Shown in pieces: positions 1-64,000 of a stretch of DNA of 64,000 bases. The position numbers and the translations under genes are program-made. The notes beneath the pieces are model-generated. The model was not told where the DNA came from. It did no database searches and worked only from the letters and a program-made list of their open reading frames with translations. Every line of letters starts with the position of its first letter. Position 1 is the first letter of the stretch. Origin of the DNA: Candidatus Hydrogenedentota bacterium (GTDB lineage Bacteria > Hydrogenedentota > Hydrogenedentia > Hydrogenedentales > JAEUWI01); the NCBI GenBank assembly GCA_034669905.1, contig JAXMOL010000005.1, positions 96,001-160,000 of the forward strand. Direction: 5' to 3'.

Positions 1-195
1 GCCCTGGCCGGCGCCGGTTTCGTGGCGGCTGTGGCGCTTTTTTTACTCGTACTGGGAAGCCGTCAGAAGCGACGCGTCACGGTAGCCCGTGAGTATCCTG
101 CCCGCTGTTGTCATTATTATTTGAATGGCTTGACCGCCGCCATCGGACGTTATGAAGAGGGGGTTCGGGCACTGTCCTCCCGCCGGGGCGAATAG
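1..195 (+). CDS. Possible 3' end of an upstream membrane protein (partial)
   Basis: Frame 1 is open from base 1 to TAG at 193-195 and reads ALAGAGFVAAVALFLLVLGSRQKRR..., a hydrophobic stretch followed by basic residues. Confidence 0.25.
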   Translation, partial: ALAGAGFVAAVALFLLVLGSRQKRRVTVAREYPARCCHYYLNGLTAAIGRYEEGVRALSSRRGE

Positions 196-365
196 GGAGC
201 CGTCTACGCCCCCAATTATTCCGCACCAATATCCTTTTGAATAGGGAGCGCGCGAGGTCGTCCTGTATGCAGGTGCTACCGATTGGAACGCATCCCCGGA
301 GCGTACTGAAATCGGGTAACACCAAACATGCACTGGCAGTATTTTTTTGCTACAATATCGGCGAT

Positions 366-399
366 TGCGGCAAAACGCGAAACCGTATTAAATACTGTT
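366..399 (+). promoter_or_regulatory. Candidate ECF-type promoter
   Basis: TGCGG...CGTATTAAATACTGTT; the 16-mer matches 1188-1203 at 12/16 positions. Confidence 0.35.
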
Positions 400-437
400 T
401 ACTTGTATAAAACCACCGGTAGTACAAAGGAGAACCC

Positions 438-1103
438 ATGAACAAAGCACGTTTTGGAATCAGCCTGGCCCTGGCCCTGCTCGTATGCAGCTTCGTCGCC
501 CCGGCCGCACTGGCTGAAGACATGGAAGCCATCAACATCGAATTGCCCGAAGCCTTCTTCGGCGGAACGCCCATTGATTACTGGGGTCCGAACCTGGAGC
601 CCGAAGACTACAAAGACCGTCCCCCCTTCATGGCTCCCAAGGGCACGGCCATCGTATCCAAAGGCAAGCCCGTAACGGCCAGTGCCGAACCCACCGTGGG
701 TGAGAAGAAGCAGCTCACCGATGGCGACAAGGACTACGCCAAGACCAGCCTCATCGAATTGCCCGAAGGGCTTCAGTGGATGCAGGTTGACCTCGAAAAG
801 ACCACCGAGGTGTATGCCGTTGTCGTGTGGAAATTCCACGAAGGAAAACGCGTGTACTTCGATCTGGTCGCCCAGGTTTCCGATGATCCGGAATTCAAAG
901 AAGGCGTGACCACCATCTACAACAATGACTTCGACAACTCCGCCGGTCTGGGCGTGGGCGAAGACAAAGAATACATCGAAAGCAACAAAGGTCGCTTGAT
1001 CGATGCCAAGGGTGCCAAGGGCCGTTACGTCCGCGTTTATGGCAAAGGCAGCACCGCCAACGACTTCAACCACTTCATCGAAGTGGAAGTCTGGGGCAAG
1101 TAA
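438..1103 (+). CDS. Secreted discoidin/F5-8 type C-like (galactose-binding fold) protein, paralogue 1
   Basis: AGGAG RBS, signal peptide ending ALA-E, motifs LTDGDK, QWMQVDLE, GRYVRVY, IEVEVWG. Confidence 0.8.
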   Translation: MNKARFGISLALALLVCSFVAPAALAEDMEAINIELPEAFFGGTPIDYWGPNLEPEDYKDRPPFMAPKGTAIVSKGKPVTASAEPTVGEKKQLTDGDKDYAKTSLIELPEGLQWMQVDLEKTTEVYAVVVWKFHEGKRVYFDLVAQVSDDPEFKEGVTTIYNNDFDNSAGLGVGEDKEYIESNKGRLIDAKGAKGRYVRVYGKGSTANDFNHFIEVEVWGK

Positions 1104-1128
1104 GCCACCCCCTACATTTTTCTATGCC

Positions 1129-1166
1129 GCACCCCCGAATATAGATTCGGGGGTGTTATTTATTTC
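1129..1166 (+). terminator. Rho-independent terminator
   Basis: GCACCCCCGAAT-ATAG-ATTCGGGGGTGT followed by TATTTATTT. Confidence 0.75.
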
Positions 1167-1203
1167 TGCGGATTTCCTTTTCGGTGTCGTAATATAGACA
1201 GTT
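1167..1203 (+). promoter_or_regulatory. Candidate autoregulatory ECF promoter
   Basis: TGCGG-N16-CGTAATATAGACAGTT, between the terminator and the sigma gene RBS. Confidence 0.45.
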
Positions 1204-1218
1204 GATACCGGAGGAAGC

Positions 1219-2988
1219 ATGGAAATTTCCGATACCACCCTGCTGCGAAGATGGCAACGCAGTGCGGACAGCGACGCCTTTGCCGAGATTGTGGCCCGTC
1301 ACTCCGCCATGGTCTTTGCCACGTCCAACCGCATTCTGCGCAACCCGGCAGACGCCGAAGACGTGACGCAAGAGTGCTTCATGGAGTTGGGCGGCGTTCG
1401 TACGCTCCTGGGGAATACCCTGGGCGGGCTCCTGCACACCCTGGCGACCCATCGCTCCCTGGACCGAATCAAGAGCGATTCCCGCAGACGGGAGCGCGAA
1501 ATCCGTTACGCCATGGGTCGTCCGGTCAGTTGCACCACCGGATGGGATGACCTTCAACCCCACATCGACGGGGCCATCGCCAACCTGCCCATCAAATACC
1601 GCGAGTGCCTCATTCGGCACTATCTCGAAGGCCAGACCCACGCCACTGTTGCCCAGACCCTGGGTGTCGCCGAGTCCACCGTGCGGTATCGACTCACGAA
1701 AGGTATTGAACGGGTACGTGCCGACCTGCGGCGCAAGAAAGTCATCGCAACGGCGGATTCTCTGGGGACCCTACTCGACGATAGTCGGTCAGAAACTCCC
1801 AGCACCGTGTTGGCGACCAACCTGGGAAAATTGTCCGTGGCTGGTCCGGGTCCCGCTGTACCCTCCGCCACGGCCGTTGCGCTGGCGAGCGGAACCATCC
1901 TCGCGAAGAAGGCACTCACCGTGGTGCTCCTCATCGGGTTGGCGGGACTCCTTGCCTGGACGGTAAAACCCGGAGCGCCCCCCTCGAATACCCCCGCACC
2001 TATTGCGACCAACAATACCGTGGAGACGGCATCCGAAGAAGACGAAGGCGAGACGATCAACCCCATGCCGGACGCTCCCGTTCCCACGCCGCTCACGACA
2101 CCACGCGGATTGCCGGATGCCGAAGAAACCGTTGCGGTAGTTCCGGCTACCGAGACGCCGGAGCCCGCACTGGAGCCAGCACCGCCCTCCCAACCCAACG
2201 ACGAGGAGATGGTCGCGGCCATTCCGGTAACCGAAGCGCCGGAGCCCACACTCGAGCCAACACCGATCTCCCAACCCAACAACGAGGAGATGGTCGCGGC
2301 CATTCCCGTGCCCGAAGCACCGGTGGCCGAGACCGAAGAGACCGGCCCCCCTGCGCCCTCACAGGAATCGGAATCGATGGCAACGCCGCCCATCGTGGTG
2401 GCACATCTTGAAGCCATCCACATCGACTTGCCCGAAGCCTTCTTCGGCGGAACGCCACTGGATTATTGGGGCCCAAACCTCGAGCCCGAAAACTATAACG
2501 ACCGACCACCGGTTATGGCGCCCATCGGAACGGCCATTGTGTCGGCAGGAAAACCGGTTACGGCCAGCAGTGTGCCCACGGTTGGCGTGCTGCGACAGTT
2601 GACGGACGGCGATAAGGATTATGCCAAGACAAGCCTCGTGGAATTGCCCGATGGCCTCCAATGGGTTCAAGTGGATCTGGAAGAGACCTACACCATTCAT
2701 GCGCTGCTCCTCTGGAAATTTCACGAAGGGAAACGCATCTATTTCGATCTCGTTGTCCAGCTTTCCGACGACCCCGAATTCGAAGAAGGAGTGACCACCC
2801 TCTACAACAATGACTACGACAACTCGGCCGGCCTTGGTGTGGGCACCGACAAAGAGTACATCGAGAGCTACAAGGGCCGTCTCATCGACGCCGAGGGCAT
2901 TACCGGCCGCTATATTCGGGTCTATGGAAAAGGCAACACGGCCAATGATTTTAACCACTTTATCGAAATAGAAGTTTGGGGCCAATAG
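1219..2988 (+). CDS. ECF sigma-70 factor fused to a TM helix, a Pro/Glu-rich stalk and a C-terminal discoidin-like domain
   Basis: Region 2 (DAEDVTQECF), region 4 (LPIKYRECL...VAQTLGVAESTVRYRL), TM (ALTVVLLIGLAGLLAW); the C-terminal ~190 aa are highly similar to 438-1103. Confidence 0.85.
   Translation: MEISDTTLLRRWQRSADSDAFAEIVARHSAMVFATSNRILRNPADAEDVTQECFMELGGVRTLLGNTLGGLLHTLATHRSLDRIKSDSRRREREIRYAMGRPVSCTTGWDDLQPHIDGAIANLPIKYRECLIRHYLEGQTHATVAQTLGVAESTVRYRLTKGIERVRADLRRKKVIATADSLGTLLDDSRSETPSTVLATNLGKLSVAGPGPAVPSATAVALASGTILAKKALTVVLLIGLAGLLAWTVKPGAPPSNTPAPIATNNTVETASEEDEGETINPMPDAPVPTPLTTPRGLPDAEETVAVVPATETPEPALEPAPPSQPNDEEMVAAIPVTEAPEPTLEPTPISQPNNEEMVAAIPVPEAPVAETEETGPPAPSQESESMATPPIVVAHLEAIHIDLPEAFFGGTPLDYWGPNLEPENYNDRPPVMAPIGTAIVSAGKPVTASSVPTVGVLRQLTDGDKDYAKTSLVELPDGLQWVQVDLEETYTIHALLLWKFHEGKRIYFDLVVQLSDDPEFEEGVTTLYNNDYDNSAGLGVGTDKEYIESYKGRLIDAEGITGRYIRVYGKGNTANDFNHFIEIEVWGQ
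2140..2322 (+). repeat. In-frame 81-bp tandem repeat (about 2.3 copies) in the ECF stalk
   Basis: Units start at 2140, 2221 and 2302 and encode ...PEP(A/T)LEP..SQPN(D/N)EEMVAAIPV. Confidence 0.85.
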
Positions 2989-3034
2989 GTGGCCCCGCGA
3001 ATTCCGCGGCCGCTAAAACCAGGAGACACATCGA

Positions 3035-3694
3035 ATGGGCATCCAGCATTTTTTCCAGGTCATCATCATCCTCACGACCATCCTTTGCGGTTCCACCGCC
3101 CTGGCGGGTGAAGGAAAACCATTGGCGATAGAATTACCCGAGCCCTTTGAGGGAGGCACGCCGGTCCCCCACTTCAGCCCCAATTTTGAGCCCTACGACT
3201 ACCGGGATCGTCCGCCTTTCCTGGCTCCCGAAGGGACCACGATTATTTCCACCGGCAAGCCCGTTACGGCCAGTGCCAAACCCACGGCGGGCTCCCTGGA
3301 GCGTATTACCGACGGCGACAAAGCCTATGGGTTCTCGCACATGGTCGAATTACCGGAGGGCTTACAGTGGGTGCAGGTCGATCTGGGTGCTGCCCATGAG
3401 CTCTACGCCGTGCTGCTCTGGCATGCCCACGAAGGGCGCCAGGTCTATTTCGATGTCATCGGCCAGGTATCCAACGACCCGGCGTTCAAGCAGGACGTGA
3501 CGACCATCTACAACAATGACTACGACGATTCGGCAGGCATGGGCGTGGGCGAAGACAAGGAGTATGAAGACAGCCATCAGGGACGACTTATTGACACGAA
3601 GGGCGTCAAGGCGCGCTACATCCGCTTCTACAGTCAGGGCAGCACCAAAGGTGAGTTTAACGACTACACAGAGATTGAGGTCTGGGGCAAGTAG
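3035..3694 (+). CDS. Secreted discoidin-like protein, paralogue 3
   Basis: Signal peptide; IELPEPFEGGTP, QWVQVDLG, YNNDYD, EIEVWGK. Confidence 0.8.
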   Translation: MGIQHFFQVIIILTTILCGSTALAGEGKPLAIELPEPFEGGTPVPHFSPNFEPYDYRDRPPFLAPEGTTIISTGKPVTASAKPTAGSLERITDGDKAYGFSHMVELPEGLQWVQVDLGAAHELYAVLLWHAHEGRQVYFDVIGQVSNDPAFKQDVTTIYNNDYDDSAGMGVGEDKEYEDSHQGRLIDTKGVKARYIRFYSQGSTKGEFNDYTEIEVWGK

Positions 3695-4023
3695 GCCCTT
3701 GTGCAGCTTCCGCAGTTGACCCATCGAGGACCTACAAACCTCTGTGGGGCCAGAGTCACCCCGTCCGTATCATGAGACTTATCGTTGCCGGGTATTAGCC
3801 CGATGAATTGGCGCTCGATCACAGTCTGTTTCGTCGGCTTCGCAATTCGTCGGCTCCATACGCACGAACCCGTCCAACTCGTTGCACTCGCCATTTGGGG
3901 ATCGCGCGGCACGACCAGACGTCAATTGCTATCGATGGAGAACACGGCACACAATTGCCCTCCTACCGTCCCTTGGGCTACCATGGTGGGGTCTGAAACG
4001 CCTGTATTGTTGGAGCTAAAACC

Positions 4024-4686
4024 ATGTTGTACACCCGCCTTTTACTCAGTGCCCTTTTCCTTGGCGCGGCCCTTATAGCCGCCGCTGAAAAAGAGGAAGC
4101 CCTGACGTTTGAATTACCCGAACCCTTTTACGGGGGCACGGTCGTCTCTTACTTCAGCCCCCACCTTGACTCGCGCATCTACGTGGACCGCGAGCCCGTG
4201 ATGGCCCCCAAAGGGACCAGCGTGATTTCCCGAGATAAGCCCGTCACCTCCAGCGCAGCCCCCCTGCTGGGCTCTCTGCAGCAAATCAACGACGGGGACA
4301 AGGAATACGACAAGGGCAGCCTGGTCGAACTACCGGAGGGCAAGCAGTGGGTGCAGATTGACCTTGGCAAACCCCACGCGATTTATGCGGTGCTCTTATG
4401 GCACTTTCATGAGGGGGGCCGGGTCTATTTTGACGTGGTGGGACAGATTTCCGATGACCCCGAGTTTAAGGAAGACGTGACTACTATCTTCAACAACGAT
4501 TATGACAACTCCAGTGGTCTGGGCAAAGGGACGGATAAGGAATACATCGAGAACAGCGATGGCCGTCTCTTCCGCGCCGATGCGGTTTCGGGACGCTACG
4601 TGCGCTTTTACAGCCGGGGCAACACGACCCACGACTTCAACAACTACGTCGAACTCGAAGTATGGGGAAAGAAGGCTGACGAGTGA
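4024..4686 (+). CDS. Secreted discoidin-like protein, paralogue 4
   Basis: Signal peptide; ELPEPFYGGT, QWVQIDLG, FNNDYD, ELEVWGK. Confidence 0.8.
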   Translation: MLYTRLLLSALFLGAALIAAAEKEEALTFELPEPFYGGTVVSYFSPHLDSRIYVDREPVMAPKGTSVISRDKPVTSSAAPLLGSLQQINDGDKEYDKGSLVELPEGKQWVQIDLGKPHAIYAVLLWHFHEGGRVYFDVVGQISDDPEFKEDVTTIFNNDYDNSSGLGKGTDKEYIENSDGRLFRADAVSGRYVRFYSRGNTTHDFNNYVELEVWGKKADE

Positions 4687-4721
4687 AGTTTGAAGGGTGA
4701 AGGGTGAAGGGTGAAGGGTGA
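4684..4721 (+). repeat. Heptamer tandem repeat (TGAAGGG)x4 with degenerate flanks
   Basis: tgaagtt tgaaggg tgaaggg tgaaggg tgaaggg tga, beginning at the stop codon. Confidence 0.85.
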
Positions 4722-4790
4722 GATTGGTTCAGTTGGCTCGCCTCCTTTGTGCTCAGGCAGAAACAAAACCGCTAATTCGATTGGAAATTC

Positions 4791-6386
4791 TTGAATACAC
4801 TGCGTCCTATCTACATGCTCGTGCTGTTACTCATCCTCGGTACGGCCATTTTTCTGCGCTTCCACGATCTGGGGTATCGCCCCATGCACGGCGACGAGGC
4901 CAATCAGGCCATCAAAACGGGCAAGCTGCTGGAAGACGGCACCTATATCTATGACCCCTTCGAGCACCATGGTCCGACCCTCTATTACTTGAGTCTTCCC
5001 GTGCTCTGGCTCAACGGCGCGACGACTATTCAGGAGGTCAGCGAGCCCATGCTGCGGGTAGTGCCCGCGCTCTTTGGGGTCGGGCTGGTGCTCCTTTCAT
5101 GGTTGCTGGTGGTGCCCCTGTCGCGCACCGGAGCGCTCTGGGCCGCCCTGTTGACCACCGTCTCCCACGGGTTGACCTACTACAGCCGCTACTACGTCCA
5201 GGAAATTTCCTTCGTTTTTCTGGCGGCCGCCGTGCTCCTCTGTGCCTACCATTACCTGCGTACGCGCCACCTCCGCTGGGCACTGGGCCTCGGACTCGCG
5301 CTGGGACTGCTCCATGCCACCAAAGAGACCAGCTTGCTGGTGGTCATCGCCATGGCGGGCGCCCTTACGGCGGTCCTGCTGTGGGAGCGTTTCGTGACAC
5401 GTCGCCCGGTCACCCCTTCCCTGTCGTGGAAGCACGGAGCCGCCGCGTTGGCCGTTGCCGCGGGCACTTCGATCCTTTTCTTCTCTTCCTTTTTCAGCCA
5501 CGCCCGCGGCCCCTTGGATTCCCTCCTCACCTACAGCACCTATCTCAACCGCGCCGAGGGGCATGGCAGCAGTGGGCTCCACGAACAGCCGTGGTATTAC
5601 TACCTCTCCTTGCTGACCTGGACCTATCGGAGTGCCGGCCCCAAGTGGAGTGAGGGTCTCATCCTCGGCCTCGCCGCTTTGGGTGGGCTTTGGTGTTTCT
5701 GTTGTCCATCGGGCTGCAACCGGAAGACGGATGAGAACCATCCGAAAGCCGACCGACTGCGCCCCCTCTTTACCCGCTTTCTCGTGGTCTATACCCTTTT
5801 ACTCACGGTGGGTTTTTCGATTATCCCCTACAAGACCCCGTGGAACCTGATGATTTTTCTCCATCCCCTCTGCCTTCTTGCCGGGCTGGGCGTCGCACGA
5901 CTCACGGGAGCACCCCGATGGAAATCCCTTCGCGTGGTGCTGGCCCTGTTGGTTGTTGCGGGCGCGGTCCAGCTCACCCAACAGACCTGGCGGGGAATCT
6001 TTACCTACGGGGCTGATGTACGCAATCCCTACGCCTATGCCCATACGTCCTCCGCTATTTATCGACTCCGTGACCGGGTGGCCGACATCGCGGCCGTTCA
6101 TCCCCAGGGCAATGCGATTCACATCAACGTATTTCGATTCGACGGCGACTACTGGCCCCTGCCCTGGTATCTGCGGGCCTATCCCAATGTGGGCTACTGG
6201 CCCAACTTCCCCGAGAATTGTGATGCGGACATGCTCATCACCAGTCCGGAGGTGGCCCCCGCCTTGCAGCCCCGTCTCAAGAAGGAATACCAGATTGAGA
6301 TGAACGGACTCCGCCCCAGCGTGCTCATGCCGACCTTCATCCGCAAAGAGCTGTGGGATGAGTTTATGAAGACCCGGGGTGGGTGA
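4791..6386 (+). CDS. GT-C/PMT-like membrane glycosyltransferase, TIGR03663 (Agl23-like) family
   Basis: RPMHGDEA, YDPxxHHGPTL, YYSRY, TKE, KTPW and DYWPLPWYLR motifs; many TM segments. Confidence 0.75.
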   Translation: MNTLRPIYMLVLLLILGTAIFLRFHDLGYRPMHGDEANQAIKTGKLLEDGTYIYDPFEHHGPTLYYLSLPVLWLNGATTIQEVSEPMLRVVPALFGVGLVLLSWLLVVPLSRTGALWAALLTTVSHGLTYYSRYYVQEISFVFLAAAVLLCAYHYLRTRHLRWALGLGLALGLLHATKETSLLVVIAMAGALTAVLLWERFVTRRPVTPSLSWKHGAAALAVAAGTSILFFSSFFSHARGPLDSLLTYSTYLNRAEGHGSSGLHEQPWYYYLSLLTWTYRSAGPKWSEGLILGLAALGGLWCFCCPSGCNRKTDENHPKADRLRPLFTRFLVVYTLLLTVGFSIIPYKTPWNLMIFLHPLCLLAGLGVARLTGAPRWKSLRVVLALLVVAGAVQLTQQTWRGIFTYGADVRNPYAYAHTSSAIYRLRDRVADIAAVHPQGNAIHINVFRFDGDYWPLPWYLRAYPNVGYWPNFPENCDADMLITSPEVAPALQPRLKKEYQIEMNGLRPSVLMPTFIRKELWDEFMKTRGG

Positions 6387-6454
6387 CCGTATTCAAGGTT
6401 CTCCAAATGGATTGTTGGACTTACGATGATCCGCCGTTGCGAAATAGGATTTCA

Positions 6455-6537
6455 CTCCCCTCCTTGGAGGGGCCGGGGGTGGGTCAAGTCACAGAAGGCA
6501 TCGCCAACCCACCCCTAACTCCTCCCAGGAGGGGAAT
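6455..6537. repeat. REP-like inverted pair
   Basis: TCCCCTCCTTGGAGGGGCCGGGGGTGGGT ... ACCCACCCCTAACTCCTCCCAGGAGGGGA, between convergent genes. Confidence 0.75.
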
Positions 6538-6602
6538 CATCCAGCCCTCTACGAAAGCGTCACTGGTGAGAGAGGCGGGCTTTTCTTACTATCCAACCCG
6601 AG

Positions 6603-7976
6603 CTACTCCGCCAGCTGCAGCGACCGCGCCATCCAATAGGGCAACAGGTAGTCCACCCCCGGATAGGCCACGGGCCGTAATTCGACATCGGGCAAACGGG
6701 CGGGGGGCCGCTGCCAGATGAAATCCCGCATGGAACGTTGTCGCACGAAGAGAGCCCCTGGCGCATACTCGCCCGTCGTTGCATCCGCCACAGGCTCGGG
6801 CACGTGGAGAAACTTGTCCTCTGGAAAATCCAGGAGCCCCCCTTCCAAGGTCGCGATGGCCCCACGATCCCGAACGCCCGTAGCCACCAGGTAGATCGCG
6901 GCGAAGTGGGCATTCAGATGGGTGGACAGGTGCGCGCGGTAGTTCCGACGCAATACCTCCTGATAGGCCGCGCGACGACGGGGCGACTCCTCCAGCGTGC
7001 AGAGGGTAAACATGCGAATCATGTCCAGATTGTTGGGATAGTAGCGGTCCTCCGCCACATCCCGCAGCCCCGGACCCAGCCAGCGATCCACCACAAAGAA
7101 TAACCAACTGCCAAACGCGTAGTAGCCCCGCACCTCCCGAAAGGTGTCCGGACTTACCGTAAGCATGAGGCGCAACCAGGCCACATAGAAACTCGGGTTG
7201 GGCAGCTCCACGTTTCCCCGTTCATCCAGCAGGAGAAAGTTATCGCGAATCAAAGCCGTCCCCACCCGCTCGACCAGGGCCCGTACCTTCGCCCGAATGG
7301 CGCCGTCTTCCACGTTGCGCCACACGGCCGCACAGCCAAAATGGATACCATCATAGGTATCGCGGGAACTGTCGCCCAGCCAGATGAATTCCTCCCACGG
7401 TGCCACGCCAGGAAAGGCCCGGGCGCCAAAGCCAGGTCGCAAGAAAGCGGGACCGCCATACTGGGCATAGTAGGGCTGATAAAAGGGATCGGAAGCCGGC
7501 CCCAGGTAGCGCGCCACGTAGCCGTCCTTCCCACTCACGCGGGTCAGGTTGTCCAGCGCATCCAAGGTCCCGGAGATGGCCGCGAGCACCCCGTCACTGG
7601 GGGCCACGCGGTATTGAAAGGCCAGCGCCGCGAGATAGTGTCCGGTCCAGATAGCACCGTCACCGAGGCCGTCATACTGCAGAAGCGTCTTCCGGGTCCG
7701 GTCTGCCCACCGAAGATCCACCGTATAGCCATGGGGCTGGTGTTCCGCCTGGTAGGCCGAAAGGTAGAAATCCGCCTTCTCCCGCAACACGGCGGCCTGT
7801 CCGGCGTAGAGCCCGGGCCATACGGCAAAGCGTCCTTCCCGCACGTGATGAAGTGCCCCATCTTGCTCCACCGTGAGGCCTTGGGCAAAAACGTGGCTGG
7901 ACAAGAGCAGCACTGCCATCAGGCCCGCCCAGGCGGTACGTAGCTTCGGGTCCCTTACACGGGAATCACTGTTCAT
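6603..7976 (-). CDS. Secreted hypothetical protein (possibly an alpha/alpha-toroid enzyme)
   Basis: Long ORF, AAGGAG RBS, signal peptide ending VFA-Q; motifs DGAIWTGHYLAA, GDSSRDTYDG, GVDYLLPYWMAR. Confidence 0.7.
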   Translation of the reverse strand: MNSDSRVRDPKLRTAWAGLMAVLLLSSHVFAQGLTVEQDGALHHVREGRFAVWPGLYAGQAAVLREKADFYLSAYQAEHQPHGYTVDLRWADRTRKTLLQYDGLGDGAIWTGHYLAALAFQYRVAPSDGVLAAISGTLDALDNLTRVSGKDGYVARYLGPASDPFYQPYYAQYGGPAFLRPGFGARAFPGVAPWEEFIWLGDSSRDTYDGIHFGCAAVWRNVEDGAIRAKVRALVERVGTALIRDNFLLLDERGNVELPNPSFYVAWLRLMLTVSPDTFREVRGYYAFGSWLFFVVDRWLGPGLRDVAEDRYYPNNLDMIRMFTLCTLEESPRRRAAYQEVLRRNYRAHLSTHLNAHFAAIYLVATGVRDRGAIATLEGGLLDFPEDKFLHVPEPVADATTGEYAPGALFVRQRSMRDFIWQRPPARLPDVELRPVAYPGVDYLLPYWMARSLQLAE

Positions 7977-8228
7977 TGACGCTCCTTTTTTCGAGGCCAT
8001 CAGGATACGACAAAGCATGGTGGGTAATCAGCTTGCCTACCTGAGAGAAAAACCATCAACCGCAATGCCCGTCGTACTGTTGGATGGCAAGGGCAGCCCC
8101 TCCCAGGGCGCACGTCGGGAATGGTAGTCGTGCCGCGCGATCTTCGTATAACGAGTCTAAACGAGTTCGGCAAAGTTCGTGCGCTTCCATTTTTCGTCTA
8201 CCAGCGCACACGACATCCCATGGAGGAA

Positions 8229-8267
8229 TCAAATCGGTTTGAGAAATCGCCAATGCTGGGCTATAGT
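8229..8267 (+). promoter_or_regulatory. Sigma-70 promoter overlapped by a LacI-type operator
   Basis: TTGAGA(8239)-N17-TATAGT(8262); near-palindrome TCAAATCGGTTTGA at 8229-8242. Confidence 0.55.
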
Positions 8268-8299
8268 GGCTTATCACCTCACCTTGGAAGGAGTGCTGT

Positions 8300-9385
8300 A
8301 TGAAAGCCCTGGTCTTGAAGGCCCCCGAAAAACTGGAAGTAGCCGATGTGCCCGAGTTTGCGCCCGCGCCGGGTCAGGCCATCGTTCGGGTAAACAACTG
8401 TGGCATCTGCGGCAGTGACGTCCGCTATTTTTATGGGGAAAACCCCTGGGCGAAGCAGACCCTCGGTGAAAACATCGCCAATCCGCCCAACACCATCCTG
8501 GGCCATGAGTTCACGGGCGTGGTGGAGGCCGTTCACGACGAACAGGACCAGGCGCTCGTGGGCCAACGGGTGGCGGTGAACACCTTTATCACCTGCGGAC
8601 GCTGTGACTACTGCCGGGCCGGGCAGGAAAACATCTGTGCCCACACCAAGCACCTGGGCCACGGACAGGGTTGGGACGAGATGGATTTCTATCCCGGCGG
8701 CATGGCCGAGCGCTGTCCCGTTTTTGCCAATCAGGTCTACCCCCTGCCGGACCACGTGAGCAATGAGCAGGCCACCTTTCTCGACCCTATGATTGCCGCC
8801 CTCCACGCGACCGATGTGGGTGCGCCCACGTTGCTGGACGACGTGGCGATTCTTGGCGCTGGGCCTATCGGGTTGCTCATTGGCCAATTCGCCAAGGCCT
8901 ATGGGGCAAACCGGATGTTTATCTCCGATATTGCCGAGGAAAACCTGGCGGTGGCGCGGACGACAGGGCTGGGCAATGCGCTCAATGTCAGTGAAAACGA
9001 ATCGGCGCTCTACGCGTGCGTGATGGACACCACGGGCGGCATGGGCGTTCACATCGTCTACAACACCATAGGCACCCAGGCAAGTATTGAGCAGAGCCTC
9101 CGCATGCTGCGCAAGGGGGGCACGCTGGTTCTGCTTGCCACGAAAGACGCGAAGATTTCCTTTCCCGCGCTCCTGCTCAGCGGTGAGCGCACGATCAGGA
9201 CCTCGTCGAACGCGATGTATTCTGATTTCCCCCGCGCCCTGGAAATGCTCGCTTCCGGCATTGTGGATGTAGAGCCCCTCATCTCCCACCGCTTCCCCCT
9301 GACGGCTGCTTTGGAGGCCTTTGAGGTGGCGTGTCACAAGGCCACCTCGGGTGCCATCAAAGTCGTATTGGATTGCCAGTCATGA
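8300..9385 (+). CDS. Zinc-dependent alcohol/polyol dehydrogenase
   Basis: GICGSD, LGHEFTG, CGRCDYCxxxxxxxC, GAGPIG. Confidence 0.9.
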   Translation: MKALVLKAPEKLEVADVPEFAPAPGQAIVRVNNCGICGSDVRYFYGENPWAKQTLGENIANPPNTILGHEFTGVVEAVHDEQDQALVGQRVAVNTFITCGRCDYCRAGQENICAHTKHLGHGQGWDEMDFYPGGMAERCPVFANQVYPLPDHVSNEQATFLDPMIAALHATDVGAPTLLDDVAILGAGPIGLLIGQFAKAYGANRMFISDIAEENLAVARTTGLGNALNVSENESALYACVMDTTGGMGVHIVYNTIGTQASIEQSLRMLRKGGTLVLLATKDAKISFPALLLSGERTIRTSSNAMYSDFPRALEMLASGIVDVEPLISHRFPLTAALEAFEVACHKATSGAIKVVLDCQS

Positions 9386-10209
9386 GGGACCTGATCGCAG
9401 AGATTGACGATGCCACCGTGACACCCGGCACCTTTCGGTGTTGGTGGATTGGTCAAGAGGGCTATGTCTTCAAGACCTCCCGACAGATAATCTACATCGA
9501 CCCTTACCTCAGCACCTACGCCGAAGATCTCACCCGGGGGCAGGCCAATGAACACGTTCGCATTCACGACGCGCCCATGGCACCGGAAGCGGTCCATCAT
9601 GCTGACCTCGTGTTGTGCACCCACGATCACGCGGACCACATCGATCCGGACAGTATCCCCGCCATTGCCATGGCTTCGCCCCAGGCTCAGTTTGTGGTGC
9701 CGGAATGTGCCCGCCATACCCTCCTCGGTTTCGGGATTGCCCCCGAACGCATTCACACCCTGCGAGGCGATGACCGCCTGACGGTCGAAGGGCTGACCAT
9801 CCACGCCATCCCCGCAAAGCATGAGCAGTTCGACGAAGACCCCGAAAAGGGCTTCCCGTTCCTGAGCTACGTCTTTGACGTGGAGGGCCACACGGTCCTC
9901 CACGCCGGCGACACCATCCCCTATCCCGGTCAAACCGAGAAGATGCTTTCCCACCGGGCAGCCCTCGCTTTCCTCCCCATCAACGGACGGGATGCCTTTC
10001 GCAAGGCGCTGGACTTTGAAGGCAACTACACCTGTGAAGAAGCCGTCGGCGTGGGTCTTTCCATCAAGGCGGGGCTCACCATCCCCATGCACTACGACCT
10101 GTTCACCTTGAACACGGCGGACGTCCGCGACTTTGAGCGTATTGCGTCCCATAGGGGCTTGAATCACTACGTGATGCAACACGGCGAAGGCATCACCTTT
10201 CCCCCTTGA
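9382..10209 (+). CDS. MBL-fold metallo-hydrolase (UlaG-like lactonase)
   Basis: THDHADHID, HAGDT, PING, IPMHYD; ATGA overlap with the upstream gene. Confidence 0.85.
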   Translation: MRDLIAEIDDATVTPGTFRCWWIGQEGYVFKTSRQIIYIDPYLSTYAEDLTRGQANEHVRIHDAPMAPEAVHHADLVLCTHDHADHIDPDSIPAIAMASPQAQFVVPECARHTLLGFGIAPERIHTLRGDDRLTVEGLTIHAIPAKHEQFDEDPEKGFPFLSYVFDVEGHTVLHAGDTIPYPGQTEKMLSHRAALAFLPINGRDAFRKALDFEGNYTCEEAVGVGLSIKAGLTIPMHYDLFTLNTADVRDFERIASHRGLNHYVMQHGEGITFPP

Positions 10210-10230
10210 CGCGACCCGAAGGAGAAGGCC

Positions 10231-10995
10231 ATGAATTTACAGGACAAACGGATTCTCGTGACCGGCTCCAGCCGGGGGATTGGGCGGGCCATTGCCGAGG
10301 AAGCCGCGCGGTGCGGCGCGACGGTGGTGGTCCACGGCCCCACGGACGACGAAGAACTTCAGGGTGCCTACACCGCGATTTCAGCGCTGAATCCAACGGC
10401 CATCAAGCTGGCTGCCGAGCTTTCTGAGCCCGAGGCCATCGCTGCGCTCTTCCAGCAGATAGATTCCCAGTTGGGGGGTATTGACGCCCTGGTGAACAAT
10501 GCCGCCACGCAGAACGGCAGTCCAATTCTGGAACTCGCGACGGAAGACTGGGACCGCATCATGGCGGTCAACCTGCGCGCCCCCTTTCTCTGTGCCCAAC
10601 ATGCCGCGCGGGGCATGGTGGACCGGGGTGCGGGCGGCACCATCGTCAACATCAGCTCGGTCCACGCCTATGATCCCCGACGGGACTACGCCCACTACAG
10701 CACGTCCAAGGGCGGGCTGGAGCAACTCACCCGCTGCCTCGCCCTGGAACTCGGGGAGCATGGCATTCGGGCAAACAGTATCGTGGTCGGTGCGGTGGCC
10801 ACCGAGCTGACACCCCAGGACCGGCAAGACGCCTTTGGAACCGCCATCCCCATGGGCCGCGTCGGCTGGGTGGACGAGATCGCCCGGATGGCGGCCTTCC
10901 TGTGTTCCGACGCCTGTGTCTATCAGACGGGCTCCAGCGTGACGGTGGATGGTGGCTTGACCCTGGGCTTCTGCGCGAGTCGCCGGGATCTGTGA
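10231..10995 (+). CDS. SDR family oxidoreductase
   Basis: TGSSRGIG, NNAA, YSTSK, VDGG. Confidence 0.9.
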   Translation: MNLQDKRILVTGSSRGIGRAIAEEAARCGATVVVHGPTDDEELQGAYTAISALNPTAIKLAAELSEPEAIAALFQQIDSQLGGIDALVNNAATQNGSPILELATEDWDRIMAVNLRAPFLCAQHAARGMVDRGAGGTIVNISSVHAYDPRRDYAHYSTSKGGLEQLTRCLALELGEHGIRANSIVVGAVATELTPQDRQDAFGTAIPMGRVGWVDEIARMAAFLCSDACVYQTGSSVTVDGGLTLGFCASRRDL

Positions 10996-11173
10996 TTCCA
11001 GTAAATCAACGGGCGTCCTGGTTCAAGACGCCCGGGCACAGGGTGCCGCATATCCTCTTCGGTTCAGTTACTCCACGCACACGAACCGGCAGGGCCGGAT
11101 CGCGTGGCACGGCAGGGGTATTTTTTCAAGAATATTGGCCGCGTTAACGATTTCCCTTACATCCCCCCTTCTA

Positions 11174-11203
11174 TGCGTGTAAATTCGTGGCCATTCGTGG
11201 CTA
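11174..11203. repeat. Short 10-bp periodic array (TTCGTGG core)
   Basis: tgcgtgtaaa ttcgtggcca ttcgtggcta; resembles the arms at 20447-20645. Confidence 0.45.
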
Positions 11204-11324
11204 AAAAACCTCGTCCCACCACCATTTCCACACAAAAATCTAATCGATCCCCTCTGGAAACCCCTTCCGGGCGAATGCTATAGTGCCTGAGCGCACGTTT
11301 CGTCTTTACCATGAGGGTTTTCCC

Positions 11325-12755
11325 ATGTCTTTCTGGCACCGCTGCATGCGTTTTGTACCATGCACTTCCCTGGTTCTGGCCGCCTCCGTGGCCTTGTCCC
11401 CGGCCCACGCCGACTGGCCCACCTACCGCCACGACATCGCCCGTTCCGGCATTGCGTCGGACCCCCTGGGCACGTCGCTGGAGCCCGCCTGGGTCTATCG
11501 CGCAGCCCACGCGCCCCAGCCCGCCTGGCCGGGTCCCGCCCGTCGCGACGGGTGGCACAAATCGGACCCCCTCAAGGCCCGCATGATTTTCGACTGGGCT
11601 TTCCACGTCGTCATGGACGAAGAGCACTTCTATTTCGGCTCCTCCGCGGATGACAAGGTCTACGCCATTGATCTGGCCACGGGCGAAGAAGCCTGGACCT
11701 TTTTCACGGGCGGACCGGTTCGCCTGGCCCCCACGGTGCACGACGGCAAGGTCTACGCCGGTTCCGATGACGGCAAGGTCTATTGCCTCGACGCCACAGG
11801 CGGCGAAGAGATCTGGCGTCATCAGGTCGCCCCCGACAGCTATCTTCTCCCTGGAAATGCCCGGGTAATCTCAATTTCTCCTGTACGAACCGGGGTCCTG
11901 GTGGATAACGGCATGGCCTATTTCGGCAGTGGCGTATTTACCTTTGAAGGGGCCTACCTCTGCGCCGCCGATGCCAACACGGGCAAGCCCATCTGGAAAA
12001 AGAAAATCAACAACACGGCCCAGGGCTACATGCTCGCGTCTCCCGAGAGTTTGTATGTGGCCCGGGCGCGATTGAACCCCCTCGTGCTCACGCGAGATGC
12101 CGGTGACGTGGAATACAGCCACTCCGGTGGTGGCGGCAGCTTTTCGGTCCTGGTAGACGACTACCTCTTTTACGGCCCCGGCCGCACCGGCCAGATCGAA
12201 GCCGCCCGCTCCGACAAGGGCCGGCACCTGGTCACCTTCCAGGGCAACGTACTCGTTGTGGATGGTCCCCTGGCCTACATGCAATCGGATACGGAACTGC
12301 AGAGCCTCGACCGGGGCCGCTATCTCGCCCTGGCCGAAGAGCGCAAGCTCATCGACATGAAGAAAGACATGGCCAAGCAAAAGCTCAAGGCCCTGAAGAA
12401 AGAAGAAGAACAGACCGACGAACTCAAGGCGGAGATGGATGAACTCGTGGCCAAGATGGAAGGCTACGACAAGGAAATGGCCCCCTATGCAGAGAAAATG
12501 GAAGCCTGCATGCGGTGGAAAGTACCGAGCGCCTATCCCTATTCGCTGATTCTTGCGGGTGAACGGCTCTACGCCGGTGGCCTCAATGAGGTCGCGGCCA
12601 TTAATCCCGACAACGGCGAAGTCAGTTGGAAGGCACCGGTAGAAGGCCGCGCCCTCGAACTCGCCAGCGCCAACGGCTATTTGCTCGTAAGCACGGATCA
12701 GGGCGTCATCCACGCCTTCAAAGAAACTACGCCCCAGATTGCGAAGAAGCAATGA
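11325..12755 (+). CDS. Secreted PQQ-like beta-propeller protein with a coiled-coil insert
   Basis: Signal peptide, DWPTYRHDIARSG, repeated YAIDLATGEEAW-type blades. Confidence 0.85.
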   Translation: MSFWHRCMRFVPCTSLVLAASVALSPAHADWPTYRHDIARSGIASDPLGTSLEPAWVYRAAHAPQPAWPGPARRDGWHKSDPLKARMIFDWAFHVVMDEEHFYFGSSADDKVYAIDLATGEEAWTFFTGGPVRLAPTVHDGKVYAGSDDGKVYCLDATGGEEIWRHQVAPDSYLLPGNARVISISPVRTGVLVDNGMAYFGSGVFTFEGAYLCAADANTGKPIWKKKINNTAQGYMLASPESLYVARARLNPLVLTRDAGDVEYSHSGGGGSFSVLVDDYLFYGPGRTGQIEAARSDKGRHLVTFQGNVLVVDGPLAYMQSDTELQSLDRGRYLALAEERKLIDMKKDMAKQKLKALKKEEEQTDELKAEMDELVAKMEGYDKEMAPYAEKMEACMRWKVPSAYPYSLILAGERLYAGGLNEVAAINPDNGEVSWKAPVEGRALELASANGYLLVSTDQGVIHAFKETTPQIAKKQ

Positions 12756-15589
12756 AGCACCTGCCCAGCCCCATGCGCGGAGTATCTCTCATGAACCATT
12801 CCCTTAGCGTACTTTCCCTCCTGTTGGTGGCCTTTTCCGCTGTGGCCGATGACAGCCTCATCGCCCATTGGCGTTTTGACGAGGCCGCCCTGCAAGACAA
12901 TCAGTTTGCCGAAACGGTCCATGGCGCCCACGTCGCCCTCGAAGGCCCCACCGCCTTTGGCGGCACAGGCGACGACGTTGCGGCCCTGGTTTCCCTCAAC
13001 GACACCAAACTCACGGTGCCCGCCGAAACGTCCACCACGGCCCTCCCCACCGAAGCCATGACCGTGGCGGTCTGGCTCTCCATCGAGCGTACGGTGGAAT
13101 GGGCCGACATACTCGGAGCGGCCCAGCGCAATGGGGGCCTGCAGAAAGGCTGGAGCCTCGGCTTCCGGCAATCCAATTTCAGCTTTGGCCTGAGTACCGC
13201 CGGGGCCGATGATGGCGATGGCAACATGACCTATGCCCGCTCCCTCCACTCCCTCGAATGGGGTAAGTGGTATCACGTGGTCGGCACCTACGACGGCGCA
13301 ACCCAGCGACTCTATGTCAACGGCGAACTCGTGGCCGAAGAAAGCGCACAGAGCGGCGCGATTCTATATCCCGAAGACCCTTCCCTCGTTTTTGCAGGCG
13401 GCAGTGACGGCGGCTGGCGTGGCTGGCTCTATGAAGGGGCCATCTACAACCGGGCGCTCAGCGCCGACGAAGTGACCGCGGCTTACGCTGCTAAACAGGG
13501 GCACTTCCCCACGGCCCTTCATGTAAAGGTCGGCCCCTATCTCCAGCGCATGGATAAGGATCGGGTGCGCATCGCCTGGGAAACGGAGACACCCAGCGCG
13601 TCGACCTTGCTCTGGGGCGACGCCCTTCCCTTGTCTGCTACCCAGACCAGCGACGAAAAGCGCAAGCAACATACCGTCATCGTCGATGGCCTGCAACCTG
13701 AGACCATATACTGGTATCGTGTCGCCTTCGAAGACGAATCCGGTAAAACCCAATACACGCGGGTCCACGAATTCGACTCCACCTTTGACTACACACCGGT
13801 GCGTGTCACGGCCAAGCCCTTCCCCTACGAAAATGCGGCGGAGCAGGAACGCTTTTCCGCGTTGGCCGAACAGATTCTGAATGAAACTGGCATCACCCAG
13901 GGCTATGCCCTGGTGGTCGGTTCTGGCAAAGGTCGTCTGGCCTACGAATTGGCCTGGCAATCAGACCTCCAAATCATCTGCGTCGATGACGACCCCAAGC
14001 AGGTACAGGCCGTTCGTCGCGCACTGGATAAAACCGGTGTCTATGGCGTAAAAGTCAGCGTGGTGGAAGCCGATCTCAATGACCTGCCCATGACCCAATA
14101 CTTCGCCAACCTCGTCGTTTCCGAAAGTCTCCTGGACGGCGACATGCCGGGCAGCATCGACGAACTCAATCGGGTGACCCGTCCCGATGGCGGGAAACTC
14201 TGGCTCCAGTGGGATCCGTCCCACGAGGACGCCGTTCAGGAATGGCTCGGCACGGCACCCAATGAATGGACCCTTGCCGATAACCGGGCGACCTTCACCC
14301 GGCCCATGGTGCCCGGCGCCGGCAAATGGACCCATCAGTATGGCCAGGGCAACAACGCGGCCAACAGCGACGATGCCGTCATCGGCGGTGCCATGGCCGC
14401 CCTGTGGTATGGCGAGCCCGGCCCCCGCCCCATGGTGGACCGGGGCACCCGCTCTCCCGCCCCCCTCAGCACGCGGGCACGCCTCTACGTGCAGGGTGAC
14501 CGACGCCTCTTCGGGATTGATGCCTTTAATGGCACCATCTACTGGGACCTCGAAATCCCCAACCTGCGCCGGGCCAATGTCCCGCGGGATGGCAGCAACA
14601 TGGTCGCCAATGAGCACACGCTCTACGCGACGGTACGGGACCGGTGCTGGGTGCTGGATGGCCAGACGGGTGCGCTGAAAGCCGCATTCGAATTGCCCGA
14701 AGGCTATCGGGAAGATTATGACTGGGGCTATCTCGCCTCGGAAGGTGAAGTCCTCTATGGCTCCGCCGTACGGCGCGGTGGACTCTTCGTAGGGGCCGAT
14801 GGCGAATGGTATGACGACCCCGGCAATGAGTCCCAGAAGGTCATCAGCGACGTGCTCTTCGCCATGGACCGCCACTCGGGCGAATTGCTCTGGACCCGGG
14901 AAGGCGGCGCGGTTGTGAACTCGACGATTACCCTCGGCGGGAACCGTCTCTTCTTCATGGAAAGCCGGAGTGATGCCGTGAAGGCCCTCGAAGCCGGACG
15001 CGCCGGGGACGAGATTTCCAAGGACCGCTTCCTGGTGTCGATGGATGCCCAGAATGGTAGTGCCCTCTGGGATCGACCCTACGGCGAAGACAAAGCCACC
15101 TTTGTCATGTACCTGATGCACACCGATGAGCGGCTTATCGCGGTGGACTCGTCGGACCGTTGGGAACTCTCTGCGTTTGGTATCTCCGACGGTGAACTGC
15201 TCTGGGAACAGAGCTACGAATGGCTGAGGGACCACCATGGCGGCGCTATGACCCACCCCGCCATCATTGGCGACATGATAGTCGCAGAGCCCAAGATTGT
15301 GAGCCTGAGTTCCGGGGAAGTCCTGCGCGACGTGCCGGATCGCAATCATGGCTGTGGTACGTTGGCCGCCTCGCGGGACACCATTCTCTGGCGCGACGGC
15401 AACCACGGCATGTGGAACGTGGAGACCGACGAGCGCACCGTGTGGAATGATTTCCGTCCCGGTTGCTGGTTGGGCCTTATCAGCGCCAACGGACTCTTGC
15501 TCGCCCCCGAAACGAGTGCGGGCTGCTGGTGCGCCAGTCAACCCCTACAGACTTCCGTCGCCTTTGCGAAAGCCGACGCGGCGCGGTGA
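12752..15589 (+). CDS. Secreted multidomain protein: LamG, FN3/purple-acid-phosphatase N-like, class I methyltransferase-like and PQQ-like propeller
   Basis: LIAHWRFDE and WYHVVGTYDG (LamG); GPYLQ..IAWET (FN3); VVGSGKGRLA (MT-like); WTHQYG; C-terminal GCG/RPGCW/GCWC. Alternative start at 12791. Confidence 0.8.
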   Translation: MKHLPSPMRGVSLMNHSLSVLSLLLVAFSAVADDSLIAHWRFDEAALQDNQFAETVHGAHVALEGPTAFGGTGDDVAALVSLNDTKLTVPAETSTTALPTEAMTVAVWLSIERTVEWADILGAAQRNGGLQKGWSLGFRQSNFSFGLSTAGADDGDGNMTYARSLHSLEWGKWYHVVGTYDGATQRLYVNGELVAEESAQSGAILYPEDPSLVFAGGSDGGWRGWLYEGAIYNRALSADEVTAAYAAKQGHFPTALHVKVGPYLQRMDKDRVRIAWETETPSASTLLWGDALPLSATQTSDEKRKQHTVIVDGLQPETIYWYRVAFEDESGKTQYTRVHEFDSTFDYTPVRVTAKPFPYENAAEQERFSALAEQILNETGITQGYALVVGSGKGRLAYELAWQSDLQIICVDDDPKQVQAVRRALDKTGVYGVKVSVVEADLNDLPMTQYFANLVVSESLLDGDMPGSIDELNRVTRPDGGKLWLQWDPSHEDAVQEWLGTAPNEWTLADNRATFTRPMVPGAGKWTHQYGQGNNAANSDDAVIGGAMAALWYGEPGPRPMVDRGTRSPAPLSTRARLYVQGDRRLFGIDAFNGTIYWDLEIPNLRRANVPRDGSNMVANEHTLYATVRDRCWVLDGQTGALKAAFELPEGYREDYDWGYLASEGEVLYGSAVRRGGLFVGADGEWYDDPGNESQKVISDVLFAMDRHSGELLWTREGGAVVNSTITLGGNRLFFMESRSDAVKALEAGRAGDEISKDRFLVSMDAQNGSALWDRPYGEDKATFVMYLMHTDERLIAVDSSDRWELSAFGISDGELLWEQSYEWLRDHHGGAMTHPAIIGDMIVAEPKIVSLSSGEVLRDVPDRNHGCGTLAASRDTILWRDGNHGMWNVETDERTVWNDFRPGCWLGLISANGLLLAPETSAGCWCASQPLQTSVAFAKADAAR

Positions 15590-15602
15590 GGGAAACGGTA
15601 CG

Positions 15603-15755
15603 TGTGGGACCGGTGCGACCTATGGGATAAGTAGGACGCATATTGCCCCCTCACGACACATCAAGACGTAAAAGACCCACGGGGCGCTTCCCGGGTTCGC
15701 TCCATGGGAACTCGGGAAAAGTCCCACTGGTCTTACGGGTCCTACAGGTCCCACA
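15603..15755. repeat. Intergenic element bounded by inverted 9-mer arrays (TGTGGGACC-like)
   Basis: 15603-15637 resembles the reverse complement of 15721-15755; each is four degenerate 9-mers. Confidence 0.7.
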
Positions 15756-15773
15756 ACGCAGGATAACAACAGC

Positions 15774-17060
15774 ATGACCAAACTGACTTTCAAAACCCGC
15801 GCTCTGAGCCTCGTCATCCTCCTGGCCATCGCCTTACCTGCCATGGCGTGCCGTTACTCGGTGCGTGAAGTGGGCTTTGTCGACCTGGACGAGGCCCCCT
15901 ATCAGTTCTATCTCTATCCCGGTGATGCCCCGACCGATGTGGTGGCCCGGGTCAAGCGGGCGGCCTACACGGCCTTCATCGATGCCCATATACTCATCCA
16001 CGAGGTGGGACCCGACAAGCAACCCGAAGTAGACTATGTGAAACGCCATCATCTGGAGCACTTTCCGGCGGGTGTGCTGGTGGCACCCGAAGGCCAGTCC
16101 CTGCCAGTAAACTTTCCCGAAGCCGCACTGGGCGACGATGACGCCCTCCTCGCCTTGCTCCATCCCCTCGTTCGCTCGCCCAAACGGGACGCGCTGCTTG
16201 AAAAGGTCATCGAGCCCTTCTGCACCCTCCTGCTGATTCACGGCGACGACGAAAAACTCAATGTCACGACGAAGGCGCGCATCGAAGCGGCCATCGTCGA
16301 ACTGACCGACAACATGGACCAGCTCGAAAAAGGCACCGAGGTCCCGCCCCAGTTGGTGGAACTGACCATCGCCGAGCGGGCCACGGAAGTCCCCCTCCTC
16401 TGGAGCCTCGGCCTTTCCCCCACGGCATTGGCCGAGCCACGGGTGGCCGTCCTCTTTGGCCGGGCACGCCGTATGGGCTCCATCTTGCGTGGTGACCGGG
16501 TGAGCCAGGAATCGCTCATGGAAGTCATGACCCTCATTGGTGCCTCCTGCGAATGTGGCCTCGACCGCAAATGGATGCAGGGCCCCATGCTCCCCCTCGA
16601 ATGGGACAGCACGGACCAGTCCGAACTGGCCGCCCACCTGGGCTTCGACCCGGAAAGCCCCCTCGTAAAAACCGAAATCAGCCAGATTATCGCCCAGGGC
16701 ATGGCCCAACAGGGCAGCGGCACCAAGATGGACTCCATCCTCGGTGTGGATGAAGCCGAAGGTCGCAGGGCGGCCGCTTCGGTGGAAATGGAAGATATTT
16801 TGGTGGCGGAGAATGTGCCCTTGGGCGACGGTGACACCATCGTGGAAGATGTGCCGTTGGACGGGTCGGAGACCCTTGTAGAAGACGTACCCTTAGTCGA
16901 CGCTACGCCCCCGGTGGACAAAAACGAAAACATGGACGTCCTCGAAGAAGAAAAACACTTTCCCGTACCCCGGCCTACAGTCCTCAAGATAATCGCTTTT
17001 GTTGTTATCGCCAACATTGGCGGTGCCTTTTACCTCTTCCGCAGGAAGTCTGGCCAATAG
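15774..17060 (+). CDS. Exported hypothetical protein with a C-terminal membrane anchor
   Basis: Signal peptide ending AMA-CRYSVR, SCECG motif, three acidic 12-aa repeats, C-terminal TM followed by RRK. Confidence 0.75.
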   Translation: MTKLTFKTRALSLVILLAIALPAMACRYSVREVGFVDLDEAPYQFYLYPGDAPTDVVARVKRAAYTAFIDAHILIHEVGPDKQPEVDYVKRHHLEHFPAGVLVAPEGQSLPVNFPEAALGDDDALLALLHPLVRSPKRDALLEKVIEPFCTLLLIHGDDEKLNVTTKARIEAAIVELTDNMDQLEKGTEVPPQLVELTIAERATEVPLLWSLGLSPTALAEPRVAVLFGRARRMGSILRGDRVSQESLMEVMTLIGASCECGLDRKWMQGPMLPLEWDSTDQSELAAHLGFDPESPLVKTEISQIIAQGMAQQGSGTKMDSILGVDEAEGRRAAASVEMEDILVAENVPLGDGDTIVEDVPLDGSETLVEDVPLVDATPPVDKNENMDVLEEEKHFPVPRPTVLKIIAFVVIANIGGAFYLFRRKSGQ

Positions 17061-17062
17061 TC

Positions 17063-18208
17063 ATGCATCTCCTCCGCCTCATCCTCAAAGAACTCGGCCA
17101 CCGCAAGTTCAACGCTTTCCTGGCCGCCGCCGCCGTGACGCTCACCGTCTTTCTCTTCGTGGGCTTCACGAGCATGGGTCGCGCTTCGGACCGGGAAACG
17201 ACGCGCCTCATGCGCGATCTGGGCTTTAACCTCCGCATCATCCCCGCCGCGACCGACGAAGCTGTTTTCTGGAAACAGGGCTACGCCACGGAGACCATGC
17301 CTGCCGACTACGTGAACAAGTTCATGAATCAAAAGGGCATCTCCTACCGCCACCTGCTGGCCACCCTGCAACGCACCCTGCCTGTCGGTGGCGTCGACGT
17401 TTTGCTCACGGGTATTGCGCCGGAAGTGTCGCCCCTGGAGACCGCGAAAAAGCCCATGGTCTTTGAAATCGAACCGGGCAACCTCTACCTCGGCTTTCAC
17501 GTGGCCCGCCACCTGAATAAGGCCAAGGGCGACACCCTGGAACTCGGTGGCGAGACCTTCACTGTGGCCACCGTGCTCTCCGAAAAAGGCAGTGAAGATG
17601 ACATCCGCATTCAGGGGCGCCTGGATGATGTGCAGCGCATCCTGAACATGGAAGGGCGCATCAACGAAATTCAGGCCCTGGAATGTCTCTGCCGTGACCC
17701 CAACGTGGACTCCCTCGACACCCTGCGGGCCGAGCTCACGAAAATCCTGCCGGACGCCAAGGTCATCATGCTGCGCGATATCGCCAAGACCCGGGAACGG
17801 CAGCGCATCACCAACGAGAAGTACTTCGCCATTTCCATGCAGATTGTCTTGCTGGTCTGTGCCGTATGGCTCGCCGTGTTGGCCTTCCTCAACGTGCGGG
17901 AACGGAAAAGTGAAATCGGTGTCCTCCGCGCCCTCGGCTATGGCACGGGACAAATCGTCCTCCTCGTCCTTGGAAAAGGTCTGGCCATCGGCCTCCTTGG
18001 GGCGGCGCTGGGCTTTGCGGCCGCGACGGCTGTCGTGCTCACCTATGGCCCCGCCATTTTTGAAGTCACCGCGGGTAGCATCGCCATCGAATGGCCCCTG
18101 CTCGTTCAGGCCCTTATACTGGCCCCCTTATTGACCGCTTGTTGCAGTATGATCCCCGCCGTCTATGCGGCCACACAGGATCCCGCCGAAACCCTCCGGG
18201 AACTCTAA
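17063..18208 (+). CDS. ABC transporter permease, FtsX/MacB family
   Basis: NVRERKSEIGVLRALG, DPAETLRE; periplasmic ECLC. Confidence 0.9.
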   Translation: MHLLRLILKELGHRKFNAFLAAAAVTLTVFLFVGFTSMGRASDRETTRLMRDLGFNLRIIPAATDEAVFWKQGYATETMPADYVNKFMNQKGISYRHLLATLQRTLPVGGVDVLLTGIAPEVSPLETAKKPMVFEIEPGNLYLGFHVARHLNKAKGDTLELGGETFTVATVLSEKGSEDDIRIQGRLDDVQRILNMEGRINEIQALECLCRDPNVDSLDTLRAELTKILPDAKVIMLRDIAKTRERQRITNEKYFAISMQIVLLVCAVWLAVLAFLNVRERKSEIGVLRALGYGTGQIVLLVLGKGLAIGLLGAALGFAAATAVVLTYGPAIFEVTAGSIAIEWPLLVQALILAPLLTACCSMIPAVYAATQDPAETLREL

Positions 18209-18214
18209 CGACCT

Positions 18215-18871
18215 ATGTTGACCTTTGACAACGTATCCAAACATTACAAGACCGCCGACGGCACGGTGAAAGCCCTCGACGCCTTCAGCCTGACCATTGA
18301 TTCCGGTGCCTTCGCCGTCATCAAGGGACCCAGCGGTTGTGGCAAGTCTACGCTGCTCCTCCAGGCCGGTGGCATGCTCCGCCCCACGGAAGGGACTGTC
18401 TCCGTCAATGGACAGGACCTCTATGCCCTGAATAACCGGGCGCGCGGCGACTTCCGTCGGGAACATATCGGCTTCGTCTTCCAGATGTTCCACCTCCTGC
18501 CCTATCTTACCGTCCGGGAGAATGCCCTGCTCTCTGCCCCCACGAAGAGCACCGAGGTGGATGCCCTGCTGGAGCGCCTGGGCCTGTCTGAACGGCAGCA
18601 CCATCTCCCGAGTGCGCTGAGCGCTGGAGAAAAGCAGCGTACGGCCATCGCACGGGCCCTCCTTCCCGAGCCCGCCCTGGTGTTGGCCGATGAGCCCACG
18701 GGCAACCTGGACCCTGAAAACGCCGCCCTGGTTATGCAATACTTGGCCGACTATCAACAGGCTGGCGGCACGGTCGTGTTGGTAACCCACGGCACGGATG
18801 GCGATCAATTTGCCACCCGTTCCATCAACTTGCGGGGTGGCACCCTTGAAACCGATCGGCATGCGCCGTGA
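18215..18871 (+). CDS. ABC ATP-binding protein (LolD/MacB-like)
   Basis: [30 protein letters not shown]. Confidence 0.92.
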
Positions 18872-18942
18872 GTCTATGGCAGGCTGGCCCGCCCATTGGG
18901 GTTGGACTGCTGGTATATCAATCGCATCACTGGAGAGTAAAC

Positions 18943-19938
18943 ATGAAAAAAACCTTACTTACCGCGGGATTGGCTTTGGCCCTTTCCCTCAACGTCTTCG
19001 CCGCCGGGCAAAAAGAGCTCGATATGATGGGCAACTTCGAGGGGAAATTCACCTCAGGCTGGACCGATATGAGCATCAGTGCCCAGATCGTGGCCCTCGG
19101 AAAAGGCAAGCACGTCGCCAAGCTCAATGTGGACGGCAATATCATCGAAGTGGAAGGCAAGACCAAGGGCAAGGCCGAAGATGGCCTCTGCCTCTATGAC
19201 CAGACCCTCGATCTCGGCCCCGATATGGGCGGCAAATACCACATCGTCGGCCAGGTTACGGGCGGCGTGTTCACGGCTGAAATCGACGGCGAAACCCAGG
19301 ACGGTGCCTTTGAATTGAAGCGCGTCGTCAAGGGTTCCCCCACCATGGGCCAGAAAGCACCAGAAGGTGCCAAAGTGCTCCTCGACGGCAGCAACCTGGA
19401 TGCCTGGGTGGTCCAGCCCTACTGGAAGCTCCTCGGCGGCGGTGCCATGGGCATGCGGAAGAGCTCCATCCACACCAAGGAAGAGTTTGGCAGCGCCCAG
19501 TATCACATCGAATTCAAGACGCCCTTCATGCCCGAAGAAGCCCCCGGTAGCCAGGCCCGCGGAAACAGCGGCGTCTATCTCATGGGCCGATACGAAGTAC
19601 AGGTACTCGACAGCTTCACCGAAGAGCCCCGCGACAACTTCTGCGGCGGCATCTACAAGAAGGCCGTCCCCGTGGTCAACGCTTGCGCACCCCCGGAAGA
19701 ATGGCAGACCTACGACATCACCTTCCACGCCCCCCAATATGATGGCAGCGGCAAGAAAGTCAAAGACGCCACGATTACGGCAGTCCATAACGGCATCACG
19801 ATCCACGACAACGTGGTCCTCCCCGATGTCACCCCCGGCGGCGTGAGCGGCGAAGAAGCCCCGGTAGGCGTACTCATGTTCCAGGACCATGGCGACGACG
19901 TGAACTACCGGAATGTATGGGTCAAGCCCCTCGACTAA
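18943..19938 (+). CDS. Secreted DUF1080 (3-keto-glycoside hydrolase-like) protein
   Basis: Signal peptide; RGNSGVY, YEVQVLDS, WQTYDITF, FQDHG. Confidence 0.88.
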   Translation: MKKTLLTAGLALALSLNVFAAGQKELDMMGNFEGKFTSGWTDMSISAQIVALGKGKHVAKLNVDGNIIEVEGKTKGKAEDGLCLYDQTLDLGPDMGGKYHIVGQVTGGVFTAEIDGETQDGAFELKRVVKGSPTMGQKAPEGAKVLLDGSNLDAWVVQPYWKLLGGGAMGMRKSSIHTKEEFGSAQYHIEFKTPFMPEEAPGSQARGNSGVYLMGRYEVQVLDSFTEEPRDNFCGGIYKKAVPVVNACAPPEEWQTYDITFHAPQYDGSGKKVKDATITAVHNGITIHDNVVLPDVTPGGVSGEEAPVGVLMFQDHGDDVNYRNVWVKPLD

Positions 19939-19954
19939 ACAAGATAACGTTGAA

Positions 19955-19991
19955 CGCTGGCCGTGTGTTTCTCCGAGACACGCGGCCAGCG
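19955..19991 (+). terminator. Strong 3' hairpin (terminator or RNA stabiliser)
   Basis: 17-bp stem CGCTGGCCGTGTGTTTC/GAGACACGCGGCCAGCG with two G-U pairs; no clear U tail. Confidence 0.45.
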
Positions 19992-20056
19992 CTACGAAGA
20001 CTCGACGATAACAGGTTACTCTTGAAGTGGCTATCTTCACAGGGGCACATGACACG

Positions 20057-20434
20057 ATGGACGAACTACTTTATGAGAAAGAGAGTTTCATTATTCGCGG
20101 CGCCTGCTACGAAATCCACAATGAAAAGGGGTCTGGATTTCTTGAATCCATCTACCAGGAATGCCTTGAAAAAGAAATGCGCATTCAGCGTATCCCCTTC
20201 GAGACACAACCCAAGTTAGGTTTGGTCTATAAAGGCGAACCGCTCGAACAATCCCTTCGACCGGACTTGGTGTGCTACGGAAAAATCATTGTTGAGCTAA
20301 AAGCAGTAGGCAAACTGAACGAAAAGCACCGCGCCCAGGTCTTCAACTATTTGGCCGCGACGAAAATGCGACTGGGCTTGCTAGTCAATTTCGCGGCCCA
20401 CCCTAAACTGGAAATCGTCCGAATCGTGGTCTAA
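20057..20434 (+). CDS. GxxExxY protein (PD-(D/E)XK nuclease-like)
   Basis: GFLESIY, PDLVC..IIVELKA, QVFNYL, GLLVNF. Confidence 0.92.
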   Translation: MDELLYEKESFIIRGACYEIHNEKGSGFLESIYQECLEKEMRIQRIPFETQPKLGLVYKGEPLEQSLRPDLVCYGKIIVELKAVGKLNEKHRAQVFNYLAATKMRLGLLVNFAAHPKLEIVRIVV

Positions 20435-20446
20435 ACACTTCTTAGT

Positions 20447-20645
20447 GACCACGGATAAGTCGGATAAAACGGATAAATAAGGCAGAGACAGAAGTCCTGC
20501 GAGCGACCACACGTTAAAGGCCGAAGGCAACCGGTTTACATTTATCAATTTCCCGACAGGAAACCGGAAAGCTCGTAATGCACGTTGGCATCAACGAAAT
20601 TTTCTACCGTACCATACATCCGTTTTATCCGTGTCATCCGTGGTC
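20447..20645. repeat. ~200-bp element bounded by 28-bp inverted repeats built from 9-mers
   Basis: GACCACGGATAAGTCGGATAAAACGGAT against the reverse complement of 20618-20645 gives 25/28 identity. Confidence 0.8.
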
Positions 20646-20722
20646 AAATTACTACGACATAGCATATACTTCAGACTTACTGGCCATACGACAAATTCAA
20701 CCTGGAACCGAATTCAGAACAC

Positions 20723-21481
20723 ATGACGAATACTTCATCCCAGAGTGCCACCTCACCCCGCCTCTCGCTCATCATCCCGGCCTACAACGAAGCCGGACGA
20801 ATCGAGAAGACGCTGCGCCATGTCCTCCGTTATTTTGACGACCAGGAATATGACGCCGAGGTAATCGTCGTGGATGATGGGAGCACGGACGCCACGGCCG
20901 GGGTCATCCGGGCCTTCCGCACGGCCTACAAAACGCCGCTCCACCTCCATCAGCTCCCCCAGAATCAGGGGAAGGGCGCAGCCGTAAGGGCAGGTATGTT
21001 AAACGTGGCCAAGGGTGAGTTTCGACTCTTCTTTGACGCCGACGAATCAACGCCCATTGAAGAGGTCGAGAAGCTCTGGCCATCCCTCGAATCCGGCGCC
21101 GCCGTGGTCATTGGCTCCCGCTCGCTCCCCGAATCCCAGGTCGAAGTACACCAGGCCGCCTATCGGGAAGCCATGGGGCGGACCTTTAACCGCATCCTTC
21201 GATTGCTCGGCCTCACCACCTTCATTGATACCCAATGTGGATTCAAGGCCTTCAGCGCCGCGGCGGCGGAGACCGTTTTTTCGCGACAGACCCTGGATGG
21301 CTTCAGTTTCGACGTAGAACTGCTCTACATTGCGCGGAAGCATGGACTCGACGTCGCCGAGATTCCCGTCCTATGGCGAAACAACGACGCCTCCAAGGTG
21401 AATCCCGTTACCGATTCCTTCCGTATGTTTTATGACCTTTTCGCCATCAAGTATCGCGATTGGAACCATGTCTACGACTGA
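20723..21481 (+). CDS. GT2 dolichyl/polyprenyl-phosphate glucosyltransferase-like protein
   Basis: IPAYNE, VDDGSTD, NQGKG, DAD, DTQCGFK, FDVE. Confidence 0.9.
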   Translation: MTNTSSQSATSPRLSLIIPAYNEAGRIEKTLRHVLRYFDDQEYDAEVIVVDDGSTDATAGVIRAFRTAYKTPLHLHQLPQNQGKGAAVRAGMLNVAKGEFRLFFDADESTPIEEVEKLWPSLESGAAVVIGSRSLPESQVEVHQAAYREAMGRTFNRILRLLGLTTFIDTQCGFKAFSAAAAETVFSRQTLDGFSFDVELLYIARKHGLDVAEIPVLWRNNDASKVNPVTDSFRMFYDLFAIKYRDWNHVYD

Positions 21482-21513
21482 GCCGGTTGTCCAACGGCAG
21501 GGAGTCCCCACCC

Positions 21514-22335
21514 ATGAGTGACACGATCGAGATTCTACTCAGCGAGCAACCCTGTGTGGTACCCGCGGAGACCCGCCTCTTTGCCCTCCGCGACGCGCGA
21601 AAACCCGGTGCCGATGTGGTCATCCTCAACGGCGCACCCGCAGCGGAAGACACGGAGCTGAAATCCGGCGATGCGGTCGTCTTTATCCAGCGCGGAGAGA
21701 CCCCGTCGCGGGAAGAGCTGGAAGCCCTCATGGCGTCCCGCCACACCCCGGGCGTACACGAAAAATTGCGCAAGGCGACGGTGGGCATTGCGGGCGTCGG
21801 CGGCCTGGGCTCCGCCGTAGCGATTGCCCTGGCGCGCATTGGCGTGGGCACCCTGATTGTAGCGGACTTCGATGTAGTCGAACCCAGCAATCTGAACCGC
21901 CAGCAGTACTTTGTCGATCAACTGGGCCTTCCCAAGGTGGCGGCCCTGGATGAAAACCTGAAGCGCATTAATCCCTATGTCCAGATCATTACCCATCTGT
22001 GCCGCATCACCCCAGACAACCTTCGCGAGCTTTTCGGCTCCGTCGATGTCATGGTGGAGGCCTTTGACCGGGCCGACCAGAAGGCCATGATTGCGACCCA
22101 CTTTGGAAAGCAATTCCCCGATGTGCCCATCGTCCTGGCCACGGGATTGGCCGGACACATGCCCAGTAACACCATTGTCACCCGAAAAATGGGCCGTTCC
22201 ATGGTGGTAGTGGGTGATTTGGAAACGGCCGCGGCCCCGGGCACGGGTCTTATGGCCCCCCGCGTTGGCGTGGCGGCCCACCACCAGGCCAATGCCGTCC
22301 TGCGCATTCTTCTGGGCGAAAATCCGGAAGGGTAG
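21514..22335 (+). CDS. thiF: Sulfur-carrier adenylyltransferase ThiF with an N-terminal ThiS-like domain
   Basis: GVGGLGS, DFDVVEPSNLNRQ, EAFD, MAPRVG..AHHQAN; N-terminal ubiquitin-like segment. Confidence 0.8.
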   Translation: MSDTIEILLSEQPCVVPAETRLFALRDARKPGADVVILNGAPAAEDTELKSGDAVVFIQRGETPSREELEALMASRHTPGVHEKLRKATVGIAGVGGLGSAVAIALARIGVGTLIVADFDVVEPSNLNRQQYFVDQLGLPKVAALDENLKRINPYVQIITHLCRITPDNLRELFGSVDVMVEAFDRADQKAMIATHFGKQFPDVPIVLATGLAGHMPSNTIVTRKMGRSMVVVGDLETAAAPGTGLMAPRVGVAAHHQANAVLRILLGENPEG

Positions 22336-22409
22336 GCGCGGCGGTCCGTAAGGGACACGTCCCCCCGCACTGCCGAAAATCGAAAACGAAATCCTTCACA
22401 AGGCGTACT

Positions 22410-23165
22410 ATGACTGAATTGAGTTCCGAAGAAAAAGCAACCTATGAATGGCAGATGTGGACCCCCGGCTTCGGTGAAGCGGGCCAGACGAAGCTCAAAA
22501 ACGCCACCGCCCTCGTTTCTCGGGTGGGTGGACTTGGTGGCGTGGTGGCTTACGAATTGGCCGCCGCGGGCATTGGCGGACTCGTCATTGCCCATGGCGG
22601 CAACCTGAAGCACAGCGACCTCAACCGCCAACTCCTCATGACCCACGACGGCCTCGGCACCCCCCGCGCCGACATGGCGAAACGTCGCCTTCTGGATCTG
22701 AATCCGCGTCTCCACATTGAAGCTATCCCGGAGAATATCTCCGAGAGCAATGTCGAAGCCCTCGTCGGAAAAGTCGACATCGTTTTCGATTGTGCCCCCC
22801 TCTTCCAGGAGCGCTATCTGATGAATGAGGCCTGTGTAAGACAGGGCAAGCCCCTCATCGATTGCGCCATGTATAATATGGAAGGACAGGTCACCACCAT
22901 TATTCCCGGGGAAACACCCTGTCTCCGATGCCTCTACCCCGAGTTTCCCCAGGCCTGGAAGCGGGAGTTCCCCGTCTTTGGCGCGGTCTCCGGGACGGCC
23001 GCCTGTATGGGCGTCATGGAGGGGATTAAACACCTCTCGGGAATGGGCGCTTCCCTCAAGGGAAAGCTCCTCTACTACGATCTGCAGGAAATGACCACCC
23101 GTAAGATTGCCGTCGAGCGCGACCCGGCGTGCCCCGTCTGCAGTCACCTGTTTTGCCAGGACTAA
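22410..23165 (+). CDS. HesA-like (HesA/MoeB/ThiF) E1-type enzyme
   Basis: YEWQM..GFGEAGQ, SRVGGLG, DLNRQ, PCLRC and CPVC zinc sites. Confidence 0.85.
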   Translation: MTELSSEEKATYEWQMWTPGFGEAGQTKLKNATALVSRVGGLGGVVAYELAAAGIGGLVIAHGGNLKHSDLNRQLLMTHDGLGTPRADMAKRRLLDLNPRLHIEAIPENISESNVEALVGKVDIVFDCAPLFQERYLMNEACVRQGKPLIDCAMYNMEGQVTTIIPGETPCLRCLYPEFPQAWKREFPVFGAVSGTAACMGVMEGIKHLSGMGASLKGKLLYYDLQEMTTRKIAVERDPACPVCSHLFCQD

Positions 23166-23196
23166 GCGAAAAACAACACCACACGGAAAGTCTCCC

Positions 23197-24687
23197 ATGA
23201 AGAACGCATTACGACCCTTAGTGATCTCAGGCATCCTGATCCTCGTCCTGTTGGGATTCCTGCTGGACCGAAAAACTGACACGGGTATCACGGACACCCT
23301 CGTCATGTATTGCGCGGCAGGTATCAAAGCGCCGGTAGAAGAAATCGCCAAAGCCTATGAGGCGGAATATGGTGTACAGATCCAACTGGAATACGGCGGC
23401 TCGGGCACCCTGCTGAGTCGTCTGCAGGTAGCCAGCGAAGGCGACCTTTACCTGGCCGCCGACTCATCCTACATCGGGATCGCCCGAGAGAAAGACCTCG
23501 TGGCCGAAGCCCTTTCCGCCGCGCGCATCACCCCCACCCTCGCCGTACAGAAGGGAAACCCCAGGCAGCTGACTTCCATCGAGTCCCTGCTGCAGGCGGG
23601 CATTCGCGTGGGCCTTGCCAATCCCGATGCGGCTTCGGTCGGGAAGGCGACTAAGAAAATGCTGAGCGCCTCGGGCGAATGGTCCGCACTCGAAGCCCGG
23701 GTACAGACGGATGGCGTGTTCAAACCCACCGTGAACGATGTGGCCAACGACGTGAAACTTGGTGCGGTAGATGCCGGTATCGTGTGGGACTCCACCGTTC
23801 GTCAGTATCCGGAGTTGGAAGCCGTTGCCCTGCCCCAGGCCGAAGATTTCGTCAAAGAAGTCACGGTGGGTATTCTTAAGTCTTCCCACAATCCCACGGC
23901 CGCCCTGCGCTTCGCGCGCTATCTGACGGCGACGGATATGGGACTGCCCATCTTTGCAAAACATGGCTTCGAAATCGTGGACGGTGATGTGTGGGCCGCA
24001 GAGCCGGAAGTGGTCTATTTCGCCGGCGGTGTGAACCGCGTGGCCATTGAGAAAACCCTGGCCGCCTTTGAGCAGCGCGAAGGTATCCGTATCAATACAG
24101 TCTACAACGGCTGCGGCATCTTGCTCGGCTCCATCAAGGGCGGCGAACGGCCGGACGTGTACCACACCTGCGACGCATCCTTTATGAATGGCGTTGAGGA
24201 ACTCTTCGGTGCCGCCGACCCCGTTTCGAAAACCGACATCATGCTGCTGACCCAACCCGGCAACCCCCATGGCCTGCAACGCCTCGAAGACCTCGTCAAG
24301 CCCGGCATCGAGGTGGGGCTCTGTAACGAGGACCAAAGCACCCTGGGCTATATGACGGGAGCCATGCTTCGGGAAAAAGGAATCTATGACGCGGTTCAGA
24401 AAAACGTCATCGTCAACACGCCGACAGCCGATCTCCTGGTGGCCCAAGTAACCGTGGGCAAGCTGGATGCCGCCGTCGTCTATCGGGCCAACACCCTGGC
24501 CGTGGGCGACAAGGCCGAAGTCTTGCGCCTCCCCGATGACAATGCCAACGCGACCCAGACCTATGCCGTGGCCCAGCAGACGAAATATCCCCACCTGCTG
24601 GAACGCCTGCACGAAGCCATTCGTTCTGCCAATTCCAAGGCCCAGTTTGAGTCCAGTGGTTTCGAGTATCTGGAGAAAAAGCTGTAG
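23197..24687 (+). CDS. modA: Molybdate/tungstate ABC substrate-binding protein with two tandem ModA-like domains
   Basis: YCAAG, YGGSGTL, DLYLAAD, VQKGNP, DAGIVW; a second similar domain follows. Confidence 0.75.
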   Translation: MKNALRPLVISGILILVLLGFLLDRKTDTGITDTLVMYCAAGIKAPVEEIAKAYEAEYGVQIQLEYGGSGTLLSRLQVASEGDLYLAADSSYIGIAREKDLVAEALSAARITPTLAVQKGNPRQLTSIESLLQAGIRVGLANPDAASVGKATKKMLSASGEWSALEARVQTDGVFKPTVNDVANDVKLGAVDAGIVWDSTVRQYPELEAVALPQAEDFVKEVTVGILKSSHNPTAALRFARYLTATDMGLPIFAKHGFEIVDGDVWAAEPEVVYFAGGVNRVAIEKTLAAFEQREGIRINTVYNGCGILLGSIKGGERPDVYHTCDASFMNGVEELFGAADPVSKTDIMLLTQPGNPHGLQRLEDLVKPGIEVGLCNEDQSTLGYMTGAMLREKGIYDAVQKNVIVNTPTADLLVAQVTVGKLDAAVVYRANTLAVGDKAEVLRLPDDNANATQTYAVAQQTKYPHLLERLHEAIRSANSKAQFESSGFEYLEKKL

Positions 24688-24689
24688 GA

Positions 24690-25608
24690 CGGGGACTGCA
24701 CCGACGACATCCGCCGCGTCCGATGCGATGTACGTGGGGGCCAGCCAAATATCTCGCCTTACTCACATTCGCCCGCACGTCGGGGCTGTCCCCCTCTCCA
24801 AGATAGGCGGTAGGCATCCCTTCGTCGACGTACCAGACCATAGGTCACTTGGTGAAAAAACTTTCTCGCCTGCGGCGTCGCCGCAGGAGCGGCAAGATAG
24901 GCATTCCTGCGGCGGACCGTAGGAACGAGCGGTATTAAGAAGGGACGGCCGCACCACAGCGGGGACTGCACCGACGACATCCGCCCCGTCCAACGAAGAT
25001 CACGCGGGGGCTAGCCGGTATTCTCGCAGTACAATCCGTTAACCCGGACGTCGGGGCTGTCCCCCTCTTCGAAAACGACGGTGGGTGTCCCGTCGTGGAC
25101 TTATCAGACCACAGGTCTCTTGGGAAACTTTCTCGCCTGCGGCGTTGCCGCAGGAGCGGCAAGATAGGCATTCCTACGGCGGACCGTAGGAACGAGCGGT
25201 ATTAAGAAGGGACGGCCGCGCCACAGCGGGGACTGCACCGACGACATCCACCCCGTCCAACGAAGAGCACGCGGGGGCTAGCCGGTATTCTCGCAGTACA
25301 ATCCGTTAACCCGGACGTCGGGGCTGTCCCCCTCTTCGAAAACGACGGTGGGTGTCTCGTCGTCGACGTACCAGACCATAGGTCACTTGGTGAAAAAACT
25401 TCTCGCCTGCGGCGTCGCCGCAGGAGCGGCAAGATAGGCATTCCTGCGGCGGACCGTAGGAACGAGCGGTATTAAGAAGGGACGGCCGCGCCACAGCGGG
25501 GACTGCACCGACGACATCCACCCCGTCCAACGAAGCGTACGCGGGGGCTAGCCGGTATTCTCGCAGTACAATCCGTTAACCCGGACGTCGGGGCTGTCCC
25601 CCTCTCCA
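24690..25608. repeat. Tandem array of ~270-bp composite palindromic units (about 3.4 copies; BIME-like)
   Basis: Units start at 24690, 24960, 25227 and 25497; each begins GGGGACTGCACCGACG...CGTCGGGGCTGTCCCC, and further hairpins follow in the three full units. Confidence 0.92.
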
Positions 25609-25642
25609 AACTGCCGCAAAATCTATCCGGGCGAGGTAGTCC

Positions 25643-27763
25643 CTACATGTCCCCGCTTCCCGGTCGATAGGTGCGCAACAATTGCCCTTCGATCTCCGCT
25701 TCCGTAAAGGCGACGGGCTTCATGGTGTGATTCGCAAAGAGGGGCGTCTGGTCGTTGTAGTGCGGCGAATCGGGCCGACCGCTTTGGCTGTAGGCCAACA
25801 CCGAGTAGGCCTTCGGCGTCTCCCCGAACTCGACGACAAACACATAACCATCACCCCCGTTCATTACATAGCGGCCGTCTTCCCCTTCGGTAAAATCACA
25901 GACGCGGAAGCAACCGAGATCGCCATCGCCGCCGCCGACGGGCAGGTCCACGTCACCCCTCCGTATCCGGTGCACGTCCCCCCAGGCCACGTCCCACGAA
26001 CCCCACCGCGCAGTACACTCGGCCATGGCCTCCCGAAAGGCCGGCAAGACCCGCTCAGGAGCCCCAATACCCAGGGGCGTCGACATGGGCGTTTTCTCAT
26101 CCCAATCTTCGGCGAATCGATGGTCCCCCTTGCGGTAGATAGACCACCACACCTTGAAGAGCACACTGCCCTTGCTCTCGGCCCGGACAGAATTCTCCCA
26201 CCGCTTTAAGAGTTCCCGTGCGGCGCGCTCCTCGTCGTTCAAGTCGGCCTCGCCAAGGATTTCCAGCAGGTCGGGCTTCACCCGGTCTGCCAGCAGCATA
26301 TTCATACTGAACTTCGCCTCCATCAGCGACTCCAGATCAAATTTTGTATCATTGTGAATCAGCCCCAGGCCGTGCTGGGTGCGCAGACTGAGGGCATTGT
26401 CGGGAAAGTGCGCGGGATAGTCTTCCCGCTTCAGCGGAAGATGGAGATTGGTCAAGTAGGGCGGCGAGTTACAGTTTTGCACGTAGCCGCCGGCGGGATT
26501 GATGAATTGCATTAACTCTTCCACCGGGTGAATCCGGGTCCACACCTCATCGGTCGTCCCCACCGGCATCGCCTCATTGCCATGGGCCGGGTGGGGCAAG
26601 TCGGGCACCGTGCCATTCCAGAGATACATGATGTTCCCCGCCCGGTCCGCATAGGACACATTAAACATGGGAATCTCCTGCATGGCAAGCACGGCGCGAA
26701 ATTCTTCCAGATCTTGTGCTTTGGTCATGCGGTACCACTGGACGCCCGTCTGGTATTGCTCATAGCCCACCGAACGCAGGATGAAAGCACTCGAGTCATT
26801 TCGGTGAATCACGGGGCCAAGGGGACTCCACCAGAACTCCCGCTGGAGCGGCGTGTCGCCTTCGGTGAGAATGGTGACCACCTCATGCTCCAAGGGGATA
26901 GAACCGCCATCGAATAGATAGTGGTCCGGCTGCGCGGGGTCGAGGGCCACTTCGTAAAGCTCATACAGGTCGGGGTGGTTCACCGTGTGGGACCAGCCAA
27001 GATTATCGTTGAATCCCGTGCTGAGAATGGGACCGCCGGCGAAGGTCGAACCATAGAAATTATAGACACCGGGAACGGTGATGTGGGCCTCATAGTAGTT
27101 GGCCTCTTCCGACCAGGGCTGGTGAGGATTATTCAACAGGAGGGCGTGGCCATTTTTCGTGCGCCACGGTGCGAGGGCAATGGTATTCGACCCCATCGGC
27201 GCTTCCGACAACATTTCCAAGGCAGCCCGGGTGCTCTCCCCCTTCTCCACGGCACGCTTGAGTCGTCCAATGACGTTCCCTCGAAGGAAGGTAAAACGCA
27301 TGACCGCCACCTGCCACGCGCAGCCTACATCGTGGGGCGTGACCGGTGTCATCCAGTCCTCCCGCTCCTGCGGATGGGCCGCCATGTAGGCATTAATTCC
27401 CGCCGCAAACCCCGTCAGGACGCTCCGGTAATCTGCGGGCAAGCGGTGAAAATTATCCACCACCCGTTTCCGCGCACGGAGCTGCCGGGTCTGAAAATCG
27501 TATTCCACGTTACCCTCGCTTGCGCCATACCAGCGACTGACCTCACTCCGTCCCCGCACCACCGATTTATAAACGATAGGAAAATGATCCTCACATTGGG
27601 CCCAGGCGAATCCATAGGCCGCGGCTTTTTCGTTGTCCGCGAGGATGTGGGGCACCCCGTAATCTGTGCGGCGAATGGTGACCTGGTCGGCAAGGGCCGC
27701 AGGGGATTCCGCTATAACGGGGAGGGCAACAAGACTCAGGAGTAAACAAATGAATGGACGCAT
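25643..27763 (-). CDS. Penicillin acylase family Ntn-hydrolase (AHL/cephalosporin acylase-like)
   Basis: Signal peptide, DYGVPHI, GSN nucleophile site, NPHQPW, WSHTVN, YSQS. Confidence 0.88.
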   Translation of the reverse strand: MRPFICLLLSLVALPVIAESPAALADQVTIRRTDYGVPHILADNEKAAAYGFAWAQCEDHFPIVYKSVVRGRSEVSRWYGASEGNVEYDFQTRQLRARKRVVDNFHRLPADYRSVLTGFAAGINAYMAAHPQEREDWMTPVTPHDVGCAWQVAVMRFTFLRGNVIGRLKRAVEKGESTRAALEMLSEAPMGSNTIALAPWRTKNGHALLLNNPHQPWSEEANYYEAHITVPGVYNFYGSTFAGGPILSTGFNDNLGWSHTVNHPDLYELYEVALDPAQPDHYLFDGGSIPLEHEVVTILTEGDTPLQREFWWSPLGPVIHRNDSSAFILRSVGYEQYQTGVQWYRMTKAQDLEEFRAVLAMQEIPMFNVSYADRAGNIMYLWNGTVPDLPHPAHGNEAMPVGTTDEVWTRIHPVEELMQFINPAGGYVQNCNSPPYLTNLHLPLKREDYPAHFPDNALSLRTQHGLGLIHNDTKFDLESLMEAKFSMNMLLADRVKPDLLEILGEADLNDEERAARELLKRWENSVRAESKGSVLFKVWWSIYRKGDHRFAEDWDEKTPMSTPLGIGAPERVLPAFREAMAECTARWGSWDVAWGDVHRIRRGDVDLPVGGGDGDLGCFRVCDFTEGEDGRYVMNGGDGYVFVVEFGETPKAYSVLAYSQSGRPDSPHYNDQTPLFANHTMKPVAFTEAEIEGQLLRTYRPGSGDM

Positions 27764-27925
27764 GGGATGAAAACTTTCCTTCTCTAAGTGACGGTCTTCA
27801 CACACCAGGCGAGACGTCGGGCAGCGACGGACGCGCCATGGCGTGTTTCAGAGATAGTATAGGGTCTCACCCGTGCCATTTCGAGTCGCGCCCCGGCCCA
27901 CCGTCCGCCCCTCTTGCCACGTCGG

Positions 27926-28711
27926 TCAGAATGCGGTCAATCCGTCTAACACAGAAGGCAGGATCGGGAAAGTACCCAGGGGAACGAATTCCACGTGACC
28001 ATCCTGAAAGAGCACATGGCTTCCGTAGAAATCCTTCCGGCCCGACCGGTTTCTCCAGGTGGCTATTTCGATGAGCACGGGTACCGAACTTGGTGCCACA
28101 GAGGGATAATCCACATAGTTCAGGTCCTCCGTCCGAACAATGAACGTGCATCCCGGACGATTGCGCGTCGCAAAGAAAAGAGGCCCGTCGGTAGATCTGG
28201 TGCCACCAATGGCATCGGCGAGGGTCCCACCTCGTCTTGAATCCACGAGGGCCAGCAGTTCTGCTTCATTCGTGACCACAAAATTGATGTAGGCGAAACT
28301 CTCCGCCATGACCTTCGCGGCAAAGTCATAGTCGCGTAATGGCTCGGTCAGGGCGGCGCGGGAGAGGTCCATTAAATTCTCGGCCTCGGGGTGCTCCCGT
28401 CCCACGAGCAGCGCCGGGCTCGGTAGATACTCGGGATGTATCGACGCCAAATCGGGCACCCAACGACCGGGAAGATTCGCCAGGGGCGGTAGCTTCTCAC
28501 CCGCTGATTCGTTGGAATACATGGCGAAAACCAGCCCCCACTGCTTCATCCTGTTCGGGGTACTGACCCGATTGCTGTCAGATTCACGTTCCCGCAACGC
28601 CGACAGCAGTGGCGCGATGAGAAGCCCTGCAAACACCAGGAAGAGCAAAAGCTTCCAGACCTTCGGTTTTGCGGCATGTTGTTCTGTGTTGGAGTCCGGC
28701 AACGAATGCAT
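27926..28711 (-). CDS. Membrane-anchored DUF1559/H-X9-DG-CTERM-like protein
   Basis: N-terminal TM, NRMKQWGLVFAMYSNE, HVLFQDGHVEF. Confidence 0.75.
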   Translation of the reverse strand: MHSLPDSNTEQHAAKPKVWKLLLFLVFAGLLIAPLLSALRERESDSNRVSTPNRMKQWGLVFAMYSNESAGEKLPPLANLPGRWVPDLASIHPEYLPSPALLVGREHPEAENLMDLSRAALTEPLRDYDFAAKVMAESFAYINFVVTNEAELLALVDSRRGGTLADAIGGTRSTDGPLFFATRNRPGCTFIVRTEDLNYVDYPSVAPSSVPVLIEIATWRNRSGRKDFYGSHVLFQDGHVEFVPLGTFPILPSVLDGLTAF

Positions 28712-28754
28712 CGGTCATACCTCATCTTTTCAGGAAGACATCTCTATGCCCCTT

Positions 28755-28781
28755 ACTACGTAGGAAAACGGATGAGGTTCA
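28755..28781 (-). promoter_or_regulatory. ECF-type promoter
   Basis: TGAACC-N15-CGTAGT; same motif as 30390-30417. Confidence 0.6.
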
Positions 28782-28825
28782 TTTCGAGCTTGGGTGATTC
28801 CGTGCCGTGGAACCGGTGCCTGGGG

Positions 28826-29791
28826 TCAACCCGTCAGGCCACTTAATCCATCCAATACAGAACGGACGATAGGGAAGGTGCCGAATGGTACGAATTCCAC
28901 ATGGCCATCCATATAGAGCACATTGGCTCCTTCGAATTCTTCTGCAGACTTCTTGTGCTTCCACCCCGCAATCTCGATCAATACGGGAATGGTCGATTGG
29001 GCCTTGGCCGTACCCGCAGGATTATTGATATCGGTCAGGAGAAAGCGCTCAATTCCTTCCCGCAAGGGCAGCACCCCCTGGTATTCTTTGGCTTCCAGGC
29101 GACCGCCTTCCCGGGCCGCCTGAAGGGCCTCAAAGTCGGCGACATCACTCACCGTATAGCCCAGGTACGCATAGTTCTCCGCCATCAGCGAAGCGAGTGC
29201 CTCGCGGTCTCCCGCCTGGGAAGCCAGTTCGTTGGTCAGTTGATGGGAATCTGGGTGGGAAGGGGACAGAACCATATGCGGATCGCTCCAATATTCCTTC
29301 TCCAACGATGCCAGATCGGGCACCCACCCCTCCCGCTCCCGATCGAGGGAAGGATAGCGCTCGCCCTCGGACTCATTGGCGTACATTTTGAAGACAATCC
29401 CCCACTGCTTCATCTGATTTTGCGAGGTATTGCGTCGGGCCGCTTCCCGCGAGCGGTTCAACAGGGGAAGCACCACCACGGCAATCAAGCACGCAACCAC
29501 GAACGCGCCCCCGACCATCGCAAGAGGCCGACACTGCTGACCCCGGGCCGTCGCCTCGGTGGTCACGTGGGCAAAGGTTCGTTCCGCGAGGCCCGGGCGG
29601 GGCGACGCGACAGGCAGGGATTCAGACAGACCGCGAAGGTGGTCCCGCTGCACTTCCAGGGCGCTCCGACACGCCGGGCACCCTTCCAGGTGCTGGGCCA
29701 CCGCACGGGTCGCTTTTTCGGACAAGGTCTCCAGCGCATAGGCCTGGAGTTGGCCCCGGATCGTCTCACAGTGTGCCGTCGGCTCCATCAT
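28826..29791 (-). CDS. Anti-sigma factor: zf-HC2, TM helix and DUF1559/H-X9-DG domain
   Basis: HCE...HLEGCPAC, TM, SREAARR..NQMKQWGIVFKMYANE, NVLYMDGHVEF; ATGA overlap with the sigma gene. Confidence 0.82.
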   Translation of the reverse strand: MMEPTAHCETIRGQLQAYALETLSEKATRAVAQHLEGCPACRSALEVQRDHLRGLSESLPVASPRPGLAERTFAHVTTEATARGQQCRPLAMVGGAFVVACLIAVVVLPLLNRSREAARRNTSQNQMKQWGIVFKMYANESEGERYPSLDREREGWVPDLASLEKEYWSDPHMVLSPSHPDSHQLTNELASQAGDREALASLMAENYAYLGYTVSDVADFEALQAAREGGRLEAKEYQGVLPLREGIERFLLTDINNPAGTAKAQSTIPVLIEIAGWKHKKSAEEFEGANVLYMDGHVEFVPFGTFPIVRSVLDGLSGLTG

Positions 29792-30411
29792 TGCGACGCC
29801 TCCCAAACGTCCATCAATTGACGAACCGCCTTGTTCATCCGAGACTTCACCGTCCCGGTCGGAATACGCAGTGCGGTGGCAATTTCCGCATAGGACAGAC
29901 CCTCCTGGTGGGCCATGAGAAAAACCGCCCGATGCTTCACACTCAGAGTCGCCAGGGCCGCCTCCATGCGCGCCGCCAATTCCCCGGCAATGGCCGCTTC
30001 ATCGGGCTGGATGGCCGTCGCCGCTTCTTTGCTCAGGGGGTCGTATCCCAGTTCCTCGCCCCGACGCGCCAATGAAGATACCGGGATTTCCGGCCGCCTT
30101 TTTCGGTATCGGAGCCGATCCTTGCAGAGGTTGGTGGCGATACGATAGAGCCACGGGCGGAAGGGTGCCCCGGGCCGAAAGCGGGCACGGTGCTGGTAGA
30201 CGCGGAGAAAACTCTCCTGGAAGATTTCTTCGGCATCGGACGCATTGCCGAGCATTTTGCGCGCGTAATTGAACAAGGAAGCCTCATAGCGGTGAATCAG
30301 GACTGCGAGGGCGCGTTGGTCACCCGCGTTGACCTGGGCCATCAACTGCTCATCGGACCGGGCATCCGCAGCCCCGTCTGCTACTTCCCTATACGTTCTA
30401 TCACCTGTCAC
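29788..30411 (-). CDS. ECF RNA polymerase sigma factor
   Basis: DAEEIFQESF, FRPWLYRIATN, LSYAEIA..PTGTVKSR; the true start may lie downstream of 30411. Confidence 0.92.
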   Translation of the reverse strand: MTGDRTYREVADGAADARSDEQLMAQVNAGDQRALAVLIHRYEASLFNYARKMLGNASDAEEIFQESFLRVYQHRARFRPGAPFRPWLYRIATNLCKDRLRYRKRRPEIPVSSLARRGEELGYDPLSKEAATAIQPDEAAIAGELAARMEAALATLSVKHRAVFLMAHQEGLSYAEIATALRIPTGTVKSRMNKAVRQLMDVWEASQ

Positions 30412-30417
30412 GGTTCA
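30390..30417 (-). promoter_or_regulatory. Autoregulatory ECF-type promoter
   Basis: TGAACC-N16-CGTATA. Confidence 0.6.
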
Positions 30418-30600
30418 ACCTCACACCCGCCATGGTATCCGACAAGGCCGGTGCGATAGCAAGCCAACACGCGCAGAATTCGCGTATTGATTGGAATCTT
30501 TCCGGGCCGGAATGCTAAGCTACGCGCGCTCCTTTAACAAGGGCAGATGTTGTAAACCTCAAAGAACTTGTGTACCCCATGTGCCACCGTTGAACTTCCC

Positions 30601-31449
30601 ATGACGTCGACCGACTCCGAAGCCCCAGATCGTGCACCGCACAAGGTTCGCTCCGATACCCCCTTTTTCGTCGGATTGTTTCTTCTGAGTGGGGTCTACC
30701 TCTTTCTCATTGTGGCCATGATTCTGGCCAACTCGGCCTACACTTCGGTGGATATCTTCGCCCGCACCCTCGCCTCGCCAGAAATCCGCTATGCTATCAA
30801 GCTCAGCCTCATCACCTGCAGCGTAACCACCATTCTTTCGCTCTGGGTCGCCACCGCCCTGGGGTACTGCATGTCGCGCTTTGAATTCCGGGGGAAATCC
30901 CTGCTTGACTCCGTACTCGACATCCCCATCGTACTGCCTCCCCTGGTTATCGGGCTGAGTCTCCTCATCCTTTTTCGTTCAGGGCCGGGCATCTGGTTCG
31001 AGAATCTCTTTGTGGCCCTCACAGGCTACCGAATCACGTACGCCATCCCCGGGGTGATTCTGGCCCAGTTCATGGTCGCCTGCGCCTTTGCCGTGCGGAC
31101 CATGCGGGCTACCTTTGACGAGATTCCCGCCCGGTGTGAACACGTAGCCCTGACGCTCGGCTGCTCTCGGAGCCAGGCTTTCTGGTCCGTCTCCCTGCCC
31201 GAAGCACGTCGGGGACTCCTCGTCGCCGCCACCCTCGCCTGGGCACGCTCCCTCGGAGAATTTGGCCCCATCCTGATTTTTGCCGGGGCCACCCGGATGA
31301 AGACCGAAGTGATGCCCACCTCCGTTTTCCTGCAAATGAGTATCGGGGACATAGAATCCGCCGTGGCCGTCTCGATGTTGATGATTCTGGCCGCCATGGC
31401 CGTGTTGGTCGTCGTGCGACTTTGGGGAACAGAATCCTATGTCCGATAG
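30601..31449 (+). CDS. modB: Molybdate ABC transporter permease
   Basis: DIPIVLPPLVIG, LAWARSLGEFG. Confidence 0.82.
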   Translation: MTSTDSEAPDRAPHKVRSDTPFFVGLFLLSGVYLFLIVAMILANSAYTSVDIFARTLASPEIRYAIKLSLITCSVTTILSLWVATALGYCMSRFEFRGKSLLDSVLDIPIVLPPLVIGLSLLILFRSGPGIWFENLFVALTGYRITYAIPGVILAQFMVACAFAVRTMRATFDEIPARCEHVALTLGCSRSQAFWSVSLPEARRGLLVAATLAWARSLGEFGPILIFAGATRMKTEVMPTSVFLQMSIGDIESAVAVSMLMILAAMAVLVVVRLWGTESYVR

Positions 31450-31467
31450 CACCGAAGGTATGTGCCC

Positions 31468-32151
31468 ATGATAGCGCTCCAGGATGTATCGGTGCAGGCC
31501 GGCGCCTTCCGGCTCAACAGGATTTCCCTCCACATCCCGACCGGTGAATATGGCATCCTTATGGGGAAGACCGGCTGTGGGAAAACGACGCTGCTCGAGG
31601 CCATCTGTGGCCTGAAACGGGTGGTATCGGGCACCATCACGCTCGGTGACCGGGATGTCACCCGCCTGAAACCCGCCGAGCGGGGGATTGGGTTCGTGCC
31701 CCAGGACAAGGCCCTCTTCTCCACCATGACCGTCTATGAGCACCTGGCCTTCGCCCTGCGCATCCGCAACTGGGACGACCACGCCCTCGACACACGGGTC
31801 TGCGAGCTGGCGGAACTACTGGGTATCAGTGCCCTGCTGACCCGACGGCCCTACGGCCTCAGTGGCGGCGAGTCCCAACGTGTCGCCCTCGGGCGTGCAT
31901 TGTCGGCCCACCCCCACGTGCTCTGTCTCGATGAGCCGCTGAGTGCATTGGATGAAGACACTCGGCAGGAAATCTGTGATCTGTTGGCCACAATCCAAAC
32001 CCAATTAGGCGTTACCGTCCTCCATATCACCCACGATCCCCATGAGGCCACGCGGCTGGCCCAACATATTTTTCGACTGGAAGAGGGTGTCATCCGATCT
32101 TCCACCTTGGATTCAAGGGACACGACCGCCCCGCAACAGTTGCGGAATTAG
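31468..32151 (+). CDS. modC: Molybdate/tungstate ABC ATP-binding protein
   Basis: GKTGCGKTT, LSGGESQR, LDEPLSALD, HITH; no TOBE domain. Confidence 0.78.
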   Translation: MIALQDVSVQAGAFRLNRISLHIPTGEYGILMGKTGCGKTTLLEAICGLKRVVSGTITLGDRDVTRLKPAERGIGFVPQDKALFSTMTVYEHLAFALRIRNWDDHALDTRVCELAELLGISALLTRRPYGLSGGESQRVALGRALSAHPHVLCLDEPLSALDEDTRQEICDLLATIQTQLGVTVLHITHDPHEATRLAQHIFRLEEGVIRSSTLDSRDTTAPQQLRN

Positions 32152-32187
32152 AATACATTAGTATATTTTTTAGTTCAGGAGTAGTAA

Positions 32188-33636
32188 ATGAGCGAAAATA
32201 CGGATAGCACTGCAACCAAACGCAGTACCAGCACCCCTGGCTTTGACCTGCGTCTGAGCGATGACTACATGACGCTGCTGCTATCCTGCACCTTACCGCC
32301 ACGGAATCCCGAGTTGGTCGTGGGCCGCGTTCGAGCCGAAATGGTCGATCTGGGTTTTGAAGATGAGAAATCCATTCAAGAAGCGGTGACCCGCCTGGAG
32401 AAGGCCATACCGCACGGCCCCCAGCTTGAGGATATCGTGCTCCTTGAAGGCATGCCACCGACACCCCCCGTGGACGAATCCATCACCTGGGGGGGCAATT
32501 TTCACGCCAAAGGCTTCACTGTCGATCCCTTGACTGGACGGGCCGACTACCGCCGAAAGATCGCGGATGTCTCCGTAAGGCGAGACCAATTACTCGCGGA
32601 GATTGTCCCCGGGAGTGAAGGCCAGAACGGCCATGATGTCTTCGGACGCGTGGTTCCCCCCCGCGCGCCCCGCGCTGCCCGGATTCGTGAGGGTAAGAAC
32701 GTGCGCTTTGCGATGGGTAGCAGCCAGTTCTTCGCCACGGAGAGTGGACGCATTCGCTATGTGGGCGGGACCCTGTCTGTCGATGATGTTTTTCACATCA
32801 AAGGAGACGCCGGACTGCGCACCGGGAATATCGATCACCCAGGAGCCCTCGTCGTAGGTCGGGACATTCAGAACGATACGGAAGTCCGTGCTACCGGCGA
32901 TATTGATGTGGGCGAGAACATCGAGGATGCCATTGTCGAGTCTGGCGGTAATATAACCGTAGTCGGCGGGATCTCCTGCAAAGAGAAATGCACCATCCGC
33001 GTAGCGGGCAACCTTCACGCCCGCTTTGTGCGCAATGCCCATATCGATGCCGGCGGGGATATTTACATTGACAGCGAAATCAATCAATGCGTTATCCGAA
33101 CCCGGGGCTCGGTCATTGTTGCGAACGGCCGCATTGTGGGCGGCAGCATCATTGCCCTGCGCGGCGTCGAGACCGGCAGCCTGGGAAGTGAAGCGTGTAT
33201 CCCGGGAGAAGTTACGGTGGCCAAGGACTACACCATGGAAGGCACGTTGGTAAAAAAACGTGCCGAACTCGAGTCCGCCCGGGAAGTCGTGATGAAGCTG
33301 CGCCAAGCGGTGGCCCCCCTTCGGGCCAAGCGCGACTCCCTTCCGCCCCGACTGCAGGAGCAGTTGGTCCAATTGACGGCAGAGCTTAAGAAGCGGGAAG
33401 CCGCCTTCAAGAAAGTTGAATCGGAACTGAATACGATTTTTCAGGCAACCCGACAGGCCGCCGTTCCCCATGTATATGTGCACGACACCGTCTTTCCCGA
33501 CAATGTGGTTCAGATTGGGGCCCAGGTAAAAAAGATCAAGGACCAGGTGCAGGGCCCCTTGCGCATGTCCTTGAAGAAGGGAAAATTCGGGGTCTTCAAA
33601 TTGAAAGACCATGAAAGCCTGTCCGACAAACTTTAG
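32188..33636 (+). CDS. DUF342/FapA family protein
   Basis: GQNGHDVFG, TGNIDHPG, beta-helix repeats, GRIVGG, coiled coil. Confidence 0.85.
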   Translation: MSENTDSTATKRSTSTPGFDLRLSDDYMTLLLSCTLPPRNPELVVGRVRAEMVDLGFEDEKSIQEAVTRLEKAIPHGPQLEDIVLLEGMPPTPPVDESITWGGNFHAKGFTVDPLTGRADYRRKIADVSVRRDQLLAEIVPGSEGQNGHDVFGRVVPPRAPRAARIREGKNVRFAMGSSQFFATESGRIRYVGGTLSVDDVFHIKGDAGLRTGNIDHPGALVVGRDIQNDTEVRATGDIDVGENIEDAIVESGGNITVVGGISCKEKCTIRVAGNLHARFVRNAHIDAGGDIYIDSEINQCVIRTRGSVIVANGRIVGGSIIALRGVETGSLGSEACIPGEVTVAKDYTMEGTLVKKRAELESAREVVMKLRQAVAPLRAKRDSLPPRLQEQLVQLTAELKKREAAFKKVESELNTIFQATRQAAVPHVYVHDTVFPDNVVQIGAQVKKIKDQVQGPLRMSLKKGKFGVFKLKDHESLSDKL

Positions 33637-33672
33637 CGGGGCGTTCCCACAACAAACCCACGAGAAAGCACT

Positions 33673-35097
33673 ATGAAGAAAATAAGCCTTCATAACCAAA
33701 TCTTTATTGCCATGTTGGGCGGACTCATCGTCGGGCTGGGTATGAACGTATTTGTCGCCCCGGACAACGTCGTCGCCGAACACGCGATCTGGTGGATGGA
33801 TCTCATCGGGCGGGACATCTTCATCGGGGGGCTTAAAATGATCATCGCACCCCTCGTGCTGGCCTCGATCGTTACCGGCATTACCACCCTCCCCCGTGCC
33901 GAGGCCCTGGGGCAAATCGGCGGCAAGATGGCCCTCTACTATGTGGGGACGACGTCGGTTGCCGTTATCATCGGGGTCTCTCTCATTCTATTGATTCAGC
34001 CGGGCAAGCGGGATGCATCCCAGGAAGTCCGTGCCCAACGGGAAGCGGAACTGGAGCAGCGGCGGGAGGCCTTTGAAACGTCCACCGGCCTGGACCCCAC
34101 GGCCAATGAAAACCGGAGTCAGTATCTGAAGTACCTGGCCCAGGAAGACGGCGCCACCGCCTCCAGCAGCTCCGCCACCCATTTTCAGCGGATGCAGGAA
34201 ACGGAAGGGGTTGGGCTGGGCACGCTGATTAAGAAGCAACTTCTCACCCCCATGCTGACCAACCCCTTTTCCTCCCTGGCCAACGCAAACACCCTCGGTA
34301 TAATTTTCTTCGCCGTGCTGATTGGACTGGCCTGCCTGGTCCTCGGCGAAACGGCAGCCCCCGTGGTCCAGCTCTTTTCCGCCATGAATGAGATCATTAT
34401 GAAGATCACGCTGTGGATCATGATGCTCTCCCCCGTGGCCATCGCCTGCCTGATGGGTTCCACCATGGCCACCCTGGGTTTCGACGCCCTCGCCAGCCTG
34501 GGTTGGTATTCCATGACCATCGTATTGGCCTTGATTATTCACTCCGTGTTTATCGTTTCCATCGTATCCTTCCTGGCCCGCATCAAGCCCATGTTCTTCC
34601 TGCGTGGCATCCGGGATGCCTGGATGGTCGCCTTTTCCACGGCGTCTTCTGCGGCAACCCTGCCTGTGACCCTCCACTGCGTCACCGAGAAACTCGAAGT
34701 CTCCGATGAGGTGGCCGATTTCAGCCTGCCCGTGGGCGCCACGGTCAATATGGACGGCTCGGCGCTCCACGAAGCCGTGGCCATTATGTTTCTTATTCAG
34801 GTCTACGGCGGTCTGGATGATGTATCCGTTGTGCTCAGCTTCTCCAATACGGTCATCATTGCCGTCACGGCCGTAATCGCGTCGGCGGGCGTGGCGGCCA
34901 TCCCCAGTGCGGGTCTGGTGGCCATGGCCATCATTGCCAATGCCGTGGGCCTTCCGCTCCACTACATCTTCATGGTGCTGGCCGTGGACCGCATCCTCGA
35001 TATGTGCCGTACGGCCACCAATGTCATGGGCGATGCGGCTGGTGCCGTGGTCGTCAATTTCTGGGAAAAGCAGCGCCAGGCGCGCCTTACGGACTAA
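33673..35097 (+). CDS. Dicarboxylate/amino acid:cation symporter
   Basis: FSTASSAATLP, GATVNMDG, AVDRILDMCRTATNVMGD. Confidence 0.92.
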   Translation: MKKISLHNQIFIAMLGGLIVGLGMNVFVAPDNVVAEHAIWWMDLIGRDIFIGGLKMIIAPLVLASIVTGITTLPRAEALGQIGGKMALYYVGTTSVAVIIGVSLILLIQPGKRDASQEVRAQREAELEQRREAFETSTGLDPTANENRSQYLKYLAQEDGATASSSSATHFQRMQETEGVGLGTLIKKQLLTPMLTNPFSSLANANTLGIIFFAVLIGLACLVLGETAAPVVQLFSAMNEIIMKITLWIMMLSPVAIACLMGSTMATLGFDALASLGWYSMTIVLALIIHSVFIVSIVSFLARIKPMFFLRGIRDAWMVAFSTASSAATLPVTLHCVTEKLEVSDEVADFSLPVGATVNMDGSALHEAVAIMFLIQVYGGLDDVSVVLSFSNTVIIAVTAVIASAGVAAIPSAGLVAMAIIANAVGLPLHYIFMVLAVDRILDMCRTATNVMGDAAGAVVVNFWEKQRQARLTD

Positions 35098-35137
35098 CCA
35101 CTTCCGCCTACCGGCCGGAGGAGGAAAGGGGTAGTAT

Positions 35138-35869
35138 ATGCCCAAGACGTTTTTTGCCGCAGCGCAGCAATTGTTGCAAGACATTGCCGACACCCAGACG
35201 GAAGCCATTCAGGAAGCCACCGAGTTGGTCACCAGGAGCCTGATGGAGGGCGGGGTGTGGCATCTCTTCGGCACGGGCCACTCCCACATTATCGCGGAGG
35301 AGGTCTACTACCGTGCCGGTGGACTTGCCCCCATCAATGCCATGCTTTTCCCCATGCTCATGCAGCACGAAGGGCCTGCCAGCAGCACCAAGCTGGAGCG
35401 CCTCCCCGGAATGGCCCGGGTCGTCTTCGAGCAAAACGACTTGCGGCCCGGTGAAGTCCTGACGATTGTCTCCAACAGCGGAAAGAACGCGGTGCCCATT
35501 GAAATGGCCCTGCTGGCGCGGGGTCGCGGCATGAAAACCATCGCCCTCACCTCCCTCGCCCAGTCAAAGGCGGCCCCACTGGGGACGGGCCAGGACAAGA
35601 AGCTCTATGAAATCTGTGATATCGTTATCGATAATTGCGGCACGCCCGGGGACGCTTCCCTGCCTGTTCCCGGCAGCGAACTCTTCACCGGCCCCACGTC
35701 CACCCTCGCCAATGTGGCCATCATCCAACAAATGGTCTACAACATCTGCTGCCGCTACCAGGAAGCCGGTCAGGAACCGCCCCTCTTCAAGACGGCCAAC
35801 CTTCCCGGGGGCGATGAATGGAACCGGGGGCTCATTGAACGCTACGGGGACCGGGTCAACCTGAAATGA
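35138..35869 (+). CDS. SIS-domain (sugar isomerase-like) protein
   Basis: FGTGHSH, RAGGL, SNSGKN, DIVIDN. Confidence 0.85.
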   Translation: MPKTFFAAAQQLLQDIADTQTEAIQEATELVTRSLMEGGVWHLFGTGHSHIIAEEVYYRAGGLAPINAMLFPMLMQHEGPASSTKLERLPGMARVVFEQNDLRPGEVLTIVSNSGKNAVPIEMALLARGRGMKTIALTSLAQSKAAPLGTGQDKKLYEICDIVIDNCGTPGDASLPVPGSELFTGPTSTLANVAIIQQMVYNICCRYQEAGQEPPLFKTANLPGGDEWNRGLIERYGDRVNLK

Positions 35870-36810
35870 CGGATGTGCAGGCCGAACGGAGCCGCGCCGT
35901 GAAGGCCCAGGCAGTGGCCCTGGGTTTCGACGCCTGTGGAATCGCCGAGGCGGGCCCCATCGATCCCGAAGACCGGCTCGGACAATGGCTCGAAGCGGGC
36001 CATCACGCGGACATGGACTGGATGGCCCGCACCAAAGCCATCCGCCAGGACCCCCGGGAGAAAATGCCCGCTGCGAAGTCCGTCGTCGTGGTCGCACGCA
36101 ATTACTACCACCCCCGCCCGCCCGCACCCGAAGGCGCCGGCAAAGTGGCCCGCTATGCCTGGGGCCGCGACTACCACAAAGTACTCAAGAAACCCCTCTT
36201 GAAGCTGGCCCGTTTTCTCGACGAATTCGGGGTCGATACGCAGAGCTACGCGGCCGTAGACAGCGGCCCCGTCATGGAGCGGGCATGGGCCGAAAAGGCA
36301 GGCATCGGTTGGGTCGGGAAGAACAGCCTGGTCCTCCGACGCGACATGGGCTCGTGGTTTTTCCTCGGGGCCGTGATTACTGAAGTGGGCCTCACGCCCG
36401 ACGCCCCCGTCACGGACCACTGCGGAAGTTGCCGCGCCTGCATCGACGCGTGCCCCACCGATGCCTTTGTGGCCGAAGGGGTGCTCGACGCCCGCAAGTG
36501 CATCTCCTACCAGACCATCGAGAATCGGGGCGACATCCCCGAGCCCCTTCACGACAAGCTGGAAGGCTGGATATTCGGCTGCGACATCTGCCAGGAGGTA
36601 TGCCCCTGGAATCGCTTCGCGAAGGACAGCACGGAGCACGACTTCCTCCCGCGCCCCGGCCACGCCAACCCGGATTTGGAAGCCCTGCAAGCCATGGACG
36701 AGGCCACCTTCAACGAAGAATTCGCGGGCACGCCCATCCGCCGCACAAAACACGCGGGCATCATGCGGAATGCCCGCATCGTCCATGCGCCCCCTATCGA
36801 CGAATCATAG
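35866..36810 (+). CDS. queG: tRNA epoxyqueuosine(34) reductase
   Basis: YAWGRDYH, CGSCRACIDACPT, FGCDICQEVCPWN. Confidence 0.93.
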   Translation: MTDVQAERSRAVKAQAVALGFDACGIAEAGPIDPEDRLGQWLEAGHHADMDWMARTKAIRQDPREKMPAAKSVVVVARNYYHPRPPAPEGAGKVARYAWGRDYHKVLKKPLLKLARFLDEFGVDTQSYAAVDSGPVMERAWAEKAGIGWVGKNSLVLRRDMGSWFFLGAVITEVGLTPDAPVTDHCGSCRACIDACPTDAFVAEGVLDARKCISYQTIENRGDIPEPLHDKLEGWIFGCDICQEVCPWNRFAKDSTEHDFLPRPGHANPDLEALQAMDEATFNEEFAGTPIRRTKHAGIMRNARIVHAPPIDES

Positions 36811-36856
36811 GTCCCGCAAGTCCCAATCACCCCCACTACAAACTCCCCCAATAAGG

Positions 36857-36960
36857 ATAACAGCAAGCTGTCGCACGCCAGGGCGTGGCCACACGAAAAG
36901 CAGCAACACCTTGGAGTGCGTAAGCTTGCTTACGCTTTCCCTCAGCGAGCTTGCTCGCGT
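36857..36960. repeat. REP-like cluster (TGGAGTGCG...GCTTGC type)
   Basis: TTGGAGTGCGTAAGCTTGCTTACGCTTT (36911-36938), GCGAGCTTGCTCGC, and an inverted ACAGCAAGCTGTCGCACGCCA. Confidence 0.65.
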
Positions 36961-37033
36961 CGTCTCCGATGAAAGCCTGAATGCGAAATTACTTTTTCAG
37001 CTTCACATTCACCACCCATCCCGAGGGTGCATA

Positions 37034-39598
37034 TTACTCTGCAATCTTCATCCCCGTCACCACCTCCTCCGGCAACAACATCCCCTCGGGCCGGTTTCCA
37101 AACCACGGCGGCACGGTCATGAGACGAACGGCCCCCGCGCCACTTCGAATCTGCCAGAACGTACCCGTCTCTTCCGGCTTCAGCACGAGATGGAAGTAGC
37201 CCGCAGGCTCGTCTTCCATTACCATCCGAACCACCCCATCAGGGCCGATGACCTTTCCCCGCCCATTGCTGAAGAACCCCAACGTCGTCGTACCCTTCGG
37301 CACGTAAAACCAGGCATTCCAACGCGCATGGGGCACGTGGGCGGCGTCCACACTGGAATGGACCACCATGGGCTGTTCGTCCGGCCAGCGCACATGGGTG
37401 AGGTCGCCCCCATCGGACACCACGATGCGATAGGGTCCCGCGGTCGGCAGGGTGAGTCTGACCTCACGGGACTCCTTATCCGGCACCACACTGCGATCTT
37501 CTCCCACCAGGGTCTCCCGTTCGCCCGTGGCGCTTGCGCCGCCGAGCTGCCACACTTCGATCCGCACGGGGCCCCGGTCGCCATAGATATGACCACCGCT
37601 GAGTGTAAGCGGAAGGGTCGTGCCGTCTTCGTCCGCCCACGTGTAAAAGCGCTGGGTACCCCGGCCCTTCCCCAGATTCCCGGATGGGCCGTCGGATTCC
37701 GAAAGAACCGGCAGGGGCCGCAAGTTCTCTGAGAACGCAACGGGCGTAAAGGGGAGCGTGACCTTGGGGAAGCGGGCCACCCCGTCCGCCAGGAGCTTTC
37801 CGATTTCCTCGTCGGAAAAGGGCGTCGAATCCTTCCAGGGATTTTCCCCTTCGGGCACCTGCCAGCGGGCTTCCTCGGGAATCTCCACCGCCTTATCCCG
37901 TCCCACCTGATCCCGATAGAGCCCCCTGGAATGGACCATCATCCTTCCCCGCATACGATAGGCGTGGCGAATCAGCGCCTCAAAAGCGGCCTGGCGGGTT
38001 TCCCCCTCGCCCTCCCGGTACGTCTTAAACAGGTCCACGTAGCGGGCGTAGAGAACCAGGTCCTGGAGCCGCTTTCTGACCTTTTCATCCGGACTCGCCG
38101 CCAGCGCACGGGACAGCCCGCCATAGAGGCGCTCCAGCTGGTCGGAGAGCAACAAGAAGTCGTTGTGCCCGTCCAGTGCCGCATAGACCGCACGAACGGG
38201 CTCCTGAACGCCCGGGAAGGCCTTGTCGAAGAAGTCATCCTTGAGTGCTTCTGCGGATGTGACGGACGTGATATCCCAGAGATAGCGGGAGGCCAGGTAA
38301 TAGCCCAGTCCATTGGGCCCCCAGTTCTCGCTGGACTCGGCGCTCAGAAACCGAGCGCCTTTGCCGTGGAATTCCGTGATTGTACGCCCCAGATAATCCG
38401 GTTTCGTGCCCCGCGCCACTCCCGGTAGATCATGGTCCCAAGGGAAGACGCTGTAGTATTCCCGAATCCCCAGGGTGGCACCTTGGGCGGACCACCCGGC
38501 GACGATTTCTTCCAACGTATATCCCCCGCGCAGGAACGCGGTCGCGACGCTGACCACAACCTGGGGATGTACCCGAATCGTGGGCGGTGGCGAGTGGTAA
38601 TTGTAGGCATACATGCCCACCAGTCGGGTACGCCCCGGCTCCTGAATGGCTTCCGCGACCGTGTTCGCCAAAAAGACCGCCCGGTCACTCACGCTCCCCA
38701 TTTCTACGCACGGCCCGCATTCGCACCAGTTACCGCCATCGCTGGGATCCATGGAGATGCTCTCTCGCTCCGGGTCTTTGGCGAAGACATCCAGCGCGTA
38801 TTCAACGACCCGCTGCCGCAGGGCTTCGTTGCTGATGCAAAACTTCCCATGGGCTTTTACCTGCCGTTCGCCGTTTACCAGCGCGAAAAACTCGGGGTGG
38901 GCATCGAAACTCTCCTGGCAGGCGCGAATAATACGGCCATAGGCGTGGCCCGTATCCAACGAGATACTTCCCCCCATGCGATTCCGTTCACACCAGTCCT
39001 CATAGGCCCCTTTGTTTTCTTTCCAGATGCCATAGCCATACCAGATGCGCCGATTCAGGTAGTCGGGTGCCGTATCGATGGCTACGTCCAGCCGAAGGGT
39101 AGGTTGATGGGGCACGATCTCCCAGGTCTCCCCGGGAAAAAACTGACGGTAGCCCAGTTCATGGAGCACGGCCCACACGGCATGGCGCACCGCCTTCGGC
39201 GTGGCACCGATGACCCACAACCCATTCTCATGAGAACGAATCCAGTATCGTTCCCGCTCGGCGATACCGTCCTCCCATGCCCCGAGCTCCACGCTCTCCG
39301 CTGGCATGCCCTCGCGGGTAGCTACCACGATGCCCCCTGACAAGTCCCCCGTTTCGACGGAAAAGGGCGCGCCGCTAATACGCTGCAGATATTCGGCGAG
39401 CACGTCGGCCGATGCGCGCACCGATGCATCGGCATCGGGAGACACGTGAATTGGAAACTTGCTGCCCCCTTCGTCGCTCAGCACGACGGGTACTCCCCAT
39501 GCGCCCCCGCCAAGCAGCATAGTCCCGATTAAGAGGGCGACAACACGTTGGCCATCCCGAATGAACCGGGGCCCTGGCTTGTATGTAGCTTCAGTCAC
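37034..39598 (-). CDS. Secreted DUF4838-domain protein (glycoside hydrolase-like)
   Basis: GH67/GH20-like N domain (LAEYLQRISG), HPEFFAL, FCISN, CECGPC..SDR, YAY; start uncertain. Confidence 0.75.
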   Translation of the reverse strand: MTEATYKPGPRFIRDGQRVVALLIGTMLLGGGAWGVPVVLSDEGGSKFPIHVSPDADASVRASADVLAEYLQRISGAPFSVETGDLSGGIVVATREGMPAESVELGAWEDGIAERERYWIRSHENGLWVIGATPKAVRHAVWAVLHELGYRQFFPGETWEIVPHQPTLRLDVAIDTAPDYLNRRIWYGYGIWKENKGAYEDWCERNRMGGSISLDTGHAYGRIIRACQESFDAHPEFFALVNGERQVKAHGKFCISNEALRQRVVEYALDVFAKDPERESISMDPSDGGNWCECGPCVEMGSVSDRAVFLANTVAEAIQEPGRTRLVGMYAYNYHSPPPTIRVHPQVVVSVATAFLRGGYTLEEIVAGWSAQGATLGIREYYSVFPWDHDLPGVARGTKPDYLGRTITEFHGKGARFLSAESSENWGPNGLGYYLASRYLWDITSVTSAEALKDDFFDKAFPGVQEPVRAVYAALDGHNDFLLLSDQLERLYGGLSRALAASPDEKVRKRLQDLVLYARYVDLFKTYREGEGETRQAAFEALIRHAYRMRGRMMVHSRGLYRDQVGRDKAVEIPEEARWQVPEGENPWKDSTPFSDEEIGKLLADGVARFPKVTLPFTPVAFSENLRPLPVLSESDGPSGNLGKGRGTQRFYTWADEDGTTLPLTLSGGHIYGDRGPVRIEVWQLGGASATGERETLVGEDRSVVPDKESREVRLTLPTAGPYRIVVSDGGDLTHVRWPDEQPMVVHSSVDAAHVPHARWNAWFYVPKGTTTLGFFSNGRGKVIGPDGVVRMVMEDEPAGYFHLVLKPEETGTFWQIRSGAGAVRLMTVPPWFGNRPEGMLLPEEVVTGMKIAE

Positions 39599-39674
39599 TT
39601 TGTATGCTCTCCCTGACGCCTGCACGAGTGGTGCGGCTGTTCACCGACTATTCTTGCCTGGAAGGATGCCACGA

Positions 39675-41030
39675 ATGATTAACGATGTGCTGCAAAACAA
39701 GTGGGTTCGCGCGGTGGCGCTCCTGGGGGCCCTGATCGGCCTGGTAATCGTCGGCTATCTCCTGAGCGCGGTGTTGGTGCCCCTCTTCCTGGCCTTTATC
39801 GTAGCCTACATCTTTGACCCGGTCATCGACAAGATTGAAACCTATAAAATCTCTCGCGTGGGGGCCATTGTGACCTTGGTCGGCGGCATTGTGCTGGCGG
39901 CAATTATCCTGCCACTCATCATCTTGTCGAGCGTAAGCCGGCAGGCCGATGAAATGATGGACAACACCGCGAAAAGCGCCGCTTCAGGCGATGAAGAAGA
40001 TGAGGAAGCGCTACGATTCCGCACAAAGGTCGCGAACAAGGTGGAAGATTGGTTTGCCCTGGACAGCATGGTGTTGGCCCTGGGGTGGGCGGGCGAGGCT
40101 GACCTGACCCATCAATCGCTCCCAAAGGGGGATGACACCGACGGGGCGGGCGAGGCCGTTGAAGAGGGCGAGCGGGCCGTCTCGGATACGGCGGGCACGG
40201 CGGAGGAAACAAGCGGCGACCAATCCGCAGCCGGGAGAGCAAGCACGGTACGGGATTTGGATTCGCTGGGGATTATTCGTCACAAAATCGGCGAGAAAAT
40301 CACCCAGAACACGGACCAGTTGATTCAATCCTTCTTTCCTGAGTGGAAAACGGCCAGCACCTCGGCCCTGCGCATGATGCGGGCACTGGGCGACATGTTC
40401 CTCAGCACCTTCCTTTTCGTCGGTAACTTTGTGCTCTTCGCCTTCGTCGCCATCTACCTCTTAAAAGACTACGACCACATCGTTGCCCATGGGGATAGCC
40501 TGGTACCCCACCGTTATCGCTTAAAGGTGCGGGATATCATGGGACGTATCGACCGGCAGCTGCGGTCTTTCCTGCGAGGACAGTTCATGGTCTGTTGCTG
40601 CCTGGGCACCATGTATGCTATCGGACTGAGTATTGCCGGGGCCCCCTTCGCCCTCCTGCTCGCCCTCTTCGGAGCCATTGCAAGCTTCGTCCCCTACCTT
40701 GGGCTCGTCTTGACCATCGGTCCGGCCGTCATCCTGACTGTTTTTTACTACAGCGGGATCGACTGGCACCTGGCCGGGGTATTAATCACCTTCGCCGTGG
40801 CCCAGTTCCTGGAAGGGAATTTCCTGACCCCCAAGATTGTCGGGTCCCAGGTCGGACTTGGCCCGGTGTGGGTCATTCTGGCCATCATGATCTTCAGCAG
40901 CACGCTCGGTTTCATCGGCTTACTGCTGGCCGTGCCCATCGCGGCGGTGTTGAAGGTCCTGGCCGAAGAAGGATTGCGACTCTACCGGTCGTCTGATTTC
41001 TACTCCGAGGACGGCGCGGGATCCGCTTGA
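39675..41030 (+). CDS. AI-2E family transporter
   Basis: AYIFDPVI, FLRGQ, FVPYLG, QFLEGNFLTPKIVG, LLAVPIAA. Confidence 0.9.
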   Translation: MINDVLQNKWVRAVALLGALIGLVIVGYLLSAVLVPLFLAFIVAYIFDPVIDKIETYKISRVGAIVTLVGGIVLAAIILPLIILSSVSRQADEMMDNTAKSAASGDEEDEEALRFRTKVANKVEDWFALDSMVLALGWAGEADLTHQSLPKGDDTDGAGEAVEEGERAVSDTAGTAEETSGDQSAAGRASTVRDLDSLGIIRHKIGEKITQNTDQLIQSFFPEWKTASTSALRMMRALGDMFLSTFLFVGNFVLFAFVAIYLLKDYDHIVAHGDSLVPHRYRLKVRDIMGRIDRQLRSFLRGQFMVCCCLGTMYAIGLSIAGAPFALLLALFGAIASFVPYLGLVLTIGPAVILTVFYYSGIDWHLAGVLITFAVAQFLEGNFLTPKIVGSQVGLGPVWVILAIMIFSSTLGFIGLLLAVPIAAVLKVLAEEGLRLYRSSDFYSEDGAGSA

Positions 41031-41911
41031 TGGGCGCTATCGCCCCCCACTTCTTCCGGGGCACTATGGTCCACGTGGATATTCCGTCCCCGACGAAAGA
41101 GCAGGTGGTAGAGCGTGTCACCGATACCGTAGAGCACATAGGCTGCCCCGAGGGGGAAGAGTACCGTACTCGGGGATTTACTGACCGCATAGTGAATCGC
41201 CACAATGGCGAGGGCGTACATACCCAAGGCAAAGAATGCCCGACGCGGTGCCAGCACAAAGGATTTCATTTTGTTCTTGGGATAGCGCACCGTGCTCACC
41301 ATGAGAAAGGCACAGAGCACCGCCATGGGTCCCAGCAGGTAGTAGGCCAGCGGACCGAGATTGTAGGTCTCGAGCTTGTCTTCAAAATAGCTTAAGAACA
41401 ATACAAAAGCCGCCAACGTACCCCCGGCGGCCGGTGAGGGCAATCCCGTAAAATAATCCGTGCGTTCGGCCTGGAAGGTGTTGAATCGGGCCAGACGCAA
41501 GGCCGCACAAATGATGTACACGATGGCCATGTAGGAGCCCGTACGACCAATAATCGATTCCTGGCTATCGGTCAGGGCCAGATGAAGCGTCGGGGCATCG
41601 GGCAGGTAGGATGTGAAGACCAGCACCCCCGGGGCCACGCCGAAGGTGACAATGTCACAAAGGCTGTCGAGTTCCTTGCCGAAGTCGGACGTACTCTTGG
41701 TGATACGCGCCACCGCACCGTCGAGGGTGTCAAAGATAATCCCCACAAGGATAAAGATAGCCGCCTTGCCAAACTCCGCCCCGATACTCGCAAAAATACT
41801 GGCGATACCGCAGTAGAGATTCATGGTCGTCATGACCGACGCAAGCACGTTGATGGGCTTGCGGCGAATCAGATGGCGGCGTTTGTGGGTGCGAAAGCGC
41901 TTGATGTTCAT
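41000..41911 (-). CDS. pssA: CDP-diacylglycerol--serine O-phosphatidyltransferase
   Basis: DTLDGAVAR..FGKELDSLCD, RLARFN, GLPSP. Confidence 0.92.
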   Translation of the reverse strand: MNIKRFRTHKRRHLIRRKPINVLASVMTTMNLYCGIASIFASIGAEFGKAAIFILVGIIFDTLDGAVARITKSTSDFGKELDSLCDIVTFGVAPGVLVFTSYLPDAPTLHLALTDSQESIIGRTGSYMAIVYIICAALRLARFNTFQAERTDYFTGLPSPAAGGTLAAFVLFLSYFEDKLETYNLGPLAYYLLGPMAVLCAFLMVSTVRYPKNKMKSFVLAPRRAFFALGMYALAIVAIHYAVSKSPSTVLFPLGAAYVLYGIGDTLYHLLFRRGRNIHVDHSAPEEVGGDSAHQADPAPSSE

Positions 41912-42552
41912 TGGAATCGTGCCATGATGGTTGTGCCTGCGGCGACTTTCTGGCCCATCTCCACGGTGACTTCCGTGTGGGGTGGCAGATAGAGCTCCGT
42001 GCGAGAGCCGAATCGTATCATACCAAATTTCTCGCCCTTGGCTAACACCACCCCTTCCGCGACCGGGCACACGATGCGCCGCGCCACGGCCCCGGAGATC
42101 TGACGAATGGTCATGGGCCCCCGCTCGGTGTCCATCCACACGGCGTTGGATTCATTCACTTTAGAGGTCTCGGCCAGCCGGGCATCTTTGAAGAGGCCCG
42201 GGGCATATTTTACGGCCGTGACGGTTCCGGAAAAAGGAGCCCGGTTCAGGTGGGCGTTAAACACCGAAAGAAAAATGGAAACCCGACGGCAGGGCCCTTC
42301 GTAGTGGGGCGACTCTTCGAGGTCTTCAATGGCCACAACGGTGCCGTCTGCGGGAGAGACCACTTCTTCGGGTGCGGCCGTTACTTCCCGATGAAAATCA
42401 CGGAAAAACAGGGCCATGCAGATGCCCAGAATCCCCAGGATTAGGGGGGCCACGGGGGCAAGCACGGGCACGAAGGCCGATGCGACGGCAATTACCAATA
42501 CGGGGCCATAAAAGGGCAGGCCCTCTTTCCACCCATTGAAGGGTTTATTCAC
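41908..42552 (-). CDS. psd: Phosphatidylserine decarboxylase proenzyme
   Basis: FFRD, SPADG, HLNRAP, RFGSR cleavage site. Confidence 0.92.
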   Translation of the reverse strand: MNKPFNGWKEGLPFYGPVLVIAVASAFVPVLAPVAPLILGILGICMALFFRDFHREVTAAPEEVVSPADGTVVAIEDLEESPHYEGPCRRVSIFLSVFNAHLNRAPFSGTVTAVKYAPGLFKDARLAETSKVNESNAVWMDTERGPMTIRQISGAVARRIVCPVAEGVVLAKGEKFGMIRFGSRTELYLPPHTEVTVEMGQKVAAGTTIMARFQ

Positions 42553-43295
42553 ATTAACTGCCTTTCTTTGAGGCTTACAAAACGTCCATCGCCAAAGACC
42601 ACATGGTCCAGCAGCGAAATATTGAGAATCTCCCCCGCCTCGGCCAGTCGTTTCGTCAACGCCAAATCGGCCTGGCTCGGCTCGGGATTGCCGCTCGGAT
42701 GATTATGGGCCACGATGACGGACGTAGCCCCTTCACGAACGGCACGGCGAAACACATCACCGGGTGCCGCGAGGGTTTCATTCACGGAGCCACGGGAGAC
42801 ATCTTCCACCGCAATTAATTCGTTTTTCGTATTCAGCAACACACTCTTAAAGTGTTCTGTCTCATACTCTTTGAACTGGTACATTAACAAATCTGCCACG
42901 TCCGCCGCACTACTAATCTTTGTTTTGGGCCCGGCATTGTGGCGCGCCAGGCGCATTCCCAACTCCAACGCCGCCTTAAGTTCAATAGACTTTACCCGCC
43001 CGACCCCAGGCACCTGCTGCATTTCCTGAAGAGTTGCCCGGCCCAGACGCCGCAGATCCCGAAACTCGGCCAATAGCTGCTCCGCCAGCGCCACGGCGCC
43101 CATCGTCCGGGTGCCGGTCCGAAATAAGACCGCAATGAGCTCCGCATCCCGCAGGGCCTCGGGCCCCACCTGTTCCAGACGCTCCCGCGGGCGATCGGTT
43201 TCCGGCATTTCACGAACGGAGGTATTGCGATAGGAAGGCAAAGAATCCACGGAGGGGCCCCTCTCTGCTTCAGGCTGCGCCCGCCCACCGGACAC
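42549..43295 (-). CDS. radC: RadC family JAB-domain protein
   Basis: RPRERL, HhH, AHNHPSGNPEPSQAD, LDH; start uncertain. Confidence 0.9.
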   Translation of the reverse strand: MSGGRAQPEAERGPSVDSLPSYRNTSVREMPETDRPRERLEQVGPEALRDAELIAVLFRTGTRTMGAVALAEQLLAEFRDLRRLGRATLQEMQQVPGVGRVKSIELKAALELGMRLARHNAGPKTKISSAADVADLLMYQFKEYETEHFKSVLLNTKNELIAVEDVSRGSVNETLAAPGDVFRRAVREGATSVIVAHNHPSGNPEPSQADLALTKRLAEAGEILNISLLDHVVFGDGRFVSLKERQLM

Positions 43296-43331
43296 GCCAT
43301 AGACCCCAACAGTGTAACACCGTCAATTCCC

Positions 43332-44174
43332 TCAGGTCGACGCCGGAAAAACACCCTGGGCGATACGATCGTGTCCCGCCAAATCCTTCACTATCGCACA
43401 GTCCACAAAGCCGCGGTCGCGCAAGAGGCCCAAGACCGCCGCCCCCTGAGATTCTCCCATCTCCAGGGCGAGCAGGCCCCCCGGGAGCAACCAATCCGGC
43501 GCTTCCTGCACGATTCGGCGAATACAATCCAGGCCATCGGCACCGGAAAGCAGGGCGCCCGGGTCTTCATAGTTGCGGATATCGGGCGCGAGACCATCCC
43601 AGGTGGCCCTTTCCACATAGGGAGGGTTCGACAAGATCACATGGAATGGGTCCGTGTCTGCGGGAAGGGCGTCAAACAGGTCCCCCTGAAAAACCGGGAG
43701 GCTTTGCTGATGACGGGCCCCGTTTGCCGTAGCAACCCGCACGGCCACGGGATGAATATCCGTGGCCAGCACCGTGGCTCCGGGTGCATGGCAGGCCATG
43801 GCGAGGGCGACGCAACCCGTACCCGTGCAGAGATCCAACACGCGTCCGGCAGCGGAAGGCACATGGGCCAACCCGATTTCGACGAGATGCTCGGTTTCAG
43901 GACGGGGAACAAGGAGGGGCGCTTCAATCGCCAAATCGAGTGAAAAGAATTCCCAGGCGCCCAAAATATAGGCCATAGGCTCGTGGGCGAGACGACGCGT
44001 GATCAGCGGTGCCAGTGACGGCGCATCGACTTCCCCTTCCATCCGGGTGAGCAGCTGGGTCCGGCTCCACCCCATGACGTGCAACAAGAGTAACTCGGCC
44101 TCAAACGCGGGGCATTCGGTCACCCCTGCCAGGCGCTCCGCCACCGCATTCAGGGTGGCCCGGGCCGTAGGCAC
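43332..44174 (-). CDS. prmC: Release factor glutamine methyltransferase
   Basis: VPRPETE, LDLCTGTG, SNPPY. Confidence 0.93.
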   Translation of the reverse strand: MPTARATLNAVAERLAGVTECPAFEAELLLLHVMGWSRTQLLTRMEGEVDAPSLAPLITRRLAHEPMAYILGAWEFFSLDLAIEAPLLVPRPETEHLVEIGLAHVPSAAGRVLDLCTGTGCVALAMACHAPGATVLATDIHPVAVRVATANGARHQQSLPVFQGDLFDALPADTDPFHVILSNPPYVERATWDGLAPDIRNYEDPGALLSGADGLDCIRRIVQEAPDWLLPGGLLALEMGESQGAAVLGLLRDRGFVDCAIVKDLAGHDRIAQGVFPAST

Positions 44175-44176
44175 GA

Positions 44177-45256
44177 CTAGTCTTCCTGAAGCCGCGCGGC
44201 CCGATCGGCGGCAATGAGGGAATTGATCACCTCATCAAGCTCGCCCCCCGCCATCACGCGGTCCAGCGAACTGAGCGACAACTTGATTCGGTGGTCGGTC
44301 AGGCGGTTCTGAGGAAAGTTGTAGGTCCGGATGCGCTCGCTCCGATCCCCACTCCCCACCTGCGAACGACGTTCTTCGGAACGGGAATCGGCCTCCTCCT
44401 GTTGCTTGATGTCGAAGAGACGGGCACGCAGCACTTTCAGGGCCTTGGCCTTGTTCTTGTGCTGGGACTTTTCATCCTGACACGTAACGATCATGCCCGT
44501 CGGCTTATAGGTAATCCGGACAGCAGAGTCCGTGGTATTAACACTCTGACCACCTGGGCCAGAGCTTCGGTACACATCGAACTGAAGATCGTTCATGTCG
44601 AGGTTCAATTCGACCTCTTCCGCTTCGGGCATCACCGCGACGGTAACCGCCGACGTGTGCACCCGCCCCTGGGTTTCCGTATCGGGAACCCGTTGCACGC
44701 GGTGCACGCCGCCTTCAAACTTCATCTGGCTGTAGACCTGATCGCCGGTGATCTGGAACGAGATTTCCTTGTAGCCGCCTAACTCCGTGACGTTGGAGTT
44801 CATGACGTCAATCTTCCAGCCTTTTCGCTCCGTAAAGCGCGAGTACATACGGAAGAGATCGGCCACAAACAAGGCCGCCTCGTCGCCCCCGGTGCCCGCC
44901 CGGATTTCGACAATGGTATTCTTATCATCGTTCGGATCTTTGGGCACCAGCAGGAAACGCAGCTCTTCTTCCAGCGGCTCCAACGTACGCTTAAGCTGGG
45001 CACGCTCTTCCTCGACCATAGCCACCATTTCAGGATCGGTCTCGTCCTGCAACAGGACCTCGGCCTCTTTCAGGCCCGCCTCGGTCTGCTGATAGCGCTT
45101 GAAGCACGTGACCAATTCCGCAATGCGCGCATGCGCCTGGGCATGCTTCCGATAGGCTTCCGGATCAGACGCCACTTCCTGGGTGGACATGGCGGCGCTG
45201 AGCCGTTCGGACTCCTCTAGTACGGCGAGGAGCTTTTCACGCATTGATGGATCCAT
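44177..45256 (-). CDS. prfA: Peptide chain release factor 1
   Basis: GTGGDEA, RVPDTE (PxT), GGQ, RTYNFPQ. Confidence 0.96.
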   Translation of the reverse strand: MDPSMREKLLAVLEESERLSAAMSTQEVASDPEAYRKHAQAHARIAELVTCFKRYQQTEAGLKEAEVLLQDETDPEMVAMVEEERAQLKRTLEPLEEELRFLLVPKDPNDDKNTIVEIRAGTGGDEAALFVADLFRMYSRFTERKGWKIDVMNSNVTELGGYKEISFQITGDQVYSQMKFEGGVHRVQRVPDTETQGRVHTSAVTVAVMPEAEEVELNLDMNDLQFDVYRSSGPGGQSVNTTDSAVRITYKPTGMIVTCQDEKSQHKNKAKALKVLRARLFDIKQQEEADSRSEERRSQVGSGDRSERIRTYNFPQNRLTDHRIKLSLSSLDRVMAGGELDEVINSLIAADRAARLQED

Positions 45257-45364
45257 AGAGATGGTTTTCGCGCCTTAGAGTCGATGAAAAATCATGGCCA
45301 GAAAAAAGACAAACCGGAATTCTCGCAGCACGCGGCCACGATCCATCCGGTCTGACAACGTCCG

Positions 45365-45625
45365 TTAGTCTTTTTTCAGAACCCGTGCATACTTCTTCTG
45401 GAAGCGTTCCACACGGCCTTCACTATCCACGAAGGACTGTTTGCCCGTGTAGAAGGGGTGGGAGTGGCTGGAAATTTCCAGGGTGTAGAGGGGGTATTCC
45501 TTGCCGTCTTCCCAGGTAATGGTCTTGTCGGTCGAAACGGTGGAACGGGTGACCCAGGCCACATCTGCACCAACGTCTTTAAAGACAACTTCCCGGTACG
45601 TTTCGGGGTGAATGCCTTCTTTCAC
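45365..45625 (-). CDS. rpmE: 50S ribosomal protein L31, type B (zinc-free)
   Basis: [22 protein letters not shown]; no cysteines. Confidence 0.93.
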
Positions 45626-45829
45626 GATAACATCTCCTAAACAACTTGATCTTCGCTAAAACAGGGGGTTCCCAAGTAATGACACACCCCATGTCGGCGA
45701 CAAAGGTGGTCCGATACAAAACGCAGTAGTGTACCAGTTGTGGGGGTGCCAAGGCAACTTTAGCCCAGAAAAAACACTACATCTACCCAATCGGTCGGCA
45801 GACCACCGCGGAATCACGCCACGGGGCCA

Positions 45830-47353
45830 TCACGATTCCTTCGCGAAACTCTCCGAAAGGGCCAAATACTTGTTCATGGCATTCAAATAAGCGCCAACAG
45901 CCGCCTCGATAATATCGGTGCTGGCGCCGTTTCCCTTATAGGTCTTCTCGCCAAAACTGACGCTGACATAGGCCTCGCCCAGGGCATCTTTCCCCGGGGT
46001 CGTGGCCCGCACATCAAAACGCTCCAGACGGCCCGACACACCCACAATACGCTCTATGGCGTTGCAGGCCGCATGGACCGGACCATCCCCGATGGAAGTA
46101 TCCGTGACGGATTCTTCCCCCTTGCGCAGGGTCACCAAGGCCATGGCCGGGTCATTACCTGACGTGCGCAGGTCGTCGAGGTGGTAGATCTCGAAGCTCT
46201 CGTTGTGGAGCGCCACAATGAGCATGCGCAAATCGTCGTCGTAAACTTCTTTCTTCTTATCCGCCAGATCGATAAATTTCTCGTAGAGCGTCTTCAGCTC
46301 TGCTTCGTTCAATTTGTAACCAAGCTCTTCGCTGCGGCTGGCCAACCCGGCGCGGCCGGAATGTTTCCCCAGCACCAGCTCACTACGGCTTCGACCCACC
46401 GACTCGGGCGTCATGATTTCGTAGGTCTGTCGGTTGGCAATCATGCCATGCTGATGAATACCCGATTCGTGGGCAAAGGCATTGCGGCCCACGATGGGCT
46501 TGTTGTAAGGGATGGTCAACCCCGTAATCTTGCTCAACAGGCTGCTCGAAGGGACGAGCTCCAGCGAATCAATGCCACATTCATAATCGTAGACGTCGTG
46601 CCGGGTCCGCATGGCCATAACCACTTCTTCCAACGACGTATTACCCGCCCGCTCACCGATACCGCTGACGGTACACTCAATCTGGCGCGCTCCGCCCTGT
46701 ACCGCGGCCAGGGCATTGGCCACAGCGAGACCAAGGTCGTTGTGGTTGTGGGAAGAAAAAACCACCTTGTCAGCGCCCGGCACATGGGCAATTACATGCT
46801 CAAACATGCCCCGGATTTCCGCTGGGGTCGTATAGCCCACCGTGTCGGGGAGGTTAATCACATCGGCACCGGCCTCGATGGCCACTTTGGTTACTTCTAC
46901 CAGAAAGCCCCAATCCGAGCGGGTCGCATCCTCGGCCGAAAACTCCACGCGCTCCACCAGGTTCTTGGCGAGTGCGACAGCCTTCCCGGCGTTGTCGAGC
47001 ACTTCCTGACGGCTCATGCGGAGCTTATGCTCCAGATGGATATCGGACGTGGCGATGAAGGTATGGAGCACGGGGCGTCGGGCAGGCTCCAGGGCGCCGG
47101 CAGCGCGCTCAATATCGGCGGGCAAGGCCCGTGCCAGGGCCGCCACACGGGAGTTTTCCACATGTTGGGCGACCTTGCGCACCGCTTCAAACTCCTGGGT
47201 GGAGGCGATGGGGAAACCTGCTTCGATAATATCCACGCCCAGCCGGTCCAACTGCTTGGCCATCTGCAGTTTTTCATGCTCATCCATGCTGGCACCGGGC
47301 GACTGCTCGCCATCCCGCAAGGTCGTATCAAAAATCTCTACACGCTCTGCCAT
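45830..47353 (-). CDS. leuA: 2-isopropylmalate synthase
   Basis: [31 protein letters not shown]. Confidence 0.95.
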
Positions 47354-47585
47354 TACTGCAGTCTCTCCTGTACATGCCCACCTCCCGCTACACGAAGCGA
47401 TGGGGCCAATTCGATCGGTGACGGGCCAACAACGTGGAATGTTGCGGCCCTCCCCATAGTATAGTTCCCTTTCCGCAGGCTAAGCAAAGTCGCACCCGAA
47501 AGGTTGGAAATAACCGGGCTGGCACCATCGCCCGGGCACCGTCCAAGGCATGCACTTTCCGAACAGGATTGGTATACTGGGCCCC

Positions 47586-48167
47586 ATGAAACACACCGAC
47601 CACAAAGCCGTCCGCAGGGCCATTCTGGAAACCCTTTATACCGCCTATCTGGAAGACCCCCTCCGGATGGTGGAACCAGAACTACTCTTCGCCCAGCCCC
47701 CTATCGATCGGGAAAACATTATCCCCAACATCCACTACCTCTACGATCGTAAGCTGGTGGAAATGATGATGGGCTACACCCCGCCCATGTTCTCTGCCGT
47801 GCGGATAACAACCGCGGGCATTGATCTGGTGGAAGATCGGTACACCTTCAACCTCCAGTTTCCGGAACGCCCGGATGGCACAGGCGAAGCCGAAAGTGCT
47901 ATCCCCTATCTGGTGGAGCAGTTGGTCGCTCAGGGCGATCTCACCCCCCTGGATGGCTGGACCCGAAAGCAGTTACTCGGTGACATCCAGTTTCTGCGCA
48001 CAGAGCTTGCCCAACGCCGCAGCTACTGGCGGCCGGAAGTAATCCAGGCCTTGCTGGATTGGATTGAAGCTCGTCATGTGGAATCTGAGGGCGGACTACC
48101 GGCCCTGCCCCCCCTTCGCGCCGCCCTCGCCCGCACCCTGTCAGAACAGGCGCAACGGTCCCACTGA
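47586..48167 (+). CDS. Hypothetical protein (possible N-terminal winged helix)
   Basis: Fills the intergenic gap; RRAILETLY..YLYDRKLVE..RITTAGIDLVE. Confidence 0.6.
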   Translation: MKHTDHKAVRRAILETLYTAYLEDPLRMVEPELLFAQPPIDRENIIPNIHYLYDRKLVEMMMGYTPPMFSAVRITTAGIDLVEDRYTFNLQFPERPDGTGEAESAIPYLVEQLVAQGDLTPLDGWTRKQLLGDIQFLRTELAQRRSYWRPEVIQALLDWIEARHVESEGGLPALPPLRAALARTLSEQAQRSH

Positions 48168-48169
48168 AA

Positions 48170-49096
48170 TCAGGCCGCCGTCCCCGAAAGGGCACCGATG
48201 AAGTCTTCGATCTTCGGACGGTTTTCGCTGAGTTCCGCAACCACCGCTTCGCATTGCTCTTCCGTAAGCCCCAGCACTTCGAGGTGTTTCGCGTCCAGGT
48301 AGGGGGCGCACCCGTTGCTCGATTCTCCCAACTCCACTTGGTAGGTGAGACAATTCGCAACGGCCACGATATGGGTTAACTGCGTATCCGTCGTCGCCGT
48401 ATGGGGATGGTGATGACAACGAATGGCTTCCACGACGGTTTCCGGCAGGTTCCAGTGTTCCGCGAGACGCCCCCCCACTTCGGCGTGGGTCATCCCGAAA
48501 AACTCGGATTCCACTTCCGCAATCGGGCACCCACGACGGGCCGCTTCGGTCGCCGCCTTCCGAAACAGTACGGGATAGAGCCAATCCAAGGCCACCTTGC
48601 CGAGGTCATGCAAAAGAGCCGCCTCAAAGCTGCCCTCGGAAGTCCGACCGCTGAGCTTCGCCAGACGCTCTGCAGCGATGGCACTGGCCAGCGAGTGCCG
48701 CCACAGCTGTTGCCGGTCGTAGTTGGATGGGATAGCCTCGAAGGCATTGAACGCCGTGGCCGTGAGCGTGAGATTTCGTACCTCGAGAAAGCCGAGCACC
48801 ACGATGGCCTGGGTCACGGTTTTTATCTGACGAAAAAAACCGTAGTACGATGAATTGACAAGCTTGAGCAACGTGGCCGACAGGCTCACGTCCGCTGCAA
48901 TATGCTGTCCCAAATCAATGGCCGAAGCATCCGGATCGGCTGCCGTACTCAATATCTTGCCCAAGACCGCCGGCAGGGTTGGAAGCTCTCGAATTCGGGA
49001 CAGGTCACCTGCAACATCAGGTCGTTCCACAAAATAGTTCCTTCTGGTGTTTCGGCCGCAAATTTCGCTATAGTCATCATACGTTAGAAACGCCAT
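48170..49096 (-). CDS. HDOD domain protein
   Basis: LPTLP, LLKLVNSSYY, WRHS, LHDLGK, HAEVG..WNLP..HH. Confidence 0.9.
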   Translation of the reverse strand: MAFLTYDDYSEICGRNTRRNYFVERPDVAGDLSRIRELPTLPAVLGKILSTAADPDASAIDLGQHIAADVSLSATLLKLVNSSYYGFFRQIKTVTQAIVVLGFLEVRNLTLTATAFNAFEAIPSNYDRQQLWRHSLASAIAAERLAKLSGRTSEGSFEAALLHDLGKVALDWLYPVLFRKAATEAARRGCPIAEVESEFFGMTHAEVGGRLAEHWNLPETVVEAIRCHHHPHTATTDTQLTHIVAVANCLTYQVELGESSNGCAPYLDAKHLEVLGLTEEQCEAVVAELSENRPKIEDFIGALSGTAA

Positions 49097-49168
49097 GGAA
49101 GCAAGCGCCCGACCTGATAACACCGGCCATCAACAGCCTGGATGTGGTCGCAAAGAGGAGTCCCCCGT

Positions 49169-49654
49169 ATGCCAACGCCAACGAACCTGCCCGAAGAAGG
49201 AAAGACGGCCCCCGCCTTTACCGGTACCAACGAAGCGGGTGAGAAAGTCAGGCTGAGCGGGTTCAAAGGGAACTACGTGGTCCTCTACTTCTACCCCAAA
49301 GACAACACGCCCGGATGTACCGTCGAGGCCAAGGAATTCCGCGATGCCCAGGACGAATTCGCGGCAGAAGATGCCGTCATCCTCGGCGTAAGCCCCGACC
49401 CGGCCAGCACCCATTGCAAGTTCATCCAACGCTTCGAGCTGAACTTCTCCCTCCTGGCCGACGAGGAACATGTCATCGCCGAAAAGTACGGGGTCTGGGT
49501 AGAGAAGAACATGTACGGCAAGAAGTTTATGGGCATCCAACGGGCCACCTTCCTGATCGATCCCAAGGGAAAGATCGCCCGGGTATGGCCGAAGGTTCGT
49601 GCCCAGGGGCATGCCGACCAGGTACTCAATGCGCTGAAGGAATTGAAGGCCTGA
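49169..49654 (+). CDS. bcp: Thioredoxin-dependent thiol peroxidase
   Basis: YFYPKDNTPGCTVEA, RATFLID. Confidence 0.92.
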   Translation: MPTPTNLPEEGKTAPAFTGTNEAGEKVRLSGFKGNYVVLYFYPKDNTPGCTVEAKEFRDAQDEFAAEDAVILGVSPDPASTHCKFIQRFELNFSLLADEEHVIAEKYGVWVEKNMYGKKFMGIQRATFLIDPKGKIARVWPKVRAQGHADQVLNALKELKA

Positions 49655-49680
49655 TCCGGAAGACTACCGGGATAGCCCGC

Positions 49681-50214
49681 TCAGTCGAGGCTATCGTGCC
49701 GCTGCCCTTCGGTCAATAAGGGTACCCGCGCTTTGAAGAAGGTCTCCTGCACCGCGGAAAGACCCCGGGGTGCCCATTCATTGACCTTAATCAAGCCCTC
49801 ATAGATCGTCCAGCGGTTGTCATTCTCGCTCATCACCAGCGTGGCGTCCCAGTCCCGTTGACGGCTGCTCCGGGCTTTCTTATAGGCGCTGCTCCGCTCA
49901 ATGGCGATAAGACCATTTTCCTTTTCCACGACGAATCCCGTGTCGAGCAATTCGGAGAGCAATTCATGGCGAATGGCGCGGTTTCGAATGGCCTGTTTCA
50001 TCTGCACCGTATCGATGGTGACGCCTCCGGAATTCTCCAGCGCGAAATCTTCGTCACCCGCCGCAACAATGGTTTCCACGGCGGTCGCCACCTGCGCCAG
50101 CTCCTCTACCGGAAGGGCACTGTAATCCGGCGCGAGATGCAGCATGGAATTCGTGGTACTGCAACCGACGAGGCACAGCGAAAAAACTAGGGTGGTAGCA
50201 GCGATATACTTCAT
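49681..50214 (-). CDS. Lipoprotein (possibly DUF1318/YdbL-like)
   Basis: Lipobox LVGC; E..NGLI and ENDNRW.IY motifs. Confidence 0.6.
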   Translation of the reverse strand: MKYIAATTLVFSLCLVGCSTTNSMLHLAPDYSALPVEELAQVATAVETIVAAGDEDFALENSGGVTIDTVQMKQAIRNRAIRHELLSELLDTGFVVEKENGLIAIERSSAYKKARSSRQRDWDATLVMSENDNRWTIYEGLIKVNEWAPRGLSAVQETFFKARVPLLTEGQRHDSLD

Positions 50215-51800
50215 GATTTTCCTTTTCCCGACGCAACAACAATGCGATTCTTACCGCTTCGCTTCGCCTCATAGAGCGCCTGATCGGCAGCGCGCAACAA
50301 ATCTTCGGCATTCAGCATGGTCTCGTGGTCGAGAACGCTGATCCCACCGCTCACCGTCACAGAATGTTCGGACGGCACTTCAGGGAACGGCGTATCATCG
50401 ATGATCGCGCGTATCCGCTCCCCTTCTACCGCCGCGCCATCGGGACCGGTTTGCGGCATAATCACCACAAACTCTTCCCCGCCGTAACGGGCGACCAAAT
50501 CGCTCTTGCGCACGCATTTCAAGGTACGTGCCGCGATTTCTTTGAGCACCTTATCACCAACGAGGTGGCCATAGGTATCGTTCAAAATCTTAAAATTGTC
50601 CACATCAAATATCAGACAGGAAAGAGGCAGTTTATAACGACTCGCCCGCTCGAATTCCTGCTGAAGATTCTCCCGAAAATGACGGTGATTGTAGAGCCCG
50701 GTAAGCCCGTCCGTGATAGCCAGCCGCTCCAGACGCTCGTTGGCCACCTGAATACTCTCGAAGAGCTGGGCACGCTCGAGGGCATTGGAGGCCGCCTCCG
50801 CAACGATTTCGAAGAAGCTGATCTCGCGCGGACTGAAGTTACCTTCCACACGGGCCGCACGCAGCAAGAGGGAGCCTACATGCTGATCAAAAAGAACAAT
50901 CGGAATCACCACCAGGCTGTTGATATTCGCCTGCCGTAATTCCGCGGCAAAGGGCTCGGTGTTGTTTTCATCCCGTGCATCGTTGACCACAATCTTCTTC
51001 TGGGTCGTCATGGATTCGTGCAATTCGGGATACTTGAAGAGCTCGATGGTGCGATCGACGACGCTCGCATCTTCATGGGACGCCATCACATGGCCCAGGG
51101 GATCGCCCCCCCAGATTCGTACGATCGAACACCGGTCGGACTTCACCACCTTGGAGATGTGTTCCACAAAGACAAAGAGAATGTCGTGGGCGCGCCGTTT
51201 CGCCGAAATCGCCTTGAGGATGGCCAGCACCGAGAAGAGGTCGTCTTTATCCTGTGTGATGCTGGCCTGCTGCTGGGCCTGGGCATTGGCGTGGGCCGCC
51301 ATCAAGGTCAATCCCAAACTGGAGACTTCCTCGTTGGGGGATTCCGGTACCGCCAGGGCAGCGAGTCCGGTTTTTTCATCCACCACCCCCAACTGGCGCA
51401 ACCGGGCCAGCACAGCGTCCGTATTGCGACGCTTCAGCGACCACCCGCCGGTAAATCGCTCCCCCTCCTCCGTGCTTCCCTTGCGCCCGGCCAGGGTCAG
51501 GGCCCCGTGGGGCGAAAAACATAGAAACACGCGATCCGCATCGCTCAGGCCTTCGACCGCCTTATCCTTCTGAATGACCACAACGGTTACCCAAGAGGGC
51601 AGCGCACCTATCGTTTCGATAATCCGGGTCGCACTCTCCGTATCGGTAATTACGTAGGCTTCGTCTTCGCCCGCCGCCAGGACCCGCGCCAGAGTCTCCT
51701 GCATCAGCGCACAAAAAACAGCATAGTCGTGAAGGGGGATAAAGGTAGACAAGGCCGCGCCAGGAGCGTCGGAAACGCGATCTAACAGTGAAAATTCCAT
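50211..51800 (-). CDS. GAF-sensor diguanylate cyclase
   Basis: DGLTGLYN, RKSD I-site, GGEEF, ADQALYEAK; GAF domain upstream. Confidence 0.9.
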   Translation of the reverse strand: MEFSLLDRVSDAPGAALSTFIPLHDYAVFCALMQETLARVLAAGEDEAYVITDTESATRIIETIGALPSWVTVVVIQKDKAVEGLSDADRVFLCFSPHGALTLAGRKGSTEEGERFTGGWSLKRRNTDAVLARLRQLGVVDEKTGLAALAVPESPNEEVSSLGLTLMAAHANAQAQQQASITQDKDDLFSVLAILKAISAKRRAHDILFVFVEHISKVVKSDRCSIVRIWGGDPLGHVMASHEDASVVDRTIELFKYPELHESMTTQKKIVVNDARDENNTEPFAAELRQANINSLVVIPIVLFDQHVGSLLLRAARVEGNFSPREISFFEIVAEAASNALERAQLFESIQVANERLERLAITDGLTGLYNHRHFRENLQQEFERASRYKLPLSCLIFDVDNFKILNDTYGHLVGDKVLKEIAARTLKCVRKSDLVARYGGEEFVVIMPQTGPDGAAVEGERIRAIIDDTPFPEVPSEHSVTVSGGISVLDHETMLNAEDLLRAADQALYEAKRSGKNRIVVASGKGKS

Positions 51801-52060
51801 AGGATACCGGATGCGCTTCCTTCCGGGGAGACAATCGTGGGAAGAGTCTGAACCCTCTCTCCGCCAAATCGTCGCCGCACAGGTTTACAGGTCTTTTTGA
51901 CCGACAATTCACGTCTTTCGCTGCCAGGACAACACGAAACGATAACAATCCACCGCCCCGGAGTCTCATCAATGCAGGCTCAGGCATGTCAATTAAAGCA
52001 TACTAATTAGTAATCGTAATTATCCGTTGGACCCATTGACAAAGTCAAGAGCGACGCAGC

Positions 52061-53296
52061 TCAGGACGTCGAATATTGACTCCAATCAATCTTCTCCACA
52101 ACGCTCACGGGCGTGGATCGGACCACCAGATCATACAATTCCTCTACTTCGGCATTGTGCATCCGCGGGCACCCATGGGATTGATACAACCCAATGCTGT
52201 CCGGGGCAATCGTACCGTGAATCCCCAGATCACCGGGCAGACTCTCCTCTGCCGGCACCATGGGAAGCCATCGGGTACCCAACTCATTCTCCGGATCGCC
52301 CGGTGGAACAGATGGTCGGTTTTTTGGAAACCAAGTCGGGTCTTTTTGTTTACTACCGATCGTATAGGTCCCCAAAGTCGTCTCGTGCCCCGGCATACCG
52401 AGGCCCGTGTAATAGCGCTTAAAGGGCCCCTGATTATCCATCAGAAAGAGTCGGCAAGTCGATCGCTCAATAACGATACGAAAATCCTTGGGGGTATACT
52501 TCAACCGCTGGCCAAGATGTAGCGTTCCCGGGTCGGTCATCCCGTTGGCGCGCATTAACAGACCCTGGGTCGTATTGAGCTTGATGCCGATGGCGGTGAG
52601 ATTGTCGCCCGATTCTATGGTGTAGTACTTACTCTCGGGCGTTTCCATTTGAGAAAAAGCCAGGGCAACATTCAGGTCTCCCAGGGCGTCCAGAGCCACG
52701 TTCCAGGCATCAGAATCGATCTCGGCATCGTCCAGCGCCGCCCGATAAGAATCCCGGGCCGCGACCAGTTTTTCTTCATGGAGTGCGATACGGCCGAGTC
52801 CGATGTGGGCGGGCGCGCGCATACCCCGAGGTGCACTCTTGAGCAGACCTTCATACTGCTTGCGGGCTTCCTCAAAACGCTCTTGCTTCTCTAACGCATT
52901 GCCGTAGCGGCCCACGTAACGGGGACGCTCCGGATCGGTGGGGTAATCCCGGAGGAGTTGCTCCAGCATCTGGACGGCCACGGACCAGTCCTCGGCCTTT
53001 TCCGCCAATTCCACCCGCTGCAGCAGAAGCCCCTTGCGCCGCGTCGCGTCATTTTCGGCGGCAATACTCTCGTCCAGCAGGGTGGCCGCCTTTTCGAGAT
53101 CGCCCGAAGCGACTTCGTGCTCCACCCGCTCCACCACCGATACGGGGGGCTCTTCAGCGAACCAGCCTCCAAACCGGTTCTTGGCCAGAGGATAGACCTT
53201 AAAGAGGGTAAAGGCGATAACAAAAACGACGACGAGTCGCAGGATGGTACGGGAAAGTCGCGGTTCTTCTCTTCGATGGGATGAGTACTGCGTCAC
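52061..53296 (-). CDS. TPR-LysM-L,D-transpeptidase (YkuD) protein
   Basis: N-terminal TM, TPR helices, YTIESGDNL (LysM), GIHGT..SHGCPRM. Confidence 0.9.
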   Translation of the reverse strand: MTQYSSHRREEPRLSRTILRLVVVFVIAFTLFKVYPLAKNRFGGWFAEEPPVSVVERVEHEVASGDLEKAATLLDESIAAENDATRRKGLLLQRVELAEKAEDWSVAVQMLEQLLRDYPTDPERPRYVGRYGNALEKQERFEEARKQYEGLLKSAPRGMRAPAHIGLGRIALHEEKLVAARDSYRAALDDAEIDSDAWNVALDALGDLNVALAFSQMETPESKYYTIESGDNLTAIGIKLNTTQGLLMRANGMTDPGTLHLGQRLKYTPKDFRIVIERSTCRLFLMDNQGPFKRYYTGLGMPGHETTLGTYTIGSKQKDPTWFPKNRPSVPPGDPENELGTRWLPMVPAEESLPGDLGIHGTIAPDSIGLYQSHGCPRMHNAEVEELYDLVVRSTPVSVVEKIDWSQYSTS

Positions 53297-53312
53297 GATA
53301 AAGTCGACCTTA

Positions 53313-54254
53313 TTATATTTTTGATTCCGCTACCCGCGAAAGGTCGAGGAGCATCTCCGTCACGGATTGGTAACGTCGCTCGATACGCCGCCGAAGCGCC
53401 TTCAGAATAATCCGGTCCAACTGCGGGGTAACTTCGCGGTTATATTTCGACGGGGGCTCGAACTTGTACTTTCGATTTACGATCTGCTTCTGAATCGCCC
53501 GCGTGTCATTGCCGTCACAGGGGTGGCGGCCGGCAAACAGTTCGTACATGGTGATTCCGAAGGAAAAGATGTCTGAACGGGCATCAAGCTTTTGCTTGGT
53601 CAACTGCTCGGGCGACATGTAGAGGCGGGTACCGCCACTCTCCTTCATCCACCGGGTGCGCCAGTTGGCACTGGATTTGGAAAGGCCAAAGTCCACGATC
53701 TTCACCTGGGTGCCATCGCGGGAAAACAAGAAGTTTGCCGGTTTAATGTCCCGGTGCACGACGTTGTTCTGATGGAGAAAGTCCAGCCCCTGACACAACT
53801 TGATACAGAGATCCACCATCTGGGTCATCGTCAGGTCCCGGTCCTGAATGTGCTTCTTCAGGTCATACCCGTCAATATATTCCATGAGAAGACAGCGCCG
53901 CTTATTGCCCGCGCGATCTTCCTGGATCACGATCTCATTGTGCATCTTGATAATCGTCGGATGATCAAGGGCCGCAGCGATCATGATTTCCCGGCCGAGA
54001 TAATCCCGCTTACGACGCTTCTTGTCGATATCATAGCGACGATCAAGAACCTTGATTGCGATGGTCCGGTCATTGGCACGATCGATGGCCTTGTACACCG
54101 TACCCATACCACCGCTACCGATGGGCGCGATAATGTCGTAGGGGCCGACGTGGGTCATTTCGAACTGAGACTCATCAATGTCCTGTCCGACACCGTTCTC
54201 GCCCGATCCCGCCTCGAGGGGCTCGTCAACCTTTTTCTTTCTGAAAAATCTCAT
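53313..54254 (-). CDS. Hanks-type Ser/Thr protein kinase (soluble)
   Basis: GSGGMGTVY, AIK, HRDIKPAN, DFG, YMSPEQ. Confidence 0.92.
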   Translation of the reverse strand: MRFFRKKKVDEPLEAGSGENGVGQDIDESQFEMTHVGPYDIIAPIGSGGMGTVYKAIDRANDRTIAIKVLDRRYDIDKKRRKRDYLGREIMIAAALDHPTIIKMHNEIVIQEDRAGNKRRCLLMEYIDGYDLKKHIQDRDLTMTQMVDLCIKLCQGLDFLHQNNVVHRDIKPANFLFSRDGTQVKIVDFGLSKSSANWRTRWMKESGGTRLYMSPEQLTKQKLDARSDIFSFGITMYELFAGRHPCDGNDTRAIQKQIVNRKYKFEPPSKYNREVTPQLDRIILKALRRRIERRYQSVTEMLLDLSRVAESKI

Positions 54255-54322
54255 ACGCTGCTCCAAGTCGATTCGGGCCTGATCATAAGAGCAACACCCC
54301 CTCTATTTCAACGATGCTGTTG

Positions 54323-55282
54323 CTAACCTTGTTTCCAGCTGGCGACACCCGCTGGAACGGCCACTTCCTTCATGATATCAGCCAGCACCGACTCGGTGGT
54401 AACCCGGCGCAAACGACTCTCGGGATTCAAGATAAGCCGGTGCTGGAGCACCGGTGCTACCAGCGCCTTGATATCGTCGGGAATGACGTAACTCCGCCCC
54501 TCCACCGCCGCATAGGCCTGGGCCGCCCGGAACAGCATGATAGACGCCCGGGGACTTCCCCCCAGGGTGAGGTGGGTGGAATCCCGGGTGCGATGCACCA
54601 ACCGGACGATATAGTCCCGGACTTTTTCATGGACGTAAATTTCCCGAATGGAAAGCTGCATCCGCTCTATCATGGCGGCATCTGTCACGGGCTTCAAGGC
54701 ATCCACGGGGTGGCTGAGCCGTGTCTTCTCGAGGATACTCAGCTCGGCCATGATATTGGGATAGCCCACCGAAAGGCGCATCATGAAACGATCGAGCTGG
54801 GCCTCGGGCAGCGGAAAGGTGCCTTCGTGCTCCACAGGATTCTGGGTGGCGAAGACCGCGAAAGGCCGCTTAAGGGCATAGGTATGGCCATCCACCGACA
54901 CCTGCCCCTCGGCCATGGCCTCCAGCAAGGCTGACTGGGTTCGGGGCGTGGCCCGATTGATTTCGTCCGCCACCAGCACCTGGGAGAAAATCGGTCCTTT
55001 TCGGAACTCAAATTGCTGGGTTTGCTGGTTATAAATGGATACGCCGCTGATATCAGTGGGCAAGAGGTCGGGCGTGCACTGAATACGCGCGAAACTGCAC
55101 CCACTCGATACGGCCAGCGCGCGGACCAACATGGTCTTGGCCACACCGGGCACGTCTTCCAACAACACGTGCCCCCCGGCCAGGTATGCGGCCAACGCAC
55201 TCTTTACCACCCGCGGCTTGTCGAGAATGACCAGCTCCACGTTTGCGATGAGGTCTTTGATTACCTGTCTGAAACCCGCCAC
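54323..55282 (-). CDS. MoxR family AAA+ ATPase
   Basis: EDVPGVAKT, TPDLLPTD, DEINRA, LPEAQLDRF; GTG start with a GAGGTG RBS. Confidence 0.92.
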   Translation of the reverse strand: MAGFRQVIKDLIANVELVILDKPRVVKSALAAYLAGGHVLLEDVPGVAKTMLVRALAVSSGCSFARIQCTPDLLPTDISGVSIYNQQTQQFEFRKGPIFSQVLVADEINRATPRTQSALLEAMAEGQVSVDGHTYALKRPFAVFATQNPVEHEGTFPLPEAQLDRFMMRLSVGYPNIMAELSILEKTRLSHPVDALKPVTDAAMIERMQLSIREIYVHEKVRDYIVRLVHRTRDSTHLTLGGSPRASIMLFRAAQAYAAVEGRSYVIPDDIKALVAPVLQHRLILNPESRLRRVTTESVLADIMKEVAVPAGVASWKQG

Positions 55283-55382
55283 AACACCTCTTTCTCTTGG
55301 TCGGAAACTCGCCTGATAATACATGGCCTTTCCGCCGGAAGCAACTGCCCCATTTTCACGGTTACACGTAAGGAAATGACCA

Positions 55383-55411
55383 TTGACAGGGACTTTGATC
55401 ACTGCTAGTCT
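55383..55411 (+). promoter_or_regulatory. Sigma-70 promoter
   Basis: TTGACA-N17-TAGTCT. Confidence 0.55.
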
Positions 55412-55551
55412 GAAGGTGTGCGAAGGGACGATGGTACGTGTGTCCAGGCAGGGTCACTCCGTCCAGACCTTAAACCCGTGCACACGACATCACTATCCAG
55501 GGGCAGTGTATTCAATATTGCGGCGGTCCACAACCTGAAAAGGGCACTACG

Positions 55552-56547
55552 ATGAACCACATCTCGCTACAAAGACTCGCAGGACTCGGCGCAGTCCTGG
55601 CCTTGGCCGTAACCATGCCCAGCGCGGCAGACTCCATCGTGATTGACGGCACCACCTACGAGGATGTCTACATCATCACGACCGACAAGTCCTATTTCGT
55701 CCAGACCCCCGAGGATGGCAAGGTGATTTCGGTCGACCGAAATTCAGTGGCTCCGGGCGACGTCTCCCTATCCGAGTCCACCGCGGTGCGCGCAGCGATC
55801 CTCGCCCGCTGGAAAGCGAAAAACCCGCGCCATCAGGAACGCCTGAAGGAAGCCGCCCGATTGACCGCGCGCACGACTCCGGCAGCCTCTTCCGAGTTGG
55901 AGCCTGTTCCGAACACCCCGACCCTCCGCATGCGTGGCTCCGACAAAAGCACCCCGTCAGAACCTGGCGCTCGTTCGGATGGCTACGTCCCCTACATCAA
56001 ATTGAAAGACGTCCCCCTGGGTACTGCCTTGGATGCCCTCCTCCGCCCCATGGGCCTGGACTACCGGATTGAGAATGGCATCGTGTTCGTCAGTTCCCCC
56101 CGGATTTTACGTCAAGAATCATTCGGCCCCATGGAAACGCGCCAGTATCAATTCCACGGCAACGACACCCTGCACAAGATCGTGCTCGGTGGCATCGGCG
56201 GCACATCCATTAATCAGGCGGGTGGCGGCTTCGGTGGCACCGGCTCTCAACGGGGCCAGGGTAGTTTTGGTGGCTCGGGGCAGTTGGGTGGACAAAGTGC
56301 CTTCGGCGGCAGTGGATTGGGGGCCCAGGGTGGCCAAGGTGGATTCGGTGGCGGCCAGGGTGGCTTCGGCGGTGGACAAGGTGGTCGCGGCGGTCAGGGT
56401 GGTGGATTCGGTGGTGGTGGTGGCGGTGGCGTGGGTGATGTGACCGCCATCGGAAACATCAGCCAGCTCTTCTCCACCATCGACGACCGACTCGTCGGAG
56501 AAGCACCAGCCACTATCGGCGGTACGGGATATCAGTTTCAGGACTGA
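55552..56547 (+). CDS. Secreted protein with an STN-like domain and a Gly/Gln-rich region
   Basis: Signal peptide; LKDVPLGTALDALLRPMGLDYRIENGIVFVS; GGQGGFGGG repeats. Confidence 0.7.
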   Translation: MNHISLQRLAGLGAVLALAVTMPSAADSIVIDGTTYEDVYIITTDKSYFVQTPEDGKVISVDRNSVAPGDVSLSESTAVRAAILARWKAKNPRHQERLKEAARLTARTTPAASSELEPVPNTPTLRMRGSDKSTPSEPGARSDGYVPYIKLKDVPLGTALDALLRPMGLDYRIENGIVFVSSPRILRQESFGPMETRQYQFHGNDTLHKIVLGGIGGTSINQAGGGFGGTGSQRGQGSFGGSGQLGGQSAFGGSGLGAQGGQGGFGGGQGGFGGGQGGRGGQGGGFGGGGGGGVGDVTAIGNISQLFSTIDDRLVGEAPATIGGTGYQFQD

Positions 56548-56575
56548 GTAAGCGCCCCACAGCTCAGCAACTAGA

Positions 56576-56625
56576 AACAACGCGCGGCGGTCCAATCGAA
56601 CGACCCGCCGCGTTTTTCGTTTTAT
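56576..56625. terminator. Terminator between convergent genes
   Basis: CGCGGCGG...CCGCCGCG followed by TTTTTCGTTTT. Confidence 0.6.
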
Positions 56626-56677
56626 GGGCCCTACAGAACCTGCGTTACTCAGACTGTCGTTGTTAAATCTTGCGCTC

Positions 56678-57712
56678 CTACCATCGAAGGCTTGAGACAT
56701 CTTCTCGCGCCGGAACGGGATGCCGGAGCCTGTACAGTCCCTGCAACACCAGGGCGCACAGCAGAACGCAGACGATATTGATGACAATTTCGTACCCAAC
56801 CGTATACATTGGCCTCAGTGTCCAACGATTGAGCACATAGCCGATTATTTCCGTACCCAATAGCCGAAACTCCACGAAGGAAACAAGGAATTCTCGCGGG
56901 TAGCTTACTGACCCGATCTGAACCCCAAGCATCACGGGAAAGCACATACTCAACGAGGAGTACACGATCTGCGCAAACCCAATGGATAGCTTTTTCAGAA
57001 AGACCGCTGAGAAGGCATCCGTCCACCAGAACCAGATAACAAAATAGCAGACCATGCTTGCGTACATGTACCCCGCCATCAGCCACATAGCAACCCGCGT
57101 TGATGCCTCGGGAGCACCCCCAGGTGAGTATCCGACCTGGGGCATCAAGTGCATTGCTGCGAACAGGAGGAGTGACCACGTCGCCATGCGAAGGATGGAC
57201 CAGCGGCAAAACCAGGGCGTAATTCCCGCGTGCGTTTTTTGCCGCCATCGGCGCAACACATAGACAATCGCGGCCAACTTTACGAGACCGACAGCGTACC
57301 CAAAATAACGCGAAAATAGATAGGGAACACCCTCGAAGGAATCATTCAAAATAAAAGAAGGTATCAAGACGACGCTGGCAATAGTCCGTACGCCCGAGAA
57401 AACGACACCGAATGCCAACAGGGTAAGCACCAGCGCAAGCAGCTTGCGCACCAACGTCACCTGGGCAGCCTCGGCATGTACCTCTTGGAACATAGCCTTC
57501 ACGGTCGCCCCATCGCCAAAATGCTCCCGAGCGAGAATGAGCGCGTCTTCCTGCGACACGGGCTCCTCCCCGCTGCAATAGGCCAACATCTTGTCCTCAA
57601 TGTGCCCGTAGAGCTCTTCCTGAATCTCCGGGTCGAGATCGTGGGCCACCGTGATGCGCTCGGCCAGTTCGCGGGCCTTTTTCTGGATGGAATCGTTGAG
57701 CTGCTCAGCCAT
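56678..57712 (-). CDS. Permease-prefix-domain membrane protein, paralogue B
   Basis: EIQEELYGHIED..AREHFGD N-terminus followed by multiple TM helices. Confidence 0.75.
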   Translation of the reverse strand: MAEQLNDSIQKKARELAERITVAHDLDPEIQEELYGHIEDKMLAYCSGEEPVSQEDALILAREHFGDGATVKAMFQEVHAEAAQVTLVRKLLALVLTLLAFGVVFSGVRTIASVVLIPSFILNDSFEGVPYLFSRYFGYAVGLVKLAAIVYVLRRWRQKTHAGITPWFCRWSILRMATWSLLLFAAMHLMPQVGYSPGGAPEASTRVAMWLMAGYMYASMVCYFVIWFWWTDAFSAVFLKKLSIGFAQIVYSSLSMCFPVMLGVQIGSVSYPREFLVSFVEFRLLGTEIIGYVLNRWTLRPMYTVGYEIVINIVCVLLCALVLQGLYRLRHPVPAREDVSSLRW

Positions 57713-58700
57713 CGGTTTCTACCCCCAACACAGTTGATTCACCACGCCACCGCCACAAGTCGCAGAGCCACTGCAAGACGATAGCGCATACCGCGACGAC
57801 AACCACATACCGGACCACGTGCTCCGGTAGCTTGCCCGCACCGATTCTTGTCATCGCGACGTCAATCAGCCACGGCGGCACGTAAGCCGTCGCCAGGAAC
57901 GGCCCCGCCGCAAAGGCGAGAGAGGCGGGAACCAAGGCGCTAAGCTTTTGATAGACCGCCCAGAGAAGACCGACGGAAAAATTGTAGCGAAGGCGGCTTA
58001 GGTCGGGATTCACCCACCACATCCAAATTACGCAGTAGACCGCGGATGCAAGCAGGTGAATATTCCCGTCAAGCCACCAGGAATCCAAAAAGAACGTATT
58101 GAATCGACCCGCTGCGCCGGGGAGCAGGAGCCTGGAAAAAGCCTCACCCGTTGCCAACACGAGAACGGACATTATCGCTAGAAATGGATTGCTCAAGTGA
58201 CACAACCAAGGGGATCCCCCCCTGCTGAACTGCCGTTTCCAGTGGTGCAAGTACAGGACCAGAAGTGTTGGCCCCCCAAACAAATAGCCACTGAGAATCA
58301 GGTTTTTAAGAAGCATCTGAACAATTGGAGGGCGGTCGCCGCCGAACGGGTGTATCGTCTGCATAAGCGTGGCGGTTAGCATTCTCGCGAAAACGATGGC
58401 GACGGTTGTTAATAAGGCCAGGACCAGCACCCGCCGCAACAAACTCACTTCCACGGCCTCCACATGCACTTCCTGCAACAGCCCGCGCAGTGCCGCCCCA
58501 TCCCCAAAGTGTTCCCGAGCGAGGATCAGTGCATCCTCTTCCGAAACAGGCTCCTCGCCGCTGCAATAGGCCAGCATCTTATCCTCGATGTGTCCGTAGA
58601 GTTCTTCCTGAATCTCCGGGTCGATATCGTGGGCCACCGTGATGCGCTCGGCCAATTCGCGGGCCTTCCGCTGGATGTCGTTGTTCAGTGGGGTGTTCAT
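57705..58700 (-). CDS. Permease-prefix-domain membrane protein, paralogue A
   Basis: Same N-terminal domain, divergent TM region; GGAGG RBS. Confidence 0.75.
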   Translation of the reverse strand: MNTPLNNDIQRKARELAERITVAHDIDPEIQEELYGHIEDKMLAYCSGEEPVSEEDALILAREHFGDGAALRGLLQEVHVEAVEVSLLRRVLVLALLTTVAIVFARMLTATLMQTIHPFGGDRPPIVQMLLKNLILSGYLFGGPTLLVLYLHHWKRQFSRGGSPWLCHLSNPFLAIMSVLVLATGEAFSRLLLPGAAGRFNTFFLDSWWLDGNIHLLASAVYCVIWMWWVNPDLSRLRYNFSVGLLWAVYQKLSALVPASLAFAAGPFLATAYVPPWLIDVAMTRIGAGKLPEHVVRYVVVVAVCAIVLQWLCDLWRWRGESTVLGVETDG

Positions 58701-58784
58701 GCCGCAGCCCTCCAAAATATGTTTCTTCCAATTCGAGTTCGAATCGTGGCTCCCCCCAACACATGCCCTGTTCGGGCGGCACAC

Positions 58785-58986
58785 AGGATCGCGGACATTC
58801 CTGTCCGCGGCAAGGCGCACGCAGATCGGAAAGCACGCGTCGGATATGTGATTGCAGGCGAAGAGCGGAAGTCCCATCGCTGGTAACAGCGGATCACTCG
58901 ATACGCCCCCACCACCGTTTGGCATCGGAACGGGCGCTGCCGCGGACAGGTCGAAGACGCGCCGTGGCGGGAATGTCCGCGATCCT
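58785..58986. repeat. REP-like inverted pair (GCGGACATTCCTGTCCGC type)
   Basis: AGGATCGCGGACATTCCTGTCCGCG ... GCGGGAATGTCCGCGATCCT. Confidence 0.7.
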
Positions 58987-59021
58987 TCTCCAGCCCGCTC
59001 CCTTTCTCTTCTACATGACCA

Positions 59022-59357
59022 TCACCCATGGTTCCCCTCCCCGAGGGCGGTGATCATCTTGTGGAAACCCGCCCAATCTTCGGTGCCTGTGGCGAGGGCA
59101 CCGCGCCCCGTTGCCGTGATGTAGTAGTACTTCCGCTTGCGGCCCGTGTCCGCCTCCTGCCACTGGGTGCGGACCAACCCCTCTTTCTCCAGCTTGTGGA
59201 GGATGGGATAGACCGTGCCCTCCTGCCAGACGAAGAGCCCCTCCCCCTCCTGATTAATGGCCCGTATGATGGCGTAGCCATAGTTGGCTTCCCGCGCGAG
59301 GACGGAGAGAATGAGCAGCCGAGTGCTCGCTCCAATAAGTTCTTTGTTGGGTGACAT
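59022..59357 (-). CDS. PadR family transcriptional regulator
   Basis: YGYAII, EGTVYPILHKLE, RKYYYITATG; AAGGAGG RBS. Confidence 0.92.
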   Translation of the reverse strand: MSPNKELIGASTRLLILSVLAREANYGYAIIRAINQEGEGLFVWQEGTVYPILHKLEKEGLVRTQWQEADTGRKRKYYYITATGRGALATGTEDWAGFHKMITALGEGNHG

Positions 59358-59380
59358 GCTGTGCCTCCTTGTTGAAAGGC

Positions 59381-59409
59381 AATATACCTTGAACTTCAAA
59401 GTATGTCAA
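59381..59409 (-). promoter_or_regulatory. Sigma-70 promoter with a palindromic operator (likely PadR)
   Basis: TTGACA-N17-TATATT; ATACCTTGAA-C-TTCAAAGTAT at 59384-59404. Confidence 0.7.
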
Positions 59410-59475
59410 GAAAAAGATGTGGCGTTCTCCCAAGTCCCGTGCCGGCGGGCCGCCAGCGCTCCATAGTCCCCACCC

Positions 59476-59504
59476 AAAAAAAAAGCGCTGCCCGAAGGCA
59501 GCGC
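59476..59504 (-). terminator. Rho-independent terminator of nrdR
   Basis: GCGCTGCC-TTCG-GGCAGCGC followed by T9 on the minus strand. Confidence 0.85.
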
Positions 59505-59532
59505 CAAAAAACTATGCTATATAACCCATCCC

Positions 59533-59982
59533 CTACGTCAACATGCTCTTCAATTCGCCCATGAACTCATTGAGGTCCTTGAACTGGCGATAGACCGACG
59601 CAAAGCGCACATAAGCCACTTCGTCGAGCTGTTTGAGTTTAGTCATAACGGCTTCGCCCACGGCGACGGTATTCACTTCGTGCTCGGTGGAGTTGAAGAG
59701 CTCCCGCTCGACTTCGTCGATGAGGGCGTCTACCTGTTCGAGACCAATAGGACGCTTTTCCACCGCCTTCAGGATGCCGCTCTTCAGCTTCCAGCGATCA
59801 AAGTTTTCGCGGCGCCCATCCTTCTTGATGACCATCTGGGCCACTTCTTCGATACGTTCGTAGGTCGTAAAGCGCCGTCCACATTTCATACATTCGCGAC
59901 GACGGCGGATAGCATCACCTTCTTTTGACGAGCGGGAATCCACGACGCGACCGTTGGTATCGTTACAAAAAGGACAACGCAT
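59533..59982 (-). CDS. nrdR: Transcriptional repressor NrdR
   Basis: [24 protein letters not shown] cone, YVRFASVY. Confidence 0.96.
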
Positions 59983-60067
59983 TGTTGCTCAAGCACCTCT
60001 ATTTTGGTAGCCAATCGGCGTCTTATTAAATGGACTCAACCCGATAACCTCGCTTGAGGTCTCTCCA

Positions 60068-60119
60068 CATCCACATATTGTATGGCTATGAGCCTAACAA
60101 ATACCATATACGGTGTCAA
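60068..60119 (-). promoter_or_regulatory. nrdR promoter with two NrdR-box-like sites
   Basis: TTGACA-N17-TAGGCT; CATCCACATATTGTAT (60068) and ATACCATATACGGTGT (60101). Confidence 0.55.
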
Positions 60120-60652
60120 GCGTAAAAGGACAGGGTCGTCTTCCCATAGCGGCGTTCACGCACCCGCTCGAGTCCCCCCGCACGCTCTGGAAGGTCCTGT
60201 TTCGACGCGTGCTCGAGGACGACACGCCCCCCCTCCGCCAGGAGCCCGGCGCCGTCGATGGCCACCAGCAGGGCTTCGTAATCCGTAAAGTTATAGGGCG
60301 GATCCGCAAAAATCACGTCATAGGTGCCCCCGATACGTCCAATTTCCTCGGGTAGACGATTGCGCGTGAGCTGCCCTTTGTCTTCCAAGCGGGTAGACGC
60401 CAGGTTCTTACGAATACACGCCTGGGATTCCGGGTGATTATCGACAAAAACAGCCCGCGCTGCCCCCCGGCTGAGTGCTTCGATACCATTGGCCCCACTG
60501 CCCGCAAAGAGGTCGAGAAAGGCCGCGCCGGGCAAGTCTGGCCCGATGATGTTAAAGAGGGCCTCGCGGACCCGGTCGAGGGTCGGGCGCACCCGATCGC
60601 CATCGGGCGGAACCAGCTTGAGACCTCGGGCACTTCCAGCTACAACACGCAT
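60116..60652 (-). CDS. rsmD: 16S rRNA m2G966 methyltransferase
   Basis: RPTLDRVREALFN, LDLFAGSG, EALSRGA, DPPY. Confidence 0.93.
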   Translation of the reverse strand: MRVVAGSARGLKLVPPDGDRVRPTLDRVREALFNIIGPDLPGAAFLDLFAGSGANGIEALSRGAARAVFVDNHPESQACIRKNLASTRLEDKGQLTRNRLPEEIGRIGGTYDVIFADPPYNFTDYEALLVAIDGAGLLAEGGRVVLEHASKQDLPERAGGLERVRERRYGKTTLSFYA

Positions 60653-60689
60653 TGGGTTAACTCCTGCTGTTCGACGGTGAATTCGACGC

Positions 60690-60980
60690 TACCCGAAAAT
60701 TGTGAAGAATTAGGGATAGCGGACCTTGTCATGCTCATACTTTCGTAATACAGCCCGTAAATGATGGTGGATTGTCCGTGCCCACACCACGTCGGCGTGC
60801 TTTCGTACCACAACATCCGTCACAAAGCAAACTCCACAACCTTTTCCCCTTCAACATGTTACAGATCGTACAACCCGTTGTCTGCACAATCTCCACACCG
60901 ATTTCGGCAGTGGATAACATGTGGATAAGTGCTTCGTTCTCCGGCATATTTTACACAATATTATTATTTTTTACACCAAG
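60690..60980. promoter_or_regulatory. DnaA-box cluster (candidate oriC or datA-like site)
   Basis: TGTGGATAA 60920-60928, AGTGGATAA 60909-60917, TTTTACACA 60949-60957, weaker boxes and an AT-rich tract. Confidence 0.45.
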
Positions 60981-61085
60981 AGCAATCCATACTGGCCCTG
61001 CCCCACCGGCAGCCCACCCCAAAAGGGACGTGCCCTTCCGGAATCAATCCAGAAGGGCACGAATCACAGCAAAGGGATTGATGGC

Positions 61086-62312
61086 CTATTGACCAAAGAA
61101 ACCCGCACGATTCCGCACGCGCAGGCGGAGACCGTTCAAGTTAATGAAGCCCGTGGCGTCCATCTGGTTGTACGCACCCTCGTCTTCTTCAAAGGTGGTA
61201 ATCTTCTCGTCGTAGAGGGACTTCTCCGCACGGCGACCGACAAGATCACAATTGCCTTTGTAGAGACGTACCCGGGCGGTACCGGTGACGTTTTCCTGGC
61301 TCTTATCGACATAGGACATCATGGCTTCAAACTCCGGCGCAAACCAGAATCCATTATAGATGAGCTGGGCGATCTTGGGCGAAAGCTGGTCACGCTGCAA
61401 CATGACTTCCCGGTCCATGGTGAGCGACTCGACGCCACGGTGGGCCGTGTAGAGTATGGTGCCACCGGGGGTTTCGTAGATACCGCGGGACTTCATGCCC
61501 ACAAAACGGTTTTCCACGATGTCGACGCGGCCCACGCCATTTTCACCGCCAAGACGATTTAACTCGGCGAGCAGGTCTTCCGGCTCCATGCGCTTGCCGT
61601 TGACAGCAACGGGCGTCCCCTCTTCGAAGTCGATTTCCACGTAGGTCGGCTCATCAGGGGCCTTGCGGGGGTCCGTGGTGAGCACAAACATGTCTTCGTG
61701 GGGCTCGTTCCAGGGATCTTCCAATACACCGCCCTCGAAGGAAATGTGCAGCAGGTTGCGGTCCATGGAATAGGGAGATTTTTCCCGCTTGGAATGGGGC
61801 ACATCGATACCGTGCTTTTCAGCAAAGGCAATCATCTTTTCCCGGCTGGTGAGATCCCACTTCGGGTCCCGCCAGGGGGCCATGATTTTCACATTGGGCT
61901 CCAGGGCCAGGCAGGACAGCTCAAAGCGCACCTGGTCATTGCCTTTACCGGTGGCACCGTGTCCCACCGCATCGGCACCCGTTTCCCGAAGGATACGAAT
62001 CTGCTCTTTGGCGATGACAGGTCGTGCCACGCTGGTGCCGAGGAGGTAGGTTCCCTCATAGATTGCGTTGGCGCGCATGGCGGGAAAAACGTAGTCGCGA
62101 ACGAATTCACGGCGAAGGTCACTGACGAACACTTCGCAGGCACCGGTGGCTTCCGCCTTAATCCGCGCGGGCTCCGTCTCTTCCCCCTGGCCCACGTCGG
62201 CGATATAGGCCACCACGTCGGCTTTGTAGGTTTCCTGGAGCCATTTCAAAATAATCGACGTATCGAGCCCACCGGAGTAGGCCAATACAATCTTGTTCAC
62301 GTCTTTACCCAT
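61086..62312 (-). CDS. argG: Argininosuccinate synthase
   Basis: [33 protein letters not shown]. Confidence 0.96.
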
Positions 62313-62361
62313 GGTCTTCAATCCTTCTTAAGTGACAAGCAACCAACCACGTTGATCGGGG

Positions 62362-63267
62362 TTATTTCATGAGGGTGGCCATAACGGCCTTCTGGGCATG
62401 GAGGCGATTCTCGGCCTGGTCGAACACGATAGACGCGGGCGAATCCATGACGGAATCGGTAACTTCACTCCCCCGGTGTGCGGGGAGACAGTGCATAAAG
62501 AGGGCGTCGCTCTTGGCCTTGGCCATGAGGGCATCATTCACCTGGTAGGCGGCAAAGGCCCGCTCACGCTCTACCGTTTCCTTTTCCTGCCCCATGCTTG
62601 CCCATACATCGGTGTAGACAGCATCGGCATTCTTGACACCGGCCGTGACATCGTGGGTCACTTCGATGGTCCCCGCGGCCGTCTTACGGGCCTCTTCCAC
62701 CAGCTCCATATCCGGGTCATAGCCTTCCGGACATACCAGGGTAAGGTTCACCGGCACCTTGGCCGCGAAATGGGCCCAGGAATGGAACACGTTGTTGCCG
62801 TCTCCCACGAAAGCCAACTTCACGTTAGAAAGGTCCGCGCCCCGATGGTTGCGCAGTGCCTGGGCGTCCGCCAGAATCTGACAGGGGTGCAGCAGGTCGG
62901 TCAGGGCATTAATTACGGGTACCGTGGCATATTCCGCCAGTTCCAGCACGTCGGTGTGGCGAAAAGTCCGCGCCATAATGCCATCGACCCAGCGGGTCAG
63001 ATTGCGCGCCACATCGGGCACCGACTCCCGGGCACCCAGGGTCGTCTCGATCAACACCGAATCCCCACCGAGTTGAAACATGCCGGTGTGAAAGGTCACG
63101 CGGGTTCGCAGGCTGGGCTTCTCAAAAATCATCGCGAGGGTCTTGCCCTCCAGGATCCGATGGGGCGTGCGATTCCGCTGCTTGGTCTTGAGTTCGTCCG
63201 CCAGTTCGAGAAAGGCGATGATCTCTTCGCCACTGAAGTCTGCGAGGGAAATAAAGTCTTTTACCAT
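62362..63267 (-). CDS. argF: Ornithine carbamoyltransferase
   Basis: FEKPSLRTR, HPCQ, DVWASMG, HCLP. Confidence 0.95.
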   Translation of the reverse strand: MVKDFISLADFSGEEIIAFLELADELKTKQRNRTPHRILEGKTLAMIFEKPSLRTRVTFHTGMFQLGGDSVLIETTLGARESVPDVARNLTRWVDGIMARTFRHTDVLELAEYATVPVINALTDLLHPCQILADAQALRNHRGADLSNVKLAFVGDGNNVFHSWAHFAAKVPVNLTLVCPEGYDPDMELVEEARKTAAGTIEVTHDVTAGVKNADAVYTDVWASMGQEKETVERERAFAAYQVNDALMAKAKSDALFMHCLPAHRGSEVTDSVMDSPASIVFDQAENRLHAQKAVMATLMK

Positions 63268-64000
63268 TTCAATGCTCCGAGGGAGGCCTTCAAAAGGGAG
63301 ATCACCCGGTCGATATGCGATTCTTCTACAATAAGGGGCGGCAGAAAACGGAGTACCTGGGGACCCGCCGGTCCACAAATGACGCCCGATTCAATCAGCG
63401 TCTTCACCAGGGGGGCGACGGGCTGGTTGAATTCAATGCCTACCATCAACCCTTTTCCGCGCACTTCCACGACGGCGTCGCAGGAAGCGGCCACTTCCGC
63501 CAATTTGGCGAAAAGATACGTGCTCCGCTCCTGAGCTGCTTCCAGAAAACCCGGAGCCGTCAGGGCATTGATGGTGGCCACGGCGGCCGCGGCGCTCAAC
63601 GGATTGCCACCAAAGGTGCAGGCATGGGAACCCACATCGAAGCCCGTCGCTACGGAATCCGTGCACCCCATGGCGCCGATAGGCACCCCGTTCCCGAGCC
63701 CTTTGGCCAGGGTCATGATGTCGGGGGTAATCCCATAGCCCTGGTGGGCAAAGAGGGGGCCCGTACGACCGAGACCCGTCTGCACTTCATCAAGAATGAG
63801 CAGGACCTTCTTGTCATCACAGAGCTGGCGTACCTGTTTCCAGTAGGCTTCATCCGGGACGCGCACGCCCCCTTCGCCTTGAATGGGCTCCAGGAGGACC
63901 GCACCCACTTCCGGCGTAATAGCCGCTTCCAGGGCTGCAAGGTCGTTGTAGGGCACATAGGAGAAGCCGGGGACCAGCGGCTGAAAGCCATCGTGGTACT
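63261..64000 (-). CDS. argD: Acetylornithine aminotransferase (5' partial)
   Basis: EPIQGEGG, DEVQTG, LAKGLG, TFGGNP; lies directly upstream of argF. Confidence 0.9.
   Translation of the reverse strand, partial: YHDGFQPLVPGFSYVPYNDLAALEAAITPEVGAVLLEPIQGEGGVRVPDEAYWKQVRQLCDDKKVLLILDEVQTGLGRTGPLFAHQGYGITPDIMTLAKGLGNGVPIGAMGCTDSVATGFDVGSHACTFGGNPLSAAAAVATINALTAPGFLEAAQERSTYLFAKLAEVAASCDAVVEVRGKGLMVGIEFNQPVAPLVKTLIESGVICGPAGPQVLRFLPPLIVEESHIDRVISLLKASLGALKW

Follow-up and report, generated by a model that had tools for sequence, protein, structure and literature searches.

A conserved bacterial gene module that joins a molybdate-type importer and a nitrogenase-type HesA to exported four-cysteine propeller proteins

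Molybdenum and tungsten are known in enzymes as pterin cofactors or nitrogenase clusters. The DNA analysed here (the window; 64,000 nucleotides of a contig from a Candidatus Hydrogenedentota bacterium) raises the question of why genes for a molybdate-type importer and a HesA-like protein stand near genes for exported proteins with conserved cysteine motifs. A sequence-only reading of the region had proposed a pathway that imports Mo or W, builds a sulfur-containing cofactor and loads it onto periplasmic propellers. The genes concerned, and the DNA between them, are as follows.

11325..12755, + strand: propA, exported PQQ-like beta-propeller (PF13360) without the four-cysteine motif; core
12773..15589, + strand: propB, four-cysteine propeller (Pfam, AlphaFold and conservation); core and likely client; exact start codon uncertain
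15774..17060, + strand: anchor protein, without a Pfam or NCBIfam family; core
17063..18208, + strand: MacB/FtsX-type 4-TM permease (PF02687 and a weak MacB_PCD match); core
18215..18871, + strand: LolD/FtsE-like ABC ATPase, partner of the FtsX permease, below the FtsE and LolD cut-offs; core
18943..21481, + strand: 3-keto-disaccharide hydrolase, GxxExxY protein and GT2 glycosyltransferase (Pfam/NCBIfam); passengers
21514..22335, + strand: ThiS-like-ThiF fusion (NF006395, TIGR02354); lineage neighbour outside the core
22410..23165, + strand: HesA-family E1-like protein (identity, tree and residue table); core of the type I variant
23197..24687, + strand: tandem two-domain ModA (TIGR01256) with an N-terminal hydrophobic segment; core
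24690..30411, no strand: intervening DNA between modA and modBC, a ~270-bp tandem repeat array followed by minus-strand genes; outside the system
30601..31449, + strand: ModB-type permease (TIGR01581 and TIGR02141 scores, synteny); core
31468..32151, + strand: short ModC/WtpC-like ATPase (Pfam/NCBIfam, synteny) without a C-terminal regulatory domain; core

The nine core genes form a module that is conserved across several bacterial phyla. Its genes recur as an operon, ordered modA-modB-modC-(Ubl)-hesA-anchor-ftsX-lolD-propA-propB or in a permutation of that order, in Verrucomicrobiota, Planctomycetota and Hydrogenedentota as well as in unclassified genomes; in Poribacteria they form a looser cluster. 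In relatives modB lies directly 3' of modA, and all three mod genes are contiguous in G011, G020 and G030; in the present genome they are split by intervening DNA, including four minus-strand genes at 25643-30411 (an acylase, a pilin-like gene, an anti-sigma and an ECF sigma). The co-orientation noted earlier therefore holds for the core genes but does not extend over the whole span, since these four genes and the repeat array lie between modA and modBC.

Other genes of the span proved to be bystanders. The hydrolase occurs at 3/80 anchor loci, the GT2 at 2/80, and no GxxExxY gene was found at the equivalent place in G004 or G005; this rarity or absence at relatives' loci ruled out all three as members. 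ThiF, previously counted as part of the system, was dropped from it because the gene is present at 2/80 anchor loci and is retained in G008, a relative without the module. The fusion clears both ThiF cut-offs (NF006395, 284.5 > 159; TIGR02354, 242.4 > 152) and is likely the genome's thiamine ThiF, thiG and thiS lying on other contigs. As originally noted, the 61 window ORFs scanned with Pfam include no molybdopterin, nif or other thi genes. The genome nevertheless makes ordinary molybdopterin from genes outside the window: it encodes six Moco-family proteins, moaC, moeA and a moaE-moeB fusion lie on other contigs, and a moaD gene is present too. A search of the window at Rfam gathering thresholds gave 0 matches, scans for promoters (7 vs 6.2) and terminators (21 vs 19.6) stayed at the level of shuffled sequence, and no RNA holder is listed for 11300-21000.

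Co-occurrence was assessed in a sample of 201 Planctomycetota genomes. Twenty-one carried hesA, 35 the propeller (six candidates scored per genome) and 28 the type-B anchor. HesA coincided with the propeller in 18 genomes and with anchor B in 17, the latter against 2.9 expected, a figure to be read with the caveat that kin are not independent. All but one of the 21 hesA genomes also had a propeller or anchor, the exception being a nif-cluster HesA; 17 of the 35 propeller-bearing genomes had no hesA, and hesA is missing from about half of module-bearing genomes. The clade of this ModA was present in 22/25 module-positive and 0/19 module-negative genomes. In the closed genome of G008, from the same genus, the propeller-anchor-FtsX block, hesA and ModA domain 2 are all absent together, and a one-domain ModA and modBC are retained; G013, also module-less, has modB and a ModA of one domain. 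Inside the module at L055, L264, L057, L092, L291 and L302, a second Mod type, free of HesA, was found, as were orphan ModA-like genes.

Linkage of the importer to the core is not universal. A mod or hesA gene lies within 10 kb at 23/80 anchor-A and 8/80 anchor-B loci, and long anchor loci gave 11/36 with hesA and 5/29 with any such gene. Among 50 anchor-A genomes without hesA at the locus, 31 had none found elsewhere either, and 19/30 tested anchor-A genomes without any hesA found, mostly fragmented MAGs, were also without a ModA of this clade. The present genome has a second module, on contig C74, with no mod or hesA alongside. Anchor counts are lower bounds, since the type-A profile missed this genome's type-B paralogue. 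The profiling and synteny checks called for by the sequence-only reading thus gave a clear answer: the families do co-occur, and they are syntenic across phyla.

The cysteine motifs that had drawn attention to the propeller, the 15774 protein, FtsX and ModA are all at the places reported and are invariant or nearly so, a conservation well in excess of chance. PropB comprises a signal peptide, LamG, FN3-like and SAM-methyltransferase-like domains, and an 8-bladed propeller. Its cysteines (C861 in GCG, nt 15353; C898 in RPGCW, 15464; C918 and C920 in GCWC, 15524 and 15530) follow the spacing C861-x36-C898 (in RxxC)-x19-C918xC920. In an alignment whose rows were picked by motif, C861, C898 and C918 are kept in 46/46 and C920 in 45/46; in a homologue set picked by identity, all four are kept in 14/14. 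An AlphaFold model of residues 336-938 (pLDDT 90.9, pTM 0.91) matched the folds of TetH, BamB, Rv3035 and YxaL, with TetH the best Foldseek match (E 1.8e-17) and Rv3035 aligning to the propeller over 336 residues (VIA Z 31.1, rmsd 2.8). Because DSSP of the model, together with conservation, puts them in D-A or B-C loops, we infer that the four cysteines and Arg557, Arg600 and Arg895 share one propeller face. Four cysteines could ligate a [4Fe-4S] cluster or Zn, or pair as two disulfides. Periplasmic cysteines that are even in number can pair in this way, a point against a metal site. Modelling of the propB propeller together with the anchor domain and a 4Fe-4S ligand scored 0.00 and carries no weight here.

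PropA aligns to the N-terminal part of fused proteins of 1000-1500 aa, including the paralogue on contig C74; judged by these alignments, it is the N-terminal half, with a gene of its own here, of proteins whose two propellers are fused in many homologues. Neither propeller qualifies as BamB, since neither reaches the TIGR03300 cut-off (propA 88.9 < 285; propB no match) and no lipobox is visible in either sequence, or by score as a PQQ-dependent alcohol dehydrogenase (TIGR03075; propA 51.4 < 480; propB no match). No Tat motif was found. Propeller paralogues number six or more per genome, have diverged and carry malectin or LamG domains; in the ESM Atlas the propeller falls only in clusters named PQQ_2 or BamB.

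The anchor, which belongs to unnamed ESM Atlas clusters, has an AxA|C signal site whose predicted cleavage frees Cys26 as the N-terminal residue; two thioredoxin-fold domains without CxxC follow, then C259xC261 (SCECG), an acidic linker that is disordered and, at the C-terminus, a membrane helix. In the model, domain 2 aligns to the thioredoxin fold over 102 residues (Z 8.5, rmsd 2.5). The invariant C26, C259 and C261, kept in 81/81 homologues, are outside or at the edge of the thioredoxin-aligned ranges (40-135 and 137-259), and a thioredoxin-type oxidoreductase was rejected on the absence of CxxC from the canonical site. A lipoprotein was rejected on the rarity of a lipobox among homologues (0/46 and 2/51). 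Anchor fusions occur in L057, with a propeller, and in L059, with FtsX. The FtsX permease has four hydrophobic segments and a periplasmic CxC, C208/C210 (ECLC), that is present in 56/56 homologues; with its periplasmic domain and separate ATPase, the latter found at 52/80 anchor loci, it has the type VII layout. Anchor and FtsX are each present in one or two copies per genome. MacB-type proteins do not move substrates across the inner membrane and act only on the periplasmic side (PMC5985334). Being MacB-type, the FtsX pair probably works in the periplasm, and the earlier description of it as an ABC exporter is not supported.

ModA belongs to the molybdate-binding family by score (TIGR01256, 106.7 > 62.5), and its cysteines C39 (YCAAG), C306 (NGCG) and C325 (TCD) are conserved in 121/121 homologues. 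Domain 1 is molybdate-type and keeps the Ser39 position; in domain 2, alignment to solved ModA puts Cys306 where Ser39 binds the anion and Cys325 where Ala58 stands. The anion-binding residues of ModA are Ser12, Ser39, Ala125, Val152 and Tyr170 (PMC8895017, table); the two positions mapped, Ser12 and Ser39, are Gly/Ser in domain 1 and Gly/Cys in domain 2. The YCAAG cysteine is shared with a nif-linked one-domain ModA and is therefore not specific to the module. ModB falls under both permease cut-offs (TIGR01581, 202 against 210; TIGR02141, 159 against 183), and ModC under the TIGR02142 equivalog cut-off (158 < 285). This ModB is the only such permease located by BLAST in the genome, and its Mod set the sole one found there.

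HesA is 48% identical to cyanobacterial nif HesA, compared with 33-37% to MoeB. In a quick E1 tree, where placement inside the HesA clade is unsure, it falls in a clade apart from MoeB/ThiF (68 rows, SH-aLRT 100) that includes two cyanobacterial and one planctomycete nif HesA. The Zn-type CxxC pairs are retained. We take the GxGxxG loop, Arg14, Lys86, Asp130 and the active-site Cys to be the catalytic elements of MoeB/ThiF E1 enzymes. The MoeB-invariant Arg14, Asp64, Asn70, Lys86 and Asp130 and the MoeB active-site Cys are all replaced in HesA. G64, D70, R86 and A129 are found in 65/65 module HesA and 3/3 nif HesA, whereas MoeB has D, N and K (19/19) and T (18/19) at the same positions; W14, R38, R86 and P130 are likewise present in 65/65 HesA, none of which has a Cys at the MoeB position. 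Gene 22410 passes no NCBIfam MoeB or ThiF cut-off. With catalytic residues replaced and cut-offs not reached, a canonical MoeB/ThiF E1 adenylyltransferase was rejected, and the plain adenylyltransferase of the earlier interpretation is not supported.

Nitrogenase (PF00148) is absent from this genome and exceeds the cut-off in 4/66 hesA genomes, leaving 62/66 without it. A private Gly-Gly ubiquitin-like protein adjoins hesA in 7/10 relatives with hesA and in 13/21 Planctomycetota; searches of this genome (best 30.7 bits vs 89-121) and of five others did not find it. Co-occurrence and cross-phylum synteny of the families, together with a nif-type HesA whose genomes mostly lack nitrogenase, support a link between the importer and the propellers. 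In Paenibacillus, a hesA mutant is partially rescued by molybdate or cystine, and HesA is dispensable for nitrate reductase (PMC6361004).

We observed the gene set, its conservation, synteny and folds, and a close relative from which the module, HesA and the second ModA domain are jointly absent. By analogy with NosDFYL/NosZ, and with doubt slightly outweighing belief, we propose that the module may be a periplasmic machine for loading a non-pterin Mo/W-sulfur site onto four-cysteine propeller enzymes. ModA domain 1 and ModBC would import molybdate or tungstate, also supplying ordinary Moco. Conditioning of the metal with sulfur would fall to HesA, as it may fall to nif HesA for FeMo-co, with the private ubiquitin-like protein as partner in most relatives and sometimes a TauE-type membrane protein. 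The two-cysteine anion pocket of ModA domain 2 would hold a modified or thiol-bound species in the periplasm. The MacB-type FtsX/ATPase pair would spend ATP on mechanical work on the periplasmic side, with transfer from the FtsX CxC loop to the tethered three-cysteine anchor, which would load a site of four cysteines and several invariant arginines on the propeller top face. The propellers would then be enzymes, with glycans or other compounds of the periplasm as their probable substrates. Of the pathway first proposed, support extends to the link between a molybdate-type importer and the propellers. A bolder version, which we consider somewhat unlikely, envisages a third class of Mo/W cofactor, distinct from both molybdopterin and FeMo-co. 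Four cysteines of a PQQ-like propeller would carry a Mo/W-sulfur cluster, perhaps of Mo-Fe-S type, which a type VII ABC system fed by a nitrogenase-type HesA would assemble in the periplasm, in a large enzyme family of glycan-degrading PVC and related bacteria.

Other explanations share much of this evidence. Because MoaC is frequent in module-bearing genomes (55/66 with hesA; 8/15 with Mod and module and without hesA), a pterin cofactor has to be reckoned with and the importer has an ordinary use; an absence of Moco synthesis, which would have favoured a non-pterin cofactor, was not found in this genome or in most hesA genomes. Flux might run inward, with propeller, anchor and FtsX capturing an oxyanion, either thiophilic or sulfur-substituted (thiomolybdate, thiotungstate or bound Mo/W, for instance), and passing it to ModA domain 2 for import, and HesA and its partner releasing the metal for ordinary Moco or W-co. 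The MoaC frequency among hesA genomes, the sole Mod set found in a genome with six Moco-family proteins, the cysteine-lined ModA pocket and the confinement of MacB-type proteins to periplasmic-side action (PMC5985334) would all suit such a route. We nonetheless judge it improbable: one-domain ModA and modB persist without the module in G008 and G013, MoaC was not found in 7/15 hesA-less Mod+module genomes, and many diverged propeller paralogues against one or two anchor/FtsX copies resemble clients around one maturase. Should the propellers instead be a new family of molybdopterin enzymes, the module would deliver Moco or W-co in the periplasm. MoaC frequency again fits, E1 and ubiquitin-like proteins resemble MoeB/MoaD, and in one genome (L281) a propeller gene has moaC and an operon of formate-dehydrogenase type beside it. 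Folded export is usual for Moco enzymes, but no Tat motif was found; moreover, moa, moe or mog genes are not recurring neighbours at the module loci fetched, and separate moaD and moaE-moeB genes exist in this genome. These points, and the independence of nitrate reductase from Paenibacillus HesA (PMC6361004), make the proposal very unlikely.

A different division of labour would make the propeller-anchor-FtsX-ATPase core a periplasmic relay for thiol redox or another metal (Fe-S, Zn, Cu), with Mod and HesA an accessory cassette of separate purpose. The core stands without adjacent mod or hesA at 57/80 and 72/80 loci, the anchor has a thioredoxin fold, and four cysteines suit [4Fe-4S], Zn or two disulfides. 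Yet two Mod types and orphan ModA-like genes have repeatedly been placed in the module, the ModA clade occurs in none of the 19 module-negative controls, ModA domain 2, hesA and module are missing jointly from G008, and the anchor cysteines lie away from the thioredoxin CxxC site; we give this division little weight. Chance clustering of BamB-like scaffolds bearing structural disulfides, a generic ABC pair and housekeeping ThiF/ModABC does describe ThiF, the GT2, the hydrolase and the GxxExxY gene, and BamB is among the nearest folds. For the nine core genes it is scarcely credible, being contradicted by synteny that spans phyla, by fusions between module genes, by co-occurrence and by the invariance of the cysteines, with the BamB cut-off not reached.

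The loading of propellers by a periplasmic machine remains our preferred reading, and a module tying a molybdate-type importer and a nif-type HesA to four-cysteine propellers points to another Mo/W route. Even under the rival readings, HesA, a protein of unknown biochemistry, gains a setting without nitrogenase and, in many genomes, a ubiquitin-like protein as its cognate partner, and a family of large proteins is flagged under BamB-like cluster names in 35/201 sampled Planctomycetota. G008 offers a natural deletion strain for comparison, and the ModA domain and propeller are testable targets. A literature search, chiefly outside subscription journals, found no description of this module, and a term search of PMC1779556 found no such operon. 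The gene system matches no described system; its chemistry is inferred.

The propellers share their fold with PQQ-like 8-bladed propellers (tetrathionate hydrolase, BamB, quinoprotein dehydrogenases, Rv3035, YxaL), but at 10-14% identity, and the four-Cys/Arg site, methyltransferase-like and lectin domains are unreported for those entries. Like the type VII ABC systems MacAB, LolCDE and FtsEX, the module has a 4-TM FtsX permease with a periplasmic domain and a LolD-like ATPase; unlike them, it has an invariant periplasmic CxC and a dedicated thioredoxin-fold partner, passes no equivalog cut-off, and has no MacA or TolC among its recurring neighbours. The importer resembles ModABC in its ModA family score, the Ser39 position of domain 1 and its homologous ModB and ModC, and departs from it in having two binding domains, Gly at Ser12, Cys at Ser39 and Ala58 of domain 2, a sub-cut-off ModB and a short ModC. 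The TIGR01581-type permease carries the label 'NifC-like'.

HesA belongs to the same E1-like clade as its counterparts in the nif clusters of cyanobacteria, Paenibacillus and Frankia, sharing G64, D70, R86 and A129 and the loss of Asp130 and the MoeB Cys. The modAB genes lie near hesA in both cyanobacterial nif records, and a planctomycete nif cluster has the same HesA with a domain-1-type ModA. The module HesA differs from the two cyanobacterial proteins in its additional fixed W14, R38, H62, P130 and W183, and from nif HesA generally in the absence of nitrogenase from 62/66 genomes, the frequent Gly-Gly Ubl partner and the exported clients. According to PMC8457098, NosZ is a beta-propeller enzyme of the periplasm whose hub contains a metal-sulfur cluster, and NosDFYL is an ABC complex strictly required for formation of that cluster, with a membrane-tethered, Cys-containing metal chaperone. 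The likeness to our module is one of working principle only, a propeller, an ABC machine and a tethered Cys protein being common to both; no gene of the region has a Pfam or NCBIfam match to NosD, NosY, NosL or NosZ. The module differs in its candidate Cys rather than His ligands, its 8-bladed PQQ-like propeller, its MacB/FtsX-type ABC pair, its linked molybdate-type uptake and an anchor that has a thioredoxin fold instead of being a lipoprotein.

The genes of the window that concern us here are laid out as follows (strand in brackets where noted).

438-4686: three short F5/8-type-C (galactose-binding-like) paralogues and a fusion of an ECF sigma factor with this domain
propA (plus): propeller partner without the four-Cys motif
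propB (plus): exported four-Cys propeller, the likely client
15774..17060 (plus): anchor, an exported protein without family
from 17063 (plus): ftsX
next (plus): LolD-like ATPase, hydrolase, GxxExxY gene, GT2 and a ThiS-like-ThiF fusion
from 22410 (plus): HesA-like E1
next (plus): tandem ModA
24690-25610, behind modA: palindromic unit of ~270 bp in 3.5 tandem copies
3' of this repeat array: four minus-strand genes, then modB and modC
27926-30411 (minus): ECF sigma, a fusion of zf-HC2 anti-sigma and DUF1559 pilin-like domain, and a similar pilin-like gene

The cysteine motifs named in the sequence-only reading were each present in the translated ORFs, and none of the 61 window ORFs scanned was a moa/moe, nif or other thi gene, as that reading had claimed. 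The window lies on contig C5 of its host genome (7.44 Mb, 95.7% complete), which carries a normal Moco operon on contig C10 and thiG on contig C3; this genome encodes six Moco-family proteins and yielded no nitrogenase-family match. The ECF sigma, anti-sigma and pilin-like genes separate modA from modB in this genus. The palindromic unit, whose 50-70-bp core gave 24 BLAST matches on 14 contigs of the genome, had no Rfam match and is probably a REP/MITE-like element.

Type-A anchors, the type found in the window, were encoded in 323 stretches of GTDB genomes. Among the best 80 of these 323, which include three same-genus loci and many short contigs, FtsX was encoded at 57 loci (56 with CxC), the ATPase at 52 and a four-Cys propeller at 56, with modA at 20, hesA at 19, modC at 18 and modB at 17. 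GT2 (2/80), the hydrolase (3/80) and thiF (2/80) were rare in this same set, and thiF is still present in G008, a same-genus closed genome without the module; ThiF, earlier proposed as a member of the system, was therefore dropped from it. ThiF may still be loosely linked to the module, since outside Hydrogenedentota two Planctomycetota have the ThiS-like-ThiF fusion as a neighbour of mod or hesA genes (L279:6227-7135 and L162:3756-4640).

The commonest complete order, modA-modB-modC-hesA-anchor-ftsX-lolD-propA-propB, occurs in Verrucomicrobiota and unclassified genomes, and a Poribacteria locus holds the same gene set with the propellers not adjacent. One fused gene encodes anchor and propeller at L057, another encodes anchor and FtsX at L059, and propA is fused to propB in many loci. 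Type-B anchors, homologous to type A (hhalign 99.2%), were encoded in 509 metagenome stretches; among the best 80 of these, FtsX was present at 32 loci, a propeller at 43 and a mod or hesA gene at 8 (5 of the 29 loci >12 kb). In the host genome, C74:4105-10379 encodes a second module of propeller, type-B anchor and FtsX, with no ATPase or mod genes alongside, and C33:32490-35435 encodes one more four-Cys propeller, the third, which carries a malectin domain. More diverged anchor-like genes of Hydrogenedentota (L306:8059-9297, L307:8829-9902 and L309:8155-9753; 44-56 bits against the type-A anchor) adjoin FtsX/ATPase or propeller genes, which suggests further anchor subfamilies. Elsewhere, a nif cluster lies ~20 kb from a type-B anchor gene (L289, G268:C36), and moaC and a formate-dehydrogenase-like operon lie beside a four-Cys propeller (L281, G106:C74).

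Conservation indicates that the module cysteines are under selection: C26/C259/C261 of the anchor are retained in 81/81 homologues, C208/C210 of FtsX in 56/56 and C39/C306/C325 of ModA in 121/121, and the propeller pattern C-x(30-45)-RxxC-x(14-24)-CxC recurs among very diverged paralogues.

The hesA, ModA, anchor and propeller families co-occur and are syntenic across genomes, the opposite of the lack of co-occurrence that was to refute the earlier proposal, although the statistics overstate this because the genomes are kin. A set of 41 relatives included 11 genomes with hesA orthologues, 10 with tandem ModA and 10 with type-A anchors; hesA and anchor were found together in 8. In 201 evenly drawn Planctomycetota, hesA was found in 21 genomes, of which 17 had a type-B anchor (28 in all) and 18 a propeller (35 in all); an anchor, ftsX or lolD lay within ~10 kb of hesA in 13/21, and the single hesA genome lacking both propeller and anchor carries its hesA in a nif cluster. 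The ModA clade was present in 22/25 module-positive and 0/19 module-negative genomes, and also in G172, where no module was found; with another query, 18/19 ModA positives were propeller-positive. Several counts speak against a tight link: 17 of the 35 propeller-bearing Planctomycetota lack hesA (14 of these 17 have the ModA clade); of the 61 type-A loci without hesA, 50 were checked, and 19 of these genomes had it elsewhere while 31 had none found; and only 11 of 30 genomes from this last group had the ModA clade.

G008, a single contig, retains synteny on both flanks; it lacks the propA-to-lolD block and hesA, keeps modBC and thiF intact, and has a one-domain ModA. Also conserved in G008 are the F5/8-type-C genes and the fused ECF sigma factor, which in the window adjoin an Agl23-like glycosyltransferase. 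Another one-domain ModA occurs in G013, where neither hesA nor a type-A anchor was found, and a nif-linked ModA is of the domain-1 type. This makes domain 1 the likely general binder of molybdate, with domain 2 and HesA going with the module. In domain 2, C325 occupies the position of Ala58, a residue lining the anion pocket, and C306 that of Ser39. Ser39 is a listed anion contact (PMC8895017).

What HesA-free genomes often have is either an orphan ModA-like gene within the module or a different, split ModA pair, which adjoins the module in L055 and L264. At L055:6039-7677 and L261-L266, one member of the pair has a CGS/THDP pocket and the other CGAG, and a long ModC accompanies them; the ligand is possibly tungstate. 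Many HesA-free loci belong, by record titles, to groups that are presumably anaerobes.

The best plasmid matches of HesA were cyanobacterial HesA of nif and mod regions (48%; MoeB 33-37%), and in a quick tree all 68 such proteins formed one clade separate from MoeB. In 65/65 HesA, residues W, R, G, D, R and P stand where MoeB has the invariant R14, G38, D64, N70, K86 and D130, and the MoeB cysteine is missing; with active-site positions thus replaced, ordinary E1 adenylation cannot be assumed. G64, D70 and R86 are shared with 3/3 nif HesA. Loss of Paenibacillus hesA nearly abolished nitrogenase, was partially rescued by molybdate or cystine and spared nitrate reductase (PMC6361004). Of the 66 hesA genomes examined here, 62 lacked nitrogenase and 55 had MoaC. 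A private Gly-Gly ubiquitin-like gene (~92 residues) lies beside hesA in 7/10 relatives and 13/21 Planctomycetota; it was overlooked in the sequence-only reading because it is absent from this genome, and searches of this genome and five others did not find it. In five loci hesA is followed by a half-size TauE-like protein (one confirmed by Pfam).

Two domains of thioredoxin fold are predicted for the anchor, along with a disordered linker and a membrane helix at the C-terminus. Because its AxA|C site differs from a lipobox, the anchor would keep a free N-terminal Cys, and together with the CxC on a flexible tether this suggests the anatomy of a carrier. PropB 336-938 is modeled as a methyltransferase-like domain and an 8-bladed propeller, and homologues carry added malectin, LamG or FN3-like domains. 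Strand pattern and conservation would place the four Cys and three conserved Arg of PropB on loops of one propeller face. The FtsX pair belongs to the MacB type; proteins of this kind do their work in the periplasm and do not carry substrate through the inner membrane (PMC5985334).

We tentatively favor, as the foremost of several readings, a periplasmic machine that would load a non-pterin Mo/W-sulfur site. Capture of a thio-oxyanion for import is rather unlikely, and we would give about the same small weight to a core that is a redox or other-metal system. That the propellers are pterin clients appears improbable. Chance clustering of genes with this recurrent synteny is very improbable.

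Targeted literature searches found no description of the module. Its PropB propeller resembles tetrathionate hydrolase, BamB and Rv3035, at 10-14% identity. As a loading machine, the module would be like NosDFYL/NosZ (PMC8457098) in its way of working, with no homology between the two.
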